From Gallionellales bacterium GWA2_54_124 (GTDB taxonomy: Bacteria > Pseudomonadota > Gammaproteobacteria > Burkholderiales > Gallionellaceae), in contig MGWO01000007.1 in NCBI GenBank assembly GCA_001801025.1, forward strand, positions 1,217,576 to 1,249,575: a DNA stretch of 32,000 nucleotides, in the 5' to 3' direction. How positions within the stretch are numbered: the first letter of the stretch is position 1; every line of letters starts with the position of its first letter. A program made the position numbers and the translations under genes. This document shows positions 1 through 32,000 of the stretch, piece by piece. The notes beneath the pieces are model-generated. The model worked only from the letters and a program-made list of their open reading frames with translations. It was not told the DNA's origin and ran no database searches.

Positions 1-540
1 GGCATGATGTTTCAGGTCAGCGGCCTGTTCAGCGACTTGACGGTATATGACAATCTGGCCTTTCCAATGCGCGAGCATACCGATTTGTCGGAAGAGATGA
101 TCCATGATCTGGTGCTGATGAAGTTGCAGGCAGTCGGATTGCGCAATGCGCATGGCCTGATGCCCGGGGATTTGTCAGGCGGCATGGCGCGGCGTGTGGC
201 ACTCGCACGGGCGATTGCGCTTGATCCTACGCTGATTATTTACGATGAACCTTTTGCGGGGCTCGATCCGATTTCGCTCAGCACCATCGCCAATCTGATC
301 CGTAAACTCAACGATGCGCTGGGGATTACCTCGGTGGTGGTGACCTACGACATGTCGGAATCGTTGAAGATCGCCGATTATGTGTATTTTATTCACGATG
401 GCGTGGTGGTGGCAGAAGGCGATGCTGAAGATATGCTCGCGTCAAATGATCCGATTGTGTATCAGTTCATTCATGCGGAGCCTGACGGTCCGGTCGCATT
501 TCACTATCCGGCCCCCCCCTATGCGGAAGATATTTTGTAA
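1..540 (+). CDS. mlaF: ABC transporter ATP-binding protein, MlaF-like (5' end outside window)
   Basis: The frame is open from base 1. It shows the ABC signature LSGGMARRVALARA, Walker B LIIYDEPFAGLD and the C-terminal tail DGPVAFHYPAPPY typical of MlaF/Ttg2A. Confidence 0.75.
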   Translation, partial: GMMFQVSGLFSDLTVYDNLAFPMREHTDLSEEMIHDLVLMKLQAVGLRNAHGLMPGDLSGGMARRVALARAIALDPTLIIYDEPFAGLDPISLSTIANLIRKLNDALGITSVVVTYDMSESLKIADYVYFIHDGVVVAEGDAEDMLASNDPIVYQFIHAEPDGPVAFHYPAPPYAEDIL

Positions 541-542
541 CA

Positions 543-578
543 ACAACTGATAATTGACGACTCTCAATTATCAGTTGT
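543..578. terminator. Bidirectional hairpin between convergent mlaF-like gene and pgi
   Basis: Perfect 14-bp inverted repeat CAACTGATAATTGA / TCAATTATCAGTTG (544-557 / 564-577) with a 6-nt loop, lying between two convergent stop codons. Confidence 0.6.
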
Positions 579-592
579 CAATTTTAATCTAT

Positions 593-2233
593 CTACTTGT
601 TTTTACGATAATACTCAATCAGGTGTCGCGTAGAATCATCGTGCTGCGAGCCGATTTTTCCATCCTGCAGTTCAGGCAGAATTTTGCTGGCCAGTTGTTT
701 GCCCAGTTCCACGCCCCACTGGTCGAATGAGTTGATATTCCACACGATGCCCTGCACAAACACCTTTTGCTCGTAAAGCGCAATCAGCATCCCCAGCGTG
801 TGCGGATCCAGACGATCGAACAGCAGGGTATTGGTCGGTTTGTTGCCAGCAAAAACCTTGTGCGGCAGTAAGGCTTCAAGTTCTGCCCCCGACAATCCCT
901 GCGCGACCAGTTCTGCGCGCGCCTCGTCAGATGTTTTGCCTATCATCAGCGCCTCGGTTTGCGCAAAGCAATTGGCAAGCAAAATGGCGTGATGTTCCCC
1001 CAGCGGATTCTGGCTGTGCAGGGGAGCTATGAAGTCCGCGGGTATCATGCGGGTTCCCTGATGGATCAACTGGTAGAAGGCGTGCTGACCGTTGGTGCCG
1101 GCCTCGCCCCATACCGCCGTGCCGGTATCGTAATCGACAGTCTGTCCGTCACGGTCTACGCCCTTGCCGTTGCTCTCCATATCCAGTTGCTGCAGGTACG
1201 CGGCAAAGCGGTGCAGGTACTGATCGTAGGGCAGCACGGCATTCGAACTGGTTGCAAAAAAGTTGCCGTACCAGATGCCCAGCATACCCATCAATACCGG
1301 CATGTTCTCCTCTAAAGGCGCGCTGCGGAAATGTTCGTCCATTGCGTGCGCACCCGAGAGCAATTCTTCGAACCTGTCCATGCCGATAAACAGCGCGATG
1401 GGCAGGCCAATCGCCGACCACAGCGAGTAACGTCCGCCCACCCAGTCCCAGAATTCGAACACGTTGTCCGGATTGATGCCGAACGAGGCGGTCGCTGCAA
1501 GATTGGTCGAGACGGCGGCGAAGTGGCAGGCGACGGCGTTCTCTGAACCCAGTTTTTCAACCAGCCAGGCGCGCGCGGAACGGGCATTGGTCAAGGTCTC
1601 CTGGGTAGTGAAGGTTTTGGAGCTGACAATGAACAGGGTCGTTTCAGCGTCCAGTTTTTTCAGTGTTTCGACCAGTTGACTGGCATCGACGTTAGAGACG
1701 AAATGCACGCGCAGCGCAGGGCTCGCGTAGCACTTCAACGCCTCGCAAACCATCAGCGGGCCCAAATCCGAGCCGCCAATGCCGATGTTGACGATGTCAG
1801 TGATCGCGCGTCCCGTATAACCGGTATGCGCACCACTGCGAACCTTGCCGGAAAACACCCGCATCAGCGCCAGCACGCGGCGCACGTCCGGCATCACATC
1901 AATCCCGTTGAACAGCACGGGACGGTCTGAGCGGTTGCGCAGTGCGGTGTGCAGCACGGCGCGCTGCTCGGTATTGTTGATTTTTTCGCCGTTAAACTGG
2001 CCTTCAATACTGGCGGACAGGTCGGCCTGAACCGCCAGATCGATCAGCAGTTTTCGGGTTTGTTCGGTAATGCGGTTTTTCGAGTAGTCCAGCAGCAAAC
2101 TGCCGAATTTCAGCGACAACTTATCAAAGCGCGATGGGTCGGCTGCAAACAGCTCGCGCATGTGCAGCGGTTCAATGTCGGCGTAATGCGCACTCAGCGC
2201 TTGCCAGGCCGTGGAGAGGGTAAGTTTTGACAT
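593..2233 (-). CDS. pgi: Glucose-6-phosphate isomerase
   Basis: 546-aa ORF with PGI motifs ([33 protein letters not shown]) and typical length. Confidence 0.95.
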
Positions 2234-2278
2234 GGTAATGATCTTTGTTCAAAGTTCAACTAACGGACATATTAAACA

Positions 2279-2300
2279 GCCCTCCCTGATAGGGGAGGGC
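2279..2300 (-). terminator. Hairpin immediately downstream of glgB stop
   Basis: GCCCTCCC / GGGAGGGC stem with a 6-nt loop, 9 nt after the glgB stop. The T-tail on the minus strand is weak (TGTTTAAT). Confidence 0.4.
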
Positions 2301-2308
2301 CTTGCAAG

Positions 2309-4465
2309 CTATGCCTCAGGTACCAGAATCACACCAGCCAACGGCGGCAGTGAGATTTCTGCCGAATAGGGCAGTCCCATCCAAGGAATAGACTCTGCCG
2401 TGATCAGGCCTGCATTGCCCAGATTGCTCCCTGCGTAATACGTCGAATCGCTGTTCAATGCTTCACGATACTGGGTCAATTCCGGTAGGCCGATCCGATA
2501 GTGCTGACGCGGCAGCGGGGTCAGATTCAGCGCGACGATGACGCAGGCACCATTGCGTGCAGTACGCTGGAACGACAGCACCGACTTTTCGGCATCGTTG
2601 CAGTCTATCCAGGAAAAACCCGCCGATTCGAAGTCCAGCTCATGCAGCGCGGGAAGTGAACTGTAGAGTTTGTTCAGATCGTGCGTCAGATTCTGCATAC
2701 CGCGGTGCAATTCTTCGCCCAGCTGCCACCATTCGAGTTCCCATTTTGATTGCCATTCGCGTCCCTGAGCGATTTCATTGCCCATGAAGTTGAGTTTTTT
2801 GCCCGGGCTGGTCATCTGGTAAGTCAGCAGCAGACGCAGGTTGGCGAATTTTTGCCACGCATCGCCCGGCATTTTGGAGAGCAGTGAACCTTTGCCGTGT
2901 ACGACTTCATCGTGCGAGAAAGGCATGATGAAGTTTTCGCTGTAAGCGTAGATCTGGCCAAAGGTCAGCTGGTTGTGGTGATATCTGCGATGTACCGGCT
3001 CGTGTTCGAAATAGCCTAGGGTGTCGTTCATCCAGCCCATGTTCCACTTCATCGAGAAGCCTAAACCGCCTAGATAAACAGGGCGTGAGACGCCGGGCCA
3101 TGCGGTGGACTCTTCAGCCATGGTCAGTGCGCCCGGGAATTCCTCGTGAACCATGATGTTCATTTCGCGCAGGAATTCAACTGCATCGAGGTTTTCACGG
3201 CCGCCGTACTTGTTCGGTATCCATTCGCCGGCTTTACGCGAATAATCAAGGTACAGCATGGACGCGACCGCATCGACACGCAGGCCGTCAAAGTGAAACT
3301 CGGATAACCAGTAATGCGCGCTGGAGAGCAAGAAGGTTTTAACTTCGTTGCGGCCGAAATTGAATATATGGGTGCCCCAGTCCTGATGAAAACCCAGCCG
3401 CGGGTCTTCGTGCTCGAACAGTGCGGTGCCGTCAAAGCGTGCCAGCGCCCAGCTGTCCTGGGGAAAGTGAGCCGGTACCCAGTCAAGGATCACGCCGATG
3501 TCAGCCTGATGGCATGCATCGATCAACTGACGCAGTTCGTCAGGAGAACCGAAGCGGCTCGAAGGCGCAAAGTAGCCCGTGCACTGATACCCCCAGGATT
3601 CATCGAGCGGATGTTCGGTGACCGGCATAAATTCGATGTGCGTGTAGCCCATACTTTTAACATAGGGCACCAGATCACGGGCCAGCTCACTATAACTATA
3701 GAAACGACCGTCCGGATGGCGCTTCCAAGATCCCGGATGCACCTCATAGATATTCACCGCCGCGTGCAGCCAGTCCCACTGGCCTCGCTTGGCCATCCAT
3801 GCATCGTCCTGCCAGCAATGTGTATTCGCTGGTGCTGCCAGCGCTGCCGTTCCCGGGCGCAATTCGAAACCTTGCGCATAGGGGTCGGTCTTGGTCAGGA
3901 TGTTGCCGGTATCACGATTGCGGATTTCATAGCGATACAGCGCGTGCTGCTTAATTTCCGGGATAAAGATTTCCCAAACGCCGGAGGAACCGTGCAATCG
4001 CATCGGATACATACGACCATCCCAGTTGTTGAATTCGCCGATAACGCTCACGCGTTCGGCATTCGGTGCCCAGACGGCGAAGCGCACGCCTGTGACGCCG
4101 CTGATTTGCACCGGATGCGAGCCCAGCATGCGATAGCCTTGACGCAGTTTACCTTCACCGAACAAATGCAAATCCTGCGCTGAAATATCGGACGGGAACT
4201 GATAAGGATCGTAGATGTCGCGGGACGCGAGTCCTTCGCTGACTTTTAAGCGGTAGGGGAGCTTGGGTTCGCAGACACCGCGCCATTCGAACAGGCCGTC
4301 GGGATGGATTTTGGTAAATTCTTCCTGAGTGTAGATCAGGGTGACTTGCGTGGCATGAGGTTCATAGTAGCGAATAACCCACTCAGCGCCATCGCGGTGC
4401 AGACCAAGTAAGGCAAAAGGATCGTGGAGCCGTGCTTGCAACAAAGATTCGATTAACATATTCAC
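2309..4465 (-). CDS. glgB: 1,4-alpha-glucan branching enzyme
   Basis: 718-aa ORF with GH13 branching-enzyme motifs (DWVPAHF, GLRVDAVASMLY, MAEESTAWP, SHDEVVHGK). GTG start with GAGGA 6 nt upstream. Confidence 0.95.
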   Translation of the reverse strand: MNMLIESLLQARLHDPFALLGLHRDGAEWVIRYYEPHATQVTLIYTQEEFTKIHPDGLFEWRGVCEPKLPYRLKVSEGLASRDIYDPYQFPSDISAQDLHLFGEGKLRQGYRMLGSHPVQISGVTGVRFAVWAPNAERVSVIGEFNNWDGRMYPMRLHGSSGVWEIFIPEIKQHALYRYEIRNRDTGNILTKTDPYAQGFELRPGTAALAAPANTHCWQDDAWMAKRGQWDWLHAAVNIYEVHPGSWKRHPDGRFYSYSELARDLVPYVKSMGYTHIEFMPVTEHPLDESWGYQCTGYFAPSSRFGSPDELRQLIDACHQADIGVILDWVPAHFPQDSWALARFDGTALFEHEDPRLGFHQDWGTHIFNFGRNEVKTFLLSSAHYWLSEFHFDGLRVDAVASMLYLDYSRKAGEWIPNKYGGRENLDAVEFLREMNIMVHEEFPGALTMAEESTAWPGVSRPVYLGGLGFSMKWNMGWMNDTLGYFEHEPVHRRYHHNQLTFGQIYAYSENFIMPFSHDEVVHGKGSLLSKMPGDAWQKFANLRLLLTYQMTSPGKKLNFMGNEIAQGREWQSKWELEWWQLGEELHRGMQNLTHDLNKLYSSLPALHELDFESAGFSWIDCNDAEKSVLSFQRTARNGACVIVALNLTPLPRQHYRIGLPELTQYREALNSDSTYYAGSNLGNAGLITAESIPWMGLPYSAEISLPPLAGVILVPEA

Positions 4466-4556
4466 TATATTTCCTCATTAGTTCTTGTGTCGTGCGGTAA
4501 TTGTAAACGATAATGCCTTGGTCAATTAAGGTAAATGTGACCATGAGGAGGTAAAG

Positions 4557-5882
4557 ATGAATGTCGAGTTGGGTTATCTGAAAAAAAATTACCACGCAGC
4601 TTCTGGCGATCCTGAACCGCGTTTTGTTAGTCGTCTGACTAAAAACACTTATGCGATGGTTCTGGCGGGTGGCCGGGGCAGCCGTCTGCATGAGCTGACC
4701 AACTGGCGAGCGAAGCCCGCCGTGCCTTTTGGCGGTAAATTCCGCATCATCGATTTTGTCCTCTCCAACTGTGTTAACTCGGGCATACGCCGTATCGGTG
4801 TCGCCACACAATACAAATCTCACAGCCTGATTCAGCATATTCAGCGCGGCTGGTCATTTTTGAACGGTCAGTTCGGCGAATATCTCGATTTACTGCCGGC
4901 GCAACAGCGTATCAGTGAAGATCAGTGGTATCAGGGAACAGCGGATGCCGTATTCCAGAATCTGGATATCATCCGCGCTTCAAAATGCGAATTTATCGTG
5001 ATTCTGGCAGGCGATCATATCTATAAGATGGACTACGGCAAATTACTGGCCTTTCATGTCGAAAAGAAAGCCGATATGACCGTTGCCTGTCTCGAAGTGC
5101 CGATTGCTGAGGCATTTGCGTTTGGCGTGATGGGCATCGACGAAAACTCCCGCGTGGTTGAGTTTGTCGAAAAGCCGGCGAATCCGCCTTCCATACCGGA
5201 CAATCCGGAAAAATCGCTGGCAAGCATGGGGATCTATGTATTCAATACTCAGTTTCTGATCGAACAGTTGATCCGTGACGCCGACAGCCCGAATTCGTCG
5301 CATGATTTCGGCAAAGATCTAATTCCGCATATGGTTGAAAAATACCGCGTATTTGCTCAGAGTTTTGAGCAAAGCTGTGTCGGGATGGGCGATGACAATA
5401 CGCCTTACTGGCGCGATGTGGGAACCATCGATTCCTACTGGGAAGCCAGCATGGAGATGACCAAGGTGATCCCCGATCTGAATATGTACGATCAGGAATG
5501 GCCGATCTGGACTTATCAGGAGCAATTGCCGCCTGCCAAATTCGTTTTCGATGAAGAGGAGCGTCGCGGTTACGCGGTCGATTCACTGGTATCCGGCGGT
5601 TGTATCGTCAGCGGTTCGACGGTTAAGCGTTCGCTGTTGTTTTCTGATGTGCGCGTAAACAGCTATTCTTCGATCGAAGATTCAGTATTGCTGCCGAACG
5701 TCGATGTGGGTCGTCATGTGGTATTGAAGCGTGTCATCGTCGATAAAAACTGTAAAATTCCAGATGGTATGGAAGTCGGTGTCAATATCGAGGAAGATCG
5801 CAAGCGTTTCCATGTCAGCGAGAATGGTATCACCCTGATTACCCCTGAAATGCTGGGGCAGATCGTACACAGTATCCGTTAA
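4557..5882 (+). CDS. glgC: Glucose-1-phosphate adenylyltransferase
   Basis: 441 aa. N-terminal LAGGRGSRL nucleotide-binding motif, [26 protein letters not shown] upstream of the ATG. Confidence 0.95.
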
Positions 5883-5928
5883 GGCTCAACTCAATTAACC
5901 CCGCTGCCAAACAGCGGGGCTTTCAGCT

Positions 5929-7632
5929 ATGAAAAAATCCCTAGACTTAGTATTTCTCTGGCACATGCATCAGCCGGACTACCGTGATTATGCCAGCGGC
6001 GATTTCGTATTGCCGTGGGTCTATTTGCACGCCATCAAAGATTACACCGATATGGCCTATCATCTGGAGCGCCATCCCGGGATGCACGTGGTACTCAACT
6101 TTGTGCCTATTTTGCTCGATCAACTGGAGGATTATACCGACCAGTTTGCCACCGGAAAAATTCGCGATCCATTGCTGCGCCTTCTGGTACACAAAGACAC
6201 GTTATCCATTGCGGAACGTCAATTAGTGCTCGACTCGTGCTTCCGCAGCAGCCACACCAAGATGATTGCACCGTACCCGGTTTATAAGCGTCTGTGGGAT
6301 TTATTCCAGATGTTGCAAGCCGAGGGTGAAAACGCGTTATCGTATCTGTCCGGTCAGTATATGGACGATCTGCTGGTCTGGTATCACTTAGCCTGGTGCG
6401 GTGAAAGCGTGCGTCGCGAGAACGAATTGGTTGCGCAACTGATGACTAAAGCCGAAGGCTTTACGCTCAATGAACGAAAACAATTATTCAATCTGATTGG
6501 CGAACTGACCAGCGACATTATTCCTCGCTACCGTAAGCTTGCCGAATCAGGTCAGATCGAAATTTCGGCCACACCGCATTATCATCCTCTAGCGCCTTTG
6601 CTGATCGATTTTGCCAGTGCCAAGGAAGCGATGCCTGATGCGCCGATGCCTAAGGCGCCGCATTATCCTAAGGGGCGTTTACGCGTATCCAAGCATATTC
6701 AGCTGGCTAAAGCGAGCCACAAGGCACGATTTGGTTCTGAGCCTGCCGGTATGTGGCCGGCGGAAGGCTCAATTTCTGTGGAAACGCTGGAAGTGTTTGC
6801 CGAGGAGGGCTGCGGTTGGGCTGCCAGCGGTGAAGGCGTACTCGTTAACAGCATACGCCGCTCGAATCAGTCCGTGCCTGAGCGTAACCAGTATCTGTAT
6901 CGTCCCTATACGCTGGATAAGGGCGCTGTACAGTGCTTCTTCCGCGATGATCATCTGTCGGATCTGATCGGGTTCGAATACTCACGCTGGCACGGCAAAG
7001 ATGCGGCGACACATTTTATCGACCAGCTGGACAACATCTCACGCCACGCCCCCGAAGGAGAAACGCCGGTCGTCAGCGTGATCCTCGACGGCGAAAATGC
7101 ATGGGAATACTACCCGTACAACGGATTTTACTTCCTTGACGAGCTATATGAGCTACTGGAAAATCATGGCAGAATTCGTACGACAACTTACGAAAATTTC
7201 ATTAAGCTCAGTACGATACGCACCGATAGTGCCCGCGTGGTTAGTTTGCCGACAATATCGGCCGGCAGCTGGGTTTACGGGAATTTCTCAACCTGGATAG
7301 GTTGTGAAGACAAGAACCGTGCCTGGGATTTGCTGTGTGCTGCGAAGCAAAGTTATGACATGGTCATGTCCAGCGGCAGACTGAGCAAAGCAGAACAGGC
7401 GGCGGCCGACAAGCAATTGTGTTCTTGCGAGAGTTCAGACTGGTTCTGGTGGTTCGGGGACTACAATCCGGCCAATTCAGTTGCCAGTTTTGATCGTTTA
7501 TATCGTCACAATTTGACTGAATTGTATCGGCTGCTCAAATTGCCGGCACCGCTCACGCTGGCAGATCCCGTCAGCCGAGGCTGCCTTGGGGAAACAGAAG
7601 TTGACGGAGCGATGCGCCGCGCAACTGAGTAG
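5929..7632 (+). CDS. Glycoside hydrolase family 57 protein (alpha-glucan active)
   Basis: 567 aa. GH57-type N-terminus WHMHQPDYRD, WPAEGS (nucleophile motif) and ILDGENAWEYY. Embedded in the glycogen cluster. Confidence 0.8.
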   Translation: MKKSLDLVFLWHMHQPDYRDYASGDFVLPWVYLHAIKDYTDMAYHLERHPGMHVVLNFVPILLDQLEDYTDQFATGKIRDPLLRLLVHKDTLSIAERQLVLDSCFRSSHTKMIAPYPVYKRLWDLFQMLQAEGENALSYLSGQYMDDLLVWYHLAWCGESVRRENELVAQLMTKAEGFTLNERKQLFNLIGELTSDIIPRYRKLAESGQIEISATPHYHPLAPLLIDFASAKEAMPDAPMPKAPHYPKGRLRVSKHIQLAKASHKARFGSEPAGMWPAEGSISVETLEVFAEEGCGWAASGEGVLVNSIRRSNQSVPERNQYLYRPYTLDKGAVQCFFRDDHLSDLIGFEYSRWHGKDAATHFIDQLDNISRHAPEGETPVVSVILDGENAWEYYPYNGFYFLDELYELLENHGRIRTTTYENFIKLSTIRTDSARVVSLPTISAGSWVYGNFSTWIGCEDKNRAWDLLCAAKQSYDMVMSSGRLSKAEQAAADKQLCSCESSDWFWWFGDYNPANSVASFDRLYRHNLTELYRLLKLPAPLTLADPVSRGCLGETEVDGAMRRATE

Positions 7633-7674
7633 ATGTCAATCAGCCTTTAGACCGTTTTAGAGAATGAATCGCTT

Positions 7675-9210
7675 ATGATAAAAGACCGAGCCAGCGGTAT
7701 TCTGTTGCATCCAACGTCTTTGCCCGGGCCATTTGGCGCCGGCGATCTGGGCGCCAATGCCTACCTTTTTGTCGACTGGCTAAAGGGGGCAGGGCAGACG
7801 TATTGGCAGGTCTTGCCGCTGGGGGAAATCGGGCCGGGCAATTCACCTTATATGAGCAGTTCTGCCTTTGCCGGCAACGTGCTGCTGATTGATCTGCAGG
7901 ATCTGGCAACGCAAGGATGGTTGACCGCTGAAGATTTAATTCCCGATCCGGGATTTTGTGCCGACCGGGTCGATTTCTCTTTGCAAGCACCCTTCAGGCT
8001 TGAGCGTTTGCGTCGCGCCGCCCGACAATTTTTTGCAAGCAGCCAGGGGAGCATGCACGAGGCGTATGCCGATTTTTGTCTGGCAGAGTGCGAGTGGCTT
8101 GAAGACTATGCGCGCTTCATGACGATACTGGAACAACAAGAAGGTCGCGGATGGAATCAATGGCCTGAGGTGTATGCAAGACGTTCGCCGCATGCACTGG
8201 CGGTTCTGGACGAGGTTTCTCAGGTCAAGATTAGTTTCTGGAAATTTTGCCAGTGGTGTTTTTCGCGTCAGTGGACTCAGTTAAAAAGCTACGCGAACGG
8301 ACGCGGCATTAAGCTGGTTGGTGATGTGCCGATTTTTGTGGCATTTCAAAGTGCGGACGTATGGGCGCATCCTGAATTGTTTGAGCTCGATGAATCAGGT
8401 TGCCCCTCGGTTGTCGCGGGTGTTCCACCGGATTATTTTAGTGAGACCGGGCAACTGTGGGGAAATCCGCTTTATCGCTGGGACGTACATGAACATACCG
8501 GCTATGCCTGGTGGATCAGGCGGCTGCATGCTGCGTTATCCAGCTTTGATCAGGTACGCATCGATCACTTCAGGGGTTTTGCGGCCTACTGGGAAGTGCC
8601 TGCGGGTGAATCTACCGCAATGAATGGCAGATGGGTGCAAGGTCCCGGTGCTAAACTATTCGACGCCTTTACCAGCGCCTTTACGGAATTGCCGATTATT
8701 GCTGAAGATCTGGGCGTGATTACACCGGATGTCGCCCAATTGCGCGACCAGTTTAATCTGCCCGGCATGCGCATTTTGCAATTCGCTTTTGGTGATGACA
8801 ACCGTAATGCGTTTTTGCCGCATAACTATATCGCCAACACGATTGCCTATACCGGCACACATGACAATGACACAACCCTTGGGTGGTGGAACACTGCGTC
8901 CGAGCATGAGCATCACTTTGCTCAGGCCTATTTTGCCAAAGAGTTGGTTGATGTGCCGTGGGATATGATCAGTGCGCTGTCAGCATCGGTCGCCAATACG
9001 GTAATTTTTCCAATGCAGGATGTACTTTGCCTGTCGGGCGAGCATCGCATGAACTATCCGGGACGTGCTGAGGGAAATTGGGAGTGGCGTTTTACGTGGG
9101 AGCAGGTTCAGCCATGGCAGACAATCCGATTTGCTAATATAACAGCTTGCAATAAGCGAAATCCGCCGTGTCTGGATGCAAGTTGCGAGTGTCTTGATGC
9201 GTTAGGTTAA
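7675..9210 (+). CDS. malQ: 4-alpha-glucanotransferase (amylomaltase)
   Basis: 511 aa. GH77 motifs GILLHPTSLPG, WQVLPLG, RIDHFRGF, IAEDLG, YTGTHDNDT. Confidence 0.92.
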   Translation: MIKDRASGILLHPTSLPGPFGAGDLGANAYLFVDWLKGAGQTYWQVLPLGEIGPGNSPYMSSSAFAGNVLLIDLQDLATQGWLTAEDLIPDPGFCADRVDFSLQAPFRLERLRRAARQFFASSQGSMHEAYADFCLAECEWLEDYARFMTILEQQEGRGWNQWPEVYARRSPHALAVLDEVSQVKISFWKFCQWCFSRQWTQLKSYANGRGIKLVGDVPIFVAFQSADVWAHPELFELDESGCPSVVAGVPPDYFSETGQLWGNPLYRWDVHEHTGYAWWIRRLHAALSSFDQVRIDHFRGFAAYWEVPAGESTAMNGRWVQGPGAKLFDAFTSAFTELPIIAEDLGVITPDVAQLRDQFNLPGMRILQFAFGDDNRNAFLPHNYIANTIAYTGTHDNDTTLGWWNTASEHEHHFAQAYFAKELVDVPWDMISALSASVANTVIFPMQDVLCLSGEHRMNYPGRAEGNWEWRFTWEQVQPWQTIRFANITACNKRNPPCLDASCECLDALG

Positions 9211-9213
9211 GAC

Positions 9214-9244
9214 ATACGCCAGTTCTCTGCGAGGACTGGCGTAT
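9214..9244. terminator. Bidirectional hairpin between malQ and HU gene
   Basis: 10-bp inverted repeat ATACGCCAGT / ACTGGCGTAT with an 11-nt loop between convergent genes. Confidence 0.55.
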
Positions 9245-9255
9245 CAAACGAATGC

Positions 9256-9531
9256 TTATTTGTTTACAGCTGACTTCAGAGTTGCACCTGGCTTGAAAGC
9301 AGGCACTTTAGACGCGGCGATTTTCAATTCAGCGCCAGTCTTAGGGTTGCGGCCGGTGCGTGCAGCGCGTTCGCGCACTTCAAAAGTACCAAAACCGACC
9401 AGAGAAATGCTGTCGCCGCTCGCCAGTGTTTCGCCAATCACTTCAATCAGTGCAGCGATATTTTGTTCCGCAACAATTTTGGTGCTTCCGGTTTTGTTGG
9501 CCAAAGCATCGATAAGTTCTTTTCTGTTCAT
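9256..9531 (-). CDS. hupB: DNA-binding protein HU
   Basis: MNRKELIDALA...GFGTFEVRERAARTGRNPKTG...FKPG is the canonical HU fold sequence. I chose the internal ATG at 9531 (GGAGAG RBS upstream), which gives about 91 aa, rather than the 128-aa tracked ORF. Confidence 0.9.
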   Translation of the reverse strand: MNRKELIDALANKTGSTKIVAEQNIAALIEVIGETLASGDSISLVGFGTFEVRERAARTGRNPKTGAELKIAASKVPAFKPGATLKSAVNK

Positions 9532-9854
9532 GTGTGTCTCTCCGTGAGTAGCGTCGTGAATGTTTAAGGGCTGCGCATTGCTGCGGGCAAAGTCTAACAC
9601 TCTCCCGAGACAAACTGAACATCTTGGCGTGATTCTGTTCAAATTTTCTTAAAATAAATTGATTTATTATCACTCGGAAGTCATTTTTTGGCGGTTAGTG
9701 ACAATTCTTATCGAGCTGCCCGATAAATTCTGTGCAAGTTGCGCCGTTAACTTTAATAATCTCTGGATTATAAAATATCAACCCGCGGGTGTCAGTTCCC
9801 CGTATCATCCTGCCGTTTTTGCAGTCTGACTGAAAATTTTAACAAGGACATCAA

Positions 9855-11054
9855 ATGAAGTGGCTCGATTTTAAGCGTGACTATCTGGTGCAATTCTGGT
9901 CACCCATCCCCTCCGTCATTGCAGCGGGTGTTCTCGCTGCCTATTATTTTGGCATTACCGGCACTTTTTGGGCTGTTACCGGTGAATTTACCCGCTGGGG
10001 AGGTCATCTCCTGCAAGGGATCGGTTTTCATCCGGAAACATGGGGTTATTTTAAGGTCATCCATCTGGAAGGATCTCCCTTGAGTCGTGTGGATGGCGTG
10101 ATGATTATCGGGATGTTCGCAGGGTGTCTGTCTGCCGCACTGTGGGCCAACAACGTCAGGCTGCGGCAGCCGCAACATCGCATTCGCATTATTCAGGCGC
10201 TGGCCGGGGGAATTATCGCGGGTTTCGGTGCACGTCTGGCAATGGGGTGTAATCTGGCAGCCTTTTTTACCGGCATCCCGCAATTTTCACTGCACGCATG
10301 GTTTTTTGCGTTGTCGACGGTTGCAGGTACATGGTTTGGCGCGCGTTTTGTCATGTTGCCGGTATTCAGGGTCGCAGTGAACATCAAAAAAGTCACGGCC
10401 TCCCAACCGTTCAGTCAGACATCTGGGCAAGCGGAAAGCCGTTTTCGTCTGGGCTTGCTTGTGTTTGCCGGATTCTCGCTGTGGGCGATTGCCAAAACAT
10501 TCGATACACCTAAACTGGGCTTGGCGGCGCTGTTCGGTCTGGCTTTCGGTATCCTCATCGAACGGGGGCAGGTGTGTTTTACCTCGGCATTTCGCGATTT
10601 GTGGCTCACCGGCCGCACGCAAATGGCCAAGGCGATCATTCTCGGGATGGCAGTGAGCACGATTGGTGTTTACAGTTATATTCAGCTTGGAGTGCCGGCT
10701 AAAATCATGTGGGCAGGCCCTAATGCCGTGATCGGCGGCTTACTGTTCGGCTTCGGTATCGTGTTGGCTGGCAGTTGCGAGACAGGCTGGATGTATCGCG
10801 CTGTCGAAGGTCAGGTGCATTACTGGTGGGTGGGGCTGGGCAATATTATCGGCGCGACCTTGCTCGCGCTGTGCTGGGATGACATCGCGCCTGTGCTGGC
10901 AACCCGTTACGATAAGGTCGATCTTTTGGTGGTTTTCGGCAATACCGGCGGTCTGATGGTTACCTATTCGATGCTCGCACTGGCGATGCTGGCCGTATTG
11001 TGGTGGGAAAAACGTTTTTTCGCCGCTAAAGCGGCGGTACAGGAGGTCGCATGA
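9855..11054 (+). CDS. YeeE/YedE family inner-membrane protein (thiosulfate/sulfur-compound transporter, TsuA-like)
   Basis: 399 aa and polytopic. Conserved Cys-containing loops (GCNL, QVCFTSAF, GSCETG) typical of YeeE/YedE. Translationally coupled to a TusA-like gene. Confidence 0.8.
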   Translation: MKWLDFKRDYLVQFWSPIPSVIAAGVLAAYYFGITGTFWAVTGEFTRWGGHLLQGIGFHPETWGYFKVIHLEGSPLSRVDGVMIIGMFAGCLSAALWANNVRLRQPQHRIRIIQALAGGIIAGFGARLAMGCNLAAFFTGIPQFSLHAWFFALSTVAGTWFGARFVMLPVFRVAVNIKKVTASQPFSQTSGQAESRFRLGLLVFAGFSLWAIAKTFDTPKLGLAALFGLAFGILIERGQVCFTSAFRDLWLTGRTQMAKAIILGMAVSTIGVYSYIQLGVPAKIMWAGPNAVIGGLLFGFGIVLAGSCETGWMYRAVEGQVHYWWVGLGNIIGATLLALCWDDIAPVLATRYDKVDLLVVFGNTGGLMVTYSMLALAMLAVLWWEKRFFAAKAAVQEVA

Positions 11055-11284
11055 CCGGACAAATACCTGACTATCATCTCGATATGATGGGGGAGACCTG
11101 CCCCTATGTTGCAATTGCAACGCTGGAGGCGATGGCGCAACTTCAACCCGGCGAGATTCTGGAGGTCGTGACCCGTTGTTCGCAATCGATCAACAACGTC
11201 CCGCCGGACGCGGTGAATCACGGCTATCAGGTGCTGGAGGTACAGCAGGATGGCCCCAATATCCGCTACCTGATTCGTCGCTAA
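11051..11284 (+). CDS. TusA/YeeD-like sulfurtransferase
   Basis: 77 aa with the GETCPYV active-site Cys-Pro motif. The ATGA overlap with the upstream YeeE gene is the classical yeeE-yeeD arrangement. Confidence 0.8.
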   Translation: MTGQIPDYHLDMMGETCPYVAIATLEAMAQLQPGEILEVVTRCSQSINNVPPDAVNHGYQVLEVQQDGPNIRYLIRR

Positions 11285-11339
11285 ACGGCAGGTTGCAGTC
11301 AGAATGACAGGTGAGGGGGGCTTTTTTCGTTAGTTAAAA

Positions 11340-11372
11340 TTTGTGTCGCTGATTGTGTTAGAATGCGCCCCC
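11340..11372 (+). promoter_or_regulatory. Candidate extended -10 promoter for typA
   Basis: TGT-TAGAAT at 11356-11364 (extended -10). The -35 is poor. Its position argues for the ATG at 11396 as the true start. Confidence 0.35.
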
Positions 11373-11395
11373 CTACATTTAGCAAGGCTGTATCC

Positions 11396-13210
11396 ATGTC
11401 ACGCCAACTTCGCAATATCGCCATTATCGCCCACGTCGATCACGGTAAAACTACTCTGGTTGATAAGCTGCTGTCACAGGCAGGTTCTTTTTCAGCTCAC
11501 CAACACGTTGCCGAACGTGTCATGGACAACAACGATCTGGAAAAGGAACGCGGGATCACGATTCTGGCGAAAAATTGCGCGGTTGAGTTCAAAGGCGTGC
11601 ACATCAATATCGTCGATACCCCGGGTCACGCCGACTTCGGCGGCGAAGTTGAACGCGTGCTGGGCATGGTTGACGGCGTTTTGCTGTTGGTTGATGCGGT
11701 TGACGGCCCGATGCCGCAAACGCGTTTCGTGACCAAAAAGGCACTGGCCTTAGGCCTGCGCCCTATCGTTGTGATCAACAAGGTTGACCGTCCCGGCGCG
11801 CGTCCTGACTGGGTTGTGGATCAGACTTTCGACTTGTTCGACAAGCTGGGTGCGAGCGATGAGCAGCTGGATTTCCCGGTTGTTTACGCTTCTGCGCTGA
11901 ATGGCTATGCGAAGACTGAACTCGAAGCGGTCACCGACAATATGTTCCCGTTGCTGGACGTGGTCTTGAGCCATGTTCATGCACCGACTGTGGCTGCGAC
12001 TGAAGAGCCATTGCAATTACAAATTTCAGCCCTTGATTATTCGAGCTTCGTCGGTCGTATCGGCGTAGGTCGTGTGACCCGCGGCAAGATTCGTCCTGGT
12101 CAGGAAGTCATGGTCATGAATGGCGATAAGTCCTCCAAGCGCGCCCGTGTGAATCAGGTGCTGGGTTTCCGTGGCATTGAGCGCGTATTGCTCGAAGAAG
12201 CGATGGCGGGCGATATCGTGCTGATTAACGGGATCGATGAGATCGGTATCGGCGTGACCATCGCTGATATGAGCAAACCTGAAGCGCTGCCGCTGCCTAA
12301 GATCGACGAACCGACCCTGAGCATGAACCTGATGGTAAATACTTCGCCCCTGTGCGGACAGGAAGGCAAGCTGATCACCAGCCGTCAGATTCGCGATCGT
12401 CTGAACAAGGAATTACTGGTTAACGTCGCGTTGCGCGTCGAAGAAACAGACAATACCGACGTATTCCTGTTGTCAGGTCGCGGTGAGTTGCATCTGACGA
12501 TTTTGCTGGAAAACATGCGCCGTGAAGGTTTTGAGATGGGCGTGGGTAAGCCACGTGTCGTGTACCGTGAAATCAACGGCGAAAAATGCGAACCGTTCGA
12601 AATGCTGACCGTGGACGTCGAAGACGCCAACCAGGGCGCGGTCATGGAAGAATTGGGCCGCCGCCGCGGTGACTTGCAAGACATGCAACCGGACGGTCAC
12701 GGACGTGTGCGTCTGGAATACCGCGTTCCTGCCCGTGGCCTGATCGGTTTCCAGTCGGAATTTATGACGCTGACACGCGGCACCGGCATCATGGCGCACG
12801 TGTTTGACGATTACGCACCGGTCAAGGCTGATATGCCGGGCCGTCGCAACGGCGTGCTGATTTCATCCGAACAAGGCGATGCCGTAGCTTATGCGTTGTG
12901 GAAGCTGGAAGATCGCGGTCGCATGATCGTAGTTCCTGGCGACAAACTGTACGAAGGCATGATCATCGGTATTCACAGCCGCGATAACGATCTGATCGTC
13001 AATCCGATCAAGGGTAAGCAGTTGACCAACGTGCGTTCATCCGGTACCGATGAAGCGGTTCGTCTGACGCCGCCCGTACGCCTGACGCTGGAATCAGCCG
13101 TTGAATTTATCGACGACGATGAACTGGTCGAAATCACACCGGTTTCGATTCGTGTCCGCAAACGCTTCCTGACTGAAAACGAACGCAAGCGTAACGTGCG
13201 CGGCCTGTAA
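11396..13210 (+). CDS. typA: Translational GTPase TypA/BipA
   Basis: [18 protein letters not shown]1 motif, [13 protein letters not shown], about 604 aa. Start moved to the ATG at 11396 ([11 protein letters not shown]). Confidence 0.95.
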
Positions 13211-13229
13211 TCAGTCAGCATCGTTTATT

Positions 13230-13262
13230 AAAAGCCGCCAGATCATTCTGGCGGCTTTTTTG
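13230..13262 (+). terminator. Rho-independent terminator of typA
   Basis: AAAAGCCGCCAG / CTGGCGGCTTTT stem followed by a T-run. Confidence 0.85.
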
Positions 13263-13307
13263 TTGATTAAAATTGACAAGGCAGCGTAATTTTGCGAAGC
13301 TCTGATC

Positions 13308-13637
13308 ATGTCCTACCGTGCCCGAAAATTAATCGCTGTTTTGCTTGCCATCTGGTTGCCGCTCTTTAGCGGCAGTGCCTTGGCCGCCAGCGTGATGATG
13401 CAGATGCCGTCTGATACCTGTCAGGAGATGGGAATGGACGGGCATGACATGGCGCCCGTTCCTGCGCAATGCGATACCTGCGATGTCTGTCATTTGGCCT
13501 GCGGCAGTTATCTCGCCGTGCAGGCGATTTCTCATCCTGACGCACTATCCGCCGTTGCGACGGTCACACCCTATTTGCTCTCGTTTAACTCCATCACCAG
13601 CATTCCCTTGCTCCCTCCGCCTTTAGCGCTCCTCTAA
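13308..13637 (+). CDS. Small secreted Cys/His/Met-rich protein (putative metal-binding, efflux-operon associated)
   Basis: 109 aa. Signal peptide LLAIWLPLFSGSALA, then MMQMPSDTCQEMGMDGHDM and CDTCDVCHLAC. Sits directly upstream of cusCBA. No family assignment was possible by eye. Confidence 0.55.
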   Translation: MSYRARKLIAVLLAIWLPLFSGSALAASVMMQMPSDTCQEMGMDGHDMAPVPAQCDTCDVCHLACGSYLAVQAISHPDALSAVATVTPYLLSFNSITSIPLLPPPLALL

Positions 13638-13732
13638 TACAGGACGAATCCGCCTGCCGGTATCGATTTATCCCGTCCTGAAACAGGGTAGCGATCACGT
13701 TATCTGACTGATTACGCACGAGGATTAGCAAC

Positions 13733-14971
13733 ATGAAACAAATCATTTATATTTTTCTTGCCTGCTGGCTTCTTCCCGCCGCAGCTCAGCCTTTGGGCCG
13801 TGATGTGGCAAGCCTGCTCGCCTATGCGAAGGATCACAATCAGGAACTGGCCGCACTGCGTTTTGACGCGGATGCTGCCTCCCAGCGCGTGCAGCCGGCA
13901 GGCAGCCTGCCTGATCCTGTGCTGCGCACCGAACTGATGGATTTTACCAATCAGGGTAACAACAGGCCTGCCAGCCTGCTGCCGGGTAATGTGGGCGCTA
14001 CGCGATATTTGCTCACGCAGAGTGTGCCCTGGTATGGTCGTCGCGAGTTGCAAAGCAATGTCGCCCGGGCGCAGGAGAGCGGTATTCGCGGACAAGTTGC
14101 GGCACTTTGGGCCGATTTGAGCAGCAAAATTAAATCAGCCTATGCGATGCATTACTACCTGGCGGGCAGCATCAGGCTCACGCGTGAGATGGCTGATCTG
14201 ACGCAGCGCCTCGAAAAACTGGCGCAAACCCGTTATGCCAACGGGCAGGGGACGCAGCAGGAAGTGATCCGCGCACAACTTGAACGAACTGATTTGCAGA
14301 GCACGCTGATCGCATTGGCGAACGAACAACATCATGCACATACCCAACTGAATAATCTGTTGTCGCGCCCATCCGATGCCCCGCTTGCCGATCCTGAAAC
14401 GCTGCGCCCCCTGCCGAGTGCGGCAGGTCTTGGCACGCTAGACGCGTTGGTGCGCGCCAATAATCCCCAGTTACAGATCGCCGCATCCGGTGTGGATGAG
14501 GCGAAAATCAATCTCGATCTGAGCTATAAAAACCGTTATCCCGGATTCACGCTGGGGGTTGCGCCCACTCAGAGCGGAAACACGGTCAAAAGCTGGGATC
14601 TGATGGTTGAATTTAATATCCCCTTGCAGCAGGAATCGCGCCGCTCACAGGAGCGTGAGGCACAATCTCGGGTTGCGGCTGCAACTGCACGACAGGAGGT
14701 ACTGCTCAACGGCGTCCTGTCGGCTTTAGCAGAAAGCGTGTCGGGGCTTGCGAGCGCGCAGCGCACCGAAAATCTGATTGCGATGCAGATGCTGCCGCAG
14801 GCAGAGCTGTCATTTCAATCGGCGCTGAACGGTTATGCGAATGGCAAGGTCGATTTTGCCACCTTGCTCGATGCGCAGCGATTCATACTGAAAGCGCGTT
14901 TGCAACAGATCAGGGCGCAGTATGACGCTCAGCTTAGACTGGCTGAAATTGACCGCTTGACGGGAGAATAA
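13733..14971 (+). CDS. cusC: Outer-membrane efflux protein (TolC family), CusC-like
   Basis: 412 aa, signal peptide, OEP-type coiled repeats. First gene of a C-B-A heavy-metal RND operon. Confidence 0.85.
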   Translation: MKQIIYIFLACWLLPAAAQPLGRDVASLLAYAKDHNQELAALRFDADAASQRVQPAGSLPDPVLRTELMDFTNQGNNRPASLLPGNVGATRYLLTQSVPWYGRRELQSNVARAQESGIRGQVAALWADLSSKIKSAYAMHYYLAGSIRLTREMADLTQRLEKLAQTRYANGQGTQQEVIRAQLERTDLQSTLIALANEQHHAHTQLNNLLSRPSDAPLADPETLRPLPSAAGLGTLDALVRANNPQLQIAASGVDEAKINLDLSYKNRYPGFTLGVAPTQSGNTVKSWDLMVEFNIPLQQESRRSQEREAQSRVAAATARQEVLLNGVLSALAESVSGLASAQRTENLIAMQMLPQAELSFQSALNGYANGKVDFATLLDAQRFILKARLQQIRAQYDAQLRLAEIDRLTGE

Positions 14972-14973
14972 TA

Positions 14974-16566
14974 ATGAATAAAATAAAATTAATAACACTG
15001 TCTATTACGGTGATTTCTATTGTTGCAACAGGCGGCTACTGGCTGGGAAGTCATGCAGAATCTAGAACTCATAACTCAGGACTCAGGGTTCAGGAGGAGG
15101 GTTCTAAGCCGGGCGAGCAGCGCAAAATTTTGTATTACCGTAATCCGATGGGATTGCCGGATACCTCCCCCACGCCTAAAAAGGACAGCATGGGTATGGA
15201 CTATGTGGCAGTGTATCAAGGCGATGCGACGGAGGACGGTCTGGTTACCATCAGCGTCGAAAAGGTACAGAAATTAGGCGTCAGGCGCGAAGCGGTCACA
15301 CGGCGAGATGTGAATAAAACGCTGCATGTCAGCGGGCGGATTGAAATCGATGAGCGTCGCACCTATGCGATTTCCCCGAAATTCGAAGGCTGGATCGAGC
15401 ATCTGTATGTCAATAGCGCAGGACAGAGCGTGACGCGTGGTCAGCCTTTATTCGAGGTGTACAGTCCGGAACTGGTATCCGCTCAGCGTGAATACAGTAT
15501 AGCCAGGCAAGGTGAGGAGACCTTAAAGAATGCAGGTTCCGAGGCATCCCTCGGTATGAGCCAACTGGCTGAGGGCGCTCGCTCGCGGCTTAAAAACTGG
15601 GATATCGCAGACGGTCAAATCAGTCAGTCGGGCAACTCCCGCCGCACCTTGACCTATTACGCACCGGCTACCGGCATCGTGATGGAGAAAAAAGCCGTAC
15701 AGGGGATGCGTTTTTTGCCCGGTGAGACGCTGTATCAAATTGCCGATTTATCCCGTGTGTGGGTGATTGCGGATGTCAATGAGCAGGATATCGGACAGGT
15801 CAATTTAGGCGGCGTGGCACAGATTCGCATCGCGGCTTATCCAGATAAAGTTTTCGAAGGGAAAGTCGCGTTTATTTATCCGACCCTCAATGCGGCGAGT
15901 CGCACGGTTCAGGTGCGGGTGGAACTGGACAATCAGGCAGGGAAACTCAAGCCCGCGATGTTTGCCAGCGTCACCTTGCCGACGGCTAATCATACTGAGG
16001 TGCTGACGGTGCCTGTTTCATCCGTGATCGACAGCGGTAAGCGAACGATCGTGATCGTTGAGCGCGCCCCCGGGCTTTTTGCACCACGCACCGTGACTGT
16101 CGGCCAGCGCGGCGATGAGTACGTCGAAATACGGGCGGGGCTTGCGGCGGGCGAACAGGTCGTCACCTCAGCACTGTTCCTGATCGATGCAGAAAGCAAT
16201 CTTAAAGCCGTACTGAGTGGCCTCGGCGGGGAGGATAGCGCGATCCCGGCAAAGCCTGTATTGGCACCGGAGACCGCGAAGCCTGTGATCGCCAAACCCA
16301 CTGTCGTTAAAAGCCCTGTCGTTAAGCGGGTTGGTCATCAGGCGGTTGGTGTTTTTAATTCGATCAATCCGGACGGTTCGGTGAGCATTACCCACGAGGC
16401 GATTAAAACGCTGGGCTGGCCCGGCATGACGATGGATTTTGCACTCGCCAATGCCTCGCTTTCAAGCGGCCTGAAGGCGGGGAGCCGCATTCGCTTTGAG
16501 ATTGTCGAGCGCAAACCCGACGAATGGGTAATTACCAGTCTGCACGACGTCTCACAGGAGCATTAA
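14974..16566 (+). CDS. cusB: RND periplasmic adaptor CusB-like with C-terminal CusF-like domain
   Basis: 530 aa. The N-terminal ILYYRNPMGLPDTSPTPKKDSMGMDYV looks like a metal-binding segment. An HlyD/MFP barrel core follows. After a Pro/Lys/Val linker, the last roughly 85 aa (HQAVGVFNSINPDGSVSITHEAIKTLGWPGMTMDF...) resemble the periplasmic Cu/Ag chaperone CusF. Confidence 0.85.
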   Translation: MNKIKLITLSITVISIVATGGYWLGSHAESRTHNSGLRVQEEGSKPGEQRKILYYRNPMGLPDTSPTPKKDSMGMDYVAVYQGDATEDGLVTISVEKVQKLGVRREAVTRRDVNKTLHVSGRIEIDERRTYAISPKFEGWIEHLYVNSAGQSVTRGQPLFEVYSPELVSAQREYSIARQGEETLKNAGSEASLGMSQLAEGARSRLKNWDIADGQISQSGNSRRTLTYYAPATGIVMEKKAVQGMRFLPGETLYQIADLSRVWVIADVNEQDIGQVNLGGVAQIRIAAYPDKVFEGKVAFIYPTLNAASRTVQVRVELDNQAGKLKPAMFASVTLPTANHTEVLTVPVSSVIDSGKRTIVIVERAPGLFAPRTVTVGQRGDEYVEIRAGLAAGEQVVTSALFLIDAESNLKAVLSGLGGEDSAIPAKPVLAPETAKPVIAKPTVVKSPVVKRVGHQAVGVFNSINPDGSVSITHEAIKTLGWPGMTMDFALANASLSSGLKAGSRIRFEIVERKPDEWVITSLHDVSQEH

Positions 16567-16567
16567 G

Positions 16568-19500
16568 ATGCTACAAAACATCATCGTCTGGTCGGCTCGC
16601 AACCGATTTTTAGTGCTGCTGGCGACAGGATTCATTGTGCTGGCGGGTGTTTATGCGATGTACAAGACGCCGCTGGATGCCTTGCCCGATTTATCCGATG
16701 TACAGGTCATTGTTTATACTGAATATTCAGGTCAGGCGCCGCAGGTGGTCGAGGATCAGGTGACCTATCCGCTGACCACGGCGATGCTGGCGGTGCCCAA
16801 ATCCCGTGTGGTGAGGGGCTTCTCCTTCTTTGGCGCTTCCTTTGTGTATGTGATTTTCGAGGACGGTACCGACATCTACTGGGCCAGATCCCGCGTACTG
16901 GAGTCGCTGGCCAGCATTGCCGGACGAATGCCGGCCGGTGTCGCGCCGCAACTGGGGCCGGATGCGACAGGGGTGGGCTGGGTGTACCAGTATGCGGTGC
17001 TCAGTGAAAAACACAATCTCGCTCAGTTGCGCACCATGCAGGACTGGTATTTACGCTATCAGTTGACCAAGGCGCATGGCGTCTCGGAAGTCGCCTCGAT
17101 AGGCGGTTTTGTGCAGCAGTATCAGGTAAGCGTGGATCCGGTCAAACTGCGCGCCTACGGCATTGCGCTCAAGACCATATCGCAGGTTATCCGGGATTCA
17201 AATCGCGATGTCGGCGGTCGCGTGGTGGAGATGGGCGAGACCGAATACATGGTCAGAGGGCGCGGCTATCTGCGCGGCAAAACGGATATCGAGACGCTGG
17301 TGGTGAAAGCGGATCGTGGCACACCGGTGCTGCTGCGCGATATCGCGCGCGTCGAACTCGGGCCCGACGAGCGGCGCGGCCTGACTGAACTTGATGGCGA
17401 AGGCGAAGTCGTGGCGGGGATTGCGATGGCGCGGTTTGGCGAAAATGCGCTGGAGGTCATTGAAAACCTCAAGCATAAGCTCACTGAAGTCTCGGCAGGG
17501 CTGCCCGAGGGCGTATCAATCCGCGCTGTGTACGATCGCTCAGAACTGATCAAGCGTGCAATCGACACCCTCAAACACACGCTGCTCGAAGAAGGCCTGA
17601 TCGTGGCGCTGGTCTGTATGGTGTTTTTGCTGCATGTCAGAAGCGCACTGGTGGCGATTTTAATGCTGCCGGCCGGTGTGCTGATCGCGTTTATCGCCAT
17701 GCATGCGCTGGGGATGAATTCAAACATCATGAGTTTAGGGGGAATCGCTATTGCAATCGGTGCGATGGTGGATGCGGCGATCGTGATGATCGAGAACGCA
17801 CATAAACACATTGAGCGATTAGGGGAGGGCGAGTCGCGTAGTGATGCGATTATTGCCGCCTGCCGCGAGGTTGGCCCGTCGCTATTTTTCTCCTTGCTGA
17901 TTATCACGGTGTCATTTTTGCCGGTATTCACGCTCGAATCCCAAGAAGGGCGACTGTTTTCACCGCTTGCCTATACCAAAACGTTTTCTATGGCGGGCGC
18001 GGCGTTGCTGTCGGTGACGCTGGTGCCGGTGCTGATGCTGCTGTTTATTCGCGGGCCGATTCTGCCTGAGCAGAAAAATCCGCTCAATCGCTGGATGATC
18101 AGGTTCTACCGTCCGCTGATTGCTGCCGTACTGTCGAAGCAGAAAACCACCGTTGCGATCGCGCTGCTGGTGTTGGCTCTGTCCGTCTATCCTGCGATGC
18201 GATTGGGCAGCGAGTTTATGCCGACGTTAAATGAAGGCTCATTGCTGTATATGCCAGCCTCGTTGCCGGGTATGTCGGTCACGAAGGCGGCCGAGTTGCT
18301 GCAAACGCAGGACAAGATCATCAAGTCGTTCCCGGAAGTCGCTTCCGTGTTCGGCAAAGCGGGCAGGGCGCAGACTGCAACTGATCCTGCGCCGCTGGAA
18401 ATGTTCGAGACGGTGATCAATCTAAAGCCTCAGGATCAGTGGCGTCCCGGCATGACCACCGATAAACTGGTCGCCCAGATGGATCAGGCCCTGCAATTTC
18501 CCGGTGTAGCCAATTCCTGGACGATGCCGATCAAAGCCCGCATCGATATGCTCTCAACTGGAATCAGAACACCTATTGGAATCAAGGTGTTCGGCAAGAA
18601 TCTTGAGGAAATGGAGCAGCTTTCAAAACAGATCGAGAGCGTGGTGCGGCAGGTGCCGGGCACATCCAGCGCGTATGCGGAACGGTTAACGGGCGGCGCT
18701 TATCTTGATATTGAGCCCGATCGTATGGCGCTGGCGCGTTACGGCCTGACGGTGGGTGATGTGCAGGATGTGATTGCGACCGCCTTAGGCGGCGAGACGG
18801 TCACCACCACGGTGGAAGGACGGGAGCGCTTCGGTGTCAACGTGCGATATCCGAGGGATTTGCGCGGCACACCGGAGGAGATTGCCCGCGAAGTGTTAGT
18901 CACCACTCAGGACGGCGCGATGATTCCGTTGGGGCAGGTGGCCAGAGTTATTATTAATCGCGGCGCACCGTCGATCCGTACCGAAAACGCGCTGCTCTCG
19001 GCGTATATCTATGTGGACATCAGGGACCGCGACATCGGTTCATTTGTCGCCGATGCGCGCCGGGCGGTGAACCAACAGGTCAAATTTCCGCCGGGCTATT
19101 ACGCGACCTGGAGCGGTCAGTTTGAATATATGGAGCGTGCCTATGCGCGCATGAAGATCGTGATTCCGATCACTTTGCTGCTGATCTTCCTGTTGCTGTA
19201 TCTCAATTTCAAACGGGTGACGGATTCCCTGATCGTGATGCTGTCGGTGCCCTTTGCGCTGGTCGGCGGTTTATGGCTGCTGTGGCTGCTCGATTACAAC
19301 GTATCGGTCGCCGTTGCGGTCGGGTTTATCGCGCTCTCAGGCGTGGCGGCTGAAACGGGTGTTGTGATGCTGATCTATCTTGAGCAGTCATGGCAGGCGG
19401 TGCTGGCGCGCTGCAAGGATGAAGGGCGCGCGGCCACGGTGCAGGATTTACATGATGCCATCATGCACGGCGCAGTCGAGCGGGTACGCCCCAAGATGAT

Positions 19501-19672
19501 GACGGTGGTCGCGATCATGGCGGGCCTGTTGCCTATCCTGTGGAGCACGGGTACGGGGTCTGAAGTGATGCGACGCATCGCCGCCCCAATGGTGGGCGGC
19601 ATGATTTCGTCGGCTATTCTGACGCTGTTGGTCATCCCGGTGCTGTTTGCGCTGGTAAAAGGAAAAAAATGA
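16568..19672 (+). CDS. cusA: Heavy-metal efflux RND pump, CusA type (Cu/Ag)
   Basis: 1034 aa. The TM4 signature GGIAIAIGAMVDAAIVMIENAHK matches the monovalent-cation (CusA) class rather than the CzcA DFGIIVDGAV class. Confidence 0.92.
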   Translation: MLQNIIVWSARNRFLVLLATGFIVLAGVYAMYKTPLDALPDLSDVQVIVYTEYSGQAPQVVEDQVTYPLTTAMLAVPKSRVVRGFSFFGASFVYVIFEDGTDIYWARSRVLESLASIAGRMPAGVAPQLGPDATGVGWVYQYAVLSEKHNLAQLRTMQDWYLRYQLTKAHGVSEVASIGGFVQQYQVSVDPVKLRAYGIALKTISQVIRDSNRDVGGRVVEMGETEYMVRGRGYLRGKTDIETLVVKADRGTPVLLRDIARVELGPDERRGLTELDGEGEVVAGIAMARFGENALEVIENLKHKLTEVSAGLPEGVSIRAVYDRSELIKRAIDTLKHTLLEEGLIVALVCMVFLLHVRSALVAILMLPAGVLIAFIAMHALGMNSNIMSLGGIAIAIGAMVDAAIVMIENAHKHIERLGEGESRSDAIIAACREVGPSLFFSLLIITVSFLPVFTLESQEGRLFSPLAYTKTFSMAGAALLSVTLVPVLMLLFIRGPILPEQKNPLNRWMIRFYRPLIAAVLSKQKTTVAIALLVLALSVYPAMRLGSEFMPTLNEGSLLYMPASLPGMSVTKAAELLQTQDKIIKSFPEVASVFGKAGRAQTATDPAPLEMFETVINLKPQDQWRPGMTTDKLVAQMDQALQFPGVANSWTMPIKARIDMLSTGIRTPIGIKVFGKNLEEMEQLSKQIESVVRQVPGTSSAYAERLTGGAYLDIEPDRMALARYGLTVGDVQDVIATALGGETVTTTVEGRERFGVNVRYPRDLRGTPEEIAREVLVTTQDGAMIPLGQVARVIINRGAPSIRTENALLSAYIYVDIRDRDIGSFVADARRAVNQQVKFPPGYYATWSGQFEYMERAYARMKIVIPITLLLIFLLLYLNFKRVTDSLIVMLSVPFALVGGLWLLWLLDYNVSVAVAVGFIALSGVAAETGVVMLIYLEQSWQAVLARCKDEGRAATVQDLHDAIMHGAVERVRPKMMTVVAIMAGLLPILWSTGTGSEVMRRIAAPMVGGMISSAILTLLVIPVLFALVKGKK

Positions 19673-19726
19673 CAGGCAACGTGATTGAACTTGATGGGCA
19701 ATTGTTAAAATTAAAGCGGATTCGCA

Positions 19727-19822
19727 TTAATACCAACGTATGCAATCACCGGCGGTTTGGGGTCTGGAAAATCGCTCGTTTCTATCGGCCGCATTCAAGA
19801 TTATTTGAAACATGGTAGTCGT
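19727..19822 (+). pseudogene. zot / pI assembly ATPase, N-terminal fragment (Walker A only)
   Basis: In-frame translation reads LIPTYAITGGLGSGKSLVSIGRIQDYLKHGSR, the P-loop N-terminus typical of Zot-like proteins. There is no ATG, and homology stops abruptly at the terminator hairpin at 19824. Confidence 0.65.
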
Positions 19823-19850
19823 AAGGGGGCTTGCGCCCCCTCTTTTTTTA
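19823..19850. terminator. Conserved bidirectional terminator hairpin, copy A
   Basis: AGGGGGC-ttgc-GCCCCCT followed by a T-run. The same hairpin recurs at 21117-21140 and 28419-28438. Confidence 0.7.
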
Positions 19851-19866
19851 CGGTTATGAGAATTGT

Positions 19867-20112
19867 TTAGAAAAATGATTTCAGTACTAAAGCCACAACG
19901 CCGCCCAGTACTAAGCCGGTCATCCATTTTAATATCTGAAGTTCTGCTTTCATGGGTGCTAGTTCTAATTGAATGTCTTTTTTTGTGACTAGCTCCTGAT
20001 CGTTGGACGCATCGCGGTAGGCGTTCGCAATTGCTTCGGCCTGGTTGTTTTGCATACCGCTGGCTTCAGGTGTTTTAACGAATTTCAGGGTGTCGAATGT
20101 AACGGTGCTCAT
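19867..20112 (-). CDS. DUF1640/CCDC90-like small membrane-anchored coiled-coil protein (cargo copy A)
   Basis: 81 aa: MSTVTFDTLKFVK...QAEAIANAY...LVTKKDIQ...C-terminal TM helix. The FDT-x-KFV / AEAIA pattern is recalled from the DUF1640 family. Paralog at 28441-28686. Confidence 0.6.
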   Translation of the reverse strand: MSTVTFDTLKFVKTPEASGMQNNQAEAIANAYRDASNDQELVTKKDIQLELAPMKAELQILKWMTGLVLGGVVALVLKSFF

Positions 20113-20136
20113 GATGTTCTTTTCGGTTGATGGTTA

Positions 20137-20165
20137 AGACTAAATCATTTTCACTACATTAGCAA
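20137..20165 (-). promoter_or_regulatory. Candidate sigma70 promoter of cargo slot (copy A)
   Basis: On the minus strand: TTGCTA (20165-20160), 17 nt, TAGTCT (20142-20137). The block is retained in all three copies. In copy C, homology begins about 5 nt upstream of the -35. Confidence 0.45.
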
Positions 20166-20330
20166 TTTAGTGACCACTCGATGCACTCTCCTGGACGTAA
20201 AAAAACTTTCCGCCTCGATGCTCAACCGTCCCGCTTTTTGCCCGAGAAGAAAAAAGGGTTTCGGGCGGTGTTGATCTGCTGGATCTGACCCGAAGACCGT
20301 AGGGTTCGGCAGTCGTCCCGCCGAAGGTTA
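20138..20330. repeat. 193-bp repeat R, copy A (cargo leader plus 165-bp structured distal part)
   Basis: Aligned by eye to 21691-21883, it shows 3 mismatches in 193 nt. The first roughly 30 nt also match 28711-28743. Confidence 0.9.
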
Positions 20331-20332
20331 AC

Positions 20333-20950
20333 GGTTTGATTGTTCTTGATGATTTTTAATTCGCGTGAATGGGCTGACAAGGGCAGGGCGGCTGTTATCG
20401 CATGGCTTCGCCATTCTCGTAAACTCGGTTGGGATGTCATTTACATTATGCAAGACGTGAATTCTATTGATAAGCAGATTCGCGCCGGATTGATTGAGCA
20501 TGAGGGCGTTTGTAAGCGTTCTGACCGTATGTCATTGCCTTTTGTTGGTGGTATTTTACGTGCTCTCGGTCTTGGTTTTTTGAGTCGTCCGCCTCGTGTT
20601 CATGTCTGCACTGTTAAATATGGCCTTTCCCAGCATGCTCTGTCGTTGATCGTTGGATGTATCGTGGTGTCTTGCTTCAGGATGGTTACGACACGAATCA
20701 GATTTTTAGTGAATTTGATGTTAACGGTGACTCTGTCGGCATTCATTCTATCTTAAGTCCTTGGCATACGCGGGGGCGTTATTTGCCTCCGCCGTTTTTG
20801 ACTCTTTTTCTGCTCTACCTTCGTGGTACTCCTTGGCGAAAGCCGGTTTCAACCTTCAAGCATCCGTTGGTTTCTCGCATCATGAAATTACCGCCGGAAC
20901 GGCGGATAGAGTTTTTCAATCGTTTTGATTCTTGCGGTGCATTTTCATGA
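20333..20950 (+). pseudogene. zot / pI assembly protein body, at least two frameshifts
   Basis: Walker B GLIVLDD (frame 2) hits a stop and the protein resumes in another frame as FNSREWADKGR...HSRKLGWDVIYIMQDVNSIDKQIR. A second shift near 20650 leads into RWMYRGVLLQDGYDTNQIF...LSPWHTRGRY. Confidence 0.7.
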
Positions 20951-21066
20951 GGTTGGTTATTTTGTGTTGCTTGGCTGTCTCGGCTTGTTCGTTTCCTTCG
21001 CATCGTGATGTTTATCTTGATTGGTACAAGTGTATGCAAAACAATTATGTGAAAGATTGTGATTGA
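20947..21066 (+). CDS. Small lipoprotein overlapping zot stop (ATGA), copy 0
   Basis: 39 aa: MRLVILCCLAVSAC|SFPSHRDVYLDWYKCMQNNYVKDCD. Lipobox-like signal and a shared W-x2-C-x8-DC pattern with the ORF at 28177-28308, which sits in the same position. Too short for the ORF track. Confidence 0.55.
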   Translation: MRLVILCCLAVSACSFPSHRDVYLDWYKCMQNNYVKDCD

Positions 21067-21110
21067 GATTTCCCGATCACAGCTGTATGCCGCGTCTTTA
21101 CTGGGTTTGA

Positions 21111-21146
21111 AAAAAGAAAAGGGGGCTTTCGCCCCCTTTTTTTCTC
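21111..21146. terminator. Conserved bidirectional terminator hairpin, copy B
   Basis: AAAAGGGGGC-tttc-GCCCCCTTTT, with an A-run before and a T-run after. Confidence 0.75.
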
Positions 21147-21163
21147 TGGCCGTTGGCTAATTG

Positions 21164-21391
21164 TTAAGCTGTTGCATACCGCCTTACATCTAACTCAACG
21201 CCATGTTGTGCGGCCTGATTTGCTTGCTCTAACAATGATCGGGTGATTTTTGCATCGTGGTAAGCCTCTCCGCAATTTTCACAAACTTCTGCGGGAACGT
21301 TTTTAAACATCATTGTCGAGTTGCCGCGTTCTAGCGTAATGCTTGCAACACCGTGTTGTGTATTTCCGTGTTTGCAAATTGGACATTTCAT
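21164..21391 (-). CDS. MqsA/YgiT-type zinc-ribbon antitoxin-like protein
   Basis: 75 aa: MKCPICKHG...NVPAEVCENCGEAYHD (CxxC...CxxC, YgiT-type zinc-finger pattern). It starts 2 nt after the stop of the upstream DUF4258 gene. Confidence 0.7.
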   Translation of the reverse strand: MKCPICKHGNTQHGVASITLERGNSTMMFKNVPAEVCENCGEAYHDAKITRSLLEQANQAAQHGVELDVRRYATA

Positions 21392-21393
21392 TT

Positions 21394-21666
21394 TTATCTC
21401 CTTGTTTTCAGGTCTTCGAGCCAGATTTCTGGGTTTGGCTCGTATACCGTAATTATGATTCTGATGTCTTCGTCGACAGAGTCGGCGTATACAACGTGAA
21501 CAGCCTTGTTTCCTGCATGTCCTAATAACAGTGCGCTAGGATAGGGCGTGTCATTCGGGTATGCCTCAATAATTGTTCCGGTTTCAATTGCCTGTTCTAC
21601 GTCAATTTCTGATATGCAACGCTCATGCATTCGCTTGATGGCGTGTTGTCTGTAAATTATCCGCAT
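21394..21666 (-). CDS. DUF4258-family toxin-like protein
   Basis: MRIIYRQHAIKRMHERCISEIDVEQAIETGTIIEAYPNDTPYPSALLLG...HVVYA...IIITVYEPNPEIW matches my recollection of the DUF4258 pattern. Start set at the ATG at 21666, which follows the conserved leader/RBS. Confidence 0.7.
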   Translation of the reverse strand: MRIIYRQHAIKRMHERCISEIDVEQAIETGTIIEAYPNDTPYPSALLLGHAGNKAVHVVYADSVDEDIRIIITVYEPNPEIWLEDLKTRR

Positions 21667-21690
21667 GCTTTTCCTTCGTTTGATTGTCAA

Positions 21691-21883
21691 GACTAAATGA
21701 TTTTCACTACATTAGCAATTTAGTGACCACTCGATGCACTCTCCTGGACGTAAAAAAACTTTCCGCCTCGATGCTCAACCGTCCCGCTTTTTGCCCGAGA
21801 GGAAAAAAGGGTTTCTGGCGGTGTTGATCTGCTGGATCTGACCCGAAGACCGTAGGGTTCGGCAGTCGTCCCGCCGAAGGTTA
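21691..21883. repeat. 193-bp repeat R, copy B
   Basis: See 20138-20330. The two flanks diverge immediately after ...CCGCCGAAGGTTA. Confidence 0.9.
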
Positions 21884-21969
21884 TCCAGTCAGCGCGCAGC
21901 CTGTTTTTTAATCACGGAGCTTTTCGCCGTTGATTTTTATTTATCGCGCTGGGGTGTTATTGTGACTTT

Positions 21970-22226
21970 ATGATATTTCATCCATACCCAGTTTGGTCTG
22001 TTGTAATCCGTAATCATTTTTGGACTCTGCGTTATATTCGCGGATTCAATGAGTCGCGGAGACGTCAGCAATATTGGCTAATCGAGAAAGAAAAAAACGC
22101 CTGTATGAAACAGGCGTTGATAGTGAAGTGGTGCGGTTGTTATGCCGAGATATGGCAATTCCTCGGAATCCTCATGCTGAAAAGCGCTTTTGGGATGAAT
22201 TTCATAAGCCCGCGAATTCTCCATAA
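21970..22226 (+). pseudogene. attP-adjacent 85-aa basic protein homolog, frameshifted in an A7 tract
   Basis: The first 42 codons parallel 29460-29717 with many synonymous differences. After A7 (22091-22097, versus A8 in the other copy) homology continues in the +1 frame (KRLYETGVDSEVVRLLCR...KRFWDEFHKPANSP, stop at 22224-22226). Confidence 0.7.
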
Positions 22227-22608
22227 TTTTCTTCTTATATTTGACATAATATACATTTGAATTCAACGAGTTACGATCTAACCCTATCAATTCACTTGCA
22301 TTTGCTGGGGCAGGTGTCATGTTTAAAATGACAGCACCTAATATCACCGACGCGGCATGACTCACAAAAGGGAGCAATACCGCTCTTCTTTCCTGATTTT
22401 TTTCTGTTATTAATTCGCTTGCTGAAATTACTTCCATTTCATTTATTGTTAATAGTTGAGCAATTTGACAACAAACTGCGATTGGTAAACCTGCGCGTCC
22501 GTTTTTTGCATTTGTAATTTGTTGAGAAGATACGCCAAGATAATCGGCTAATTCCTTTTGGCTCCCGACTTCCATTATTGCTAAGACAATGTAATTTTTC
22601 ATATTCAT
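22078..22608 (-). CDS. HTH (Cro/CI-type) phage repressor-like protein; ORF reads through the dif-like site
   Basis: MNMKNYIVLAIMEVGSQKELADYLGVSSQQITNAKNGRAGLP is an HTH. A hydrophobic segment follows (ASVILGAVILNM). AGGAG RBS before the ATG at 22608. There is no stop before the attachment site, and the 28-mer itself encodes NSNVYYVKY. Confidence 0.65.
   Translation of the reverse strand: MNMKNYIVLAIMEVGSQKELADYLGVSSQQITNAKNGRAGLPIAVCCQIAQLLTINEMEVISASELITEKNQERRAVLLPFVSHAASVILGAVILNMTPAPANASELIGLDRNSLNSNVYYVKYKKKIMENSRAYEIHPKSAFQHEDSEELPYLGITTAPLHYQRLFHTGVFFFLD
22096..22118 (-). terminator. Minus-strand intrinsic terminator embedded in the 85-aa ORF (copy 0)
   Basis: AACGCCTG / CAGGCGTT stem. 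On the minus strand it is followed by the T7 run. It lies downstream of the repressor gene, across the dif-like site. Confidence 0.55.
22239..22266 (-). other. dif-like XerC/D site, hybrid (XerD arm and spacer intact, XerC arm degenerate)
   Basis: Plus strand: ATTTGACATAA TATACA TTTGAATTCAA. The reverse complement of the first 17 nt is TGTATA-TTATGTCAAAT, against E. coli dif TGTATA-TTATGTTAAAT. The last 11 nt do not resemble a XerC arm. Confidence 0.7.
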
Positions 22609-22620
22609 TATTTTCTCCTG

Positions 22621-22688
22621 TTGACATACAAATTTATTTGATTTATTGTGTCGATCAAATAAGTTTGTATGCAATTAAATTTGTATGC
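22621..22688 (+). promoter_or_regulatory. Rightward promoter candidate plus three operator-like 9-mers
   Basis: TTGACA (22621-22626), 17 nt, TATTGT (22644-22649). TTTGTATGC occurs at 22664-22672 and 22680-22688, and its near-complement ACATACAAA at 22624-22632. Confidence 0.5.
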
Positions 22689-22737
22689 GCTTAGATTGCA
22701 CCAAACAGCGCAACAAGTCAATCAACAGGGGGCAGGA

Positions 22738-22968
22738 ATGCAAAACGGACAACCAGCACAGCAAAGGCTTATAGGCGTTTCTGGCATTATTCCCGTGCAT
22801 CTTGAAAACCGTCTACACAATTTAGCAGCTTCAAACCGCCGCGATTTCGACTTAGATTACTCGGACACGTTCGCTCAGGTGATCGCGCTAGGTGTCGATG
22901 CATTACAGTCCAGACGTTCGTCGGCCTATGTCCGGTCAACTGAAATTATGAAAAAGGTTTGCGGCTAA
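22738..22968 (+). CDS. Hypothetical small protein upstream of rep
   Basis: 76 aa from the ATG at 22738 (GGGGGCAGGA RBS). TAATG overlap with the in-frame rep ATG at 22968. No recognisable motif. Confidence 0.4.
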   Translation: MQNGQPAQQRLIGVSGIIPVHLENRLHNLAASNRRDFDLDYSDTFAQVIALGVDALQSRRSSAYVRSTEIMKKVCG

Positions 22969-24092
22969 TGACTCCTGCAAACCAACAGGCGCTTGAGGCT
23001 TTACAGGCTTACGACCTCGCGCATCCTCCCGTTGAGTCTGTCTCAACACAACCAGAATTTTTCAAGATAGTGCTGACTGATGATTCCAAATGTCCGGTCA
23101 AGCTAATACCGAATCGCATGTCATCTGGGGATGGTGTTGCATTCCTCGATTGGGTCAATTTCACTATCCACGAATCAACCATGATTGACTCTGCTTTAGA
23201 GGGGCAGTGTTTTTCTGACGAAGATTTCATGGTTTCGTTTTCTCGCATCCTCTTTAAGATTTTCGGCTTTGGTCTTACTTCTCGCATGAGTACCGGATCT
23301 GATTTCTACCAAAAAAGATGGGTGCTAGGGGAGGGCTTCGGCTTTGTCTGTTTCGGCGGCAATAACTCAACCGTCTTGACCAAGCTTTCTGGCACTGGCT
23401 GTGCGGCTGCTCTGCACGGTTGGGAATCTCGGTTAAGAAATTTCCTAGAGTATCAAGCTGTCCAGCCTCGTATCACGCGCCTCGATCTGGCGCACGATGT
23501 CTATGATGGTCAATCCTACAATGTGGATAGAGCTTCCAGTGATTACGATGCTGGCTTATTTTCTTCCGGCGGTCGCTCTCCGAATATCGAACTGCGCGGC
23601 AACTGGCGCACGCCAAACGGCAAAGGCCGCACGGTCTATGTCGGCGCAAGATCAAACGGTAAATATCTCCGCGTCTATGAGAAGGGCCGTCAGCTGGGCG
23701 ATGCTACATCTGAGTGGGTTCGTATCGAGGTTGAAATTAAATCCATTGATCGCGTTATCCCTTTTGATGCTCTGGTTAAGGCTGGCGAATATCTCGCGGC
23801 AACTTATCCGGCGCTCAATTTTCTGTCCGTTAAGCAATGTCGCATTGAAACAATTTCCCGTACTGCTAAGGCTGGCTATGCGCACACGGTTGCATGGTTA
23901 AAACATCAGTGTGGATCATCTTTGGCTCTGGTCGCTGAGATAGAGGGCGGGGCGGATCAGGCTCTTGATCTTATAAAACGCCCGATAGTTTTAAAGGGTG
24001 CTTTGCTCGTACCGTCTTGTGATACGCATCTAGTTCCTATTCATGATCGTGAGCGATTGGAGCATCCCGATATGGTTTTACCTGAATTCTGA
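22959..24092 (+). CDS. Rolling-circle replication initiation protein (Rep_trans / RstA-like)
   Basis: ITRLDLAHDV...GRTVYVGARSNGKYLRVYEKG...EWVRIEVEIK is the pattern of replication-initiation-factor (RstA-type) proteins of filamentous phages. The start may be the TTG at 22959 or the ATG at 22968. Confidence 0.75.
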   Translation: MRLMTPANQQALEALQAYDLAHPPVESVSTQPEFFKIVLTDDSKCPVKLIPNRMSSGDGVAFLDWVNFTIHESTMIDSALEGQCFSDEDFMVSFSRILFKIFGFGLTSRMSTGSDFYQKRWVLGEGFGFVCFGGNNSTVLTKLSGTGCAAALHGWESRLRNFLEYQAVQPRITRLDLAHDVYDGQSYNVDRASSDYDAGLFSSGGRSPNIELRGNWRTPNGKGRTVYVGARSNGKYLRVYEKGRQLGDATSEWVRIEVEIKSIDRVIPFDALVKAGEYLAATYPALNFLSVKQCRIETISRTAKAGYAHTVAWLKHQCGSSLALVAEIEGGADQALDLIKRPIVLKGALLVPSCDTHLVPIHDRERLEHPDMVLPEF

Positions 24093-24163
24093 TTTTTGAT
24101 TACCTCCTGTTTCCGGCGCTCAGGGTCAAAGGTATAGCCGTAGTAATTTATAAGGAAATTGTC

Positions 24164-24457
24164 ATGAAATTTAAAGCCTCTGTTGTTGTTACTGGTCTGA
24201 AGCGTTCTAAAGGCGATATGGAAGGTACGCCTTATGACTTTACGTCTGTTTTTATTCAGGTTGATTTAGACGAATCTACAAAAAACGCTCGCGGTCAGGC
24301 TGTTGAACCGTACAAGCTTGGCACGTCAGACAATTACGCGACTTTCGACGGTTTCCAGTTGCCGTTTAATGCGATGGCTGAGTTTGAAATTACAACTACG
24401 GGCAAAGTCGCAAAGCAAAAATTGCTTTCCCTTGTTCCTGTTCCTGCTCGTCCGTAA
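24164..24457 (+). CDS. Candidate ssDNA-binding protein (gpV analogue)
   Basis: 97 aa, immediately after rep, with an AAGGAA RBS. The assignment rests on size and position only. Confidence 0.35.
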   Translation: MKFKASVVVTGLKRSKGDMEGTPYDFTSVFIQVDLDESTKNARGQAVEPYKLGTSDNYATFDGFQLPFNAMAEFEITTTGKVAKQKLLSLVPVPARP

Positions 24458-24681
24458 TGCAATCCCCTGCGCTCCGTCAAGTTTGGGTTATCCAGTGCAA
24501 AAGCACGGGGGCTTTCTTGACGCCTGAACAAGGCTTTGCTGCAAGCCTAAAGAGGGCAGGGCGTTTGTTCAATCCTGATGAAGTCAGAGAGACGGCTTTT
24601 GATGCGCTCGATGACGATTATGAGGTTCATACCTTCTACGAGGTTGTGCAAATGCTTGAGGGTTTTCGTCATTATGAGTAG
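24457..24681 (+). CDS. Hypothetical protein
   Basis: 74 aa with a TAATG overlap with the upstream ORF. No motif recognised. Confidence 0.4.
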   Translation: MQSPALRQVWVIQCKSTGAFLTPEQGFAASLKRAGRLFNPDEVRETAFDALDDDYEVHTFYEVVQMLEGFRHYE

Positions 24682-24692
24682 CTTTTTCAATG

Positions 24693-24718
24693 CCCCCCCC
24701 CCCACATAAGATGGGGGG
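24693..24718. repeat. C11 homopolymer / G6 hairpin in intergenic region
   Basis: C x11 at 24693-24703, a 9-nt spacer, then G x6 at 24713-24718. Confidence 0.8.
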
Positions 24719-24778
24719 AAAGTATCTTTGTAAGTATGTATGTAGGGTATTTTCCCAAAATTTTATAGGGTTGGATTC

Positions 24779-24967
24779 TTGATGTTTAGTGAACATTCCA
24801 TCACTGCCGACTGGTTCATTCAGCAAGTCATATTAGCCCTGATTCATAGTGCTGTTTATGGCATGGCTTACCACTTTTTCAAAGGGCTGTCCCTCGGTGG
24901 TGCGGTGTTGGCTTGCTTGTGTCTGCTGGTCGTAGCGTGGCTCGCATTTAAACTTTTTAGGCGTTAG
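24779..24967 (+). CDS. Small two-TM membrane protein
   Basis: 62 aa with two hydrophobic helices. Its position is typical of minor virion or morphogenesis proteins. Confidence 0.4.
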   Translation: MMFSEHSITADWFIQQVILALIHSAVYGMAYHFFKGLSLGGAVLACLCLLVVAWLAFKLFRR

Positions 24968-24976
24968 GTCAATTAA

Positions 24977-25288
24977 ATGGCTTTTACTTGCGTCCCAGTC
25001 GTTGCTCAGTGGGGTACTGTCTCCTACATCAACACGAATCAAGCCGCATGCGCTGCTAATCAGTGGGCTGTGTTCACCTCTGCTGATTTGACTGCCTATA
25101 ACGCATCTTTAACCGCTGGCACGGCTTCAACCCCTGCCGTTACACAAACAACGTCATTCTTTCCCTCGATGACGATTGCGGAGGCTCTGCCCATATTTGC
25201 AGCTATCTCGCTGCTGTGGGGGCTGGCTTTCACCTTGAGGGCTATTGGTAATTTTCTAAAACCTAAATCTGGAGATTCAAATGATTAA
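24977..25288 (+). CDS. Small C-terminally anchored protein (possible minor coat protein)
   Basis: 103 aa with a C-terminal TM (LPIFAAISLLWGLAFTL). Its first 120 nt recur with one synonymous change at 31881-32000. Confidence 0.5.
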   Translation: MAFTCVPVVAQWGTVSYINTNQAACAANQWAVFTSADLTAYNASLTAGTASTPAVTQTTSFFPSMTIAEALPIFAAISLLWGLAFTLRAIGNFLKPKSGDSND

Positions 25289-25499
25289 AAAACTGAAAAA
25301 CGCGCTGATTCGTAAACAATTCAAGATCGCTGCTGGCGCTGGTGCGCTTCTGGCTGCTGGCTCGTCACAAGCTGCCATCGATGTAACTGGCGTTACAGCT
25401 GCCCTCACTGATGGTTTGACCGCTGTAGGTACGATCGGCGGTGCTGTTCTGCTCATTTGGGGGACAAAGAAGGTTTACGCCCTCATTTCCGGTCGTTAA
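25281..25499 (+). CDS. Major coat protein (gpVIII-like)
   Basis: 72 aa. Signal peptide ending SSQA|A, then a mature roughly 40-aa peptide with an acidic N-terminus, a hydrophobic core and a basic C-terminus (WGTKKVYALISGR). GGAG RBS and a strong terminator after it. Confidence 0.75.
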   Translation: MIKKLKNALIRKQFKIAAGAGALLAAGSSQAAIDVTGVTAALTDGLTAVGTIGGAVLLIWGTKKVYALISGR

Positions 25500-25518
25500 T
25501 CTTCAGTAAACAAATAAT

Positions 25519-25555
25519 TCCCCTTGTTGCGCGTAGCCTCAAGGGGATTTTTTTT
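25519..25555 (+). terminator. Rho-independent terminator after coat gene
   Basis: TCCCCTTG / CAAGGGGA stem, 13-nt loop, T8 run. Confidence 0.8.
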
Positions 25556-25608
25556 AAGGGGTATAAATTGGAAGGTTATCTTTTGTTACTCGGGCTTATC
25601 GGTGCTTT

Positions 25609-26886
25609 ATGGATTCTCTTCGCTCCCTAGTTTTACTTCTCGCCGTGTTTTTTTCCGGCCATGCTTTTGCTGGTGTTGATTACTCTCAACCCCAGCAGTC
25701 ATTCTCTGCACAAAGCTTGTCAGGTTCTTTTTCTAGCGCTGGGCTTATGCTTTCCGCTTTTATGTCTCATTTTCCGCAATATACGTCCTGTACTTTTGAT
25801 GGCGTCAACTCGCATCCAATTCTCTGCGATGGCACTGGCGGCGGCGGACCTTATACTCAGCAACCTATGGGTGTCGGTTATGCTTCTGCCCCTCTTTGCC
25901 CTTTATCATCTACGTTTAATTCTGTTTCTGGTCAGTGCGAAAAGCCAAATTCATGTACGGCTGGCCAGACTATTTTTGCTGGTCGTTGGTCGTCTATGCC
26001 CTCAAACGGCTGTAATTCAGGGTGTAATGCAGTTTGGACAGGCTCAAACGTTGCGGGAAGTTCCTCTAATTTTTCCGGTTCTGCTGTCCTCGATGGGTCG
26101 TCATGTTCTGGTGGATCGGCTGTGCCTCCTCCTGATTTGCAGGATATAACGGCTTGTCCATCTGGCCCGACTGGCCCGACTTCCTGCGCTGCTGGCGAAT
26201 CACTCGTTATTCAGGGTTGTACAGCATCTTGCTCCCCTAATACTCAGTCTGGTACTTCCGGATCAACGACTGGCGGCACTACTGGCGGCACTACTGGCGG
26301 TACAACTGGTGGCACAACTGGTGGCACAACTGGTGGTACAACTGGCGGTACAACAGGCGGTACAACTACCACAAACAACACGACAAACAATGTTGATATG
26401 TCGCCCGTCACGGCTGCGGTCGATGCTGCAACGGCTGCAATCAAGGCAGGAACGCTTGTCCAGTACTGCATCGATCATCCTGATGCGAATATCTGTCAGA
26501 CCAATGTCATTAATGCCGCTTGCGGTTCTTTTAACTGCTCTGGTGACGCTATTCAGTGCGCGATCGCAAAAGATCAATTTGACCTTCATTGCAAGCTTGC
26601 TAATGAGCAAAACGCCAATCTTGATATAGGCAAAAGGATGATTGATGGAACGGACACTAGCGTCAGAAATCCCGCTGATGTCGCTAACCGCTCCACTTTC
26701 TCAATTGGTTCTTTGGATATGAGTTCCCCCATTGCGGCCAAGTGCCCGGACGATGTTGTTTTTACTGTCATGGGTAAGTCGTCAACTTTGCCGTTGTCTC
26801 TCTGGTGTCCTTATCTCGCTCTTGTCGGCAATGTTTTCATGGCCTTGTCTCTTGTCGCTGCTGCTAAAATTATCGGAGGTGTTTAA
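25609..26886 (+). CDS. Adsorption / minor coat protein (gpIII-like)
   Basis: 425 aa. Signal peptide, Cys-rich N-terminal domains, (TTGG)x8 flexible linker, C-terminal membrane anchor. Confidence 0.7.
   Translation: MDSLRSLVLLLAVFFSGHAFAGVDYSQPQQSFSAQSLSGSFSSAGLMLSAFMSHFPQYTSCTFDGVNSHPILCDGTGGGGPYTQQPMGVGYASAPLCPLSSTFNSVSGQCEKPNSCTAGQTIFAGRWSSMPSNGCNSGCNAVWTGSNVAGSSSNFSGSAVLDGSSCSGGSAVPPPDLQDITACPSGPTGPTSCAAGESLVIQGCTASCSPNTQSGTSGSTTGGTTGGTTGGTTGGTTGGTTGGTTGGTTGGTTTTNNTTNNVDMSPVTAAVDAATAAIKAGTLVQYCIDHPDANICQTNVINAACGSFNCSGDAIQCAIAKDQFDLHCKLANEQNANLDIGKRMIDGTDTSVRNPADVANRSTFSIGSLDMSSPIAAKCPDDVVFTVMGKSSTLPLSLWCPYLALVGNVFMALSLVAAAKIIGGV
26266..26361 (+). repeat. 12-bp tandem repeat x8 encoding (TTGG)n linker
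   Basis: ACN ACN GGN GGN is repeated 8 times with synonymous third-position variation. Confidence 0.9.
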
Positions 26887-27191
26887 TGCCCGCAATTGGT
26901 GTTGTTATTGGCTGGCTTGTTGGTGCAATTGGCCTTACGCTTGCAAATTGGGTCGGTCGTGTTTTGGTTGCTCTCGGTATTTCTTACATCACGTTCAGCG
27001 GTGTTGATCTACTGTTTTCGAGCCTAAAAACTGAAATTTGGTCACTGCTCGGCGGTGCTGGTCAGCTTTCCGGTGTCATCGGTCTTTCCCGCATTGGCGA
27101 ATCGGTCAACATCGTTTTTTCCGCCTTGATCGCTAAAATGTCCCTTTCTGGCATGACTGGCGGTAAGCTCACTAAACAGGTCATCAAGTAA
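26886..27191 (+). CDS. gpVI-like minor coat protein (DUF2523-like)
   Basis: 101 aa and hydrophobic. TAATG overlaps on both sides. Located immediately upstream of zot, as in many inoviruses. Confidence 0.6.
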   Translation: MPAIGVVIGWLVGAIGLTLANWVGRVLVALGISYITFSGVDLLFSSLKTEIWSLLGGAGQLSGVIGLSRIGESVNIVFSALIAKMSLSGMTGGKLTKQVIK

Positions 27192-28180
27192 TGGCTATCG
27201 ACCTAACGCCGCTTACTGTTGTCACAGGTTTGCCCGGATCGGGCAAGACGCTTTTTACTCTTACTGGTGTTGATGAGTACTCCAAGCGTGAAGGCTTCAA
27301 GGTCTACTATCACGGCATTCCTCAATTGACGCTTGATTGGGAAATGCTCGAAGAGCCTAAGCAGTGGCACAACCTGCCGAACAAGTCGATTATTGTCATC
27401 GACGAATCACAAAGTACGTTCCCGCCCCGATCATCGTCGGCCGCCATGCCTGAACATGTCGCAGCTGCCAATACCCTGCGCCACAAGTCGCACATGCTGG
27501 TTTTGATTACGCAGCATCCGATGCTGATCGACGGGTCGATCCGCAAGCTTTGCACAAAGCATTATCACGTTGAGCGTTTTTACGGCTTTCAAAAATCAAC
27601 GATTCATGAGTTTTTGAAGATCCGCGACAACTGCGACAAATCCACTAAAGGCTCTATCTCTACGCATTTTGTTTATCCAAAAGAGGTTTTTAACTGGTAC
27701 AAAAGTGCGGATATGCACACGATCAAGAGGCGCATCCCCGCGCGTCTTATTATGATTATTATTCTGCCTTTGATCGCTGTTGCGCTGGTTTATTTATTCA
27801 TCAAAACTGTGGGAGGTTTGACTACTGGAGATAAGATTAAAGGGGGGGCTGCTTCACCCACCACCGGAGTTCAAGCGGTTTCAGGTGTCATTGCCGTTCC
27901 TGTTTGGACTGACACATTAAAGCCTCGGTTGTCCGGTTTTCCGCACACAGCCCCGCGTTATGATGAAGTGACTAAGCCGACTGTTGCGCCTTATCCCGCC
28001 GCGTGTGTTTCGTCTGAATCTCGTTGTGTCTGTCACACGCAACAGGGAACTAAAATGCTTGTCGATGATGCTCTTTGTCGGAGCATTGCCAGCAACGGAT
28101 TTTTTAATGATTTTCTTGAGAAAAAAACGGATTCATCGCCTGTTTCTCAAGTCCCTCGGCCTTCGTTATCGTCGCTATGA
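27191..28180 (+). CDS. Zot-like / gpI assembly ATPase
   Basis: Walker A VVTGLPGSGKT, Walker B IIVIDESQ, a mid-protein TM segment (LIMIIILPLIAVALVYLF) and a periplasmic C-terminal domain. Confidence 0.85.
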   Translation: MAIDLTPLTVVTGLPGSGKTLFTLTGVDEYSKREGFKVYYHGIPQLTLDWEMLEEPKQWHNLPNKSIIVIDESQSTFPPRSSSAAMPEHVAAANTLRHKSHMLVLITQHPMLIDGSIRKLCTKHYHVERFYGFQKSTIHEFLKIRDNCDKSTKGSISTHFVYPKEVFNWYKSADMHTIKRRIPARLIMIIILPLIAVALVYLFIKTVGGLTTGDKIKGGAASPTTGVQAVSGVIAVPVWTDTLKPRLSGFPHTAPRYDEVTKPTVAPYPAACVSSESRCVCHTQQGTKMLVDDALCRSIASNGFFNDFLEKKTDSSPVSQVPRPSLSSL

Positions 28181-28308
28181 TTAAAAAACTTTTCTGGATT
28201 CTGATGGTCGTTTTGATGTCTGGCTGCATGTCTACGCCTGAATCCCGCCATGCTGAAACTGCTGCATGGTGGTCTTGTACTAATCTCCATCGTGTTGGAG
28301 ATTGCTGA
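28177..28308 (+). CDS. Small lipoprotein overlapping zot stop (ATGA)
   Basis: 43 aa: MIKKLFWILMVVLMSGC|MSTPESRHAETAAWWSCTNLHRVGDC. Lipobox LMSGC. Homologous in position and Cys pattern to 20947-21066. Confidence 0.55.
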   Translation: MIKKLFWILMVVLMSGCMSTPESRHAETAAWWSCTNLHRVGDC

Positions 28309-28410
28309 ATATCGAGGCGAAGCGCACGCGGCTAACGAAGTGCCGCGAAGCTCGCCCGATATTTATTTTCTTCGATCGCAGCTGTATGCCGCGTATTTAC
28401 TGGGTTTTAT

Positions 28411-28442
28411 AAAAAGGGAAGGGGGCTTGCGCCCCCTTTTTT
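28411..28442. terminator. Conserved bidirectional terminator hairpin, copy C
   Basis: AAGGGGGC-ttgc-GCCCCCTT flanked by A- and T-runs. Confidence 0.75.
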
Positions 28443-28686
28443 AATGCATTTTCATCAGTATTCCGATTAAAACGGAGAATTGAGCTAGTGCTAGGCCGAT
28501 AATCCATTTAAGCATATCGAATTTCATATCGGTCAGCTGAATTTGTAGATCTTGTTTTGTTACGAGCTCTCTGTCGTCTGATGCGCTTTGATAGGCATTT
28601 GCAATTCCTTTTGCTCTCTCTTCGTCAAAACCGCTTTTTTTAAGTATTTCAACGAATTTCAGGGTGTCGAATGTCACTGTGCTCAT
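28441..28686 (-). CDS. DUF1640/CCDC90-like small membrane-anchored protein (cargo copy C)
   Basis: 81 aa: MSTVTFDTLKFVEILKKSGFDEERAKGIANAY...LVTKQDLQ...TM helix. The N-terminal 12 aa are identical to copy A and the rest has diverged. Confidence 0.6.
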   Translation of the reverse strand: MSTVTFDTLKFVEILKKSGFDEERAKGIANAYQSASDDRELVTKQDLQIQLTDMKFDMLKWIIGLALAQFSVLIGILMKMH

Positions 28687-28743
28687 GATGTTCCTTTCGG
28701 TTGATGGTTAAGACTAAATCATTTTCACTGCATTAGCAATTTA
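28687..28743. repeat. Cargo leader/promoter, copy C (truncated R)
   Basis: Matches 20113-20169 with 2 mismatches by eye. Homology ends right after the -35 TTGCTA, at the stop codon of the next ORF. Confidence 0.85.
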
Positions 28744-29145
28744 CGCGAATAACTGCCTGTTTTTTTTGGGTGTCCAGTCAGCCCATTTTAGAATATCTGC
28801 CACAATTACCAGCTCGAGCACGTCTTGAATGGGTGCAACTTGCTTGGCCGCTGGCATTTTGAAATTCTTTACCCATTTTTTCAGCCATTCGGCTGAATTT
28901 TCCTTAATCTCGGCCATGATTTGCAAGGCCACGCCAACAGCATCAACGAAGTCCAGCCACGTTTGACGGGCTTTAAATTCCGCGTTTTTCATGTATCTGC
29001 AATTGTTGATTTTCATGGTTTTGGTATTCCCAGCATCTTCCAGAATCTTGAGCCTGCTTTTGATTTCCTCGCGGTGCAGGTTTCTGCCGCTTGCTTCTTT
29101 GCTTCTCCCGTCATCCCGTCGCCTTGCGATATCAGCTCGTAGCAA
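28741..29145 (-). CDS. Orphan hypothetical protein occupying the position of the distal part of repeat R
   Basis: 134-aa ORF with a TTG start; internal ATGs would give 91 or 83 aa. No recognisable motif and no clear RBS. Confidence 0.35.
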   Translation of the reverse strand: MLRADIARRRDDGRSKEASGRNLHREEIKSRLKILEDAGNTKTMKINNCRYMKNAEFKARQTWLDFVDAVGVALQIMAEIKENSAEWLKKWVKNFKMPAAKQVAPIQDVLELVIVADILKWADWTPKKNRQLFA

Positions 29146-29459
29146 TTTTAATAATCAACGATTTTGGCAAGATCGCAGTTTTTGCGGCTGTATCGCAAAA
29201 AACGATTGCCGCAAAACCCGAAGGGCGCACAGTCTCACCGTGCGTTGTTGATTATTGAAATTGTCGGAGGGAAGATTCGCGTTTTAGGCGGCGGGGTGAT
29301 GGGAAAGCATTTGCGGAGTGCTGCACGGTCGAGTCAAAAAATAGAGCACCCGAAGGGTGACGACCTAACAGACAGTTTCACCCGTCTGTTAGCCTTTTAA
29401 TGCAGTTGGCATTGCGCCGTTGATTTTGATTTATTGCGTAGCGGTGGTATTCTGAAAAA

Positions 29460-29717
29460 ATGATATTCCATCAATACCCCAACTGGTCAGGCACGATTTT
29501 GAGTCATTACTGGTATCTGCGTTACTTCCGCTCGTTTCAGGAGGCTAGACGGCGCAAACAATACCGGCTGATCGCGAAGGAAAAAAAACGCCTGCATGAA
29601 ACAGGCGTTGATAGTGAGTTGGTGCGGTTGCTATGCCGTCATGCGGCAAATCCTCGGAATCAACATGCTGCAAAACGCTTTTGGGATGCTTTGCACAAGC
29701 CTGCGGAATCTTCTTAA
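29460..29717 (+). CDS. Conserved attP-adjacent 85-aa basic protein
   Basis: Compared with 21970-22226, many differences are synonymous or conservative (F, P, S, I, Y, R, L, K codons), which indicates purifying selection. Arg/Lys-rich. No family recognised. Confidence 0.6.
   Translation: MIFHQYPNWSGTILSHYWYLRYFRSFQEARRRKQYRLIAKEKKRLHETGVDSELVRLLCRHAANPRNQHAAKRFWDALHKPAESS
29587..29609 (-). terminator. Minus-strand intrinsic terminator embedded in the 85-aa ORF
   Basis: AACGCCTG / CAGGCGTT stem followed on the minus strand by T8 (29581-29588). Confidence 0.55.
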
Positions 29718-29728
29718 TTTACTAATCA

Positions 29729-29756
29729 ATTTGACATAATATACATTATGCGTATT
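29729..29756 (-). other. dif-like XerC/D recombination site, near consensus
   Basis: The reverse complement reads AATACGCATAA TGTATA TTATGTCAAAT, against E. coli dif GGTGCGCATAA TGTATA TTATGTTAAAT. The spacer is identical, the XerD arm matches 10/11, and the XerC arm shares CGCATAA. Confidence 0.8.
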
Positions 29757-30120
29757 TAAAACGCCTAAAAACGCCTCCCTGCGTTTTTACGAGGTCTTGC
29801 CCTGTCCATAAGGTAGCGATGCAAAGCAAGGCCATTATGAGGCCTCTCAGGGGCTGCTTTACACGCAAGCGAAAACCCGCCCAGAACTTTTGCTCTGTTT
29901 CGTTCTTCGCGCTCAATTCCTCAAACTCCGCTATCAACGCCAATGGATCCAACCCAAGACATTCCGCGATCTTCATCAGCGCATAGGCATTCGGTACACG
30001 TTTGCATTTCATGTATTCGCTGATTCTTTGTGTCGGAATCTTCAGTTCTTTTGCTAGTGCGTAATCGCTGGAAATCTTTAGCTTGATTTTGCAGTCTTTC
30101 AAAAGTTCGCTGGTTCTCAT
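29746..30120 (-). CDS. HTH phage repressor-like protein with hydrophobic C-terminal segment
   Basis: MRTSELLKDCKIKLKISSDYALAKELKIPTQRISEYMKCKRVP is an HTH. GGAGAG RBS before the ATG at 30120. The TAA stop is the first 3 nt of the XerC arm. The C-terminus contains LRGLIMALLCIATLW. Confidence 0.65.
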   Translation of the reverse strand: MRTSELLKDCKIKLKISSDYALAKELKIPTQRISEYMKCKRVPNAYALMKIAECLGLDPLALIAEFEELSAKNETEQKFWAGFRLRVKQPLRGLIMALLCIATLWTGQDLVKTQGGVFRRFKYA

Positions 30121-30255
30121 TTTTCTCTCCGGTAGTCCGACTGTTTCAGTTGGCAGCTGTATTTTATCCCGTTTTTGGGGATTGACAATCTCCCACTTAT
30201 CGGGATACATTCGGCTATCCCATATTTCGGGACAATTAACCGACAAAGGAACATC
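30121..30255. promoter_or_regulatory. Divergent control region with repeated heptamers
   Basis: TTGACA at 30182-30187 with TACATT 18 nt downstream. TATCCCG (30165-30171), CGGGATA (30201-30207), TATCCCA (30216-30222) and CGGGACA (30228-30234) occur in alternating orientation. Confidence 0.45.
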
Positions 30256-30546
30256 ATGACCATCCGCATCGAAGTCAAAAGCGCAAAAGTAGTCGAAGTT
30301 AACGGCACCTCAAAAGCCGGAAAACCCTTTCATATCGTCAAACAAGCCGCATGGGCTTACACCTACGATTCGTTCGGTGAACTCAATCCCTTCCCAGAAC
30401 GCATCGAAATGAGTATCGCAGACGGCGCACAACCCTATCCGGTCGGAAATTACACCCTCGACCCCCGCTCATTCTTCGTCGGCGATTTCAACAGCCTGTC
30501 AGTCGGTCGCCTCATTCTCGCGCCAGTGACAGTTCGTCCGGCTTAA
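30256..30546 (+). CDS. ssDNA-binding protein (gpV-like)
   Basis: 96 aa: MTIRIEVKSAKVVEVNG...PFPERIEM...YPVGNYTLDPRSFFVGDFNSLSVGRLILAP resembles helix-destabilising proteins of Pf/Xanthomonas-type inoviruses. AAAGGA RBS. Confidence 0.6.
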   Translation: MTIRIEVKSAKVVEVNGTSKAGKPFHIVKQAAWAYTYDSFGELNPFPERIEMSIADGAQPYPVGNYTLDPRSFFVGDFNSLSVGRLILAPVTVRPA

Positions 30547-30727
30547 TCATGTTCCTCCCAAAAATCTCCCCCGATTTTTCCTCGTCCTCACCGACGGGGT
30601 TTTTTGCTGCGTCCTCTGGTTCGAAAAAACCCGCCTTTGTCGGTGTCGAGGTCGCAGCAAAAAACCTGAGAATTGACCCTACAAAAAAGTTGGTCATTTC
30701 TTGTTCTGGGGTAACACGTAGCCAATC

Positions 30728-30790
30728 ATTCCCAATATGGGAATTTTATCTCTACTTTTACCCCCTGCCATTCAGTCTCAAATTGAGACT
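30728..30790. promoter_or_regulatory. Two palindromes upstream of rep (operator or origin candidates)
   Basis: ATTCCCA-ata-TGGGAAT at 30728-30744 and a perfect 17-bp palindrome AGTCTCAAATTGAGACT at 30774-30790. Confidence 0.4.
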
Positions 30791-30816
30791 TTTCTAAAAC
30801 CATATCGGGGGATATT

Positions 30817-31881
30817 TTGAACGATGCACACTATGACAATGACGGGTTGTTTGTTGACTGGCTCACCCTGTGGCAAGTCCATCCCGCACACGGCGCTATC
30901 AATTCAGGATGTGTTCGAACCCTTGACGGAAGTTCAAAGGTCGTTTTTGAGAGAACTCGCGCCGCGCGCATTCAGGGAAGTTATGCAAGTTCATGCTCTG
31001 TTAAGAGTGACGGTTCTTGTGTCGTTTTCTCGGGCAATTTCGGACGGTTTAACCGTTACGACAATCTTTTCAACTATGACCCTGCGAAAACCCTCGAACG
31101 CGCCAACGTGGTTGCAGAGTTCGCAGGATTCCCCCCCTTCCGCCTTCACGATCTCCGAGACAACACAGCTACCGCCCCAGATTTCAGCGCCTTGGTTGGA
31201 CCATCTCGCGCAGCTTTCAGGGAAGCCGAAGCACGAGCATCTTTTGTCAACTTATCCCGTGTTGACCTCACTAAAAACTATTCATGCGGAAGCCTTGGCG
31301 CTGCCCGTGCATTGATCAAGGCGATACAGGGAAAATCTGTTTCACGCGTAAAAAAGGGGATCGGTGGCGATGCTTCTGTCTGGTGGTCTAACACCCGTTA
31401 CATGCTCAAGGTCTACATCAAGGCTTTGGAAATGGAGGCGCATGGCATTACCAGCGGCAGGGCTTACGAATACGCCCGTGACAATGGGATTGTGCGGCTT
31501 GAACTGGAGTTAAAACGCCGTGAGCTTCACGATCTGGGCTGGAACGATTACGCATTATTTTTGAAAGGATGGGAAATGGGTACAGTTCATAAATTATTTT
31601 CTGACTACGCAAAAATCATGGAAACGGTAGCTATCTCAGATGATGCTGAATTCATCGACTCACTGCCTCAACGGCTTCGCGTCACTGCGGCTGCTTTCTT
31701 AGCTGGTCGTGATGTTAAAAGCATCATGTCCAATGGTGGTTTTTATCGTCACCGTAAAGCTCTCCTCGAATATGGCATCGACATCGCTGACGAGCGTCCA
31801 GCGCGCATCAACGTCCAGATTCAACAGGTCACTGTAACGCCCGTTACCGCTCCAGACTGGTATTGGGGGAATGCAGCGTAA
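30817..31881 (+). CDS. Replication initiation protein (gpII/X-like), different from the Rep at 22959
   Basis: 354 aa, TTG start with a GGGGGA RBS. VDWLTL, SGNFGRFNRYDNLFNY, LSRVDLTKN and YIKALEME recall gene-II/X family proteins. By eye the only similarity to the other Rep is the R[LV]DL motif. Confidence 0.55.
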   Translation: MNDAHYDNDGLFVDWLTLWQVHPAHGAINSGCVRTLDGSSKVVFERTRAARIQGSYASSCSVKSDGSCVVFSGNFGRFNRYDNLFNYDPAKTLERANVVAEFAGFPPFRLHDLRDNTATAPDFSALVGPSRAAFREAEARASFVNLSRVDLTKNYSCGSLGAARALIKAIQGKSVSRVKKGIGGDASVWWSNTRYMLKVYIKALEMEAHGITSGRAYEYARDNGIVRLELELKRRELHDLGWNDYALFLKGWEMGTVHKLFSDYAKIMETVAISDDAEFIDSLPQRLRVTAAAFLAGRDVKSIMSNGGFYRHRKALLEYGIDIADERPARINVQIQQVTVTPVTAPDWYWGNAA

Positions 31882-32000
31882 TGGCTTTTACTTGCGTCCC
31901 AGTTGTTGCTCAGTGGGGTACTGTCTCCTACATCAACACGAATCAAGCCGCATGCGCTGCTAATCAGTGGGCTGTGTTCACCTCTGCTGATTTGACTGCC
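31881..32000 (+). CDS. Start of structural module (homolog of 24977-25288), 3' end outside window
   Basis: 120 nt match 24977-25096 except for one synonymous GTC/GTT change. TAATG overlap with rep. Confidence 0.6.
   Translation, partial: MAFTCVPVVAQWGTVSYINTNQAACAANQWAVFTSADLTA

Follow-up and report, generated by a model that had tools for sequence, protein, structure and literature searches.

Filamentous prophages without integrase genes in a probable two-sided array around dif on a Gallionellaceae chromosome

The window analysed here is a stretch of 32,000 nucleotides from the metagenome-assembled genome of Gallionellales bacterium GWA2_54_124, a groundwater Gallionella-type host, and its 19.7–32.0 kb portion covers most (the left three-quarters) of an inovirus prophage array spanning ~16 kb. 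Read from left to right, the locus consists of cusA, fragments 1a and 1b, prophage 2, a dif site, prophage 3, host p89 and corA. The plus strand carries the three gene sets. The earlier note's description of three successive sets of filamentous-phage genes holds for sets 2 and 3 only; set 1 retains Zot fragments, cargo and a frameshifted small ORF, with no Rep, coat or repressor gene, and is the debris of two copies (1a and 1b), not one prophage. Domain searches of the real and shadow ORFs of the window found no recombinase or transposase, and the same was true of the part of the array beyond it, extending to the whole array a claim first made for 12 kb of it; xerC and xerD are also absent from the window. 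Nor is there a dedicated integrase just outside, a possibility that the earlier note had raised: that DNA carries the remainder of prophage 3 and a half-dif junction, together with host genes.

The left end of the array follows the cusA stop codon (19672). A scan for dif found no dif-like site in the junction (19673–19729), that is, none between cusA and the first Zot fragment, in agreement with the earlier proposal that a deletion or rearrangement created this end, and we read the junction as a deletion scar. Similarity at the DNA level to an intact relative is weak and begins at ~19717, and the equivalent spacer after cusA in a syntenic relative (contig L094) is unrelated in sequence. The debris of the two older type A copies occupies 19730–22238. 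Remnant 1a opens with Zot residues 1–29, including Walker A (19730–19816, plus strand; start codon altered to ATA), which are 72% identical to the intact 293-aa Zot of contig L087, the tblastn query used for both Zot fragments. There follow a GC-rich, terminator-like hairpin with a T run (19823–19847, plus strand; repeat family D12, with relatives at 21119–21143 and 28419–28443) and a cargo gene for an 81-aa DUF1640/CCDC90-like protein (19867–20112, minus strand; PF07798, E = 4e-6, under the curated cutoff), a paralogue of which lies at 28441–28686. The intergenic repeat D2a (20122–20330, plus strand), ~91% identical to the end of prophage 3 (L010, 2150–2352), breaks off at 20330 against the Zot pseudogene of remnant 1b.

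That pseudogene (20329–20952, plus strand; Pfam Zot, E = 8e-10) covers residues 79–288 with two frameshifts and matches the query at 57% identity in one frame and 50% in another. The ORF list places next a 44-aa lipoprotein-like ORF (20932–21066, plus strand; prophage 2 counterpart at 28177–28308), with repeat D9, common to prophage 2, downstream of it. A toxin-antitoxin cargo pair (21164–21690, minus strand; Pfam and TIGR03831, E = 3e-14) comprises a YgiT/MqsA-type zinc-finger antitoxin (21164–21391; MqsA_antitoxin, E = 4e-7) and a DUF4258 toxin (21394–21690; Pfam DUF4258, E = 1e-24). The full-length repeat D2b (21675–21883, plus strand) is 97% identical to D2a, belongs to no Rfam family and as single-stranded DNA folds no better than shuffled sequences (z = -0.61). 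Remnant 1b ends with a copy of the small attP-adjacent gene described below (21970–22226, plus strand), frameshifted near codon 43, whose N-terminal and C-terminal halves (the latter in frame 22074–22226) share 63% and 77% identity, respectively, with the 85-aa protein of prophage 2. Loss of the left attL by deletion is supported.

Prophage 2, a type A element, is intact (7,490 bp, 22256–29745), and the gene set at 22.08–29.72 kb is that of a complete inovirus. Its attL, site 1 (22239–22266, plus strand; repeat D19), reads ATTTGACATAA-TATACA-TTTGAATTCAA, with an XerD arm and overlap identical to dif and an unrelated XerC arm (3/11 by eye). A divergent HTH repressor ORF (22078–22608, minus strand; 176 aa; Pfam YdaS_toxin/HTH_3) crosses site 1 into remnant DNA, and in the free form of the phage its product is predicted to be 155 aa long with a different tail. 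On the plus strand, a 99-aa ORF and a rolling-circle Rep_trans (22959–24092; PF02486, E = 2e-29) fill 22669–24092, and PHROG matches cover a group at 24164–25288 made up of an RstB-like ssDNA-binding protein (24164–24457; phrog_4994, E = 5e-25, the match to RstB being weak) and ORFs of 74, 62 and 103 aa, the last of them phrog_4644. The structural and assembly module (25281–28308, plus strand; Pfam Phage_Coat_B, DUF2523 and Zot) encodes in order Coat B, a g3p-like protein (25609–26886; phrog_4352, E = 7e-41), DUF2523/g6p, Zot (27191–28180) and a 43-aa lipoprotein. Profile searches of the cargo (28441–29145, minus strand) identified the DUF1640-like 81-aa protein beside a 134-aa ORF for which they gave no family.

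The terminal gene of prophage 2 (29460–29717, plus strand) stops 12 bp before dif and encodes an orphan four-helix protein of 85 aa; in type A elements this gene always adjoins attP. None of its 35 close homologues carries a Pfam domain, and clustering at 50% identity gave 277 clusters. Its AF2 model (pLDDT 85.6) gave no Foldseek match, and the protein resembles neither of the Xer activators XafT and XafV. Membership of DUF3653 was considered and rejected on comparison; the window holds no DUF3653 protein. Homologues lie on the XerD-arm side in plus orientation in eight contigs (L018, L023, L053, L075, L092, L097, L103 and L105).

Site 2 (29729–29756, plus strand; ATTTGACATAA-TATACA-TTATGCGTATT) serves as attR of prophage 2 and attL of prophage 3, and is the sole perfect dif of the array. 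Both 28-mers lie where the earlier note had placed them, and the second exceeds the partial likeness claimed there in being a full dif. Each of the 58 species genomes that contain its 25-nt core, mostly Gallionellaceae, has exactly one copy, and 100 shuffles yielded 0 chance matches to the 28-mer at ≤3 mismatches. GC skew switches across the array, from +0.064 on its left to -0.071 on its right. The motif GGGNAGGG is found 10 times against 2.0 expected, with 9/9 copies left of site 2 on the plus strand and the lone minus-strand copy to its right; in the right flank 1 copy is on the plus and 3 are on the minus strand. These signals, together with a syntenic relative that has dif near cusA, bear out the placement of an IMEX array at dif. 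In the complete chromosome of Ca. Nitrotoga arctica (L092) the pair formed by the small ORF and dif lies ~54% of the way around. Counting against this reading, in two more distant relatives (L035 and L048) the orientation of dif is reversed with respect to its FAD-protein and cusA flanks.

On the XerC-arm side of dif, from 29.75 kb, begins prophage 3, a VGJ-like type B element of ~6.0 kb. Its HTH repressor (29746–30120, minus strand; 124 aa by homologue comparison) has its TAA stop codon inside the XerC arm and a generic Cro/CI fold with a weak RstR match; no XafV- or XafT-like protein was detected at this prophage, the adjacent HTH protein being repressor-like. The replication module (30256–31881, plus strand) consists of Phage_DNA_bind (30256–30546) and a Phage_CRI/G2P Rep (30817–31881), and the window ends inside the structural module (31880–32000, plus strand), which is 99% identical to 24976–25096. 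Contigs L015 and L010 contain the continuation: a 3.4 kb structural module is common to prophages 2 and 3 at 99% identity, their other modules being unrelated. The far junction, ~3.7 kb past the window and next to host corA, keeps the XerC arm and reads TGTTTTCATAA-CTACGCA-TTATGCGTATT, followed by p89 and corA (L010). Its XerC arm is perfect and the host flank TCAGAATAG conserved; its XerD arm is degenerate, with mismatches at 4/11 positions with a 7-bp spacer and 7/11 with a 6-bp spacer. The integrated array was present in 16/16 metagenome contigs, and circle-junction sequences of prophages 2 and 3 were absent from IMG/VR and JGI metagenome contigs.

Both attP types recur in relatives. In the syntenic relative (L094/L095), cusA is followed by ~95 bp, the last ~40 bp of a small-ORF gene and then dif, ~150 bp past cusA, with two type B prophages, a DUF3653 element, p89 and corA to its right. 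By this comparison the native position of dif is just after cusA, and because dif natively abuts cusA a small host deletion suffices at the left end of the array. The circular virome genome MW202693.1, in which the small ORF is followed by ATTGAACATAA-TATACA-GTGTTTTAACA and a convergent HTH gene, confirms the type A attP at the level of sequence. An independent prophage (L100) has ATTTTACATAA-TATACA-TTGTTCATTCA as attL and, 10 bp past the small ORF, a full dif as attR. The integrated contig L087 and its permuted counterpart L088 yield attL, attR and attP of type B, and as a sequence pair confirm that site too. In L033 and L067, homologues of the type B repressor adjoin dif directly on its right; the relatives confine small-ORF elements to the XerD-arm side and type B elements to the XerC-arm side.

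The sequences show how the array is built, which site is its dif, the signals of a terminus there and, in relatives, the two types of attP. We infer that the host XerC and XerD catalysed integration, the proposed partners of dif being ATTTGACATAATATACATTTGAATTCAA for type A and a 29-bp site for type B. The type A attP consists of the XerD arm and the complete 6-bp overlap, without an XerC arm. Recombining with dif, it would land on the XerD-arm side and remake a complete dif at its right end; later arrivals would therefore push earlier copies outward, which fits the decay gradient from 1a through the larger 1b to the intact 7,490-bp prophage 2. A full two-step exchange is presumed for this type, possibly assisted by the 85-aa orphan protein. 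To our knowledge no mechanism has been experimentally established for an attP that lacks the XerC arm. In the 29-bp, VGJ-like attP inferred for type B the XerC arm is perfect and the XerD arm weak, and the 7-bp spacer matches dif only at its XerC-proximal bases. This element would land on the XerC-arm side, remaking dif at its left end. By analogy with VGJ, for which a 29-bp attP and XerC catalysis are described (PMC4246890), this exchange would be XerC-first. With dif remade at the right end by type A and at the left end by type B, both present arms would therefore be phage-supplied; the original host XerC arm would now lie at the far right junction, and the original XerD arm would have been lost in the deletion that brought the oldest fragment up against the 3' flank of cusA.

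Other histories can be envisaged for the locus. In Vibrio cholerae, IMEX integrations always form the new dif on the same side (preprint 10.64898/2026.06.12.731946), and serial entry of that kind would put the current dif at the far right, where there is indeed a perfect XerC arm beside the conserved host flank TCAGAATAG, and would make the internal 28-mers non-functional hybrids. Such one-sided growth is decidedly unlikely here: the right junction has a degenerate XerD arm, site 2 is the sole perfect dif, the polarity of GGGNAGGG switches at site 2 and not at the right end, and the relatives keep small-ORF elements to the XerD side and type B elements to the XerC side. We give scarcely any credence to the idea that the sites are phage-borne look-alikes, with the true dif elsewhere and entry by, for example, Rep-mediated or homologous recombination. 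It would accommodate the lack of xerC/xerD in the window and of recovered circular forms; against it stand the flip in skew and GGGNAGGG polarity at this very place, the single-copy dif core in 58/58 genomes, the dif in the same cusA–corA interval of a syntenic relative, and the location of the Ca. Nitrotoga arctica pair ~54% around its chromosome.

One or two integrations followed mainly by homologous recombination, duplication and deletion among related prophages, in place of four independent Xer events, could account for the 3.4 kb module that prophages 2 and 3 share at 99% among otherwise unrelated modules, for the 97% repeat shared by 1a and 1b, and for deletion joints without dif-like sites. 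As the main origin of the array this is improbable, since Rep families, repressors and attP types differ between elements, the junctions on either side of every intact element are the pair expected from Xer integration, and identical junction logic appears in unrelated contigs. Recombination probably reshaped the array; it does not explain its founding. We hold with good confidence that the ~16 kb region is an IMEX array of integrase-less filamentous prophages occupying the chromosomal dif of a Gallionellaceae bacterium.

A close parallel is with the arrays of V. cholerae chromosome I (TLCphi, VGJphi and CTXphi/RS1 at difI), which are likewise integrase-less, filamentous and head-to-tail at dif, with hybrid dif-like sites between members, one complete dif always regenerated and older members farther out. 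There, however, the current dif has every member on the same side of it, whereas here XerD-arm attPs lie on one side and an XerC-arm attP on the other. The present host belongs to the Gallionellaceae, a betaproteobacterial family, and no CTX-type folded ssDNA attP was seen at this locus. Prophage 3 resembles the VGJphi type in its inferred attP, with a perfect XerC arm, 7-bp spacer and weaker XerD arm (PMC4246890), in the divergent HTH gene abutting the site, and in a relative (L094) with tandem copies joined at attP. It differs in that the HTH protein looks like a generic Cro/CI or RstR-type repressor, where VGJphi has XafV beside attP, and the vibriophage Rep and structural proteins are only distant kin of its own. 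Type A mirrors TLCphi, in which the XerC arm and overlap match dif exactly, the XerD arm is degenerate and XafT/DUF3653 is present: in type A the XerD arm and whole overlap are conserved and the other arm is unrecognisable, and in both the prophage is bounded by an attP-like site and dif. A genuine DUF3653 element with TATACA and the XerC arm occurs in relatives (L094 and L100), not in the window.

Left-armed 17-bp attPs are known (PMC12715192). Known elements with an attP of XerD arm plus 6 bp have ATTTAACATAATATAAA where type A has ATTTGACATAATATACA, and likewise place attP between two terminal genes, one of them a repressor. The partner of the repressor is an XafT-like regulator in those elements and an unrelated orphan four-helix protein here, and, unlike them, the carriers at this locus are inoviruses and the hosts freshwater betaproteobacteria. 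The nearest named phages are the Ralstonia inoviruses PE226 and p12J, whose Zot proteins are 41–47% identical, a low identity, and whose genomes are laid out in a similar way, as betaproteobacterial inoviruses that lack a secretin gene. IMEX arrays are an already known kind of element; this one is two-sided, with type A and type B members, whose attachment sites mirror each other, flanking a working dif that lies inside the array, not at either end, and is probably still the dimer-resolution site of the host.

The ORF listing and searches of Pfam, PHROGs and NCBIfam reveal a complete inovirus, prophage 2, at about 22.1–29.7 kb. It encodes a divergent HTH repressor (22078–22608, minus strand), a Rep_trans replication protein (22959–24092; Pfam E 2e-29) and Zot (27191–28180), together with an RstB-like ssDNA-binding protein, Coat B, a g3p-like protein whose linker is made of GGTT repeats, and DUF2523/g6p. 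The hallmarks of an inovirus (Tubulavirales) are present, namely a Zot/pI ATPase, a small major coat protein, a rolling-circle Rep and an ssDNA-binding protein in a unit of 6–8 kb, and the predicted excised circle is 7,490 bp. A second and different replication and regulation module begins at 29.75 kb (HTH repressor, Phage_DNA_bind and Phage_CRI/G2P Rep) and leads into a structural module that shares 99% identity with the one in prophage 2 (repeat family D5). The second element, prophage 3, extends past the window onto L010 and L015, the contigs that continue the array, where it carries coat, g3p, g6p and Zot genes and a copy of the intergenic repeat before ending in TGTTTTCATAA-CTACGCA-TTATGCGTATT at L010 2469–2497. 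Prophage 3 is about 6.0 kb long and the array ends near 35.77 kb in window numbering; to the right of that end, L010 reads TCAGAATAG..., followed by an 89-aa ORF and then by corA and other host genes on the minus strand. The array had been described as integrase-less, and indeed no recombinase, transposase or integrase domain was found by Pfam, PHROGs or NCBIfam in any real ORF or larger shadow ORF, nor does an integrase lie just beyond the window in the remaining array on L010 and L015. The source MAG comes from Rifle groundwater, and all 16 of the 16 recovered metagenome contigs are collinear with the window.

Both 28-mers reported to separate the gene sets lie where they were claimed. Site 1 (22239–22266) reads ATTTGACATAA-TATACA-TTTGAATTCAA, while site 2 (29729–29756) reads ATTTGACATAA-TATACA-TTATGCGTATT, or AATACGCATAA-TGTATA-TTATGTCAAAT in reverse complement. 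The latter can be set beside the E. coli dif, which we take to be GGTGCGCATAA-TGTATA-TTATGTTAAAT. Site 2 is more than the XerD arm and spacer originally recognised: it is a complete dif, and zero chance matches to the 28-mer are expected. Five lines of evidence say that it is the real chromosomal site. Its 25-nt core occurs exactly once per genome in 58 species-representative genomes, mainly Gallionella, Sideroxydans, Ferrigenium and Sideroxyarcus, many of which have a TCAG(G/A) flank beside the XerC arm, as does the right end of the array. The GC skew switches at the locus, from +0.064 in the 19.7 kb left of the array to −0.071 in the 9 kb to its right, and the host genes change from the plus strand to the minus strand. 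The octamer GGGNAGGG, of the FtsK-orienting type, is five-fold enriched in the window (10 copies between 2292 and 30395 against 2.0 expected) and strictly polar: all nine plus-strand copies (9/9) lie left of site 2 and the sole minus-strand copy (30388) lies to its right, with one plus-strand and three minus-strand copies in the right host flank. By analogy with E. coli, the octamer probably acts as KOPS in this family; the copies within the prophages left of dif are also directed toward it. In a syntenic relative (L094/L095), dif lies in the cusA–corA interval in the same orientation as in the window. Finally, in the complete 3.30-Mb chromosome of Ca. Nitrotoga arctica, the pair of small ORF and dif is found at 1.795 Mb, the point at which the genes change orientation.

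Both prophages have traits of IMEXs (integrative mobile elements exploiting Xer): they encode no recombinase of their own, each has a dif-like site at either end, the shared one being the complete dif, and they occupy the chromosomal dif at the replication terminus. They meet this dif from opposite sides and with different attachment sites. Prophage 2 lies between sites 1 and 2. Its left bound is site 1, in which the XerD arm and overlap are joined to a foreign sequence at the XerC position, and its right bound is the full dif, 12 bp past the gene for an 85-aa protein (29460–29717). We call this design type A, and it recurs in relatives. In a circular virome genome (MW202693.1), the gene for a homologue of the 85-aa protein precedes ATTGAACATAA-TATACA-GTGTTTTAACA and then a convergent HTH gene, and this site is a free-form attP of type A. 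An unrelated inovirus on the contig L100 (with a Phage_CRI Rep and its own secretin) has ATTTTACATAA-TATACA-TTGTTCATTCA as attL and a full dif 10 bp past its small ORF as attR. In every case examined, the small-ORF homologues lie on the XerD-arm side in plus orientation. The L100 element (514–8786) also carries a retropepsin-like aspartyl protease gene, and across dif from it lies a DUF3653 element. Attachment sites of 17 bp described in 2025 as 'left-armed' occur in PM2-like phages and Vibrio IMEXs (PMC12715192). Like these, site 1, the L100 attL and the MW202693.1 attP place a 17-bp XerD arm and overlap between terminal genes; unlike them, with their terminal rstR-like and xafT-like pair, the repressor here is partnered by the orphan 85-aa protein.

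Prophage 3, between site 2 and L010 2469–2497, follows a different design (type B). A type B relative was recovered both integrated (L087), with left end ATTTGACATAA-TATACA-TTATGCGAATT and right end GTTGCCGTAAT-CGGACA-TTATGCGAATA, and as a permuted contig (L088) that reads GTTGCCGTAAT-CGGACA-TTATGCGAATT. A type B attP thus has nothing in common with dif beyond the XerC arm and the 2–3 adjoining overlap bases. The stop codon of the type B repressor falls within the XerC arm, and homologues of this repressor lie immediately right of dif in two other relatives (L033 and L067). The 29-bp attP of VGJphi has the same design (PMC4246890). As in VGJ-type elements, prophage 3 has a double-stranded attP of about 29 bp, with CTACGCA against TATACA in dif and an overlap match only beside the XerC arm; the same overlap logic is seen in L087/L088 and L094. 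The only gene beside the prophage 3 attP, where a VGJ-type XafV (ORF136-like) activator was looked for, encodes the HTH protein, whose fold matches generic Cro/CI repressors only and whose NCBIfam RstR match is below the cutoff. TLC-type IMEXs match dif in the XerC arm and throughout the overlap and encode a XafT/DUF3653 protein; prophage 3 is unlike them in its overlap (TACGCA versus TATACA in dif), and the window encodes no DUF3653 protein.

A simple scheme would account for this layout. Integration and excision would be catalysed by the host XerC and XerD, with the binding arms keeping their outer flanks and never swapping partners. Because of this constraint, a type A integration would leave the host XerD arm and phage XerC position on the left, and to the right a complete dif formed by the phage XerD arm and the host XerC arm. 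After a type B integration, the complete dif would instead lie on the left, with a weak phage XerD arm and the host XerC arm on the right. These predicted junction pairs would explain the observed arrangement, and both arms of what is today an essential host dimer-resolution site would be phage-supplied DNA. The fully identical overlap of type A would permit both exchanges. For type B, since overlap homology is limited, we would expect an XerC-first exchange resolved by replication, as is established for VGJ and CTX. The predicted circle junctions are ...TTACTAATCA-ATTTGACATAATATACA-TTTGAATTCAACGAG for prophage 2 and ...GGCGGTCTGTTTTCATAACTACGCA-TTATGCGTATT-TAAAACGCC for prophage 3. Neither the exact core of site 1 nor the junction of prophage 3 has a match in IMG/VR, the site 1 core and the prophage 2 junction have none in JGI metagenome contigs, and a search of IMG/VR with the back-translated 85-aa protein returned nothing. 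Free-form attPs were seen in relatives, in MW202693.1 for type A and in L088 compared with L087 for type B.

The first gene set (19.73–22.24 kb) does contain the Zot fragments claimed for it, but it is debris rather than a third prophage. Compared with the intact 293-aa Zot of L087, residues 1–29 are encoded at 19730–19816, residues 30–78 are replaced by 513 bp comprising a terminator, a DUF1640-like gene and the 209-bp intergenic repeat in truncated form, and residues 79–288 come next with two frameshifts. We read this set as what are probably two truncated copies, remnants 1a and 1b. In 1b, the small ORF is split by a frameshift in a poly-A run (22089–22100), its DNA still being 84% identical to the intact copy. 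The decay gradient, from 1a through 1b to the intact prophage 2, fits an order in which the oldest element is outermost. Remnant 1b also carries a toxin–antitoxin pair (21164–21690, minus strand; YgiT/MqsA-type zinc-finger antitoxin and DUF4258 toxin) in the slot that separates the terminator after zot from the intergenic repeat, and this pair may stabilise the remnant. The 209-bp non-coding repeat (20122–20330, 21675–21883 and L010 2150–2352) is 97% identical between the remnants and about 91% identical to the prophage 3 copy; presumably it represents the intergenic region of the phages. No Rfam family matches it, a search of 19.6–32 kb giving sub-threshold noise only. Its ssDNA fold is no better than that of shuffled sequences (z −0.61), so a role as packaging signal or origin is unsupported.

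As previously noted, the array has no dif site at its left end, our scan finding no dif-like site from cusA to the Zot fragment. An XerC-arm-like 11-mer with two mismatches (19854–19864) is attributable to chance, many such half-site matches being found across the window. Missing from this end are the expected leftmost junction, in which the host XerD arm would adjoin the left end of a type A element, and the greater part of copy 1a. The gene order of L094/L095 places the native dif just after cusA: there, cusA is followed by about 95 bp, the last ~40 bp of a small-ORF gene and dif, and then by two tandem type B prophages, a DUF3653 (XafT-like) element, p89, corA and the FAD-protein gene. Since L094 likewise has a type A stump beside cusA, recurrent erosion of the array from outside is suggested, with the dif-proximal end kept. 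An inversion was considered as the cause of the left junction because the orientation of dif is opposite in L035 and L048, but we did not adopt it, the closer syntenic relative L094 being oriented like the window. In those two more distant relatives, dif is reversed with respect to both the FAD-protein/RNase T and the cusA flanks, suggesting that the terminus region has undergone inversions within the family; the dif of L048 is empty and separated from cusA by a glucan phosphorylase gene. The DUF3653 element of L094 (1853–3537) comprises three genes and is bounded by a TLC-like site, GTCAGCCATTT-TATACA-TTATGCGTATT, with the same 'host flank' of at least 70 bp (TCAGAATAGGCCGACTCGG...) after both ends.

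Clustered at 50% identity, the family of the 85-aa protein comprises at least 277 clusters. In Vibrio, the activator genes xafT and xafV adjoin attP, and we asked whether this protein is an activator of the XafT/DUF3653 type. No likeness was found by sequence profile or fold search: Pfam gives nothing at E up to 10, Foldseek with a confident AF2 model gives no BFVD or PDB match (best E above 1), and hhalign against the DUF3653 protein of L094 gives a probability of 0.5%. DUF3653 occurs in none of 42 diverse family members, and downstream of a distant member (L106) no dif-like site can be recognised. A role at attP for this four-helix protein is a guess from position. We regard it as possible, though rather unlikely, that type A represents a further mode of Xer exploitation by filamentous phages in which the reaction depends on this protein, a new accessory or activation factor offsetting the missing XerC arm. 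The type A attP has the XerD arm and overlap alone, and the elements that carry it would rebuild dif on the XerC side, so that arrays extend from dif in both directions.

About 3.4 kb of structural module is common to prophages 2 and 3 at 99% identity (24976–28407 versus 31880–32000 plus L015 1455–4994), in direct orientation and flanking the working dif. The modules for replication, repressor and attP are unrelated between the two. If the two structural copies underwent homologous recombination, the chromosome would lose its dif and a hybrid phage circle with a full dif would be freed. Within the g3p-like gene, a 12-nt GGTT-type tandem repeat coding for Gly/Thr (26239–26370) varies in copy number among samples: metagenome contigs encode proteins of 441 or 461 aa, compared with 425 aa in the window. 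This repeat also breaks assemblies. The repressor ORF of prophage 2 crosses site 1 into neighbouring DNA, so its tail depends on context: the integrated form encodes 176 aa, the predicted free circle 155 aa with another tail. The repressor gene also overlaps attL in L100. DUF1640/CCDC90-like 81-aa paralogues with a C-terminal hydrophobic helix fill the same cargo slot in remnant 1a (19867–20112, minus strand) and prophage 2 (28441–28686, minus strand), and for the 134-aa ORF beside the latter (28741–29145) no library gave a match.

IMEX arrays are well known, having been worked out almost entirely in Vibrio cholerae, where every element rebuilds dif on the same side (10.64898/2026.06.12.731946), a rule used for reading integration history. 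In the searchable literature we found no Gallionellaceae inoviruses, no XerD-arm attP paired with this orphan 85-aa protein and no array flanking a working dif on both sides. The locus shows why metagenome assemblies break at such prophages and why prophage callers merge them. Together, ATTTGACATAATATACATTTGAATTCAA and dif form a natural, sequence-defined pair of substrates for asking how recombination by XerCD proceeds at a site lacking the XerC arm, and the 85-aa protein is a candidate accessory protein for such recombination. In Gallionellaceae and related Nitrosomonadales, two attP designs put elements on opposite sides of a working dif, and the order of these arrays is therefore to be read outward from an internal dif.

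Follow-up and report, generated by a model that had tools for sequence, protein, structure and literature searches.

What lies between zot and the attachment site of filamentous prophages in Gallionellaceae, and by what route does it change from phage to phage? The question arises from a window of 32,000 nt (the whole stretch of DNA analysed) from Gallionellales bacterium GWA2_54_124, in which a similar arrangement recurs with different genes inside it. The window was compared with related Gallionellaceae and Nitrosomonadales contigs, among them G. capsiferriformans ES-2 (L020). It contains a dif-integrated array made up of fused remnants (P_A and P_B), a complete phage (phage 2) and the start of phage 3. 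The inovirus gene set is present (Rep_trans, coat, pIII-like, DUF2523 and Zot) and no integrase is encoded; the phages are dif-integrating inoviruses, with host Xer recombinases used for integration. The layout is marked by the following features.

19722..19815, plus strand: zot start, about 30 codons with a Walker A motif (translation ..YAITGGLGSGKSLVSIGRIQDYLKHGSR)
20331..20950, plus strand: P_B zot pseudogene, about codon 88 to the end, frameshifted (Pfam Zot profile positions 93-149)
20932..21066, plus strand: small lipoprotein-like ORF after zot, homologous to 28177-28308
22239..22266, plus strand: hybrid dif/attP junction, XerD arm and central region kept, XerC arm replaced
27191..28308, plus strand: phage 2 zot (329 aa, Pfam Zot) and small lipoprotein ORF
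29729..29756, plus strand: complete dif-like site at the phage 2/phage 3 border

The fragment at 19722..19815 is the sole surviving piece of the morphogenesis module of P_A, the oldest remnant, and is 78% identical at the DNA level to the start of the intact zot of L011. The P_B pseudogene shares 61-76% amino-acid identity with the same L011 gene, and about 57 codons of a zot pseudogene are replaced by cassette A. The hybrid junction differs from dif by 8 mismatches, all within the last 11 nt; the site at 29729-29756 has 0 mismatches to the site adjoining chromosomal DNA in L043 and L020. Phage repressors lie at 22078-22610 and 29746-30246. The original prediction spoke of three separate prophage copies, but copies A and B both lie inside the fused remnants, in a single degraded stretch of 2.5 kb (19.7-22.26 kb).

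At each of A, B and C a hairpin, one or two minus-strand genes and a leader follow one another, an architecture that was claimed to occur three times and does so (0 expected by chance).

19823..19844, plus strand: hairpin A, GGGGGCTTGCGCCCCC, T-run on the plus strand only
19867..20112, minus strand: cargo A, DUF1640-like protein of 81 aa, membrane helix at the C terminus, ...LKSFF subtype (Pfam CCDC90-like 27.2 bits, PHROG 17872)
20113..20169, minus strand: leader A, conserved core and weak ribosome-binding site
21117..21143, unstranded: hairpin B, bidirectional terminator-like site
21164..21391, minus strand: YgiT/MqsA-type zinc-ribbon protein, putative antitoxin (TIGR03831 53 bits; Pfam MqsA_antitoxin 30.7 bits)
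21394..21666, minus strand: DUF4258 protein, putative toxin of the RelE/ParE superfamily (Pfam PF14076, 87 bits; cut-off 25)
21667..21722, minus strand: leader B, conserved core
28415..28442, unstranded: hairpin C, bidirectional terminator-like site
28441..28686, minus strand: cargo C, 81-aa DUF1640-like protein, ...LIGILMK subtype (CCDC90-like/DUF1640 32.0 bits)
28687..28743, minus strand: leader C, the TAA at its 5' end being the stop codon of the upstream ORF (orf83)

As predicted, these elements sit between zot and attP, and the cargo differs between copies: two DUF1640-like alleles and a toxin-antitoxin pair. Hairpin and leader had been taken for the walls of a slot. This did not hold. 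Three independent assemblies (L061, L054 and L058) carry an empty site with the order zot329-lipoprotein-35-nt block-GTTCAAA-backbone, without hairpin, cargo or leader. Hairpin and leader therefore travel with the cargo, and the true backbone flanks are the 35-nt block and the "161-nt" conserved non-coding region. The flanks and the genes towards attP are as follows.

20170..20330, unstranded: conserved non-coding backbone region, copy at A (repeat family D2, 203/209 identical)
21074..21108, unstranded: 35-nt backbone block, copy B, left cassette flank
21723..21969, unstranded: conserved non-coding backbone region, right cassette flank, in filled and empty phages alike
21970..22230, plus strand: orf96, by homology a diverged member of the attP-adjacent orf85 family
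28373..28407, unstranded: 35-nt backbone block, copy C
28741..28992, minus strand: orf83 (listed as a 134-aa ORF), alternative right flank, 83 aa in related contigs
29460..29717, plus strand: orf85, conserved last gene before attP, 35 homologues

The 35-nt block is shared by B and C with the two mismatches originally counted (33/35 identical), and the empty-site phages hold a diverged version of it. The bracketing sequences had been put at 97-98% identity; this is close in two places only, the right flank in A-B (203/209) and the leader in A-C (55/57), the B-C left block matching at 55 of 70 positions. The backbone copy at A breaks off at 20330 and is fused there to the middle part of the P_B zot; in L043 the same backbone sequence continues into orf96 and dif. 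A discrete structured "161-nt element" was considered and rejected: conservation with ES-2 extends beyond its end, the DNA fold z-score is -0.63 and a two-sided change was found in only 1 of 57 predicted pairs. The gene orf85 lies 0-30 nt upstream of a dif-like site at 7 loci. orf83 gave no match in Pfam, PHROGs or PADLOC.

The filled counterpart of the empty site is L060, a single assembly, which has the empty-site sequence plus about 395 nt comprising hairpin, cargo C and leader. Presence of cargo thus varies at the same position on one backbone. At both borders of the L060 insert a short diverged homologous patch is followed by otherwise identical DNA, and these patches argue for homologous recombination.

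Cargo and right flank are also combined in different ways. Cargo A stands with the 161-nt/orf96 flank in the window and in L043. The toxin-antitoxin pair stands with 161-nt/orf96 in the window and in ES-2, and with orf83/orf85 in L017; cargo C stands with orf83/orf85 in the window and with 161-nt/orf96 in L060. These are five cargo/right-flank combinations across the window, L043, L020, L017 and L060, and the change of right flank coincides exactly with the 5' boundary of the leader core. In L060 the leader has one A/B-type base and then C-type sequence. L017 has this hairpin stem and leader around the toxin-antitoxin pair, which there follows a secretin gene without the 35-nt block. The diagnostic bases of L043 fit equally an ancestral state with A only and a deletion between the 209-nt repeats.

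Comparison of these contigs shows that related phages, which sit next to one another at dif as tandem prophages, gain, lose and recombine cassettes through homologous recombination. The crossovers, on the same comparison, lie partly in the backbone flanks and partly at the leader or within it. Cassettes outlive their phages: remnants stripped of all else retain an intact cargo gene. The exchange at conserved flanks that was originally proposed gains from the five combinations; hairpin and leader, however, are part of what is exchanged. In other phages with orf85 homologues different genes lie between zot or secretin and orf85. The interval that runs from zot or secretin to orf85/attP contains, depending on the phage, the DUF1640-like gene, the toxin-antitoxin pair, a 129-aa membrane ORF, a retropepsin-like gene or no gene at all. 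The locus is a hot spot, with variable content between core genes near the prophage border.

We consider it probable that the three copies are moron-type accessory cassettes, expressed in the lysogen and swapped when co-resident dif-integrating filamentous phages of Gallionellaceae undergo homologous recombination with one another. Each cassette would consist of the hairpin, one or two small genes opposite to the strand of the structural operon and then a promoter/leader of about 45 nt. It would be seated in non-coding backbone, with the zot-lipoprotein operon on one side and the attP-proximal module on the other.

Another account is that nothing was exchanged: the three copies would be the same region of three vertically diverged phages, and the 97% A-B repeat a recent local duplication or shared ancestry in a decaying tandem array. 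A and B are indeed separated by 1.5 kb within a single degraded stretch, cargo A and cargo C (53% identical) belong to two old subfamilies that also have chromosomal members, and against ES-2 the toxin-antitoxin cargo is 91-92% and its leader 91% identical. Because this cargo is as conserved as the leader, the pattern of conserved flanks around diverged cargo cannot be kept as a general rule. Vertical descent is nevertheless unlikely. Both cargo families occur with both right flanks, filled and empty forms occur on a single backbone, the borders being marked by diverged patches, and a DUF1640-like gene and an unrelated toxin-antitoxin pair stand behind the same leader and hairpin.

Could the hairpin and leader instead be the ends of a cassette that mobilises itself, by site-specific or single-strand movement (integron-like, or by a rolling-circle Rep or Xer)? 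The same two short ends surround unrelated cargo in differing outer contexts (after the lipoprotein gene, after the secretin gene, before the 161-nt region or orf83), and the phage genome is single-stranded in replication, when hairpins can form. However, host Xer apart, the phages have no recombinase; the two ends do not repeat one another in either direct or inverted orientation; elsewhere in the window the leader is absent; and the L060/L061 junction has no target duplication, its diverged border patches fitting homologous recombination. Self-mobilisation is very improbable on these grounds. With no phage integrase and no repeated site at the L060/L061 borders, the elements are not gene cassettes of the integron type. 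Scarcely more credible is a portable "expression chassis", in which the G5C hairpin and the 45-nt leader would have their own means, other than ordinary homologous recombination, of moving and of swapping ORFs between inovirus backbones; such a mechanism might act on the hairpins in the single-stranded replicative phase. If true, the chassis would be a filamentous-phage cassette system with a logic comparable to that of integron cassettes.

The leader core AAGACTAAATNATTTTCACTNCATTAGCAA occurs exactly three times in the window, at 20136, 21689 and 28710, and 0 times in 100 shuffles. The conserved leader length is roughly 45-57 nt. Leaders A and C agree closely; B-C identity is about 87-90% over 48-60 nt. 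The 34-nt core is about 92% identical to that of L017, against 80% for coding DNA. An AGGAA-type ribosome-binding site had been assigned to all copies, but in copy A the site reads AAAAGAAC instead.

The proposed promoter TTGCTA-17-TAGTCT agrees with the consensus at only 7 of 12 positions, and a promoter scan fails to call it; its block is conserved and moves with the cassette. The leader would hold a weak promoter of the sigma-70 type. Another reading makes the 45 nt an operator or intercistronic regulatory element, with the cargo transcribed from orf83 or the 161-nt region. The weak consensus match would agree with this, as would the near-invariance of the whole 45-nt block, spacer included, which exceeds what a promoter needs. 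In the C context the stop codon of orf83 marks the start of the leader, so cargo C could be the second gene of an orf83 operon. Against this reading, the leader moves with the cassette into quite different upstream DNA, so that an upstream promoter would be needed in every context. The phage regulatory regions contain no related sequence (no 9-mers of note are shared between them and the leader), and a Rfam search of 19-32 kb gave sub-threshold chance matches only. We give the non-promoter reading little weight. The leader was also considered as the native promoter of the DUF1640-like family; the idea was dropped after comparison with the chromosomal paralogues (L032, L034-41), whose upstream DNA is unrelated.

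Hairpins of the form GGGGGC-N4-GCCCCC lie at 19825, 21121 and 28421. The stem does not vary and the loops do (TTGC, TTTC, TTTT, CGTA). In B and C the hairpin and T-run form a predicted factor-independent terminator on the cargo's own strand. The bidirectional terminator of the original description fits B and C; hairpin A is not bidirectional, because its T-run is confined to the plus strand and is gone from the strand of its own cargo. In a lysogen with a silent structural operon, the leader promoter would transcribe the cassette, and the G5C hairpin would end the cassette transcript and, from the other direction, the zot operon.

In cargo B the two genes are separated by a 2-nt gap (21394, 21391) and are kept together in L017, L020 and L048. 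DUF4258 has been placed in the RelE/ParE superfamily, and DUF4258-MqsA fusions are known (PMC11980606). The partner protein has 75 aa and no HTH domain, and TIGR03830 scores 30.6 bits on it (cut-off 61.8) over profile positions 1-59 of 127; it lacks the full MqsA architecture of zinc ribbon and C-terminal HTH. The two genes are under purifying selection, with synonymous/non-synonymous codon changes of 16/4 and 17/3 against ES-2, and 32/15 and 30/7 against L017. The pair may act as a type II toxin-antitoxin module that would keep the prophage array at dif stable, or else abort infection.

The proteins of cargo A and C are called DUF1640-like because their PF07798 scores (27.2 and 32.0 bits, N-terminal part only matched) are under the gathering threshold of 33.5, while their homologues in the database bear a precomputed PF07798 label. 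An identical cargo A protein was found on 20 contigs. Cargo C has a GC content of 38.6% in a phage of 47%; neither cargo A (44.7%) nor the toxin-antitoxin pair (44.3%) stands apart from the phage. The AlphaFold model of cargo C has two helices with a mean pLDDT of 67, too weak for a fold search. The product would be a small membrane-anchored helical protein, with a guessed role in exclusion or host modulation. PADLOC matched none of the cargo proteins to a known defence family.

Relatives of the cassette were few. Both cassette regions gave no blastn match to 50,697 phage records. Leader DNA had one match in a genome collection (L001) and 0 in a viral contig collection, and its sole metagenome match (L002) was rejected as an unrelated AT-rich chance match. 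Searches of the viral contigs with orf85 and with the DUF4258 alignment returned no relatives. The sample is thus small and closely related, the leader being known from one other species and from no related viral or metagenome sequence. Behind this leader only two gene families (three alleles) turned up in all the sequence covered, a point against the moron-type reading.

The cassette resembles several known systems. Morons of tailed temperate phages, described by Juhala, Hendrix and colleagues, are reportedly extra genes between backbone sequences, patchy among close relatives. They have a putative promoter of their own, a stem-loop terminator and atypical base composition, and are expressed from the prophage. 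The Gallionella cassette is like them in its position between backbone sequences, its presence or absence in close relatives, its stem-loop terminator and putative promoter, and the composition of cargo C; expression from the prophage is expected here by prediction. It differs in that the host phage is a filamentous ssDNA phage and in that cargo A and the toxin-antitoxin pair are compositionally like the phage. The ctxAB genes of CTXphi, a XerCD/dif phage that forms tandem arrays, are likewise accessory genes downstream of zot and before the attachment region. They encode a secreted toxin and lie on the zot strand, in contrast to the Gallionella cargo on the opposite strand, and we know of no description of shared expression signals around alternative cargo there.

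Accessory toxin-antitoxin genes at the edge of filamentous prophages are also found in Pf4 and Pf6, whose nearly identical cores differ mainly in PfiT/PfiA and KKP (PMC12328805); Pf phages, however, integrate at tRNA genes by their own integrase, and the toxin families are others. A close parallel is in Vibrionaceae, where filamentous (and tailless) prophages at dif, often several together, have one variable locus that breaks conserved synteny near the border, toxin-antitoxin pairs are its commonest content and the differences are put down to homologous recombination when relatives with identical flanks infect the same cell (PMC11630473). The Gallionella locus shares the border position, toxin-antitoxin content, dif integration and homologous recombination. 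It differs in its host, a freshwater iron-oxidising betaproteobacterium, in its size of 1-2 genes always on the opposite strand, in the unrelated cargo under the same short promoter/leader and hairpin, and in the exact insertion borders and empty site resolved here. The original suggestion that a defined slot between zot and attP was new for dif-integrating inoviruses is overstated, as the accessory hot spot (PMC11630473) and toxin-antitoxin cargo in inoviruses (PMC6813254) are both published.

The cassette is a good example of a known phage habit and not a new kind of system or class of mechanism. Its empty site, filled site and exact borders make it a clean base-level example of how very small phages acquire and trade genes that affect their host. 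It extends the accessory hot spot of marine Vibrio to environmental iron-oxidising Betaproteobacteria. The toxin-antitoxin pair and the small membrane protein outlast their source phage and become fixtures beside the chromosomal dif, and the two small genes are candidates for prophage stabilisation or exclusion.

A dif-integrated array of filamentous prophages extended from about 19.7 kb to the end of the window, and the chromosomal part preceding it was 89% identical to Gallionella capsiferriformans ES-2 and 98-100% identical to contigs of Gallionella metagenome-assembled genomes and of groundwater metagenomes (L022, L023, L043 and L047).

Layout of the window
1-19672: chromosomal part, with a CzcCBA-type efflux operon at its end
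22239-22266: hybrid dif site, XerC arm replaced
22.27-29.73 kb: phage 2, full inovirus gene set (Rep_trans, coat, pIII-like, DUF2523, Zot)
29729-29756: complete dif-like site, ATTTGACATAATATACATTATGCGTATT
29.76 kb onwards: phage 3, continuing past the window end

The threefold repeated architecture is real and well resolved. The leader core was found three times in the window and in none of 100 shuffles, and a GGGGGC-N4-GCCCCC hairpin and minus-strand ORFs were present at every copy. The original prediction, right in outline, put flank identity at 97-98%. This figure was nearly reached by the A-B right flank (203/209) and the A-C leader (55/57), but not by the B-C left block (55/70) or the B-C leader (about 87-90%). 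The bidirectional terminator and AGGAA-type ribosome-binding site ascribed to every copy did not hold for copy A, whose hairpin carries its T-run on a single strand and whose ribosome-binding site is AAAAGAAC. The proposed promoter matched 7/12 consensus positions and was not called by the promoter scan.

An empty site gave the most informative evidence. Three independent assemblies (L061, L054 and L058) run from zot329 through a lipoprotein ORF, a diverged 35-nt block and GTTCAAA into the non-coding backbone, and hairpin, cargo and leader are all absent from this zot-backbone interval. Locus L060 has the same backbone plus about 395 nt, consisting of an A-run, the hairpin, cargo C, the leader and GTGACCACTCGAT. 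Comparison of the empty and filled backbones thus shows hairpin and leader to be parts of the cassette, and the backbone flanks to be the 35-nt block plus the non-coding region. On each side of the L060 insert lies a short diverged but homologous patch, with otherwise identical DNA beyond; such borders look like those of a patch imported through homologous recombination.

The stem of the cassette hairpin is constant and its loop variable, as expected of a terminator. The 34-nt leader core was about 92% identical to that of L017, against 80% for the adjacent coding DNA, and the changeover between right flanks coincides precisely with the 5′ terminus of the conserved core, TAAATTGCTAATGYAGTGAAAATSATTTAGTCTT. 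Judged by position, conservation and co-transfer, the leader is a putative promoter. That it is the native promoter of the DUF1640-like family was ruled out, because chromosomal paralogues have different upstream DNA. The leader is rare across public data: it had no match in the viral contig scan and only a chance match in the metagenome scan, and in the genome collection a Nitrosomonadales metagenome-assembled genome (L001/L017) was the one further species with it.

Protein-anchored look-ups gave the wider context of the cassettes, and in phages elsewhere that carry orf85 homologues different genes fill the same interval.

Combinations of cargo and right flank
Cargo A: 161-nt/orf96
Putative toxin-antitoxin pair (cargo B): 161-nt/orf96, in the window and ES-2
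Putative toxin-antitoxin pair (cargo B): orf83/orf85, in L017, with the cassette after a secretin gene
Cargo C: orf83/orf85, in the window
Cargo C: 161-nt/orf96, in L060 (the same contig as L027)

Near cassette A the zot frame, which opens at about 19722, is interrupted from 19815 to 20331; measured against the intact L011 relative (amino-acid identity 61-76%), it lacks about 57 codons, in whose place the cassette lies. L043, from a different Gallionella genome, has the order CzcA, 30-codon zot stub, hairpin, cargo A, leader, non-coding region, orf96, complete dif and chromosome, and ES-2 has cassette B only at the same chromosomal position. A and B are therefore the cassettes of two remnants, the older P_A and a second, P_B. 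Either P_A and P_B were joined by deletion in the window, or L043 is the product of the 209-nt repeats recombining with each other, and diagnostic bases did not discriminate between the two. About 870 bp separate CzcA from the zot C-terminal stub in ES-2 (L020 10619-11489); a 181-aa Gly/Thr/Asn-rich ORF in this stretch has no relative in the window.

The two genes of cargo B, the putative toxin-antitoxin pair, encode a DUF4258 protein (87 bits) and, 2 nt downstream of it, a zinc-ribbon protein of YgiT/MqsA type. DUF4258 falls within the RelE/ParE superfamily and is known fused to MqsA (PMC11980606). Synonymous/non-synonymous codon changes relative to ES-2 were 16/4 and 17/3 in the two genes, which shows purifying selection in remnants without their phage. 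Cargo A and cargo C (81 aa each, 53% identity) scored slightly under threshold against Pfam CCDC90-like/DUF1640 and are therefore named DUF1640-like. A low-confidence predicted model has two helices, one a C-terminal membrane helix. The proteins match PHROG 17872, and relatives occur in 55 viral contigs, most of them not inoviruses; chromosomal copies are situated in toxin-antitoxin-rich islands. Exclusion or host modulation is our guess at a putative role. The chromosomal paralogues in L034-L041 and L032/L033 adjoin ParE, RelB and HicAB toxin-antitoxin pairs, and copies of one hairpin (GGGGAGACTTCGGTCTCCCC plus T-run) lie close by, on both sides in the former loci and upstream in the latter. 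These hairpins may be REP-like elements, since a Y1 transposase gene is close by in L037 and L041.

The orf85 family (85 aa; window 29460-29717 and 21970-22230) invariably supplies the final gene before the dif-like attP, at a distance of 0-30 nt, in the window and in L003, L005, L009, L011, L012, L017 and L020. This place is kept whether the element replicates with Rep_trans or with Phage_CRI; the Nitrotoga orf85 adjoins genes without called inovirus domains. The family has no Pfam match and matches PHROG 27692, of unknown function. A possible role is that of an accessory factor in integration by Xer. At the right end of phage 3 (L054 2300-2510; L058 about 5150-5360) the non-coding backbone region is present and an orf85-type gene absent. 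The junction there differs, reading ..TTTTCATAACTACGCA and then the chromosomal arm TTATGCGTATT, an indication of another attP type. A small element with a DUF3653/HTH gene adjoins the remnant or prophage in ES-2 (L020 7300-9100), L012, L013 and L015. This protein family is that of XafT, the Xer activator of TLCphi, so several distinct Xer-dependent elements may share this dif site.

Phages 2 and 3 represent a second module swap inside the same array. Their structural module is common, at 99% identity from 24976 on (24976-25096 versus 31880-32000; L026, L058), whereas replication and repressor modules are unrelated (Rep_trans versus Phage_CRI). The repressor ORFs (22078-22674 and 29746-30246, both minus strand) span dif junctions, and the 198-aa repressor ORF as listed is lengthened by remnant sequence past the junction at 22239-22266. 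The pIII-like gene contains a 12-nt tandem repeat, GGYACWACTGGY, at 26239-26370, encoding Gly-Thr-Thr-Gly, and ranges from 421 to 461 codons across related contigs.

The cassette belongs to an already known kind of system. It fits the moron concept in its presence or absence between related backbones and in its putative terminator. In base composition cargo C departs from its phage (38.6% against 47% GC); cargo A (44.7%) and the putative toxin-antitoxin pair (44.3%) do not stand out. The cassette likewise matches the 'accessory gene hot spot' of dif-integrating filamentous prophages in Vibrionaceae, where toxin-antitoxin pairs are the commonest content and homologous recombination at identical flanks has been proposed (PMC11630473); toxin-antitoxin cargo is documented in inoviruses (PMC6813254, PMC12328805). 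The one modest twist is that the same short putative expression signals are common to unrelated cargo.

Follow-up and report, generated by a model that had tools for sequence, protein, structure and literature searches.

What is the role of two small genes that begin identically, diverge at about half of their remaining positions and occupy corresponding places in neighboring elements of one prophage-rich locus? In the window (the whole 32,000-nucleotide stretch of Gallionellales bacterium GWA2_54_124 contig MGWO01000007.1 analyzed here), variants A (19867–20112) and B (28441–28686) both lie on the minus strand, and each translates to 81 amino acids. BLASTP aligns the two proteins with 40/76 identities (53%, E = 4e-27), residues 1–12 being identical and MSTVTFDTLKFV common to both N-termini, which bears out a first-pass annotation of the locus as carrying two 81-residue reading frames with the same start. 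Among the homologues listed, 92 of 120 are also 81 residues long, and almost all 120 start with MSTVTFDTLKFV or a near variant of it. The equal length and the identical N-terminus are therefore family traits, with nothing peculiar to the A/B pair.

Taken singly, both proteins fall below the PF07798 gathering score of 33.5 bits (A, 27.2 bits, E = 4.2e-6; B, 32.0 bits, E = 1.3e-7). Precomputed PF07798.17 matches are available for 119 of the 120 homologues listed, both window proteins included, and a family profile built from 30 members matched the CCDC90B structure 6H9M (head–neck fused to GCN4) with E = 7.1e-5 over profile positions 3–72, in agreement with the DUF1640-like character first ascribed to the pair. 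B also matches phrog_17872 (7e-14). Judged by sequence, A and B are two variants of a short bacterial CCDC90/DUF1640 protein. Like human CCDC90B and MCUR1 and yeast Put6/Fmp32 and Put7, they have a head that opens with an FDT motif, a stalk headed by a beta-layer motif ([aliphatic]-A/V-T-K-polar-[D/E]) and a C-terminal transmembrane anchor. The beta-layer motif, described as [aliphatic]-A-T-K-[polar]-[D/E] by Hartmann et al. 2016 (PMC4786415), reads LVTKKD in A (L41 to D46) and LVTKQD in B, with V replacing A, and its T43 and K44 do not vary across the family alignment. Unlike these eukaryotic proteins, A and B have only 81 residues, lack a targeting peptide and have a stalk of about two heptads where their relatives have a long coiled coil; they are also carried on mobile elements, and no involvement in calcium uptake or proline metabolism is expected.

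Each protein is predicted to consist of a helical head (about residues 1–40), the beta-layer motif, the stalk of about two heptads and the membrane anchor. The AlphaFold2 model contains helices at residues 8–17 and 22–80; as a near-single helix, this monomer model was uninformative in a Foldseek search of the PDB (best E = 2.4). Hydrophobicity over 15-residue windows peaks at residues 67–81 in A (mean Kyte–Doolittle 2.26) and 62–76 in B (2.33), consistent with the C-terminal anchor proposed for both, and only 0–5 residues follow this stretch, the tail of B being LMKMH. Eukaryotic CCDC90 proteins face the mitochondrial matrix (PMC7519068), which corresponds topologically to the bacterial cytoplasm. 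By homology to CCDC90B and MCUR1, the A and B proteins are probably trimers that are anchored in the inner membrane and carry their heads on its cytoplasmic face. If this predicted topology is correct, the 0–5 residues past the anchor mean that the protein must act at the cytoplasmic face or within the membrane. Masking of a periplasmic receptor or pilus, as suggested by the first-pass annotation, is unlikely for such a tail-anchored protein, because almost nothing of it lies past the anchor. A lysis function was also considered and rejected, since no Pfam match to XhlA- or holin-like proteins was obtained at E ≤ 0.1 and, where it occurs in tailed phages, the gene runs antisense to those for lysis. 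Our literature search, like the initial annotation, yielded no assigned function for bacterial CCDC90/DUF1640 proteins.

The genomic setting is an array of inoviruses integrated by XerCD at dif in a Gallionellaceae genome. Phage 1 has an inovirus gene set (Rep phrog_453, Zot phrog_197, Coat_B and DUF2523), and its gene lists contain no integrase family. On its left is a hybrid dif (attL, 22239–22261, plus strand), in which the left arm and centre are those of dif (ATTTGACATAATATACATT) and the right arm is phage-derived (TGAA...). On its right is a complete, regenerated dif (attR, 29729–29751, plus strand), identical to the dif of a phage-free relative (L010) and followed by phage 2. The attR site differs by one mismatch from what we take to be the dif consensus, 0 such sites being expected by chance. 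In L010, the counterpart of window positions 9869–20330 is joined to that of 21675–22257, after which a perfect dif stands where the window has the hybrid site. Insertion at dif is thus recorded by one hybrid and one regenerated site in the window and by an empty site in the relative, and the structure of L010 places B within the inserted DNA and A within a resident remnant.

A belongs to a decayed resident element beside the chromosomal dif, and L010 carries an identical A protein at the same position. Frame translations reveal an N-terminal pI/Zot fragment on one side of A (19730–19816, plus strand), which includes the Walker A sequence AITGGLGSGKS and ends at the terminator, and on the other side a prophage remnant comprising the frameshifted middle and C-terminal part of pI/Zot (20333–20950, plus strand), which related contigs have annotated as a Zot fragment of 135 aa. 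The presence of pI/Zot fragments on both sides indicates that A came in with a phage. A 209-bp direct repeat includes the leader of A in its first copy (20122–20330) and a third copy of that leader in its second (21675–21883); the two copies are 97% identical, and L010 has a single one. Discrete insertion of a block into pI was considered and set aside; deletions within a tandem array are preferred, since in L010 the 209-bp segment runs straight into orf96, as the second repeat copy does in the window.

In phage 1, the last core gene, pI/Zot (27191–28180, plus strand; phrog_197, 1.5e-67; PF05707 in related contigs), is convergent with B, and both A and B are antisense to the morphogenesis genes, as originally noted. 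Upstream of B on the same strand lies orf134 (28741–29145, minus strand), called as 83 aa (about 28741–28992) in public contigs; a 3′ end homologous to that of orf134 precedes an A-like gene in another species (L025). The small dif-proximal reading frame of phage 1, orf85 (29460–29717, plus strand), is a homologue of orf96 of the resident element (21970–22260, plus strand), which overlaps the 3′ end of the phage-1 repressor gene. The two regions share 75% DNA identity, and the right end of phage 1 is homologous to the resident dif-adjacent module. No match was found for orf134 in Pfam, PHROG, PADLOC or NCBIfam; PADLOC and NCBIfam also returned none for A, B, orf85 or a 430-aa neighbor, Pfam at E ≤ 1 gave nothing useful for orf85, orf96 and orf83, and megablast of the 9-kb region found no match among GenBank phages.

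CTXphi, VGJphi and TLCphi, the IMEX of Vibrio cholerae, integrate at dif without a phage integrase and form tandem arrays with remnants and hybrid phages. The array described here resembles them in its integration at the chromosomal dif, its hybrid and regenerated sites, its tandem arrangement with decayed remnants and the capacity of such arrays to give rise to hybrid or recombinant phage genomes. It differs in its host, a Gallionellaceae betaproteobacterium, and in having a dif-proximal module (orf85/96, leader and cargo) common to the remnant and the incoming phages.

The 57-nt leaders of A (20113–20169) and B (28687–28743), both on the minus strand, are identical at 55/57 positions, and codons 1–12 at 34/36, giving 89/93 (95.7%) together. 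Identity drops to 105/207 (50.7%) in the remaining coding sequence and to 23%, effectively unrelated sequence, farther upstream. The first-pass description of a core diverged at about half of its positions is therefore accurate, while the flanks put at about 98% identity proved to be conserved in the leader and first 12 codons, at the lower measured value, and not upstream of the leader. The third leader copy (21689–21721, minus strand) brings the number in the window to 3, against 0 expected by chance. All three keep sigma-70-like hexamers with a 17-nt spacer, TTGCTA (A, 20165–20160; B, 28739–28734; third copy, 21718–21713) and TAGTCT (20142–20137, 28716–28711 and 21695–21690), and in A a weak ribosome-binding site precedes the ATG. 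The leader in L025 is 31/33 identical (2/33 mismatches) despite a coding-sequence dS of 1.2, and TTG..A is invariant across 8 aligned upstream regions. As promoter elements the hexamers are weak (TTGCTA 4/6, TAGTCT 3/6) and score under the threshold of a consensus promoter scanner; as an alternative to its own promoter, B may be transcribed together with orf134.

Neither the leader, folded as RNA (z = +0.83), nor the 209-bp repeat, folded as DNA (z = +0.38), exceeded shuffled sequence in stability, leaving a structured RNA or a packaging-signal hairpin unsupported, and Rfam (E-value mode) over 19600–30000 produced only two chance-level matches, on terminator hairpins. Exact leader scans of JGI metagenome contigs and IMG/VR gave 0 matches, so the diversity of cargo behind the leader is sampled solely through contigs chosen by protein identity. 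Downstream of A and B, the sole common feature is a G+C-rich hairpin (about 20 nt, AAGGGGGCGCAAGCCCCCTT). Between pI and B it forms part of a bidirectional terminator (28415–28442) with T-tracts. The hairpin 3′ of A (19823–19844, plus strand) has a T-tract on the plus strand only and none on A's own strand, so that the terminator said to be common to the two genes is common as a hairpin.

The third leader, together with a further copy of the terminator, encloses a different cargo at 21117–21722. Behind the leader is a DUF4258 gene encoding a presumed toxin (21394–21666, minus strand; 90 aa from the ATG at 21666; PF14076, 1e-24), followed 3 nt later by a gene for an MqsA/YgiT-type zinc-ribbon antitoxin-like protein (21164–21391, minus strand; 75 aa; PF15731, 3.9e-7; TIGR03831, 2.7e-14) without the helix-turn-helix part of MqsA. 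As adjacent members of toxin and antitoxin families, the two are presumed to form a type II toxin–antitoxin pair. A bidirectional hairpin terminator with T-tracts (21117–21140) closes the unit, and 21074–21142 is 90% identical to 28373–28442. Because this pair is framed by the same leader and terminator as the DUF1640 genes, we regard the site as a cargo slot, with three leader copies preceding three cargos: A, B and the toxin–antitoxin pair. The earlier proposal that A and B share a slot in different prophages accordingly applies to their position in different units, with the qualification that the unit holding A is a remnant and lies between pI/Zot fragments.

Each gene would thereby constitute a self-contained unit of conserved leader with a weak sigma-70-like promoter, open reading frame and hairpin terminator, placed antisense to the phage genes in an accessory slot between the end of the pI/Zot operon and the dif-type attachment end. 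Cargo and upstream modules are swapped by recombination in the leader and the conserved first 12–15 codons. An integron cassette (attC) was considered as the basis of this arrangement and rejected: visual inspection of the leader showed no core site of the GTTRRRY type, and dif integration explains the array.

Diversifying selection, one of two explanations initially offered for the conserved flanks and diverged core, is not supported by the substitution rates. The dN/dS of A is 0.022 against L025, 0.068 against L001 and 0.025 against L162 (dS saturated), a range of 0.02–0.07 within the A clade, and the comparison of A with B (dN 0.39; dS 1.24, saturated) does not indicate positive selection. 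The homologues fall into two separate clades, 88 A-like and 28 B-like, each conserved internally, anchor included, and the identical N-terminus reflects family-wide conservation. A and B diverged long ago, and strong purifying selection acts on each subfamily.

The other explanation, allelic replacement, is borne out by natural recombinants. In L022, sequence equivalent to window 23511→21664 is joined to 28743→26266 across the 60-nt leader. This contig might conceivably be an assembly chimera, although the longest k-mers usual in assemblers exceed a repeat of 60 nt. In L025, an A-like coding sequence is combined with an orf134-type upstream region. A single non-phage chromosomal slot holds an A-like gene in L172 and a B-like gene in L007, where homology of 85% extends through the intergenic sequence and some 44 nt into the coding sequence, then breaks off. 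L041, L042 and L066 have chimeras whose head is of B type and whose anchor is of A type. The junction in L022, the alternation of variants at one chromosomal locus and the head/anchor chimeras directly support replacement by recombination at the leader and 5′ codons, and the conserved flank with a diverged core is the product of cassette replacement, not of diversification in place.

The bacterial CCDC90/DUF1640 family comprises about 3,600 clusters at 50% identity, and its genomic settings are varied. Many of 80 species-level loci are chromosomal, and only 3/80 have a Zot gene among the two downstream neighbors. A family member lies in a ubiE–ubiJ–X–ubiB operon at 7–8 loci, and at about 12 Gallionellaceae loci the gene adjoins a 430–470-aa CXXCH protein and his genes; other settings include tailed phages and toxin–antitoxin-rich islands. 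Since most homologues lie away from inovirus genes and a subfamily belongs to the ubi operon, the family has host roles, and the phage copies may be hitch-hikers.

Members also occur on 53 viral contigs, tailed phages included, where the gene is antisense to both neighbors in 23/49 cases and co-directional in 4/49. P0009 and P0032, the two phage-borne cases among the close A-clade relatives looked up, lie at the same end of three different inoviruses. In three distinct inoviruses, a co-oriented ParB_N gene (parB_part, 95–104 bits; cut-off 58.45) precedes an A-like DUF1640 gene by 27 nt; the DUF1640 gene is convergent with Zot or secretin and has dif 1–3 kb away, and a B-like gene occurs in another dif-integrated virus (L170). 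The prophage association drawn in the first-pass annotation, which was to fail if homologues were mostly chromosomal, is accordingly weakened by the rarity of Zot neighbors and upheld for P0009, P0032 and the viral contigs.

With moderate confidence, we interpret A and B as swappable, old CCDC90-like cassettes under purifying selection, with an accessory role expressed in lysogeny. The gene would act as a moron, encoding a small oligomeric scaffold at the cytoplasmic face of the inner membrane that aids persistence of the element. The slot shows the corresponding features: downstream terminators are present, the cargo is variable and its orientation is independent of the flanking operons. Within this role, exclusion of or defence against other phages is a tentative option, and maintenance or DNA tethering of the element with a ParB-like partner, such as that preceding the gene in related inoviruses, is slightly more tentative still; the balance goes to some other host-modulating part.

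In CTXphi, ctxAB follows zot, and PfiT/PfiA and KKP are cargo of Pf phages. The slot resembles such filamentous-prophage morons (ctxAB, PfiT/PfiA, KKP and the toxin–antitoxin families of Roux et al. 2019) in carrying variable non-core cargo after the morphogenesis genes, by the attachment end, with a toxin–antitoxin pair in the equivalent slot and predicted expression signals belonging to the cargo itself (PMC6813254, PMC12328805). It differs in the conserved leader that serves as a recombination joint, in the antisense orientation to the core genes and in the tail-anchored DUF1640 cargo, which we found in no report of inovirus cargo in the literature searched.

A more specific proposal is type-specific superinfection exclusion or immunity, with A, B and the chimeric classes as specificity types under frequency-dependent selection, each blocking the entry or establishment of filamentous phages of its own type. 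The moron-like position and orientation in inoviruses and tailed phages, the alternation of discrete old classes at orthologous positions in prophages and chromosomes, and the three different cargos of three co-resident units all speak for it, as does precedent: toxin–antitoxin pairs and exclusion genes are established inovirus cargo, the latter recovered in a screen (PMC6813254), and PfsE of Pseudomonas Pf phages, a small protein of the inner membrane, confers superinfection exclusion and inhibits type IV pili (PMC8764522). PfsE is a plausible functional analogue, being a small membrane protein of a filamentous prophage; the DUF1640 proteins differ in their predicted folded cytoplasmic head and in a family spread far beyond phages. 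PfsE, for its part, is far shorter and is encoded within the core region, in the same orientation as the phage genes. Strong purifying selection, with no arms-race signature, the occurrence of the family in housekeeping operons and phage-free islands, the lack of a PADLOC match and the implausibility of periplasmic masking by a protein that all but ends at its anchor make exclusion doubtful as the overall explanation. Moreover, later integrations at the adjacent dif occurred despite A, which shows that A does not exclude all comers, though it may exclude phages of a particular type.

We regard it as unlikely that the gene is a host gene with a physiological membrane role and no phage function, copies of which were picked up by dif elements through dif-adjacent recombination. 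Such roles would include, for example, a tie to the CXXCH outer-membrane protein in Gallionellaceae and one to ubiquinone biosynthesis in Methylococcaceae, in line with the loci near CXXCH and his genes and with the ubi operons. A is also kept in phage-free L010, its counterpart in another species (L025/L158; 94% relative, dN/dS 0.02) adjoins the same RND gene, and the right end of phage 1 matches the resident dif-adjacent module. The position of A between pI/Zot fragments nevertheless argues for phage-borne arrival, and recurrence of the gene in at least four distinct dif-integrated viruses and 53 viral contigs, with a strong antisense bias, points to selection on the mobile elements themselves. 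Less likely again is a role as a maintenance or tethering factor, in which a tail-anchored trimer would recruit a DNA-binding partner, in related inoviruses the ParB/Noc-like protein, to the inner membrane and so stabilize or position the prophage or its replicative form near the assembly site. The ParB_N genes upstream of A-like genes, the alternative occupancy of the slot by a toxin–antitoxin pair, itself a stabilization device, and the matrix-facing membrane scaffolds among eukaryotic relatives (PMC7519068) fit this idea; the phages of the window have no ParB gene, however, A persists without any replicating element and many homologues have no DNA-binding neighbor.

The genomic setting is of a familiar kind, and the reading of A and B as rapidly diversifying immunity genes is unsupported. 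The wider interest lies in the family, which is large in bacteria and includes the mitochondrial scaffolds MCUR1 and CCDC90B. The leads offered by this locus are that short members travel as cassettes, alternate with toxin–antitoxin pairs, pair with ParB-like genes and come in discrete head and anchor types that recombine. A bolder and quite improbable extension is that A, B and the chimeric classes make up a polymorphic specificity system of long standing, with a tail-anchored CCDC90-like scaffold as its basis. The type of head and the type of anchor would each recognize a partner, frequency-dependent selection would keep the classes across species in chromosomal and prophage slots alike, and the conserved leader and first codons would be the joint at which types are swapped, for example in type-specific exclusion or compatibility among co-resident dif-integrating elements. 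If this is true, the bacterial branch of the MCUR1/CCDC90B family would gain its first function. For phage biology in the iron-oxidizing Gallionellaceae, the locus documents a modular landing pad beside dif, at which cargo is shuffled between the remnant in residence and the phages that arrive.

The two genes, A (19867-20112) and B (28441-28686), lie antisense on the minus strand and each translate to an 81-aa CCDC90/DUF1640-like protein. Alignment of the two proteins gave 53% identity (40/76, E=4e-27), with MSTVTFDTLKFV common to both, and both are tail-anchored, ending in a hydrophobic stretch followed by no more than five residues. In the DNA, a 57-nt leader (55/57) together with codons 1-12 (34/36) forms a 93-nt island of 95.7% identity. 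The remainder of the coding sequences is 50.7% identical, the DNA upstream of the island is unrelated (23%), and a G+C-rich hairpin is the only element common to the 3′ sides. Translation and alignment thus bear out the first-pass annotation of two ORFs with the same leader, terminator, N-terminus and C-terminal anchor; the flanks it placed at about 98% identity are indeed near-identical, at a measured value of ~96%.

The scores of the two proteins against PF07798 (CCDC90-like, formerly DUF1640) were 27.2 and 32.0 bits, both slightly below the gathering score of 33.5. With a profile built from 30 family members, the head-neck structure of CCDC90B (6H9M) was matched at E=7e-5, and the LVTK(K/Q)D motif of A and B is consistent with the beta-layer signature that PMC4786415 describes for the stalks of DUF1640 proteins. 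The proposed DUF1640 membership therefore holds, and A and B are new short members of this known family.

The window has three copies of the leader, against a chance expectation of none. The third copy (21689-21721), overlooked in the first pass, heads two genes outside the DUF1640 family within a unit at 21164-21722: a DUF4258 gene (21394-21666; PF14076, 1e-24) and an MqsA/YgiT zinc-ribbon gene (21164-21391; PF15731, 3.9e-7; TIGR03831, 2.7e-14), presumed to form a type II toxin-antitoxin system. The hairpin closing this unit is 90% identical to that following pI of phage 1, the filamentous prophage that carries B. Because the three leader copies frame A, B and the toxin-antitoxin pair, the leader and terminator delimit a cassette slot whose cargo is exchangeable. 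On one side of this slot the morphogenesis operon ends, and on the other lies a dif-proximal ORF (orf85 or orf96); A and B do occupy the same slot in different prophage copies, as first proposed. On a deltaproteobacterial contig (L061), a DUF4258/MqsA pair (652-1223) is found directly upstream of a DUF1640 gene (1461-1712).

All three leader copies contain TTGCTA, a 17-nt spacer and TAGTCT, and TTG..A is invariant in eight aligned upstream regions from different contexts; as a promoter, these hexamers are weak and fall below the scanner's threshold. In L025, the counterpart of A adjoining the RND gene in another species, 31/33 leader identity is kept although synonymous sites of the coding sequence are saturated; the leader itself is under constraint.

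Filamentous prophages, arranged as an array, fill the right half of the window. Phage 1 encodes Rep (phrog_453, 7.6e-82), pI/Zot (phrog_197, 1.5e-67), Coat_B, DUF2523 (pVI-like) and pIII-like proteins. A dif site at 29729-29751 has one mismatch to a dif consensus (chance expectation, none), and a half-dif hybrid lies at 22239-22261. The close relative L010 (GCA_041643195.1) encodes an identical A protein adjoining the same RND efflux gene, without the prophage: its alignment covers window positions 9869-20330, continues directly at 21675-22257 and then enters a perfect dif (L010 reverse complement, ~10820). No integrase family was found among phage-1 genes in related contigs. Given the dif and hybrid dif, the intact dif of phage-free L010 and the lack of such a family, the array consists of elements without integrase inserted at dif by XerCD.

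Phage 1 is the inserted DNA (~22258-29728) and contains B; A is located in an older, decayed element kept by all sampled strains. This resident element comprises, in order, an 87-nt N-terminal pI/Zot fragment with a Walker A motif (19730-19816), a hairpin, A, the leader, a 209-bp segment, orf96 and dif. The window also has a 1,553-bp block absent from L010, flanked by two 97% identical 209-bp direct repeats (20122-20330 and 21675-21883) and including the frameshifted rest of pI/Zot.

The helix-turn-helix repressor ORF of phage 1 (22078-22674, minus strand) crosses the hybrid dif into resident-element sequence; ~60 of its C-terminal residues are encoded across the attachment junction, and it overlaps orf96 on the opposite strand. 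The pIII-like gene (25609-26886) contains a 12-nt tandem repeat, GGY ACW ACT GGY (26239-26370), encoding a Gly/Thr linker; the protein measures 421, 425, 441 or 461 aa in related contigs and is split in L013. Phage 2, the prophage following the dif, has a replication module unlike that of phage 1 (Phage_CRI Rep, Phage_DNA_bind and its own repressor) and rejoins phage 1 exactly where the structural module begins (24976-25096 matching 31880-32000, 99%), a case of modular mosaicism between co-resident inoviruses. In another Gallionella species, L158 (4464-7676) holds an A-like gene by the RND gene, together with CTX_RstB-family and helix-turn-helix genes, a ParE/ParC-like pair, DUF6290 and a one-mismatch dif; this is a further decayed element, integrated at dif, in the same chromosomal place.

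A homologue search with the A+B alignment retrieved 321 proteins, nearly all of 81-82 aa, from Gallionellaceae, Nitrosomonadales and related metagenome-assembled genomes. Among the matches listed, almost all start with the N-terminal dodecapeptide or a near variant, and the identical N-termini of A and B therefore reflect a family-wide constraint. Of the 116 matches of 78-85 aa, 88 form an A-like and 28 a B-like clade; both clades are internally conserved, anchor included. By the Nei-Gojobori method, purifying selection is strong within the A clade: comparison of A with L025 gave dS 1.23, dN 0.027 and dN/dS 0.022, with L001 1.86, 0.126 and 0.068, and with L162 4.35, 0.108 and 0.025. For A vs. 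B (dS 1.24, dN 0.39) the ratio is saturated and not interpretable; by segment, dS is 0.30 in codons 1-12 and 1.71 in the rest. The diversifying selection suggested earlier is not borne out by clades this conserved, with dN/dS of 0.022-0.068 within the A clade, and the A/B divergence reflects strong purifying selection in two old lineages, not in-place diversification.

Allelic replacement, also suggested in the first pass, is supported by recombinant arrangements. L022 (1-4464) corresponds to window positions 23511 to 21664 joined to 28743 to 26266, the matches overlapping in the 60-nt leader. There, the B coding sequence and Zot of phage 1 are joined behind the resident element's leader (toxin-antitoxin type), 209-bp segment and orf96. 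The implied form of phage 1 is circular or tandem and probably arose when the 60-nt leader repeats recombined. In L025, an A-like coding sequence lies downstream of a region of the type upstream of B (orf134). With L022 and L025 added to the window units, five of the six ways of pairing an upstream module (the 209-bp segment or orf134) with a cargo (A, B or the toxin-antitoxin pair) are seen. A phage-free chromosomal slot between a 432-aa CXXCH protein and Exo_endo_phos/PLDc/LipA/NadA holds an A-like gene in L172 and a B-like gene in L007; these loci are 85% identical across the intergenic region and approximately the first 44 nt of the coding sequence, which diverges thereafter. L041 (7574-7843), L042 (7424-7843) and L066 (7989-8258) encode 85-aa chimeras, in which a B-type head is combined with an A-type anchor and the stalk is longer. 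Together, L022, L025, the L172/L007 slot and the chimeras support replacement as a general habit of the family, with joints in conserved segments.

Close relatives of A, P0009 (78% identity) and P0032 (80%), are found at the same end of three different Gallionellaceae inoviruses, 27 nt downstream of a ParB/Spo0J/Noc-like gene (359-368 aa; parB_part 95-104 bits, cut-off 58.45). The two genes (L001 4868-6246, L003 4903-6246, L162 4894-6246) look like an operon; they are convergent with Zot or secretin, and a dif or hybrid dif lies 1-3 kb away. L170 carries a close B relative in a different dif-integrated virus with P2_N/P2_C domains. In IMG/VR, 53 contigs have family members, lambdoid and P2-like tailed phages included. 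Both neighbours lie on the strand opposite to the gene in 23/49 viral contigs and 7/69 genome loci, and co-directional placement is seen in 4/49 and 29/69, respectively. An exhaustive profile search returned 3,583 clusters (E<=1e-3), mostly of 79-100 aa. The expected tie to prophages holds for the copies in inoviruses and the 53 viral contigs, but only 3/80 loci from species-dereplicated genomes have Zot as one of the two neighbours downstream, and housekeeping loci exist; the family is not phage-specific.

A ubiE-ubiJ-X-ubiB arrangement, X being the DUF1640 homologue, is present in 7 or 8 Methylococcaceae loci; the position between ubiJ (SCP2) and ubiB (ABC1) is seen in Methylobacter and other Methylococcaceae (L054, L057, L058, L060, L062, L069 and L091, near 8001). 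At ~12 Gallionellaceae loci the gene lies beside a 430-470-aa CXXCH protein and his genes. This protein, the commonest chromosomal neighbour, carries a signal peptide and one CXXCH motif, which is N-terminal (L031 8492-9799, L007 4483-5778, L172 3541-4839); it had no match in Pfam, NCBIfam or PADLOC, and may resemble Cyc2, the fused cytochrome-porin of iron oxidisers. Between L007 and L172 it is 69% identical, far more diverged than the flanking genes (85-95%). Many loci have either DUF4160/DUF2442 or ParE/RHH pairs or else DUF1640 paralogues in tandem, up to six of them (L079, L082, L101, L064).

The gene's company points to a maintenance or defence function, since a toxin-antitoxin pair fills the same slot, ParB lies upstream in sister phages and toxin-antitoxin pairs lie alongside in islands. 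The protein would form a trimer through its beta-layer and short stalk, with the head probably on the cytoplasmic face of the inner membrane, as the homologues CCDC90B, MCUR1, Put6 and Put7 face the matrix. It would be expressed from the prophage independently of phage operons and act as a small scaffold aiding persistence of the element.

Its role may be tethering, may be host-directed or may be superinfection exclusion. Toxin-antitoxin pairs and exclusion genes are documented inovirus cargo (PMC6813254; PMC12328805), and PADLOC gave no match for A or B. The periplasmic form of exclusion is somewhat disfavoured: with no part of the protein extending past the anchor, it is unlikely to mask a receptor or pilus there. 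Action on the cytoplasmic side of a pilus or Tol machine is possible. No function for bacterial DUF1640 members was found in the literature searched, in agreement with the first pass.

The location of A and B is of a known kind: the accessory region that filamentous prophages have at their attachment end. We believe that DUF1640 as recurrent inovirus or dif-element cargo, its pairing with ParB, the conserved leader as a recombination joint and the discrete head and anchor types are undescribed in the literature searched; these are leads, not a new class of system. The conserved housekeeping ubiE-ubiJ-X-ubiB context could offer a handle on the family's basic function.

Follow-up and report, generated by a model that had tools for sequence, protein, structure and literature searches.

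The window, by which is meant the whole stretch of 32,000 nucleotides that was analysed, is the terminal part of a contig (C7) of a 2.9-Mb betaproteobacterial genome, and beyond an RND efflux pump gene it contains filamentous-phage DNA consisting of a degraded first copy, a complete middle prophage and the start of a third (Table 1). The middle prophage, which lies in a tandem array at the chromosomal dif locus, has Pfam matches to Rep_trans, Inovirus Coat_B, DUF2523, Zot and HTH_3. No recombinase or integrase was found by Pfam among its ORFs, several small ones of which have no match of any kind, and it is an integrase-less inovirus. A DNA search with the whole prophage against known phages gave no match. 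Judging from the sites at its two ends, its integration would be catalyzed by the XerC and XerD recombinases of the host. [quoted passage not shown]

These two sites, A and B, are 28-mers sharing 17 nt that comprise the XerD arm and the central region, and this 17-mer occurs in only two copies in the whole genome. Reverse-complemented, site A reads TTGAATTCAAA TGTATA TTATGTCAAAT, its central region and XerD arm being identical to those of site B and its XerC arm (TTGAATTCAAA) being degenerate. Site B, which reverse-complemented is AATACGCATAATGTATATTATGTCAAAT, has the genus-wide chromosomal dif sequence, the single-copy dif that gave one match in 41 of 61 genomes (at no more than 3 mismatches). 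The arrangement of site A is also present at three other loci (L018, L059, and L060), and the att context of another locus (L015) is that of L026 in a genome of the same genus (G236). The right end of the array is on contig C4, where AATACGCATAA-TGCGTA-GTTATGAAAAC is followed by the chromosomal flank. In the attP of the third phage the XerC arm is canonical while the central region and XerD arm are odd, and the middle phage is the reverse of this. A contig carrying the circular junction was searched for in the assembly and was not found.

Table 1. Positions in the window of the genes, protein segments and recombination sites discussed in the text.
Feature	Position	Strand	Remarks
RND efflux pump gene	16568-19672		precedes the phage DNA
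85-aa gene copy of the neighbouring (first) prophage	21970-22260	+	read as a 96-aa ORF running into site A
Repressor ORF, middle prophage	22608-22078	-	176 aa; ATG at 22608, TAG 22080-22078
HTH DNA-binding domain, residues 1-68	22405-22608	-	AlphaFold, five helices, pLDDT >90; HTH_3 at residues 16-55
Long helix, residues 72-97	22318-22395	-	AlphaFold; membrane-span-like hydrophobic segment VLLPFVSHAASVILGAVIL
Junction-dependent tail, 53 aa (Y124-D176)	22081-22238	-	from the neighbouring degraded prophage; pLDDT <50
Intrinsic-terminator-like hairpin and T-tract	22086-22118	-	within the tail coding region, upstream of the stop; stem 22118-22096, 9 pairs, tail TTTTTCTTTC
Promoter-like site	22621-22649		
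Junction site A	22239-22266	-	inside the repressor ORF, translated L115-K123
Site A, XerC arm	22256-22266		the phage's own, degenerate
Site A, central region	22250-22255		TGTATA
Site A, XerD arm	22239-22249		
Middle prophage	22256-29745		complete, 7.5 kb
p85 (conserved 85-aa gene)	29460-29717	+	convergent with the repressor across attP when circular
Terminator hairpin in p85 codons for KKRLHETGV	29587-29609	-	circular form: 21 nt after the repressor stop
Circular-form 32-aa basic tail and TAG	29631-29728	-	TAG 29633-29631; reconstruction
Site B	29729-29756	-	
Site B, XerD arm and central region	29729-29745		the middle phage's
Site B, XerC arm	29746-29756		the third phage's
Third prophage repressor	30120-29746	-	124 aa, ends KYA and stop (TAA 29748-29746); phrog_638

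The repressor ORF of the middle prophage has Pfam matches to HTH_3 and YdaS_toxin and a match to phrog_638 (transcriptional regulator). The gene is divergent, with a promoter-like site ahead of it, and adjoins the rep operon, and from the HTH domain and this position its product would be expected to repress phage genes or to confer immunity. The hydrophobic segment, which has a Kyte-Doolittle maximum of 2.23 (19 residues, at residues 77-95), is conserved across the repressor family, the invariant alignment columns of which stop at A104, and the AlphaFold model has a pLDDT of less than 50 over all residues from 88 on. As the first-pass annotation of this DNA had stated, there is no stop codon ahead of the dif-like site A. 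The 28-mer, for which the translation NSNVYYVKY had been given, is read in frame as L115-N-S-N-V-Y-Y-V-K123 and then Y124, and the ORF continues antisense to the frameshifted copy of the 85-aa gene in the neighbouring prophage, for 53 codons where about 50 had been estimated, ending just past the embedded terminator with its stop codon 16-18 nt beyond the end of the stem at 22096. The neighbour's copy is split by tblastn into two parts in different frames (21970-22095 and 22092-22220), with the frameshift at an A-run. Transcripts terminated at this junction would be without a stop codon.

When the circular attP is rebuilt by joining 29745 to 22256, the repressor has 155 aa and ends in ...VYYVK LISKLRRFRRLVQSIPKAFCSMLIPRICRMTA and a stop. 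The same earlier annotation had obtained a different and shorter tail from its own reconstruction of attP and had concluded that the predicted protein differs between the two states, and both statements hold, with 176 aa in the integrated and 155 aa in the circular form. The join that was used matches the junctions in L059 and L060, two independent metagenomic prophages, each with its two ends on a single contig. At the far end of each (reading along the repressor gene) is a canonical XerC arm with the central region and XerD arm of the phage, and at the near end the degenerate XerC arm of the phage, beside the repressor, is joined to the central region and XerD arm of the target. Hence the XerC arm on the repressor side is the phage's, and the sequence that starts at the central region, with its stop codon and terminator, is the partner's, a junction model that is confirmed by these two prophages and by the right end of the array. 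Because the partner supplies the sequence from the central region, the predicted protein differs between the integrated and the circular phage.

The gene that faces the repressor across the circular attP, p85, is a real gene: tblastn finds it at 36-87% identity at six other loci, it matches phrog_27692, and it occurs at seven further metagenome loci, mostly integrated right ends. Searches of genome contigs and viral contigs for p85 gave nothing. A relationship of p85 to XafT/DUF3653 was considered and rejected, there being no Pfam match even at E = 10.

The reading of the repressor ORF into the att site is more than chance. All of 14 close homologues, mostly of 119-123 aa, have the hydrophobic segment and read into the dif core, and at the DNA level a stop ahead of the att core or crossover was found in none of 17 non-redundant dif-type relatives (0/17), in which the stop comes 3 to 58 codons past the crossover. 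The first-pass annotation had allowed for homologues that end upstream of the hydrophobic segment; the relatives examined all continue into the site, which they read in all three frames (..VYYVK, ..MYIMSN, and ..CILCQ). In more distant relatives, from the Rhodocyclaceae, the ORF runs antisense into an att site in a tRNA-Phe or tRNA-Arg gene, and on one IMG/VR contig the repressor ORF is fused in frame with a ThiF/TcdA-like gene of the host. When 1.84 billion representatives were searched with a profile, 605 cluster representatives of the family were found, 161 of which were examined. By regular expressions, which make these counts approximate, a translated dif core lies near the C-terminus in 110 of the 161 (38 in frame a, 57 in frame b, and 15 in frame c) and a tRNA signature in five. 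The layout is kept among relatives that have only about 40% identity to the window repressor and across a change in the type of att site, which may reflect selection rather than tolerance.

The tail that follows the dif signature is bimodal in length, with 0-4 aa in 32 of the 110 (∼30%) and a broad peak at 20-40 aa, and the longer tails are basic (median net charge +5; 35 of 54 at +4 or more). Some members of the family stop inside the XerD arm itself (ATG TAA or TGT TAA), so that their product is independent of the integration state. The same independence is reached in another way by the third prophage of the window, the repressor of which has its own TAA at the inner end of the canonical XerC arm, as the last triplet of that arm, such that its C-terminus does not depend on integration. 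The two repressors of the window show no mutual BLASTP similarity, though both match phrog_638.

Circular-form tails could be reconstructed for the window phage, L059 and L060, and are directly present in L050, L052, and L064. They have 22-33 aa and a net charge of +5 to +10, and their stop codon lies 21-37 nt ahead of the terminator inside p85. The reconstructed repressors of L059 and L060 have 154-155 aa in the circular phage and 123 aa when integrated. The integrated tail has 0 aa in L018, L060, and L055, 10 aa in L003, 16 in L057, 40 in L006, 43 in L007, and 53 in the window. The circular tails of the window phage and L059 are in the antisense frame aligned with the codons of p85, while those of L060, L064, L050, and L052 are in another frame relative to p85. 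The frame in which the site is read differs between the window phage and L059, but their spacers also differ in length by 1 nt, which brings both tails back into one frame. A conserved peptide in the circular tails of these two phages (..KLRRxRRLVQSxPKA..CRMTA and stop) was rejected as a feature of the family, given the other frame used by L060, L064, L050, and L052; the similarity of the two tails is explained by their antisense overlap with conserved p85. No consistent ssrA-like ending (-LAA or -VAA-like) was found on the circular tails, which end in -RMTA, -DYAD, -LRFG, -GCAG, and -TAPC. In the overlap, p85 has a synonymous divergence of 12-20% versus 28-29% (three related sequences; pooled Fisher p = 0.07), a trend that would fit added constraint there.

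The layout itself is already published, for ORF13 of the Ralstonia phage RSS0 and for ORF12 of the Xanthomonas phage XacF1. In RSS0 the 3′ end of ORF13 holds the attP (dif), and the new stop that arises on integration shortens the product from 156 to 130 aa (PMC3816273); that the function of ORF13 differs before and after integration has been proposed as a hypothesis (Yamada 2013, PMC3816273; Askora and Yamada 2015, PMC4471427). RSS0 (Inoviridae, Restivirus) and the window phage are alike in being integrase-less inoviruses of the XerCD/dif type that have a reverse-oriented HTH regulator with attP at its 3′ end, and the order of elements is also the same, from the HTH through a hydrophobic segment (..FVAPSPAEAAP..), att read as ..RFILCK and a basic tail (IARRLRERLQQALRAVQTSPKTAPC and stop) to the terminator and a convergent p85-like ORF. 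This last ORF is unannotated in RSS0, and the same hairpin as in the family is present. The family profile aligns with RSS0 ORF13 at an hhalign probability of 96% (E = 3e-9; residues 1-143 to 1-153), a homology that is visible at the profile level only, tblastn of the repressor against phages having given no match. Identity is, however, only ∼21%, the att frame of ORF13 differs (..FILCK), and in the window the tandem array makes the integrated form the longer one (176 versus 155 aa), with a stop beyond the terminator. In XacF1, attP is inside ORF12, a putative regulator, and integration splits the ORF (Ahmad et al., 2014, PMC4076744). XacF1 and Cf1c, like the window phage, are XerCD/dif inoviruses in which the coding sequence for a putative HTH regulator contains the dif core, but the XacF1 site is well inside a 153-aa ORF rather than in its last codons and the host is a gammaproteobacterium. 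The likeness concerns the layout.

Integration-dependent immunity has been established experimentally in mycobacteriophage BPs, an analogue in which the viral form of the repressor has 136 aa and bears an ssrA-like tag, and the prophage form has 103 aa (Villanueva et al., 2015, PMC4557955). All the reports that were found on an attP within the repressor gene concern actinobacteriophages. In BPs, Brujita, and Charlie, as in the window phage, attP is within the repressor gene, and their viral form is longer by ∼33 residues, comparable to the 154-155 versus 123 aa above. Phages of the BPs type differ in being tailed actinobacteriophages that encode a tyrosine integrase and have their attB in a tRNA gene, whereas the window phage is integrase-less, has dif as its attB and has no consistent tag-like ending. 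The module of Vibrio inoviruses resembles that of the window: its repressor lies at the end of the prophage, its attP is dif-like, and a small regulator gene follows across attP, with a region of accessory genes between zot and this regulator (PMC12715192). It differs in that attP is placed between two genes, with no ORF reported to cross it (PMC12715192). What is particular to the window locus is its tandem context, in which the integrated product is longer, the pseudogene of the neighbour is read in a different frame and the stop is beyond the terminator.

The locus probably serves a filamentous phage of the RSS0 type, which integrates at dif by exploiting XerCD, as its lysogeny module, and the reading that we favor, at a probability of roughly 0.6, is that the tail is a tolerated by-product of an attP embedded in the dispensable 3′ end of a gene in a compact genome. 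The repressor consists of an N-terminal HTH domain and one hydrophobic helix and is encoded by the last gene of the prophage, which lacks its own stop before attP, so that translation would pass through the degenerate XerC arm of the phage, the central region and the XerD arm. All that follows from the start of the central region is swapped by recombination, such that the partner DNA supplies the last residues, the stop and the terminator. When the phage is circular, the ORF runs 32 codons antisense into the phage's own p85, with the stop 21 nt before the embedded terminator, and in the tandem array it enters the frameshifted copy of the neighbour in another frame, adding 53 residues and stopping only after the terminator. 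The folded, conserved part (residues 1 to ∼104) is identical in both states, and the tail would be neutral. The tail looks dispensable in view of the limit of conservation at A104, the pLDDT below 50 from residue 88, the two frames relative to p85 and the short tails in 32 of 110 representatives. The first-pass annotation had left it open whether the state-dependent tail is functional or merely tolerated, and the evidence leans to tolerated; the integration-state sensor that it had suggested found no positive support, given the three frames across the family, the at least two frames relative to the antisense gene, the predicted disorder and the tails of 0-4 residues in ∼30% of relatives with a dif signature.

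This has to be weighed against a functional, integration-dependent switch, as hypothesised for RSS0 ORF13 (PMC3816273) and analogous to the immunity of BPs, which we consider unlikely and in which the longer, basic-tailed repressor of the circular phage would be altered in stability, membrane insertion or choice of target, and integration at a naive dif would produce the short-tailed, stable form for immunity. Such a switch would accord with an attP inside the repressor ORF across the whole family and with the shortening in L059 and L060, which is comparable to that in RSS0 (PMC3816273) and BPs (PMC4557955). It would also accord with the uniformly basic circular tails, since they follow a hydrophobic helix predicted to be N-in/C-out, where the charge should hinder translocation, with the bimodal tail lengths, and with the weak dip in p85 synonymous divergence over the overlap. 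The tail, however, has no conserved peptide, is read through att in three frames and relative to p85 in two, and in the circular form lacks a consistent ssrA-like -AA ending, while its basicity may simply reflect its being antisense to Ser, Pro, and Ala codons of p85. Moreover, the integrated form is not always the shorter one (extensions of 10, 16, 40, 43, and 53 aa in L003, L057, L006, L007, and the window), the members that stop inside the XerD arm have a state-independent product, and the repressor of the third prophage, which is of the same PHROG family, closes its ORF before the crossover. A more specific version, a family-wide Xer-based switch, is doubtful to a slightly greater degree. 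In it the basic tail of the ∼155-aa circular form would keep the protein from inserting into the membrane or target it for turnover, the integrated form would be short and tail-anchored with a stop supplied by the host at dif, and arrays would change the product again (non-stop mRNA, tmRNA). As a separate matter, the bimodal tail lengths, the consistent basicity of the longer tails, the 1-nt spacer compensation and the synonymous dip in p85 were counted against the tolerated reading, though none of them is decisive.

The consequence of the arrangement could also be transcriptional rather than at the level of the protein, which seems quite improbable. The repressor transcript of the circular form would then cross attP and run antisense over the 3′ third of p85, as far as the embedded terminator, and dampen it, integration would relieve this by parting the two genes, and in the array the transcript would end in the pseudogene of the neighbour before any stop, giving a non-stop mRNA and tmRNA tagging; p85 would be a candidate integration or regulatory factor positioned like XafT/P15 in the Vibrio modules. 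The repressor and p85 are indeed convergent, with an overlap of 62-87 nt in five circular-form contexts, and the repressor stop is always 21-37 nt before a strong minus-strand terminator inside conserved p85 codons. The hairpin recurs in RSS0, the window stop is 16 nt past the end of the stem, and a module of repressor, attP and small regulator is known from Vibrio inoviruses (PMC12715192). On the other hand, p85 is without a Pfam match and the non-stop situation is peculiar to the window junction. That the extension is never made, with transcription or translation ending before the site and the long ORF being an annotation artefact, is highly improbable, as no convincing terminator was found upstream of the site, the two weak terminator-like hits inside the ORF (22548-22534 and 22385-22372) have 5-bp stems and poor T-tails and lie within the conserved coding part, the region has 3 terminator hits versus 1.1 +/- 1.2 in shuffles with the strong one being the downstream terminator, and a stop before the site is absent from 17 of 17 relatives.

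Whether integration at dif changes the repressor of a filamentous phage is a question that was raised for RSS0 in 2013. The layout that raises it is shared by a large family in the Betaproteobacteria and is not a curiosity of one phage, and tandem arrays create a third state of the product. The window phage and its host are a non-pathogenic (Gallionella-type) system, in which forms of 123, 155, and 176 aa can be told apart. If the Xer-based switch were true, repressor dosage would report integration and array context. If the tail is neutral, the locus is a good example of the extent of C-terminal variation that is tolerated in a compact genome.

The conserved codons E-K-K-R-L-H-E-T-G-V of p85, the 85-aa gene that is convergent with the repressor across attP in the circular form, make up a minus-strand terminator, and the same DNA thus has a double role, coding on one strand and terminating on the other. 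The embedded terminator is also present in two metagenomic prophages that have both ends on one contig (L059 and L060), in another relative (L052) and in Ralstonia phage RSS0. The 3′ part of p85 is further overlapped by the circular-form tail of the repressor, and synonymous differences among three p85 alleles were 12-20% in these overlapped codons (57-85) vs 28-29% in codons 1-56, which with three alleles is not significant (p = 0.07). In RSS0, an unannotated 113-aa ORF convergent with the published repressor, ORF13, bears the p85 motif (..LYWHIRTLRR..YYRKIRTKKKRLLE..), and the published '626-nt ORF13/attP element' therefore probably contains a p85-like gene as well.

Coordinates of features in the window, elsewhere in the source genome (G000) and at relatives' loci (L-numbers)
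Feature	Location	Strand	Detail
Minus-strand terminator	window 29587-29609 and 22096-22118; L068:6620-6650	-	within p85 codons
p85/circular-form tail overlap	window 29629-29717		
113-aa ORF, RSS0	L068:6431-6772	+	convergent with ORF13
p85 3′-end remnant	L018:7951-8015 (also L019, L020)		~55 nt; 87% identity to window 29681-29733
Phage-side 'XerC arms'	window 22256-22266; equivalents in L003, L006, L015, L018, L025, L027, L059, L060		
Third prophage right junction	G000 contig C4:455-482, outside window		AATACGCATAA-TGCGTA-GTTATGAAAAC; chromosomal flank next
Zot N-terminal fragment	window 19669-19822		Walker A motif
Open repressor ORF	L053:10001-11097		IMG/VR contig
Distant tRNA-adjacent members	L009:4350-4425; L013:4356-4431; L012:4253-4329		

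A remnant of the p85 3′ end also sits next to dif in related genomes, in the host flank that separates the site from the RND pump gene, and the apparently 'naive' flank at these three loci (L018, L019, L020) is thus itself old phage DNA. It is from this remnant-bearing flank that the TAG terminating the repressor at 123 aa comes.

The phage-side 'XerC arms' are similar to each other yet unlike dif (TTGAATTCAAA, TTGATTTCAAA, TTTGAATGCAA, TTGATTCACAC, TGATTACAAAC) and are partially palindromic; they might be binding sites for a factor other than XerC. The window stops at the end of contig C7, and the array continues on contig C4, where, at the right junction of the third prophage, the XerC arm is canonical and both the central region and the XerD arm are odd. 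The attP designs of the two phage types in the array are therefore opposite with respect to which arm is 'good' and which is 'bad'. At the left, a Zot N-terminal fragment begins exactly where the RND pump gene stops, with no dif half-site visible at this boundary, and the remainder of zot resumes at ~20330, past an inserted cassette, so this end of the array looks rearranged or deleted.

The repressor ORF of one relative (L053) stays open for more than 365 codons and is fused in frame across the junction with a host ThiF/TcdA-like dehydratase gene. More distant members of the family, in Propionivibrio and Rhodocyclaceae, adjoin tRNA-Phe or tRNA-Arg genes, and their ORFs terminate within the tRNA, antisense to it (..GIEPRTRGFSVRCSTN*). 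The layout in which the repressor has no stop of its own before the attachment site therefore outlasts a switch of integration system.

Follow-up and report, generated by a model that had tools for sequence, protein, structure and literature searches.

The window (the whole 32,000-nt stretch of DNA analysed, from Gallionellales bacterium GWA2_54_124) covers the terminus region of the chromosome. It contains an array of three filamentous-phage elements: a decayed remnant, a complete prophage of 7.5 kb (phiA), and the start of another prophage (phiB). The turnover of the cumulative GC skew falls inside the array, which fits proximity to the replication terminus. Near-identical metagenome contigs (L001-L010) were used to extend the picture beyond the window. 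The main features are the following:

up to ~19.7 kb: chromosome, left of the phage remnant
16568-19672: CusA-like protein of the host chromosome, with identical entries in metagenome-assembled genomes of Gallionella and Gallionellales, which indicates a Gallionella-type betaproteobacterium
19727-22238 (+): decayed phiA-type remnant, right end only, with an 81-aa CCDC90-like gene, a Zot fragment, an inserted toxin-antitoxin pair, and a small ORF
20349-20756: Zot fragment of the remnant
21164-21690: MqsA-like/DUF4258 toxin-antitoxin pair inserted in the remnant, bracketed by 209-bp direct repeats
21970-22260 (+): second, diverged small ORF at the right end of the remnant, 96 aa (HMM E 2.4e-23)
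22078-22608 (-): phiA repressor, HTH_3/YdaS-like, 176 aa
22239-22266: hybrid junction, plus strand ATTTGACATAA-TATACA-TTTGAATTCAA; on the minus strand, from XerC to XerD, TTGAATTCAAA (22256-22266), TGTATA (22250-22255), and TTATGTCAAAT (22239-22249)
22256-29745 (+): phiA, complete middle prophage (inovirus), from the repressor to the small attP-adjacent ORF
22959-24092: phiA Rep_trans
25609-26886: phiA pIII-like protein
27191-28180: phiA Zot
29460-29717 (+): small conserved ORF of phiA, 85 aa, phrog_27692, ending 11 nt before the XerD arm
29729-29756: full canonical dif, plus strand ATTTGACATAA-TATACA-TTATGCGTATT; minus strand AATACGCATAA TGTATA TTATGTCAAAT
29746-32000 (+): start of phiB, the third prophage, with its own repressor, a Phage_DNA_bind ORF, and a Phage_CRI Rep
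29746-30246 (-): phiB repressor (HTH), different from the phiA repressor, with its stop codon within the canonical XerC arm
30817-31881: phiB Phage_CRI Rep

The genes of phiA are arranged in the order repressor, 99-aa ORF, Rep_trans, ssDNA-binding-size ORF, coat (Phage_Coat_B), pIII-like, DUF2523, Zot, two reverse ORFs, and small ORF. The layout described in the original prediction was thus recovered: a repressor gene follows each dif-like site (22078-22608 and 29746-30246), and a complete inovirus with Rep_trans, coat, pIII-like, and Zot genes lies between the sites. The phiA Rep is 36-40% identical to inovirus Reps, including that of RSS1; tblastn against the RSS1-group phages gave ~36% identity (E 1e-25). 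The Zot has matches among Ralstonia and other inoviruses. No GenBank phage or E. coli genome matched the prophage region in a megablast search, and protein-level searches with the prophage proteins identified distant inoviruses only. No integrase or recombinase domain was found in phiA by Pfam searches of all called genes and by added scans, which identified only Rep_trans, coat, DUF2523, Zot, and HTH. Direct repeats of dif-like sites flank phiA, and one of them is a full dif. On both counts, the repeats and the lack of a self-encoded integrase or recombinase, phiA has the features of an IMEX (integrative mobile element exploiting Xer).

The neighbouring elements were also compared with the metagenome contigs. 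L009 carries a remnant-type right end without the toxin-antitoxin insertion. At the left junction of the remnant, no dif-like site was found at the chromosome border near 19.7 kb; this third junction is taken as lost by deletion. On the other side of the array, L007 shows 100% identity to positions 30600-32000 and continues into the chromosome. The chromosome-side junction of phiB in the related contigs (L002, L007) reads TGTTTTCATAA CTACGCA TTATGCGTATT, then host DNA; therefore, the chromosomal XerC arm is TTATGCGTATT. The canonical XerC arm, the degenerate XerD arm, and the non-matching 7-nt spacer at this junction fit a VGJ-like phage.

The two dif-like sites

Both sites have the plus-strand order XerD arm, spacer, and XerC arm. 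As the original prediction had stated, both 28-mers share the XerD arm and TATACA, and the remaining XerC-side 11-mers agree at 3/11 positions (hand count). The window has two copies of the shared 17-mer (XerD arm plus spacer) and no more; with ≤3 mismatches allowed, chance would give 0.05 matches, and none of 100 shuffles reached two. The upstream flanks (21919-22255 and 29409-29745) share 76-84% identity, and the homology stops exactly at the boundary between the spacer and the XerC arm. Besides the two junctions, there are no further dif-like sites in the 19-32 kb region.

The two sites are composed differently. At 22239-22266, the XerC-side arm belongs to phiA, and the XerD arm comes from the right end of the preceding remnant phage. 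This hybrid junction recurs in L001, L003-L006, L009, and L010. At 29729-29756, the XerD arm and spacer come from the right end of phiA, and the XerC arm has the same sequence as that of the chromosome. This site is the sole full dif-like 28-mer in the window, has 4 mismatches to the reverse complement of E. coli dif, and is also found in identical form in L019. Located between phiA and phiB, it is likely the working dif of the chromosome. The working dif of a host can thus sit within a phage array, with an XerD arm supplied by a phage. L009 and L010, in which the phiA junction comes after the Zot gene, were considered as proof of circular phiA and rejected. Both belong to one population with the window, in which tandem copies and circles are indistinguishable, and they are equally readable as tandem copies.

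The odd XerC-side arm is the 3' coding end of the phiA repressor gene. The repressor frame crosses the dif-like site (...NSLNSNVYYVKYKKK...) and continues into the preceding phage at its right end, and the second small ORF (21970-22260) overlaps the XerD arm and spacer of the same junction. Homologues of the phiA repressor (39-82% identity) are mostly 119-138 aa in length, and end in or just after the site. They terminate as ...VYYVK-stop or ...MYIM-stop, or continue through ...HCILCQ...; these are the three frames of TGTATA+TTATGT[C/A]AA. Since three frames are read over one DNA string, what is conserved in the spacer and XerD arm is the DNA and not the peptide. The 11 bases upstream of the spacer are variable, ordinary coding sequence among the homologues. 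The C-terminus of the repressor therefore varies with the integration state.

Attachment sites and the attP-adjacent gene in related phages

A total of 13 related attPs (the window and 12 relatives) were collected from flanked single prophages, a circular viral contig, and the isolated phage RSS0. A scan of viral contigs with the repressor alignment returned five loci only, two of them informative. The hosts of the relatives include Nitrosomonadales, Rhodocyclales, Gallionella, and Casimicrobiaceae. Six single prophages (L013, L019, L021, L022, L023, L041) have a full dif at the distal end; on the repressor side they have a non-canonical arm, the spacer, and the XerD arm. Their sites, written as XerC side, spacer, and XerD arm, are as follows:

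L013: distal TATACGCATAA TGTATA TTATGTCAAAT; repressor end TTGATTTCAAA TGTATA TTATGTCAAAT
L019: distal AATACGCATAA TGTATA TTATGTCAAAT; repressor end ATTGAATCCAA TGTATA TTATGTCAAAT
L022: distal ATTACGCATAA TGTATA TTATGTCAAAT; repressor end TTGATTCACAC TGTATA TTATGTCAAAT
L023: distal ACTTCGTATAA TTTATA TTATGTCAAAT; repressor end TCAGAAACCAA TTTATA TTATGTCAAAT
L021: distal AAACGCCATAA TTGGCA TTATGTCAACT; repressor end CGGTCCAACGA TTGGCA TTATGTAAACT
L041: distal TCTACGCATAA TGTATA TTATGTCAAAT; repressor end TGATTCAACAC TGTATA TTATGTCAAAT

L031 has the same layout, but its XerD arm is 1 nt shorter at the repressor end. The viral contig L017 has an exact 141-nt terminal direct repeat, a sign of circular assembly, and contains an uninterrupted repressor, attP, and small ORF; the same order is found in L014.

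Over the 13 attPs, the information content is 2.65 bits for the XerC side, 7.2 bits for the spacer, and 17.1 bits for the XerD arm, which is canonical in all of them. The hosts' own XerC arms contain 13.7 bits. The information on the phage XerC side lies wholly in a CAA-like inner end, a trinucleotide kept in 9/13 sites, and agreement of this side with the host XerC arm is limited to 3-5 of 11 positions, close to chance. The spacer is the same as the host spacer in 8/8 pairs, over three variants (TGTATA, TTTATA, and TTGGCA). XerC might bind these arms better than their sequence suggests, as XerC arms are naturally the less conserved arm. The spacer identity could also partly reflect earlier phage insertions that rewrote the host dif, because phage-derived small ORFs lie beside dif even in phage-less genomes (L036-L040).

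Two linked claims had been made for the complete prophage: that the arm next to the repressor derives from the phage's own attP, and that this attP has no canonical XerC half-site. Both are borne out by the single-copy relatives (L013, L019, L021-L023, L041), the circular contig L017, and RSS0. The proposed check, the attP regions of related free or replicative-form phages, gave the same answer, as L017 and RSS0 carry a non-canonical XerC side. Comparison of the sites showed that integration regenerates a perfect dif at the far (small-ORF) end of the phage, composed of the host XerC arm, the spacer, and the phage XerD arm; thus, the host keeps a working dimer-resolution site. With high probability, 22239-22266 is where the repressor side of an RSS0-like filamentous prophage, integrated at dif, joins the neighbouring DNA; the prophage would have a native attP that consists of a canonical XerD arm, a host-matched spacer, and an unconstrained repressor 3' end.

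The small ORF next to the XerD arm is also conserved. Its homologues contain 80-100 aa with the motif HYWxLR...YRxIxKEKKRL..GVD, are transcribed toward the XerD arm, and end 0-15 nt from it. The ORF is present in L011, L013, L014, L017, L019, L021, L022, L023, L031, and L041, which is every dif-type relative with the XerD-side flank covered. RSS0 has a homologue adjoining the XerD arm (HMM E 1.8e-7). The ORF is missing in 9/9 relatives in which a tRNA gene adjoins the homologous repressor, as well as at the VGJ-like end of phiB. In Nitrotoga arctica and related contigs, it lies beside a full dif with no phage attached.

The known Xer activation factor genes xafT and xafV lie immediately beside attP (bioRxiv 10.64898/2026.06.12.731946). 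By its position, the small ORF is a candidate accessory factor; its tie to dif-type sites could be due to shared ancestry and not function. Pfam searches at E up to 10 found no match to DUF3653/XafT, either for the small ORF or for the 30 relatives aligned with it. An hhalign comparison with XacF1 ORF11, which belongs weakly to DUF3653, reached a probability of 0.2. The predicted structure is a four-helix protein (pLDDT 85.6). A Foldseek search of this model against viral predicted structures and the PDB returned nothing below E = 1, and hence offered no structural connection with XafT, XafV, or the gamma domain of FtsK.

Comparison with known dif-integrating phages

Three mechanistic classes of Xer-exploiting elements (CTX, VGJ, and TLC) are described in a June 2026 preprint from the Barre laboratory. 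TLCphi of Vibrio cholerae resembles phiA in having one canonical and one degenerate arm, a spacer identical to that of dif, and a regenerated full dif. However, it is the mirror image of phiA: TLCphi keeps the XerC arm and has a degraded XerD arm. TLCphi encodes XafT (DUF3653), whereas none was found in phiA. Thus, phiA has neither the TLC-type arms (canonical XerC, degenerate XerD) nor a DUF3653/XafT gene beside attP. The VGJphi-type phages are, like phiA, inoviruses with a double-stranded attP at dif. In contrast to phiA, they conserve the opposite arm; phiA has a fully matching 6-bp spacer, and not the canonical XerC arm with XerC-side-only spacer homology of the VGJ type. The two inverted dif-like sites that form the hairpin attP of the CTX type are also not seen in phiA. 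The original prediction had called the site the reverse of the TLCphi situation and unlike the CTX/VGJ types, and this anatomy is supported by the flanked relatives, L017, and RSS0.

The closest known system is RSS0 of Ralstonia solanacearum. In the published description (PMC3816273), the RSS0 attP is placed at the 3' end of ORF13, the repressor gene in reverse orientation, and attL and attR share only the 19 nt TATTTAACATAAGATAAAT, corresponding to the XerD arm and spacer. Integration at dif shortens ORF13 from 156 to 130 aa; it is depicted as reversible and XerCD-mediated, and dependence on XerC/XerD is proposed (same source). In the RSS0 genome (JQ408219), the site within ORF13 reads CAGGTCAACGA TTTATC TTATGTAAAAT, of which the XerC side, CAGGTCAACGA, is non-canonical. 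RSS0 and phiA have in common a betaproteobacterial host, a reverse HTH repressor that contains attP, an att core of XerD arm and spacer, and a Rep of the Rep_trans type (compared through RSS1, the truncated derivative of RSS0, at ~36% identity). ORF13 is homologous to the phiA repressor (blastp E 9e-8), and both share a layout of HTH, hydrophobic stretch, and translated dif. Accordingly, phiA has both marks of the RSS0-like phages: an attP in the repressor 3' end; and a homologous repressor, Rep_trans, and small ORF. The two phages differ in host order (Burkholderiales for RSS0, Gallionellales for phiA) and spacer (TTTATC and TGTATA, respectively), and their sequence identity is low. Unlike RSS0, phiA has extra reverse-strand genes, and it lies in a mixed array with a VGJ-like phage.

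A second precedent is found in the PM2-like phages, for which "left-armed (17-bp)" dif-like attPs were reported in a 2025 survey (PMC12715192). The PM2 site was confirmed as ATTTAACATAA TATAAA TCGTAAGCACG, adjoining a DUF3653 gene. As in phiA, the PM2-like attP is made of the XerD arm and spacer (ATTTAACATAA TATAAA), lies between the repressor gene and a small regulator gene, and regenerates dif at one junction. However, the PM2-like phages are unrelated double-stranded DNA viruses, and their attP-adjacent gene is a DUF3653/XafT homologue. The PM2 XerC side keeps the outer GTGC, with 6/11 matches to the E. coli arm (hand count), unlike that of phiA; also unlike phiA, the PM2-like repressor does not extend through the site.

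The novelty implied by the original prediction was therefore overstated, since RSS0 (PMC3816273, PMC4471427) and the PM2-like phages (PMC12715192) precede it with attPs limited to an XerD arm and spacer. In the searched passages of the RSS0 papers, the site is described simply as 'dif, like CTXphi', and the lack of an XerC arm goes unmentioned there, as it does in those of the PM2 survey. Relative to the passages searched in this literature, two things are new: the rule for the family, in which the XerD arm is kept, the spacer matches that of the host, and the XerC side is free; and the conserved gene beside attP. The instance in the window is ordinary for the RSS0-like family, and its worth lies in this rule and in the candidate accessory gene.

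Proposed array history and recombination pathway

The following order of events is proposed for the array. phiB would have been the first to integrate, with a working dif remaining on the side of its repressor. phiA-type phages would then have entered that dif successively, each re-forming dif at its own right end. With successive entry, the oldest phiA-type phage would be the leftmost one, the remnant at 19.7-22.2 kb, and the leftmost element is indeed decayed. The working dif (29729-29756) would thereby have come to lie mid-array. This order agrees with the junction between phiB and the chromosome (TGTTTTCATAA CTACGCA TTATGCGTATT).

For the recombination itself, host XerD would bind the conserved arm and anchor the complex. 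XerC might be recruited by protein-protein cooperativity onto a non-specific arm that has only the CAA-like inner end. Full spacer identity would permit both steps of the exchange to be completed, as happens between two dif sites or with TLCphi, and points away from the route of VGJ/CTX, in which XerC acts alone and replication resolves the junction. The exchange would probably be XerD-first and would probably be aided by a phage factor, for which the small gene abutting the XerD arm is the best candidate. An unusual XerD-first or accessory-factor-dependent pathway had been suggested originally, and it is plausible. With its weak XerC side, the prophage would be protected from being excised by FtsK-driven recombination with the perfect dif beside it. 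A similar protective role has been suggested for the degenerate XerD arms found in TLCphi and in the gonococcal islands (PMC9226527).

The main rival is a XerC-first, VGJ-like exchange. XerD would place XerC on the degenerate arm; a single exchange at the arm-spacer boundary would be resolved by replication, and neither a dedicated factor nor catalysis by XerD would be needed. CTXphi and VGJphi take this route by default, independently of FtsK (PMC9226527; bioRxiv preprint). The homology between the window sites ends exactly at the XerC cleavage boundary, and the retained CAA-like inner end (9/13 sites) is also in its favour. A similar inner end is present in the XerC-first plasmid sites cer and psi. 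However, for an exchange by XerC alone, the spacer has to be homologous only on its XerC side, and here phage and host spacers agree at every one of the six positions in 8/8 pairs. It would also be odd if the arm of the catalysing recombinase were the unconstrained one, and VGJphi itself needs an activation factor (bioRxiv 10.64898/2026.06.12.731946). This route is considered rather unlikely.

Post-integration decay was the other cause offered at the outset: phiA would once have had a canonical XerC arm, which later mutated and locked the prophage in place. The odd arm matches the host XerC arm at only 3/11 positions, and the neighbouring element at 19.7-22.2 kb is clearly decayed. However, a like arm is present in 12 other family members, including the circular contig and the isolated phage RSS0, and the remainder of phiA is intact. 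Because the feature runs through the whole family, is seen in genomes that are free or circular, and forms part of the reading frame of an intact repressor, decay is very improbable and was abandoned as the cause.

A CTX-like, single-stranded attP was also considered, in which the plus strand forms a hairpin with a second inverted dif-like sequence and the double-stranded XerC side is irrelevant. Inovirus genomes are single-stranded, and CTXphi uses the hairpin route (PMC9226527). However, in L010, the window, and RSS0, the flanks of attP contain neither another dif-like site in inverted orientation nor a conserved inverted repeat; and the CTX route still leaves a canonical XerC arm, that of the cleaved strand, at the junction. 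This reading is hardly credible. Least probable of all is a register shift, with the XerC arm one base out and a 7-bp spacer: the shifted arm, GTTGAATTCAA, resembles the XerC arm of the plasmid site cer (7/11 matches by hand count), but this lone match is weak, and the same shift at the other 12 family sites yields no common XerC-like arm (hand inspection).

If the preferred reading of an XerD-anchored, RSS0-like integration is extended, the RSS0-like phages of Betaproteobacteria might tentatively form a fourth mechanistic class beside CTX, VGJ, and TLC. Such a class would have no sequence-specific XerC arm; XerD alone would anchor the complex, and XerC would act on, or merely occupy, arbitrary coding DNA. 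The phrog_27692 small protein would be a new, non-DUF3653 activation factor. As this class would regenerate dif on the side opposite to that of the VGJ type, mixed arrays would grow outward from a mid-array dif. This extension is possible, but doubtful at present.

The mechanistic work on Xer-exploiting elements has all been done in Vibrio; here, a widespread betaproteobacterial lineage mirrors TLCphi. The arrangement raises the question of whether XerC cleaves at an unrecognised arm or is dispensable there, and of what activates the reaction. The family rule and the attP-adjacent gene make the mirror-of-TLC mechanism directly testable. In addition, dif-motif scanners that demand both arms would miss one border of such prophages.

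Two integration strategies in the array

At the chromosome side of the array, beyond the third prophage (phiB, which starts at 29746), the near-identical metagenome contigs L002 (2465-2500) and L007 (5315-5350) extend outside the window and contain a VGJ-like junction, TGTTTTCATAA CTACGCA TTATGCGTATT. The XerC arm of this junction is chromosomal; the XerD arm is degenerate, and the spacer has 7 nt and does not match. Hence the array combines two ways of integrating, which rebuild dif on opposite sides, and the likely working dif (29729-29756) is left in the middle.

Phage genes and neighbours of dif in relatives

In Nitrotoga arctica and related contigs (L036, 10001-10314; L038-L040), the chromosomal dif is full (ACTTCGCATAA TGTATA TTATGTCAAAT) and carries no phage, yet the small phage ORF of the phrog_27692 family directly abuts it. 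In L036, the ORF overlaps the XerD arm. The XerD side of dif appears to be a phage fossil in these genomes.

Two relatives with a single prophage at dif showed further features in their flanks. In L013 (10360-10477), the host flank past the repressor-side junction contains a second perfect XerD arm, inverted and 92 nt away (TTATGTCAAATGA / TCATTTGACATAA); no such inverted second arm was seen in the window or in other loci. In L041 (7437-10186), the DNA directly past the full dif of the prophage encodes two tyrosine recombinases (Phage_integrase, 408 and 507 aa) in neighbouring genes, accompanied by a 775-aa ORF. These genes belong to a different mobile element parked beside dif.

The repressor family

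In L024-L030, L032, and L033, homologues of the repressor of phiA, the complete middle prophage, do not terminate at dif; they end within a tRNA gene or directly beside one. It seems that attachment sites of different kinds can generally dock at the 3' end of the repressor gene. A hydrophobic, membrane-helix-like stretch (LLPFVSHAASVILGAVILNMTP) follows the HTH domain, and is conserved in both window repressors, ORF13 of the Ralstonia filamentous phage RSS0, and all homologues:

22300-22390, phiA repressor, residues ~75-105
29790-29850, phiB repressor

This stretch is an unusual feature in a phage repressor. A passage in Yamada (PMC3816273) states that cloning of RSS0 ORF13 for expression was not possible.

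Repeats within the prophages

The decayed phage right end harbours a toxin-antitoxin pair (segment 20122-21883). The pair and a Zot fragment are flanked by 209-bp direct repeats, which are 97% identical:

20122-20330, direct repeat
20349-20756, Zot fragment
21164-21391, MqsA-like zinc-finger antitoxin
21394-21690, DUF4258 protein, partner of the antitoxin
21675-21883, direct repeat

The near-identical contig L009 has the same phage right end, but without the toxin-antitoxin insertion.

Within the pIII-like gene (25609-26886), a tandem repeat with a 12-nt unit, translated as (GGTT)n, occupies 26239-26370. The product length differs between near-identical contigs (425, 441, and 461 aa), and in L001 and L005 the gene is divided into two ORFs, so the repeat is either length-polymorphic or hard to assemble.

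Follow-up and report, generated by a model that had tools for sequence, protein, structure and literature searches.

Toxins and other cargo reach bacterial chromosomes on elements that encode no integrase and exploit host Xer recombination instead, and the locus described here raises the question of what a small basic protein encoded directly beside the attachment site of such an element does there. The 85-aa open reading frame concerned, for which we use the name gene85 (protein P0001), lies on the plus strand at 29460–29717 of the window, by which we mean the whole 32,000-nt stretch of DNA analysed, the last 32 kb of contig C7 in the assembly of a 2.9-Mb betaproteobacterial genome. The host genes cusCBA end at 19672 and are followed by a scrambled inovirus remnant (19672–22238) with Zot fragments, a DUF4258/MqsA-like pair and a frameshifted copy of gene85 (copy A). 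An intact inovirus prophage (phage 2, 22267–29728) comes next, with an HTH repressor on the minus strand, Rep_trans, a pIII-like protein, Zot, a cargo region and, as its last gene before attP, gene85 itself (copy B). A third prophage (phage 3), with a different repressor and a G2P-type Rep, begins after the dif-like site that we call site 2.

Contig C7 breaks inside a 121-nt stretch that is common to phages 2 and 3 and identical bar one mismatch; the start of contig C4 comprises the last part of phage 3 as well as the right-hand host flank. GC skew is about +0.08 where C7 ends and reverses sign, to about −0.09, where C4 begins, which places the array at the replication terminus and hence at dif; the host dif sequence is ATTTGACATAATATACATTATGCGTATT. 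[quoted passage not shown] An Rfam scan of 19600–32000 gave nothing near gathering scores, and a megablast search with the whole prophage found no match in the phage collection.

gene85 had originally been described as a conserved basic protein under selection, not resembling XafT or DUF3653, that ends 11 nt from a dif-like site, and each of these points held. The ORF and its translation were confirmed; the protein has a pI of 10.4 with 17 Lys and Arg versus 7 Asp and Glu, and ends with a TAA stop at 29715–29717, 11 nt before the start of site 2 at 29729. P0001 has 35 close homologues, the closest of them in Gallionella, Nitrotoga and Nitrosomonadales, and a profile search (E≤1e-3) returned 343 clusters at 50% identity, nearly all of 65–150 aa. 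Of 401 sampled genomes of the order, 17 carry gene85, and they belong to 10 of 167 genera. Columns R21, R32, R36, E41, K43 and L45 are invariant in the broader alignment (A4), and Y17, W18, R24, K42, R44, G49, V50 and C59 nearly so; a sub-family from Undibacterium and Ralstonia has a Cys-rich C-terminus. An AlphaFold2 model (pLDDT 85) predicts four helices at 8–21, 28–48, 52–63 and 68–79 and no strands.

Searches for relatives of known function were negative within their scope. Foldseek comparison of the model with the PDB and BFVD gave best E values of 4.5 and 1.3, which are not meaningful; PDB sequences against the family profile gave 0 matches at E≤10; Pfam gave nothing for P0001 at E≤0.1 and nothing for 36 family members at E≤10; and no HTH was recognisable by Pfam or Foldseek. 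The DUF3653 domain is a β-hairpin with LTG, WAGFxF and TPE motifs, often accompanied by an HTH_XRE domain (10.1101/2024.03.19.585677). These motifs are absent from alignments A2 and A4, which together with the lack of Pfam matches and the all-helical predicted model sets gene85 apart from XafT and DUF3653. Residues 13–64 match phrog_27692 (PHROGs, function unknown; E=4.7e-8), whose members include two "Inoviridae sp." genomes from Manatee Spring, and a tblastn search of the phage collection with P0001 (E≤0.01) matched only two Inoviridae records. In one genome, MW202693, gene85 is unannotated and two small ORFs are called on the opposite strand in its place. We also compared ten longer family members with Pfam in search of informative fusions; nine were without any match, and the one Rep fusion is probably a gene-call artefact or a satellite. 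The gene85 family is an undescribed protein family.

Copy A (21970–22226, plus strand) aligns over its whole length to copy B. When the two halves of copy A are read each in its own frame, dN/dS between the copies is 0.20 at a dS of about 1.0, with 58 of 84 residues identical, and these values indicate that copies A and B are diverged alleles that evolved under purifying selection. Because of this ratio, the 343 clusters, the confident AlphaFold2 model and a protein motif that is kept in distant members even where the hairpin described below is missing, we take gene85 to be a genuine phage gene.

The position of gene85 is conserved as well. Site 2 (29729–29756) is a 28-mer composed of XerD arm ATTTGACATAA from phage 2, spacer TATACA and XerC arm TTATGCGTATT from phage 3; no other dif-like site in the assembly is fully canonical. 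The junction at the other end of phage 2 (site 1, 22239–22266) has the same XerD arm and spacer; its XerC side is phage 2's own degenerate arm, TTTGAATTCAA. The comparison drew on 48 genome loci, 3 viral contigs, 2 GenBank inovirus genomes and one Ralstonia megaplasmid locus, and 55 loci were scored, namely the 53 genome, viral and GenBank loci and the two copies in the window. In 47 of the 55 the start of a dif-like site falls within −11 to +44 nt of the gene85 stop codon, a count that overstates independence because the loci are phylogenetically related. A second genome sample, partly overlapping the first, had an adjoining site in 13 of 20 matches, plus two half-sites. The arrangement is found in Nitrosomonadaceae, Gallionellaceae and Rhodocyclaceae and in the genera Undibacterium and Ralstonia. 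The arm nearer to gene85 is XerD in 35 loci and XerC in 12, the latter mostly from Rhodocyclales and Undibacterium.

The position is maintained across different elements. Backbones that carry gene85 comprise Rep_trans-type phages, G2P-type phages, a small Rep-only satellite-like element and decayed or solitary remnants, and solitary copies lie next to dif in Nitrotoga (L012), Thauera (L049) and the Ralstonia solanacearum megaplasmid (L057). The same strand carries Zot 120–4200 nt upstream, and variable cargo fills the interval; cargo is always upstream of gene85, and insertions between gene85 and the site were never seen. Four loci (L021, L028, L045 and L071) hold two convergent gene85 copies around one fully canonical site, an arrangement that successive integration of one element per configuration would produce. 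On the upstream side, a block at 29410–29459 (plus strand; CGCCGTTGATTTT.ATTTAT.GCG) is common to copy A, copy B and one further locus (L004), and it marks a module boundary, since homology to the gene85-less prophage end on C4 stops there. A promoter scan of this block called no promoter for gene85; it contains a conserved TTGATT...TATTCT pair 22 nt apart.

A minus-strand terminator had been proposed inside gene85, and we found that a terminator scan, RNA folding, frozen synonymous sites and compensatory stem changes all point to the same putative element at 29581–29609. Its stem, at 29587–29609 with a 5-nt loop, is followed by U8, the A8 tract at 29581–29588 of the plus strand being U8 on the minus strand. 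The core of the stem is CGCCTG/CAGGCG (29589–29594 and 29602–29607) and can be extended to 9 pairs, 5 of them GC. The scan made a minus-strand call at 29609–29587 followed by the T tract; the minus-strand RNA folds at −14.2 kcal/mol (z = −4.4), and only on this strand is the stem directly followed by U8. Copy A has the same terminator (22091–22118, minus strand), with stem CGCCTGT/ACAGGCG, U7 and a fold of −13.9 kcal/mol (z −5.3).

The most conserved block of the protein, E41-K-K-R-L-x-x-x-G-V50, coincides with GAAAAAAAACGCCTN(5-7)NAGGCG, a nucleotide sequence that about 45 of 52 loci retain, including ones whose protein identity is below 40%. Codon choice within the block is nearly fixed. R44 is CGC in 38 of 39 sequences, compared with 42 of 120 (35%) at three other invariant Arg columns pooled (Fisher 6e-13), and A48 is GCA in 27 of 28, compared with 7 of 33 at A70 (Fisher 1.5e-9). 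Likewise, K42 and K43 are AAA in 76 of 79 cases (19 of 29 at other Lys columns; Fisher 8e-5), E41 is GAA in 39 of 40 (43 of 66 at other Glu columns; Fisher 7e-5) and G49 is GGC in 38 of 40 (5 of 8 at another Gly column; Fisher 0.03). The stem varies in a compensatory manner, as CGCCTG/CAGGCG, CGCCTT/AAGGCG and CGCCTA/TAGGCG. Read on the minus strand, pair 6 is GC in 38 cases, UA in 4 and UG in 5, the five UG pairs being C.A mismatches on the plus strand, and pair 7 is CG in 36, UG in 3 and AU in 2; the seventh-pair types seen are C-G, A-T, T-A and G-C. Minus-strand cells are paired in 97%, and 0 of 500 shuffles reached the observed pairing or covariation; these cells, like those of the codon counts, come from related loci and are not independent events, although the variants are spread over different clades. 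On these grounds the A8 tract with its hairpin is a well-supported predicted Rho-independent terminator for the opposite strand, kept by selection, and codons 41–50, ten in all, appear from their sequence to be constrained by both the protein and this terminator. In two distant members, MW202693 and L055, the protein motif EK.RL...GV is kept without the hairpin.

We then considered what the terminator would end. The HTH repressor of phage 2 (22267–22608, minus strand; Cro/CI-type, Pfam HTH_3/YdaS) is convergent with gene85 across attP. Its frame is open through the att site and, as integrated, stops at 22078. In the reconstructed circular junction the repressor frame continues across the site (...NSNVYYVK...) to a stop about 18 nt short of the hairpin; homologous repressor ORFs at L025, L033 and L052 stop 25–40 nt before it. 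In the alignment of the repressor family, the HTH is followed by a conserved linker and then by a hydrophobic segment, and the att site encodes the tail. The repressor frame thus crosses attP and ends a short way before the predicted terminator, in agreement with the original prediction that the terminator serves this transcript. We also examined the repressor, rather than gene85, as a possible XafT/XafV look-alike; AlphaFold2 and Foldseek indicated only a generic HTH_XRE repressor with a disordered C-terminus, and we set this candidate aside. A tblastn search of the phages with the repressor gave no match.

Phage 3 provides a comparison for the same position. Its HTH repressor ORF (29746–30246, minus strand, start uncertain) has its stop codon inside site 2, so that as integrated its transcript would run into the gene85 terminator. 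At its own end, on C4, phage 3 has no gene85; a stand-alone CCGCCC/GGGCGG hairpin with U8 on the minus strand lies about 8 nt from its att site, TGTTTTCATAA-CTACGCA-TTATGCGTATT. Because the gene85-less phage has a stand-alone terminator there, the att-facing terminator seems to be a position-constrained element, which in gene85 seems to be written into the coding sequence. Integration would accordingly part the repressor gene from its terminator and remove an antisense overlap of about 130–150 nt with gene85.

The stand-alone terminator also bears on the idea that the position of gene85 is due to the terminator and to compaction alone, the protein doing something that has no connection with attP, for example superinfection exclusion, host modulation or a moron-like role. 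Inovirus genomes are compact, and gene85 has no homology to any recombination protein, as this idea would have it. We consider it unlikely all the same, since the stop lies within about 45 nt of the site in those 47 of 55 loci, in two orientations and on several backbones, all variable cargo is upstream, the distant members without a hairpin still abut the site, and convergent pairs surround a single site.

The overlap with the repressor raises a different explanation, in which gene85 is a regulator of the lysogeny switch (an antirepressor or a small DNA- or RNA-binding regulator), not a recombination factor, and the antisense overlap of some 130–150 nt couples it to the repressor until integration alters the coupling. 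A basic, helical protein with many invariant Arg residues would suit such a role, the convergent repressor ORF and its transcript overlap the 3' half of gene85, and gene85 is inherited with the repressor/Rep module, not with the structural module. However, the Cro-like position, the first plus-strand gene diverging from the repressor (22669–22968), is held by another ORF; solitary copies persist beside dif with no repressor nearby; gene85 pairs with unrelated repressor and Rep types; and Pfam and Foldseek recognise no HTH in it. A lysogeny regulator is therefore rather unlikely, only slightly less so than a function detached from attP.

The reading that we prefer, tentatively and at somewhat less than an even chance for its parts in combination, is that gene85 is an attP-side phage gene with an embedded terminator whose product is an Xer accessory protein. 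As read from the DNA, the locus is the lysogeny module of an IMEX, with an attP-side gene of an undescribed family and a dual-coded predicted terminator. gene85 is the attP-proximal end of this module, which is ordered gene85, attP and, convergently, the HTH repressor, and which belongs to dif-integrating filamentous prophages and their remnants in Betaproteobacteria. Codons 41–50 would double as the opposite-strand terminator of the convergent repressor transcript shortly past attP and would also end any transcription entering across the att site, and integration would part the repressor gene from that terminator. The basic four-helix protein may assist or activate host XerC/XerD at the neighbouring site, as a functional analogue of XafT and XafV with an unrelated fold; an attP with a canonical XerD arm and spacer and no recognisable XerC arm may thereby recombine independently of FtsK.

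The accessory role itself, argued from position and attP type, is plausible at rather less than even chances, and nothing favors the term "recombination directionality factor" over "activation factor." In its favor, gene85 adjoins the site across backbones and in both site orientations. Phages 2 and 3 share at least 121 nt of the structural module, the swapped block being gene85, attP, repressor and Rep, and of these two phages only phage 2, whose attP is without a XerC arm, has gene85. Since this attP has no XerC arm and a spacer identical to that of dif, XerD catalysis or assisted synapsis would be needed. Phage 3, which lacks gene85, differs in its attP: the XerC arm is canonical, the 7-bp spacer is divergent and the XerD arm is poor, a pattern that corresponds to the VGJ/CTX-like design, which uses basal XerC activity (PMC9226527). 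The phage's own far arm was likewise not recognisable as a XerC arm at site 1, L025, L027, L033, L052, L054 and L055, which are episomal or phage–phage junctions. For elements with the XerC arm near gene85, no attL ends were present within the fetched flanks, and because their far arm was not recovered, the correlation between gene85 and attP type rests mostly on XerD-arm-near elements. A DUF3653 gene is missing from the whole genome (no match at E≤1), and among 301 sampled genomes of this class one genome matched, with two DUF3653 sequences in the search.

Against the accessory role, gene85 has no similarity to DUF3653, XafT, XafV or any Xer-related protein, and its adjacency could be explained by genome compaction together with the need for a terminator at that place. 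Ralstonia phage RSS0, reported with a similar attP (PMC3816273), was not among the P0001 tblastn matches in the phage collection; should the collection include RSS0, not every attP of this type requires the factor. RSS0 is otherwise close to phage 2. It is a betaproteobacterial dif-integrating inovirus whose attP shares the XerD arm and spacer with dif (PMC3816273), and its HTH repressor ORF runs through attP, as that of phage 2 does. Its attP, TATTTAACATAAGATAAAT, lies inside the 3' end of the reverse-oriented repressor ORF13, and integration changes the C-terminus of ORF13 (PMC3816273). An embedded terminator and an attP-side gene are not described for RSS0 in that review (PMC3816273).

Comparison with the known factors shows the same arrangement with different components. 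XafT of Vibrio cholerae TLCphi (HTH_XRE plus DUF3653; PMC6744903, PMC9226527) is, like gene85, small and encoded beside the dif-like attP of an integrase-less element; it is also a terminal prophage gene opposite the repressor, at an attP with one degenerate arm, and in Vibrio CTX-I prophages xafT forms the terminal gene pair with rstR (PMC12715192). Both xafT and xafV lie directly beside attP (PMC6744903; bioRxiv 10.64898/2026.06.12.731946). gene85 differs from XafT in having no sequence or fold similarity to it, its model being all-helical with neither the DUF3653 β-hairpin motifs nor HTH_XRE. The degenerate arm is the XerC arm with gene85 and the XerD arm with XafT, and gene85, unlike xafT, is transcribed towards attP; its activity here is putative. 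XafV (ORF136) of VGJphi-type IMEXs is an attP-side Xer activation factor for XerC-initiated reactions (bioRxiv 10.64898/2026.06.12.731946) and is structurally related to XafT, whereas gene85 is not. The VGJ attP has both arms and a 7-bp non-homologous spacer, and in this it resembles the attP of phage 3, which is without gene85.

PSB15 of Xanthomonas phage phiLf-UK is a further small protein encoded near the repressor and attP of an integrative inovirus. As a DUF3653 protein it was expected to be Xer-related, and it binds the packaging signal; unlike gene85, it is encoded on the negative strand, and it is dispensable for integration (bioRxiv 10.1101/2024.03.19.585677). Position therefore does not prove an Xer function, and this precedent of a small attP-region protein needed for assembly (bioRxiv 10.1101/2024.03.19.585677) suggests that gene85 might instead bind phage single-stranded DNA signals, such as the packaging signal or a minus-strand origin near attP. 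We regard this as highly improbable, because gene85 has no similarity to PSB15 or DUF3653, phage 3 shares part of the structural module (the 121-nt stretch) with phage 2 but is without gene85, and solitary copies lie beside dif without any phage.

A stronger form of the accessory reading is that gene85 represents a third class of Xer activation factor, unrelated to XafT and XafV and serving attP sites without a XerC arm, with the expression of gene85 and the repressor rewired by integration itself. The rewiring would follow because the repressor terminator sits in gene85 beyond attP, so that integration parts the two and removes the antisense overlap. We consider this form possible but on balance doubtful. 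The authors of the XafT study anticipated activation factors from another superfamily (PMC6744903). The gene85 family provides a concrete and directly clonable candidate for a non-DUF3653 activation factor, and gene85 can serve as a marker for prophage ends and functional dif sites in Betaproteobacteria. To our knowledge, XafT/XafV (DUF3653) is the only structural family of Xer helper proteins known. Whatever the role of the protein, gene85 is a clean natural case of dual coding in which the constraint of the terminator makes a mutational hot spot that inactivates the gene.

This hot spot is the A tract. In copy A, which lies in the decayed remnant, the tract is A7 (22091–22097), and alignment and translation bear out the earlier observation that the frame shifts there while a homologous C-terminus continues in +1: translation in frame 1 gives ...EKEKNACMKQ, and in +1 it goes on as RLYETGVDSEVVRLLCR.... 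Two substitutions in copy A, R36W and H61D, fall on an invariant and a nearly invariant position, respectively, of alignment A2. Together with the frameshift, these changes support the proposal that it is a decaying pseudogene, and because of them and its wrecked surroundings a true pseudogene is likelier than an assembly error.

The tract and hairpin could also be seen as a site of programmed −1 frameshifting or of transcriptional slippage, with two products as the outcome, given that A_AAA_AAA is a perfect zero-frame slippery heptamer with a hairpin after it and that A7 alleles recur. Stimulatory structures for −1 frameshifting sit 5–9 nt from the heptamer, whereas here the hairpin lies 0–1 nt past it; the alternative frames hit stops, with no conserved trans-frame product; and the geometry exactly fits a terminator on the other strand. 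Moreover, copy A, with its A7 tract, is further damaged by R36W and H61D, and another A7 locus (L038) has a mutated stem. Programmed −1 frameshifting was rejected on the spacing of the hairpin and the missing product, and we give the two-product explanation as a whole almost no credence.

Breaks from A8 to A7 were found in five loci (copy A, L026, L038, L047 and L075); that in L026 may be an artefact, since its "tig" contig name may indicate a long-read assembly. We thus regard the A tract, which the terminator would require as its U tract, as a slippage hot spot that has repeatedly inactivated decaying copies; phase variation at the tract is possible. At one further locus (L041) the A tract is longer (11 A's as extracted), and only the C-terminal part of gene85 was matched.

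Only one dif-like site in the assembly, at 29729-29756, is fully canonical, and it is a phage-phage hybrid, with its XerD arm supplied by the intact inovirus prophage (phage 2, 22267-29728) and its XerC arm by the third prophage (phage 3), which starts after it. Because the only fully canonical site is such a hybrid, the site for chromosome dimer resolution is probably located inside the prophage array. The sign of the GC skew reverses between the end of the contig that closes with the window (C7) and the start of the contig that carries the right end of the array (C4).

The right end of phage 3 lies outside the window (C4:1-482), and host flank comes after its att site. The gene for the 85-aa basic protein (gene85; 29460-29717, plus strand, at phage 2) is absent there, and its place is taken by a stand-alone minus-strand terminator (CCGCCC/GGGCGG followed by U8). 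The att site, TGTTTTCATAA-CTACGCA-TTATGCGTATT, is VGJ-like and lies ∼8 nt away from this terminator. Upstream of the attP-side module, at C4:135-337, we found a further copy of a ∼200-bp repeat that is present twice, at 97% identity, in the decayed remnant (20140-20330 and 21690-21880). The remnant also carries a DUF4258/MqsA-like antitoxin gene pair (21164-21690, minus strand) in its cargo slot, between the Zot fragments and the frameshifted gene85 copy (21970-22226).

The ORF of the HTH repressor remains open through attP and has no stop codon before the site, both in the window (22078-22674, minus strand) and at the loci L025, L027, L033, L052 and L054. The dif-like sequence of the att site supplies the codons for the repressor tail (...VYYVK or ...YIM), and that site is preceded by a conserved stretch of hydrophobic residues and then an SPSPA motif. 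Since the ORF reads across the att site, its C-terminus is altered by integration, as likewise reported for the repressor encoded by ORF13 of Ralstonia phage RSS0 (PMC3816273).

At L021:2130-2230, L028:6290-6410, L045:6240-6360 and L071, convergent pairs of gene85-family genes surround one canonical dif-like site, and both members of each pair contain the A8 tract and hairpin. This arrangement fits successive integration of elements with opposite att-site orientation.

Members from Undibacterium and Ralstonia (L045, L048, L050, L051 and L057) form a sub-family that is extended at the N-terminus and carries at the C-terminus the motif CCRLxC...C..C, which looks like a zinc-binding motif. L057 is a solitary member with a Cys-rich C-terminus on a Ralstonia solanacearum megaplasmid (CP022791.1, 948.6-948.9 kb). 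A dif-like site, TATTTTACATAATACAAATTATGCGACG, is 24 nt away, and the gene has a Tn3 transposase and a gene for a type III effector as neighbors; the 16-kb region shown around it contains no annotated inovirus genes. The gene85-family member at L055 (5915-6166) is unannotated in the deposited circular inovirus genome MW202693.1, where two short opposite-strand ORFs are called over it. In the attP of this genome, ATTGAACATAA-TATACA-GTGTTTTAACA, the XerD arm overlaps the stop codon of the gene.
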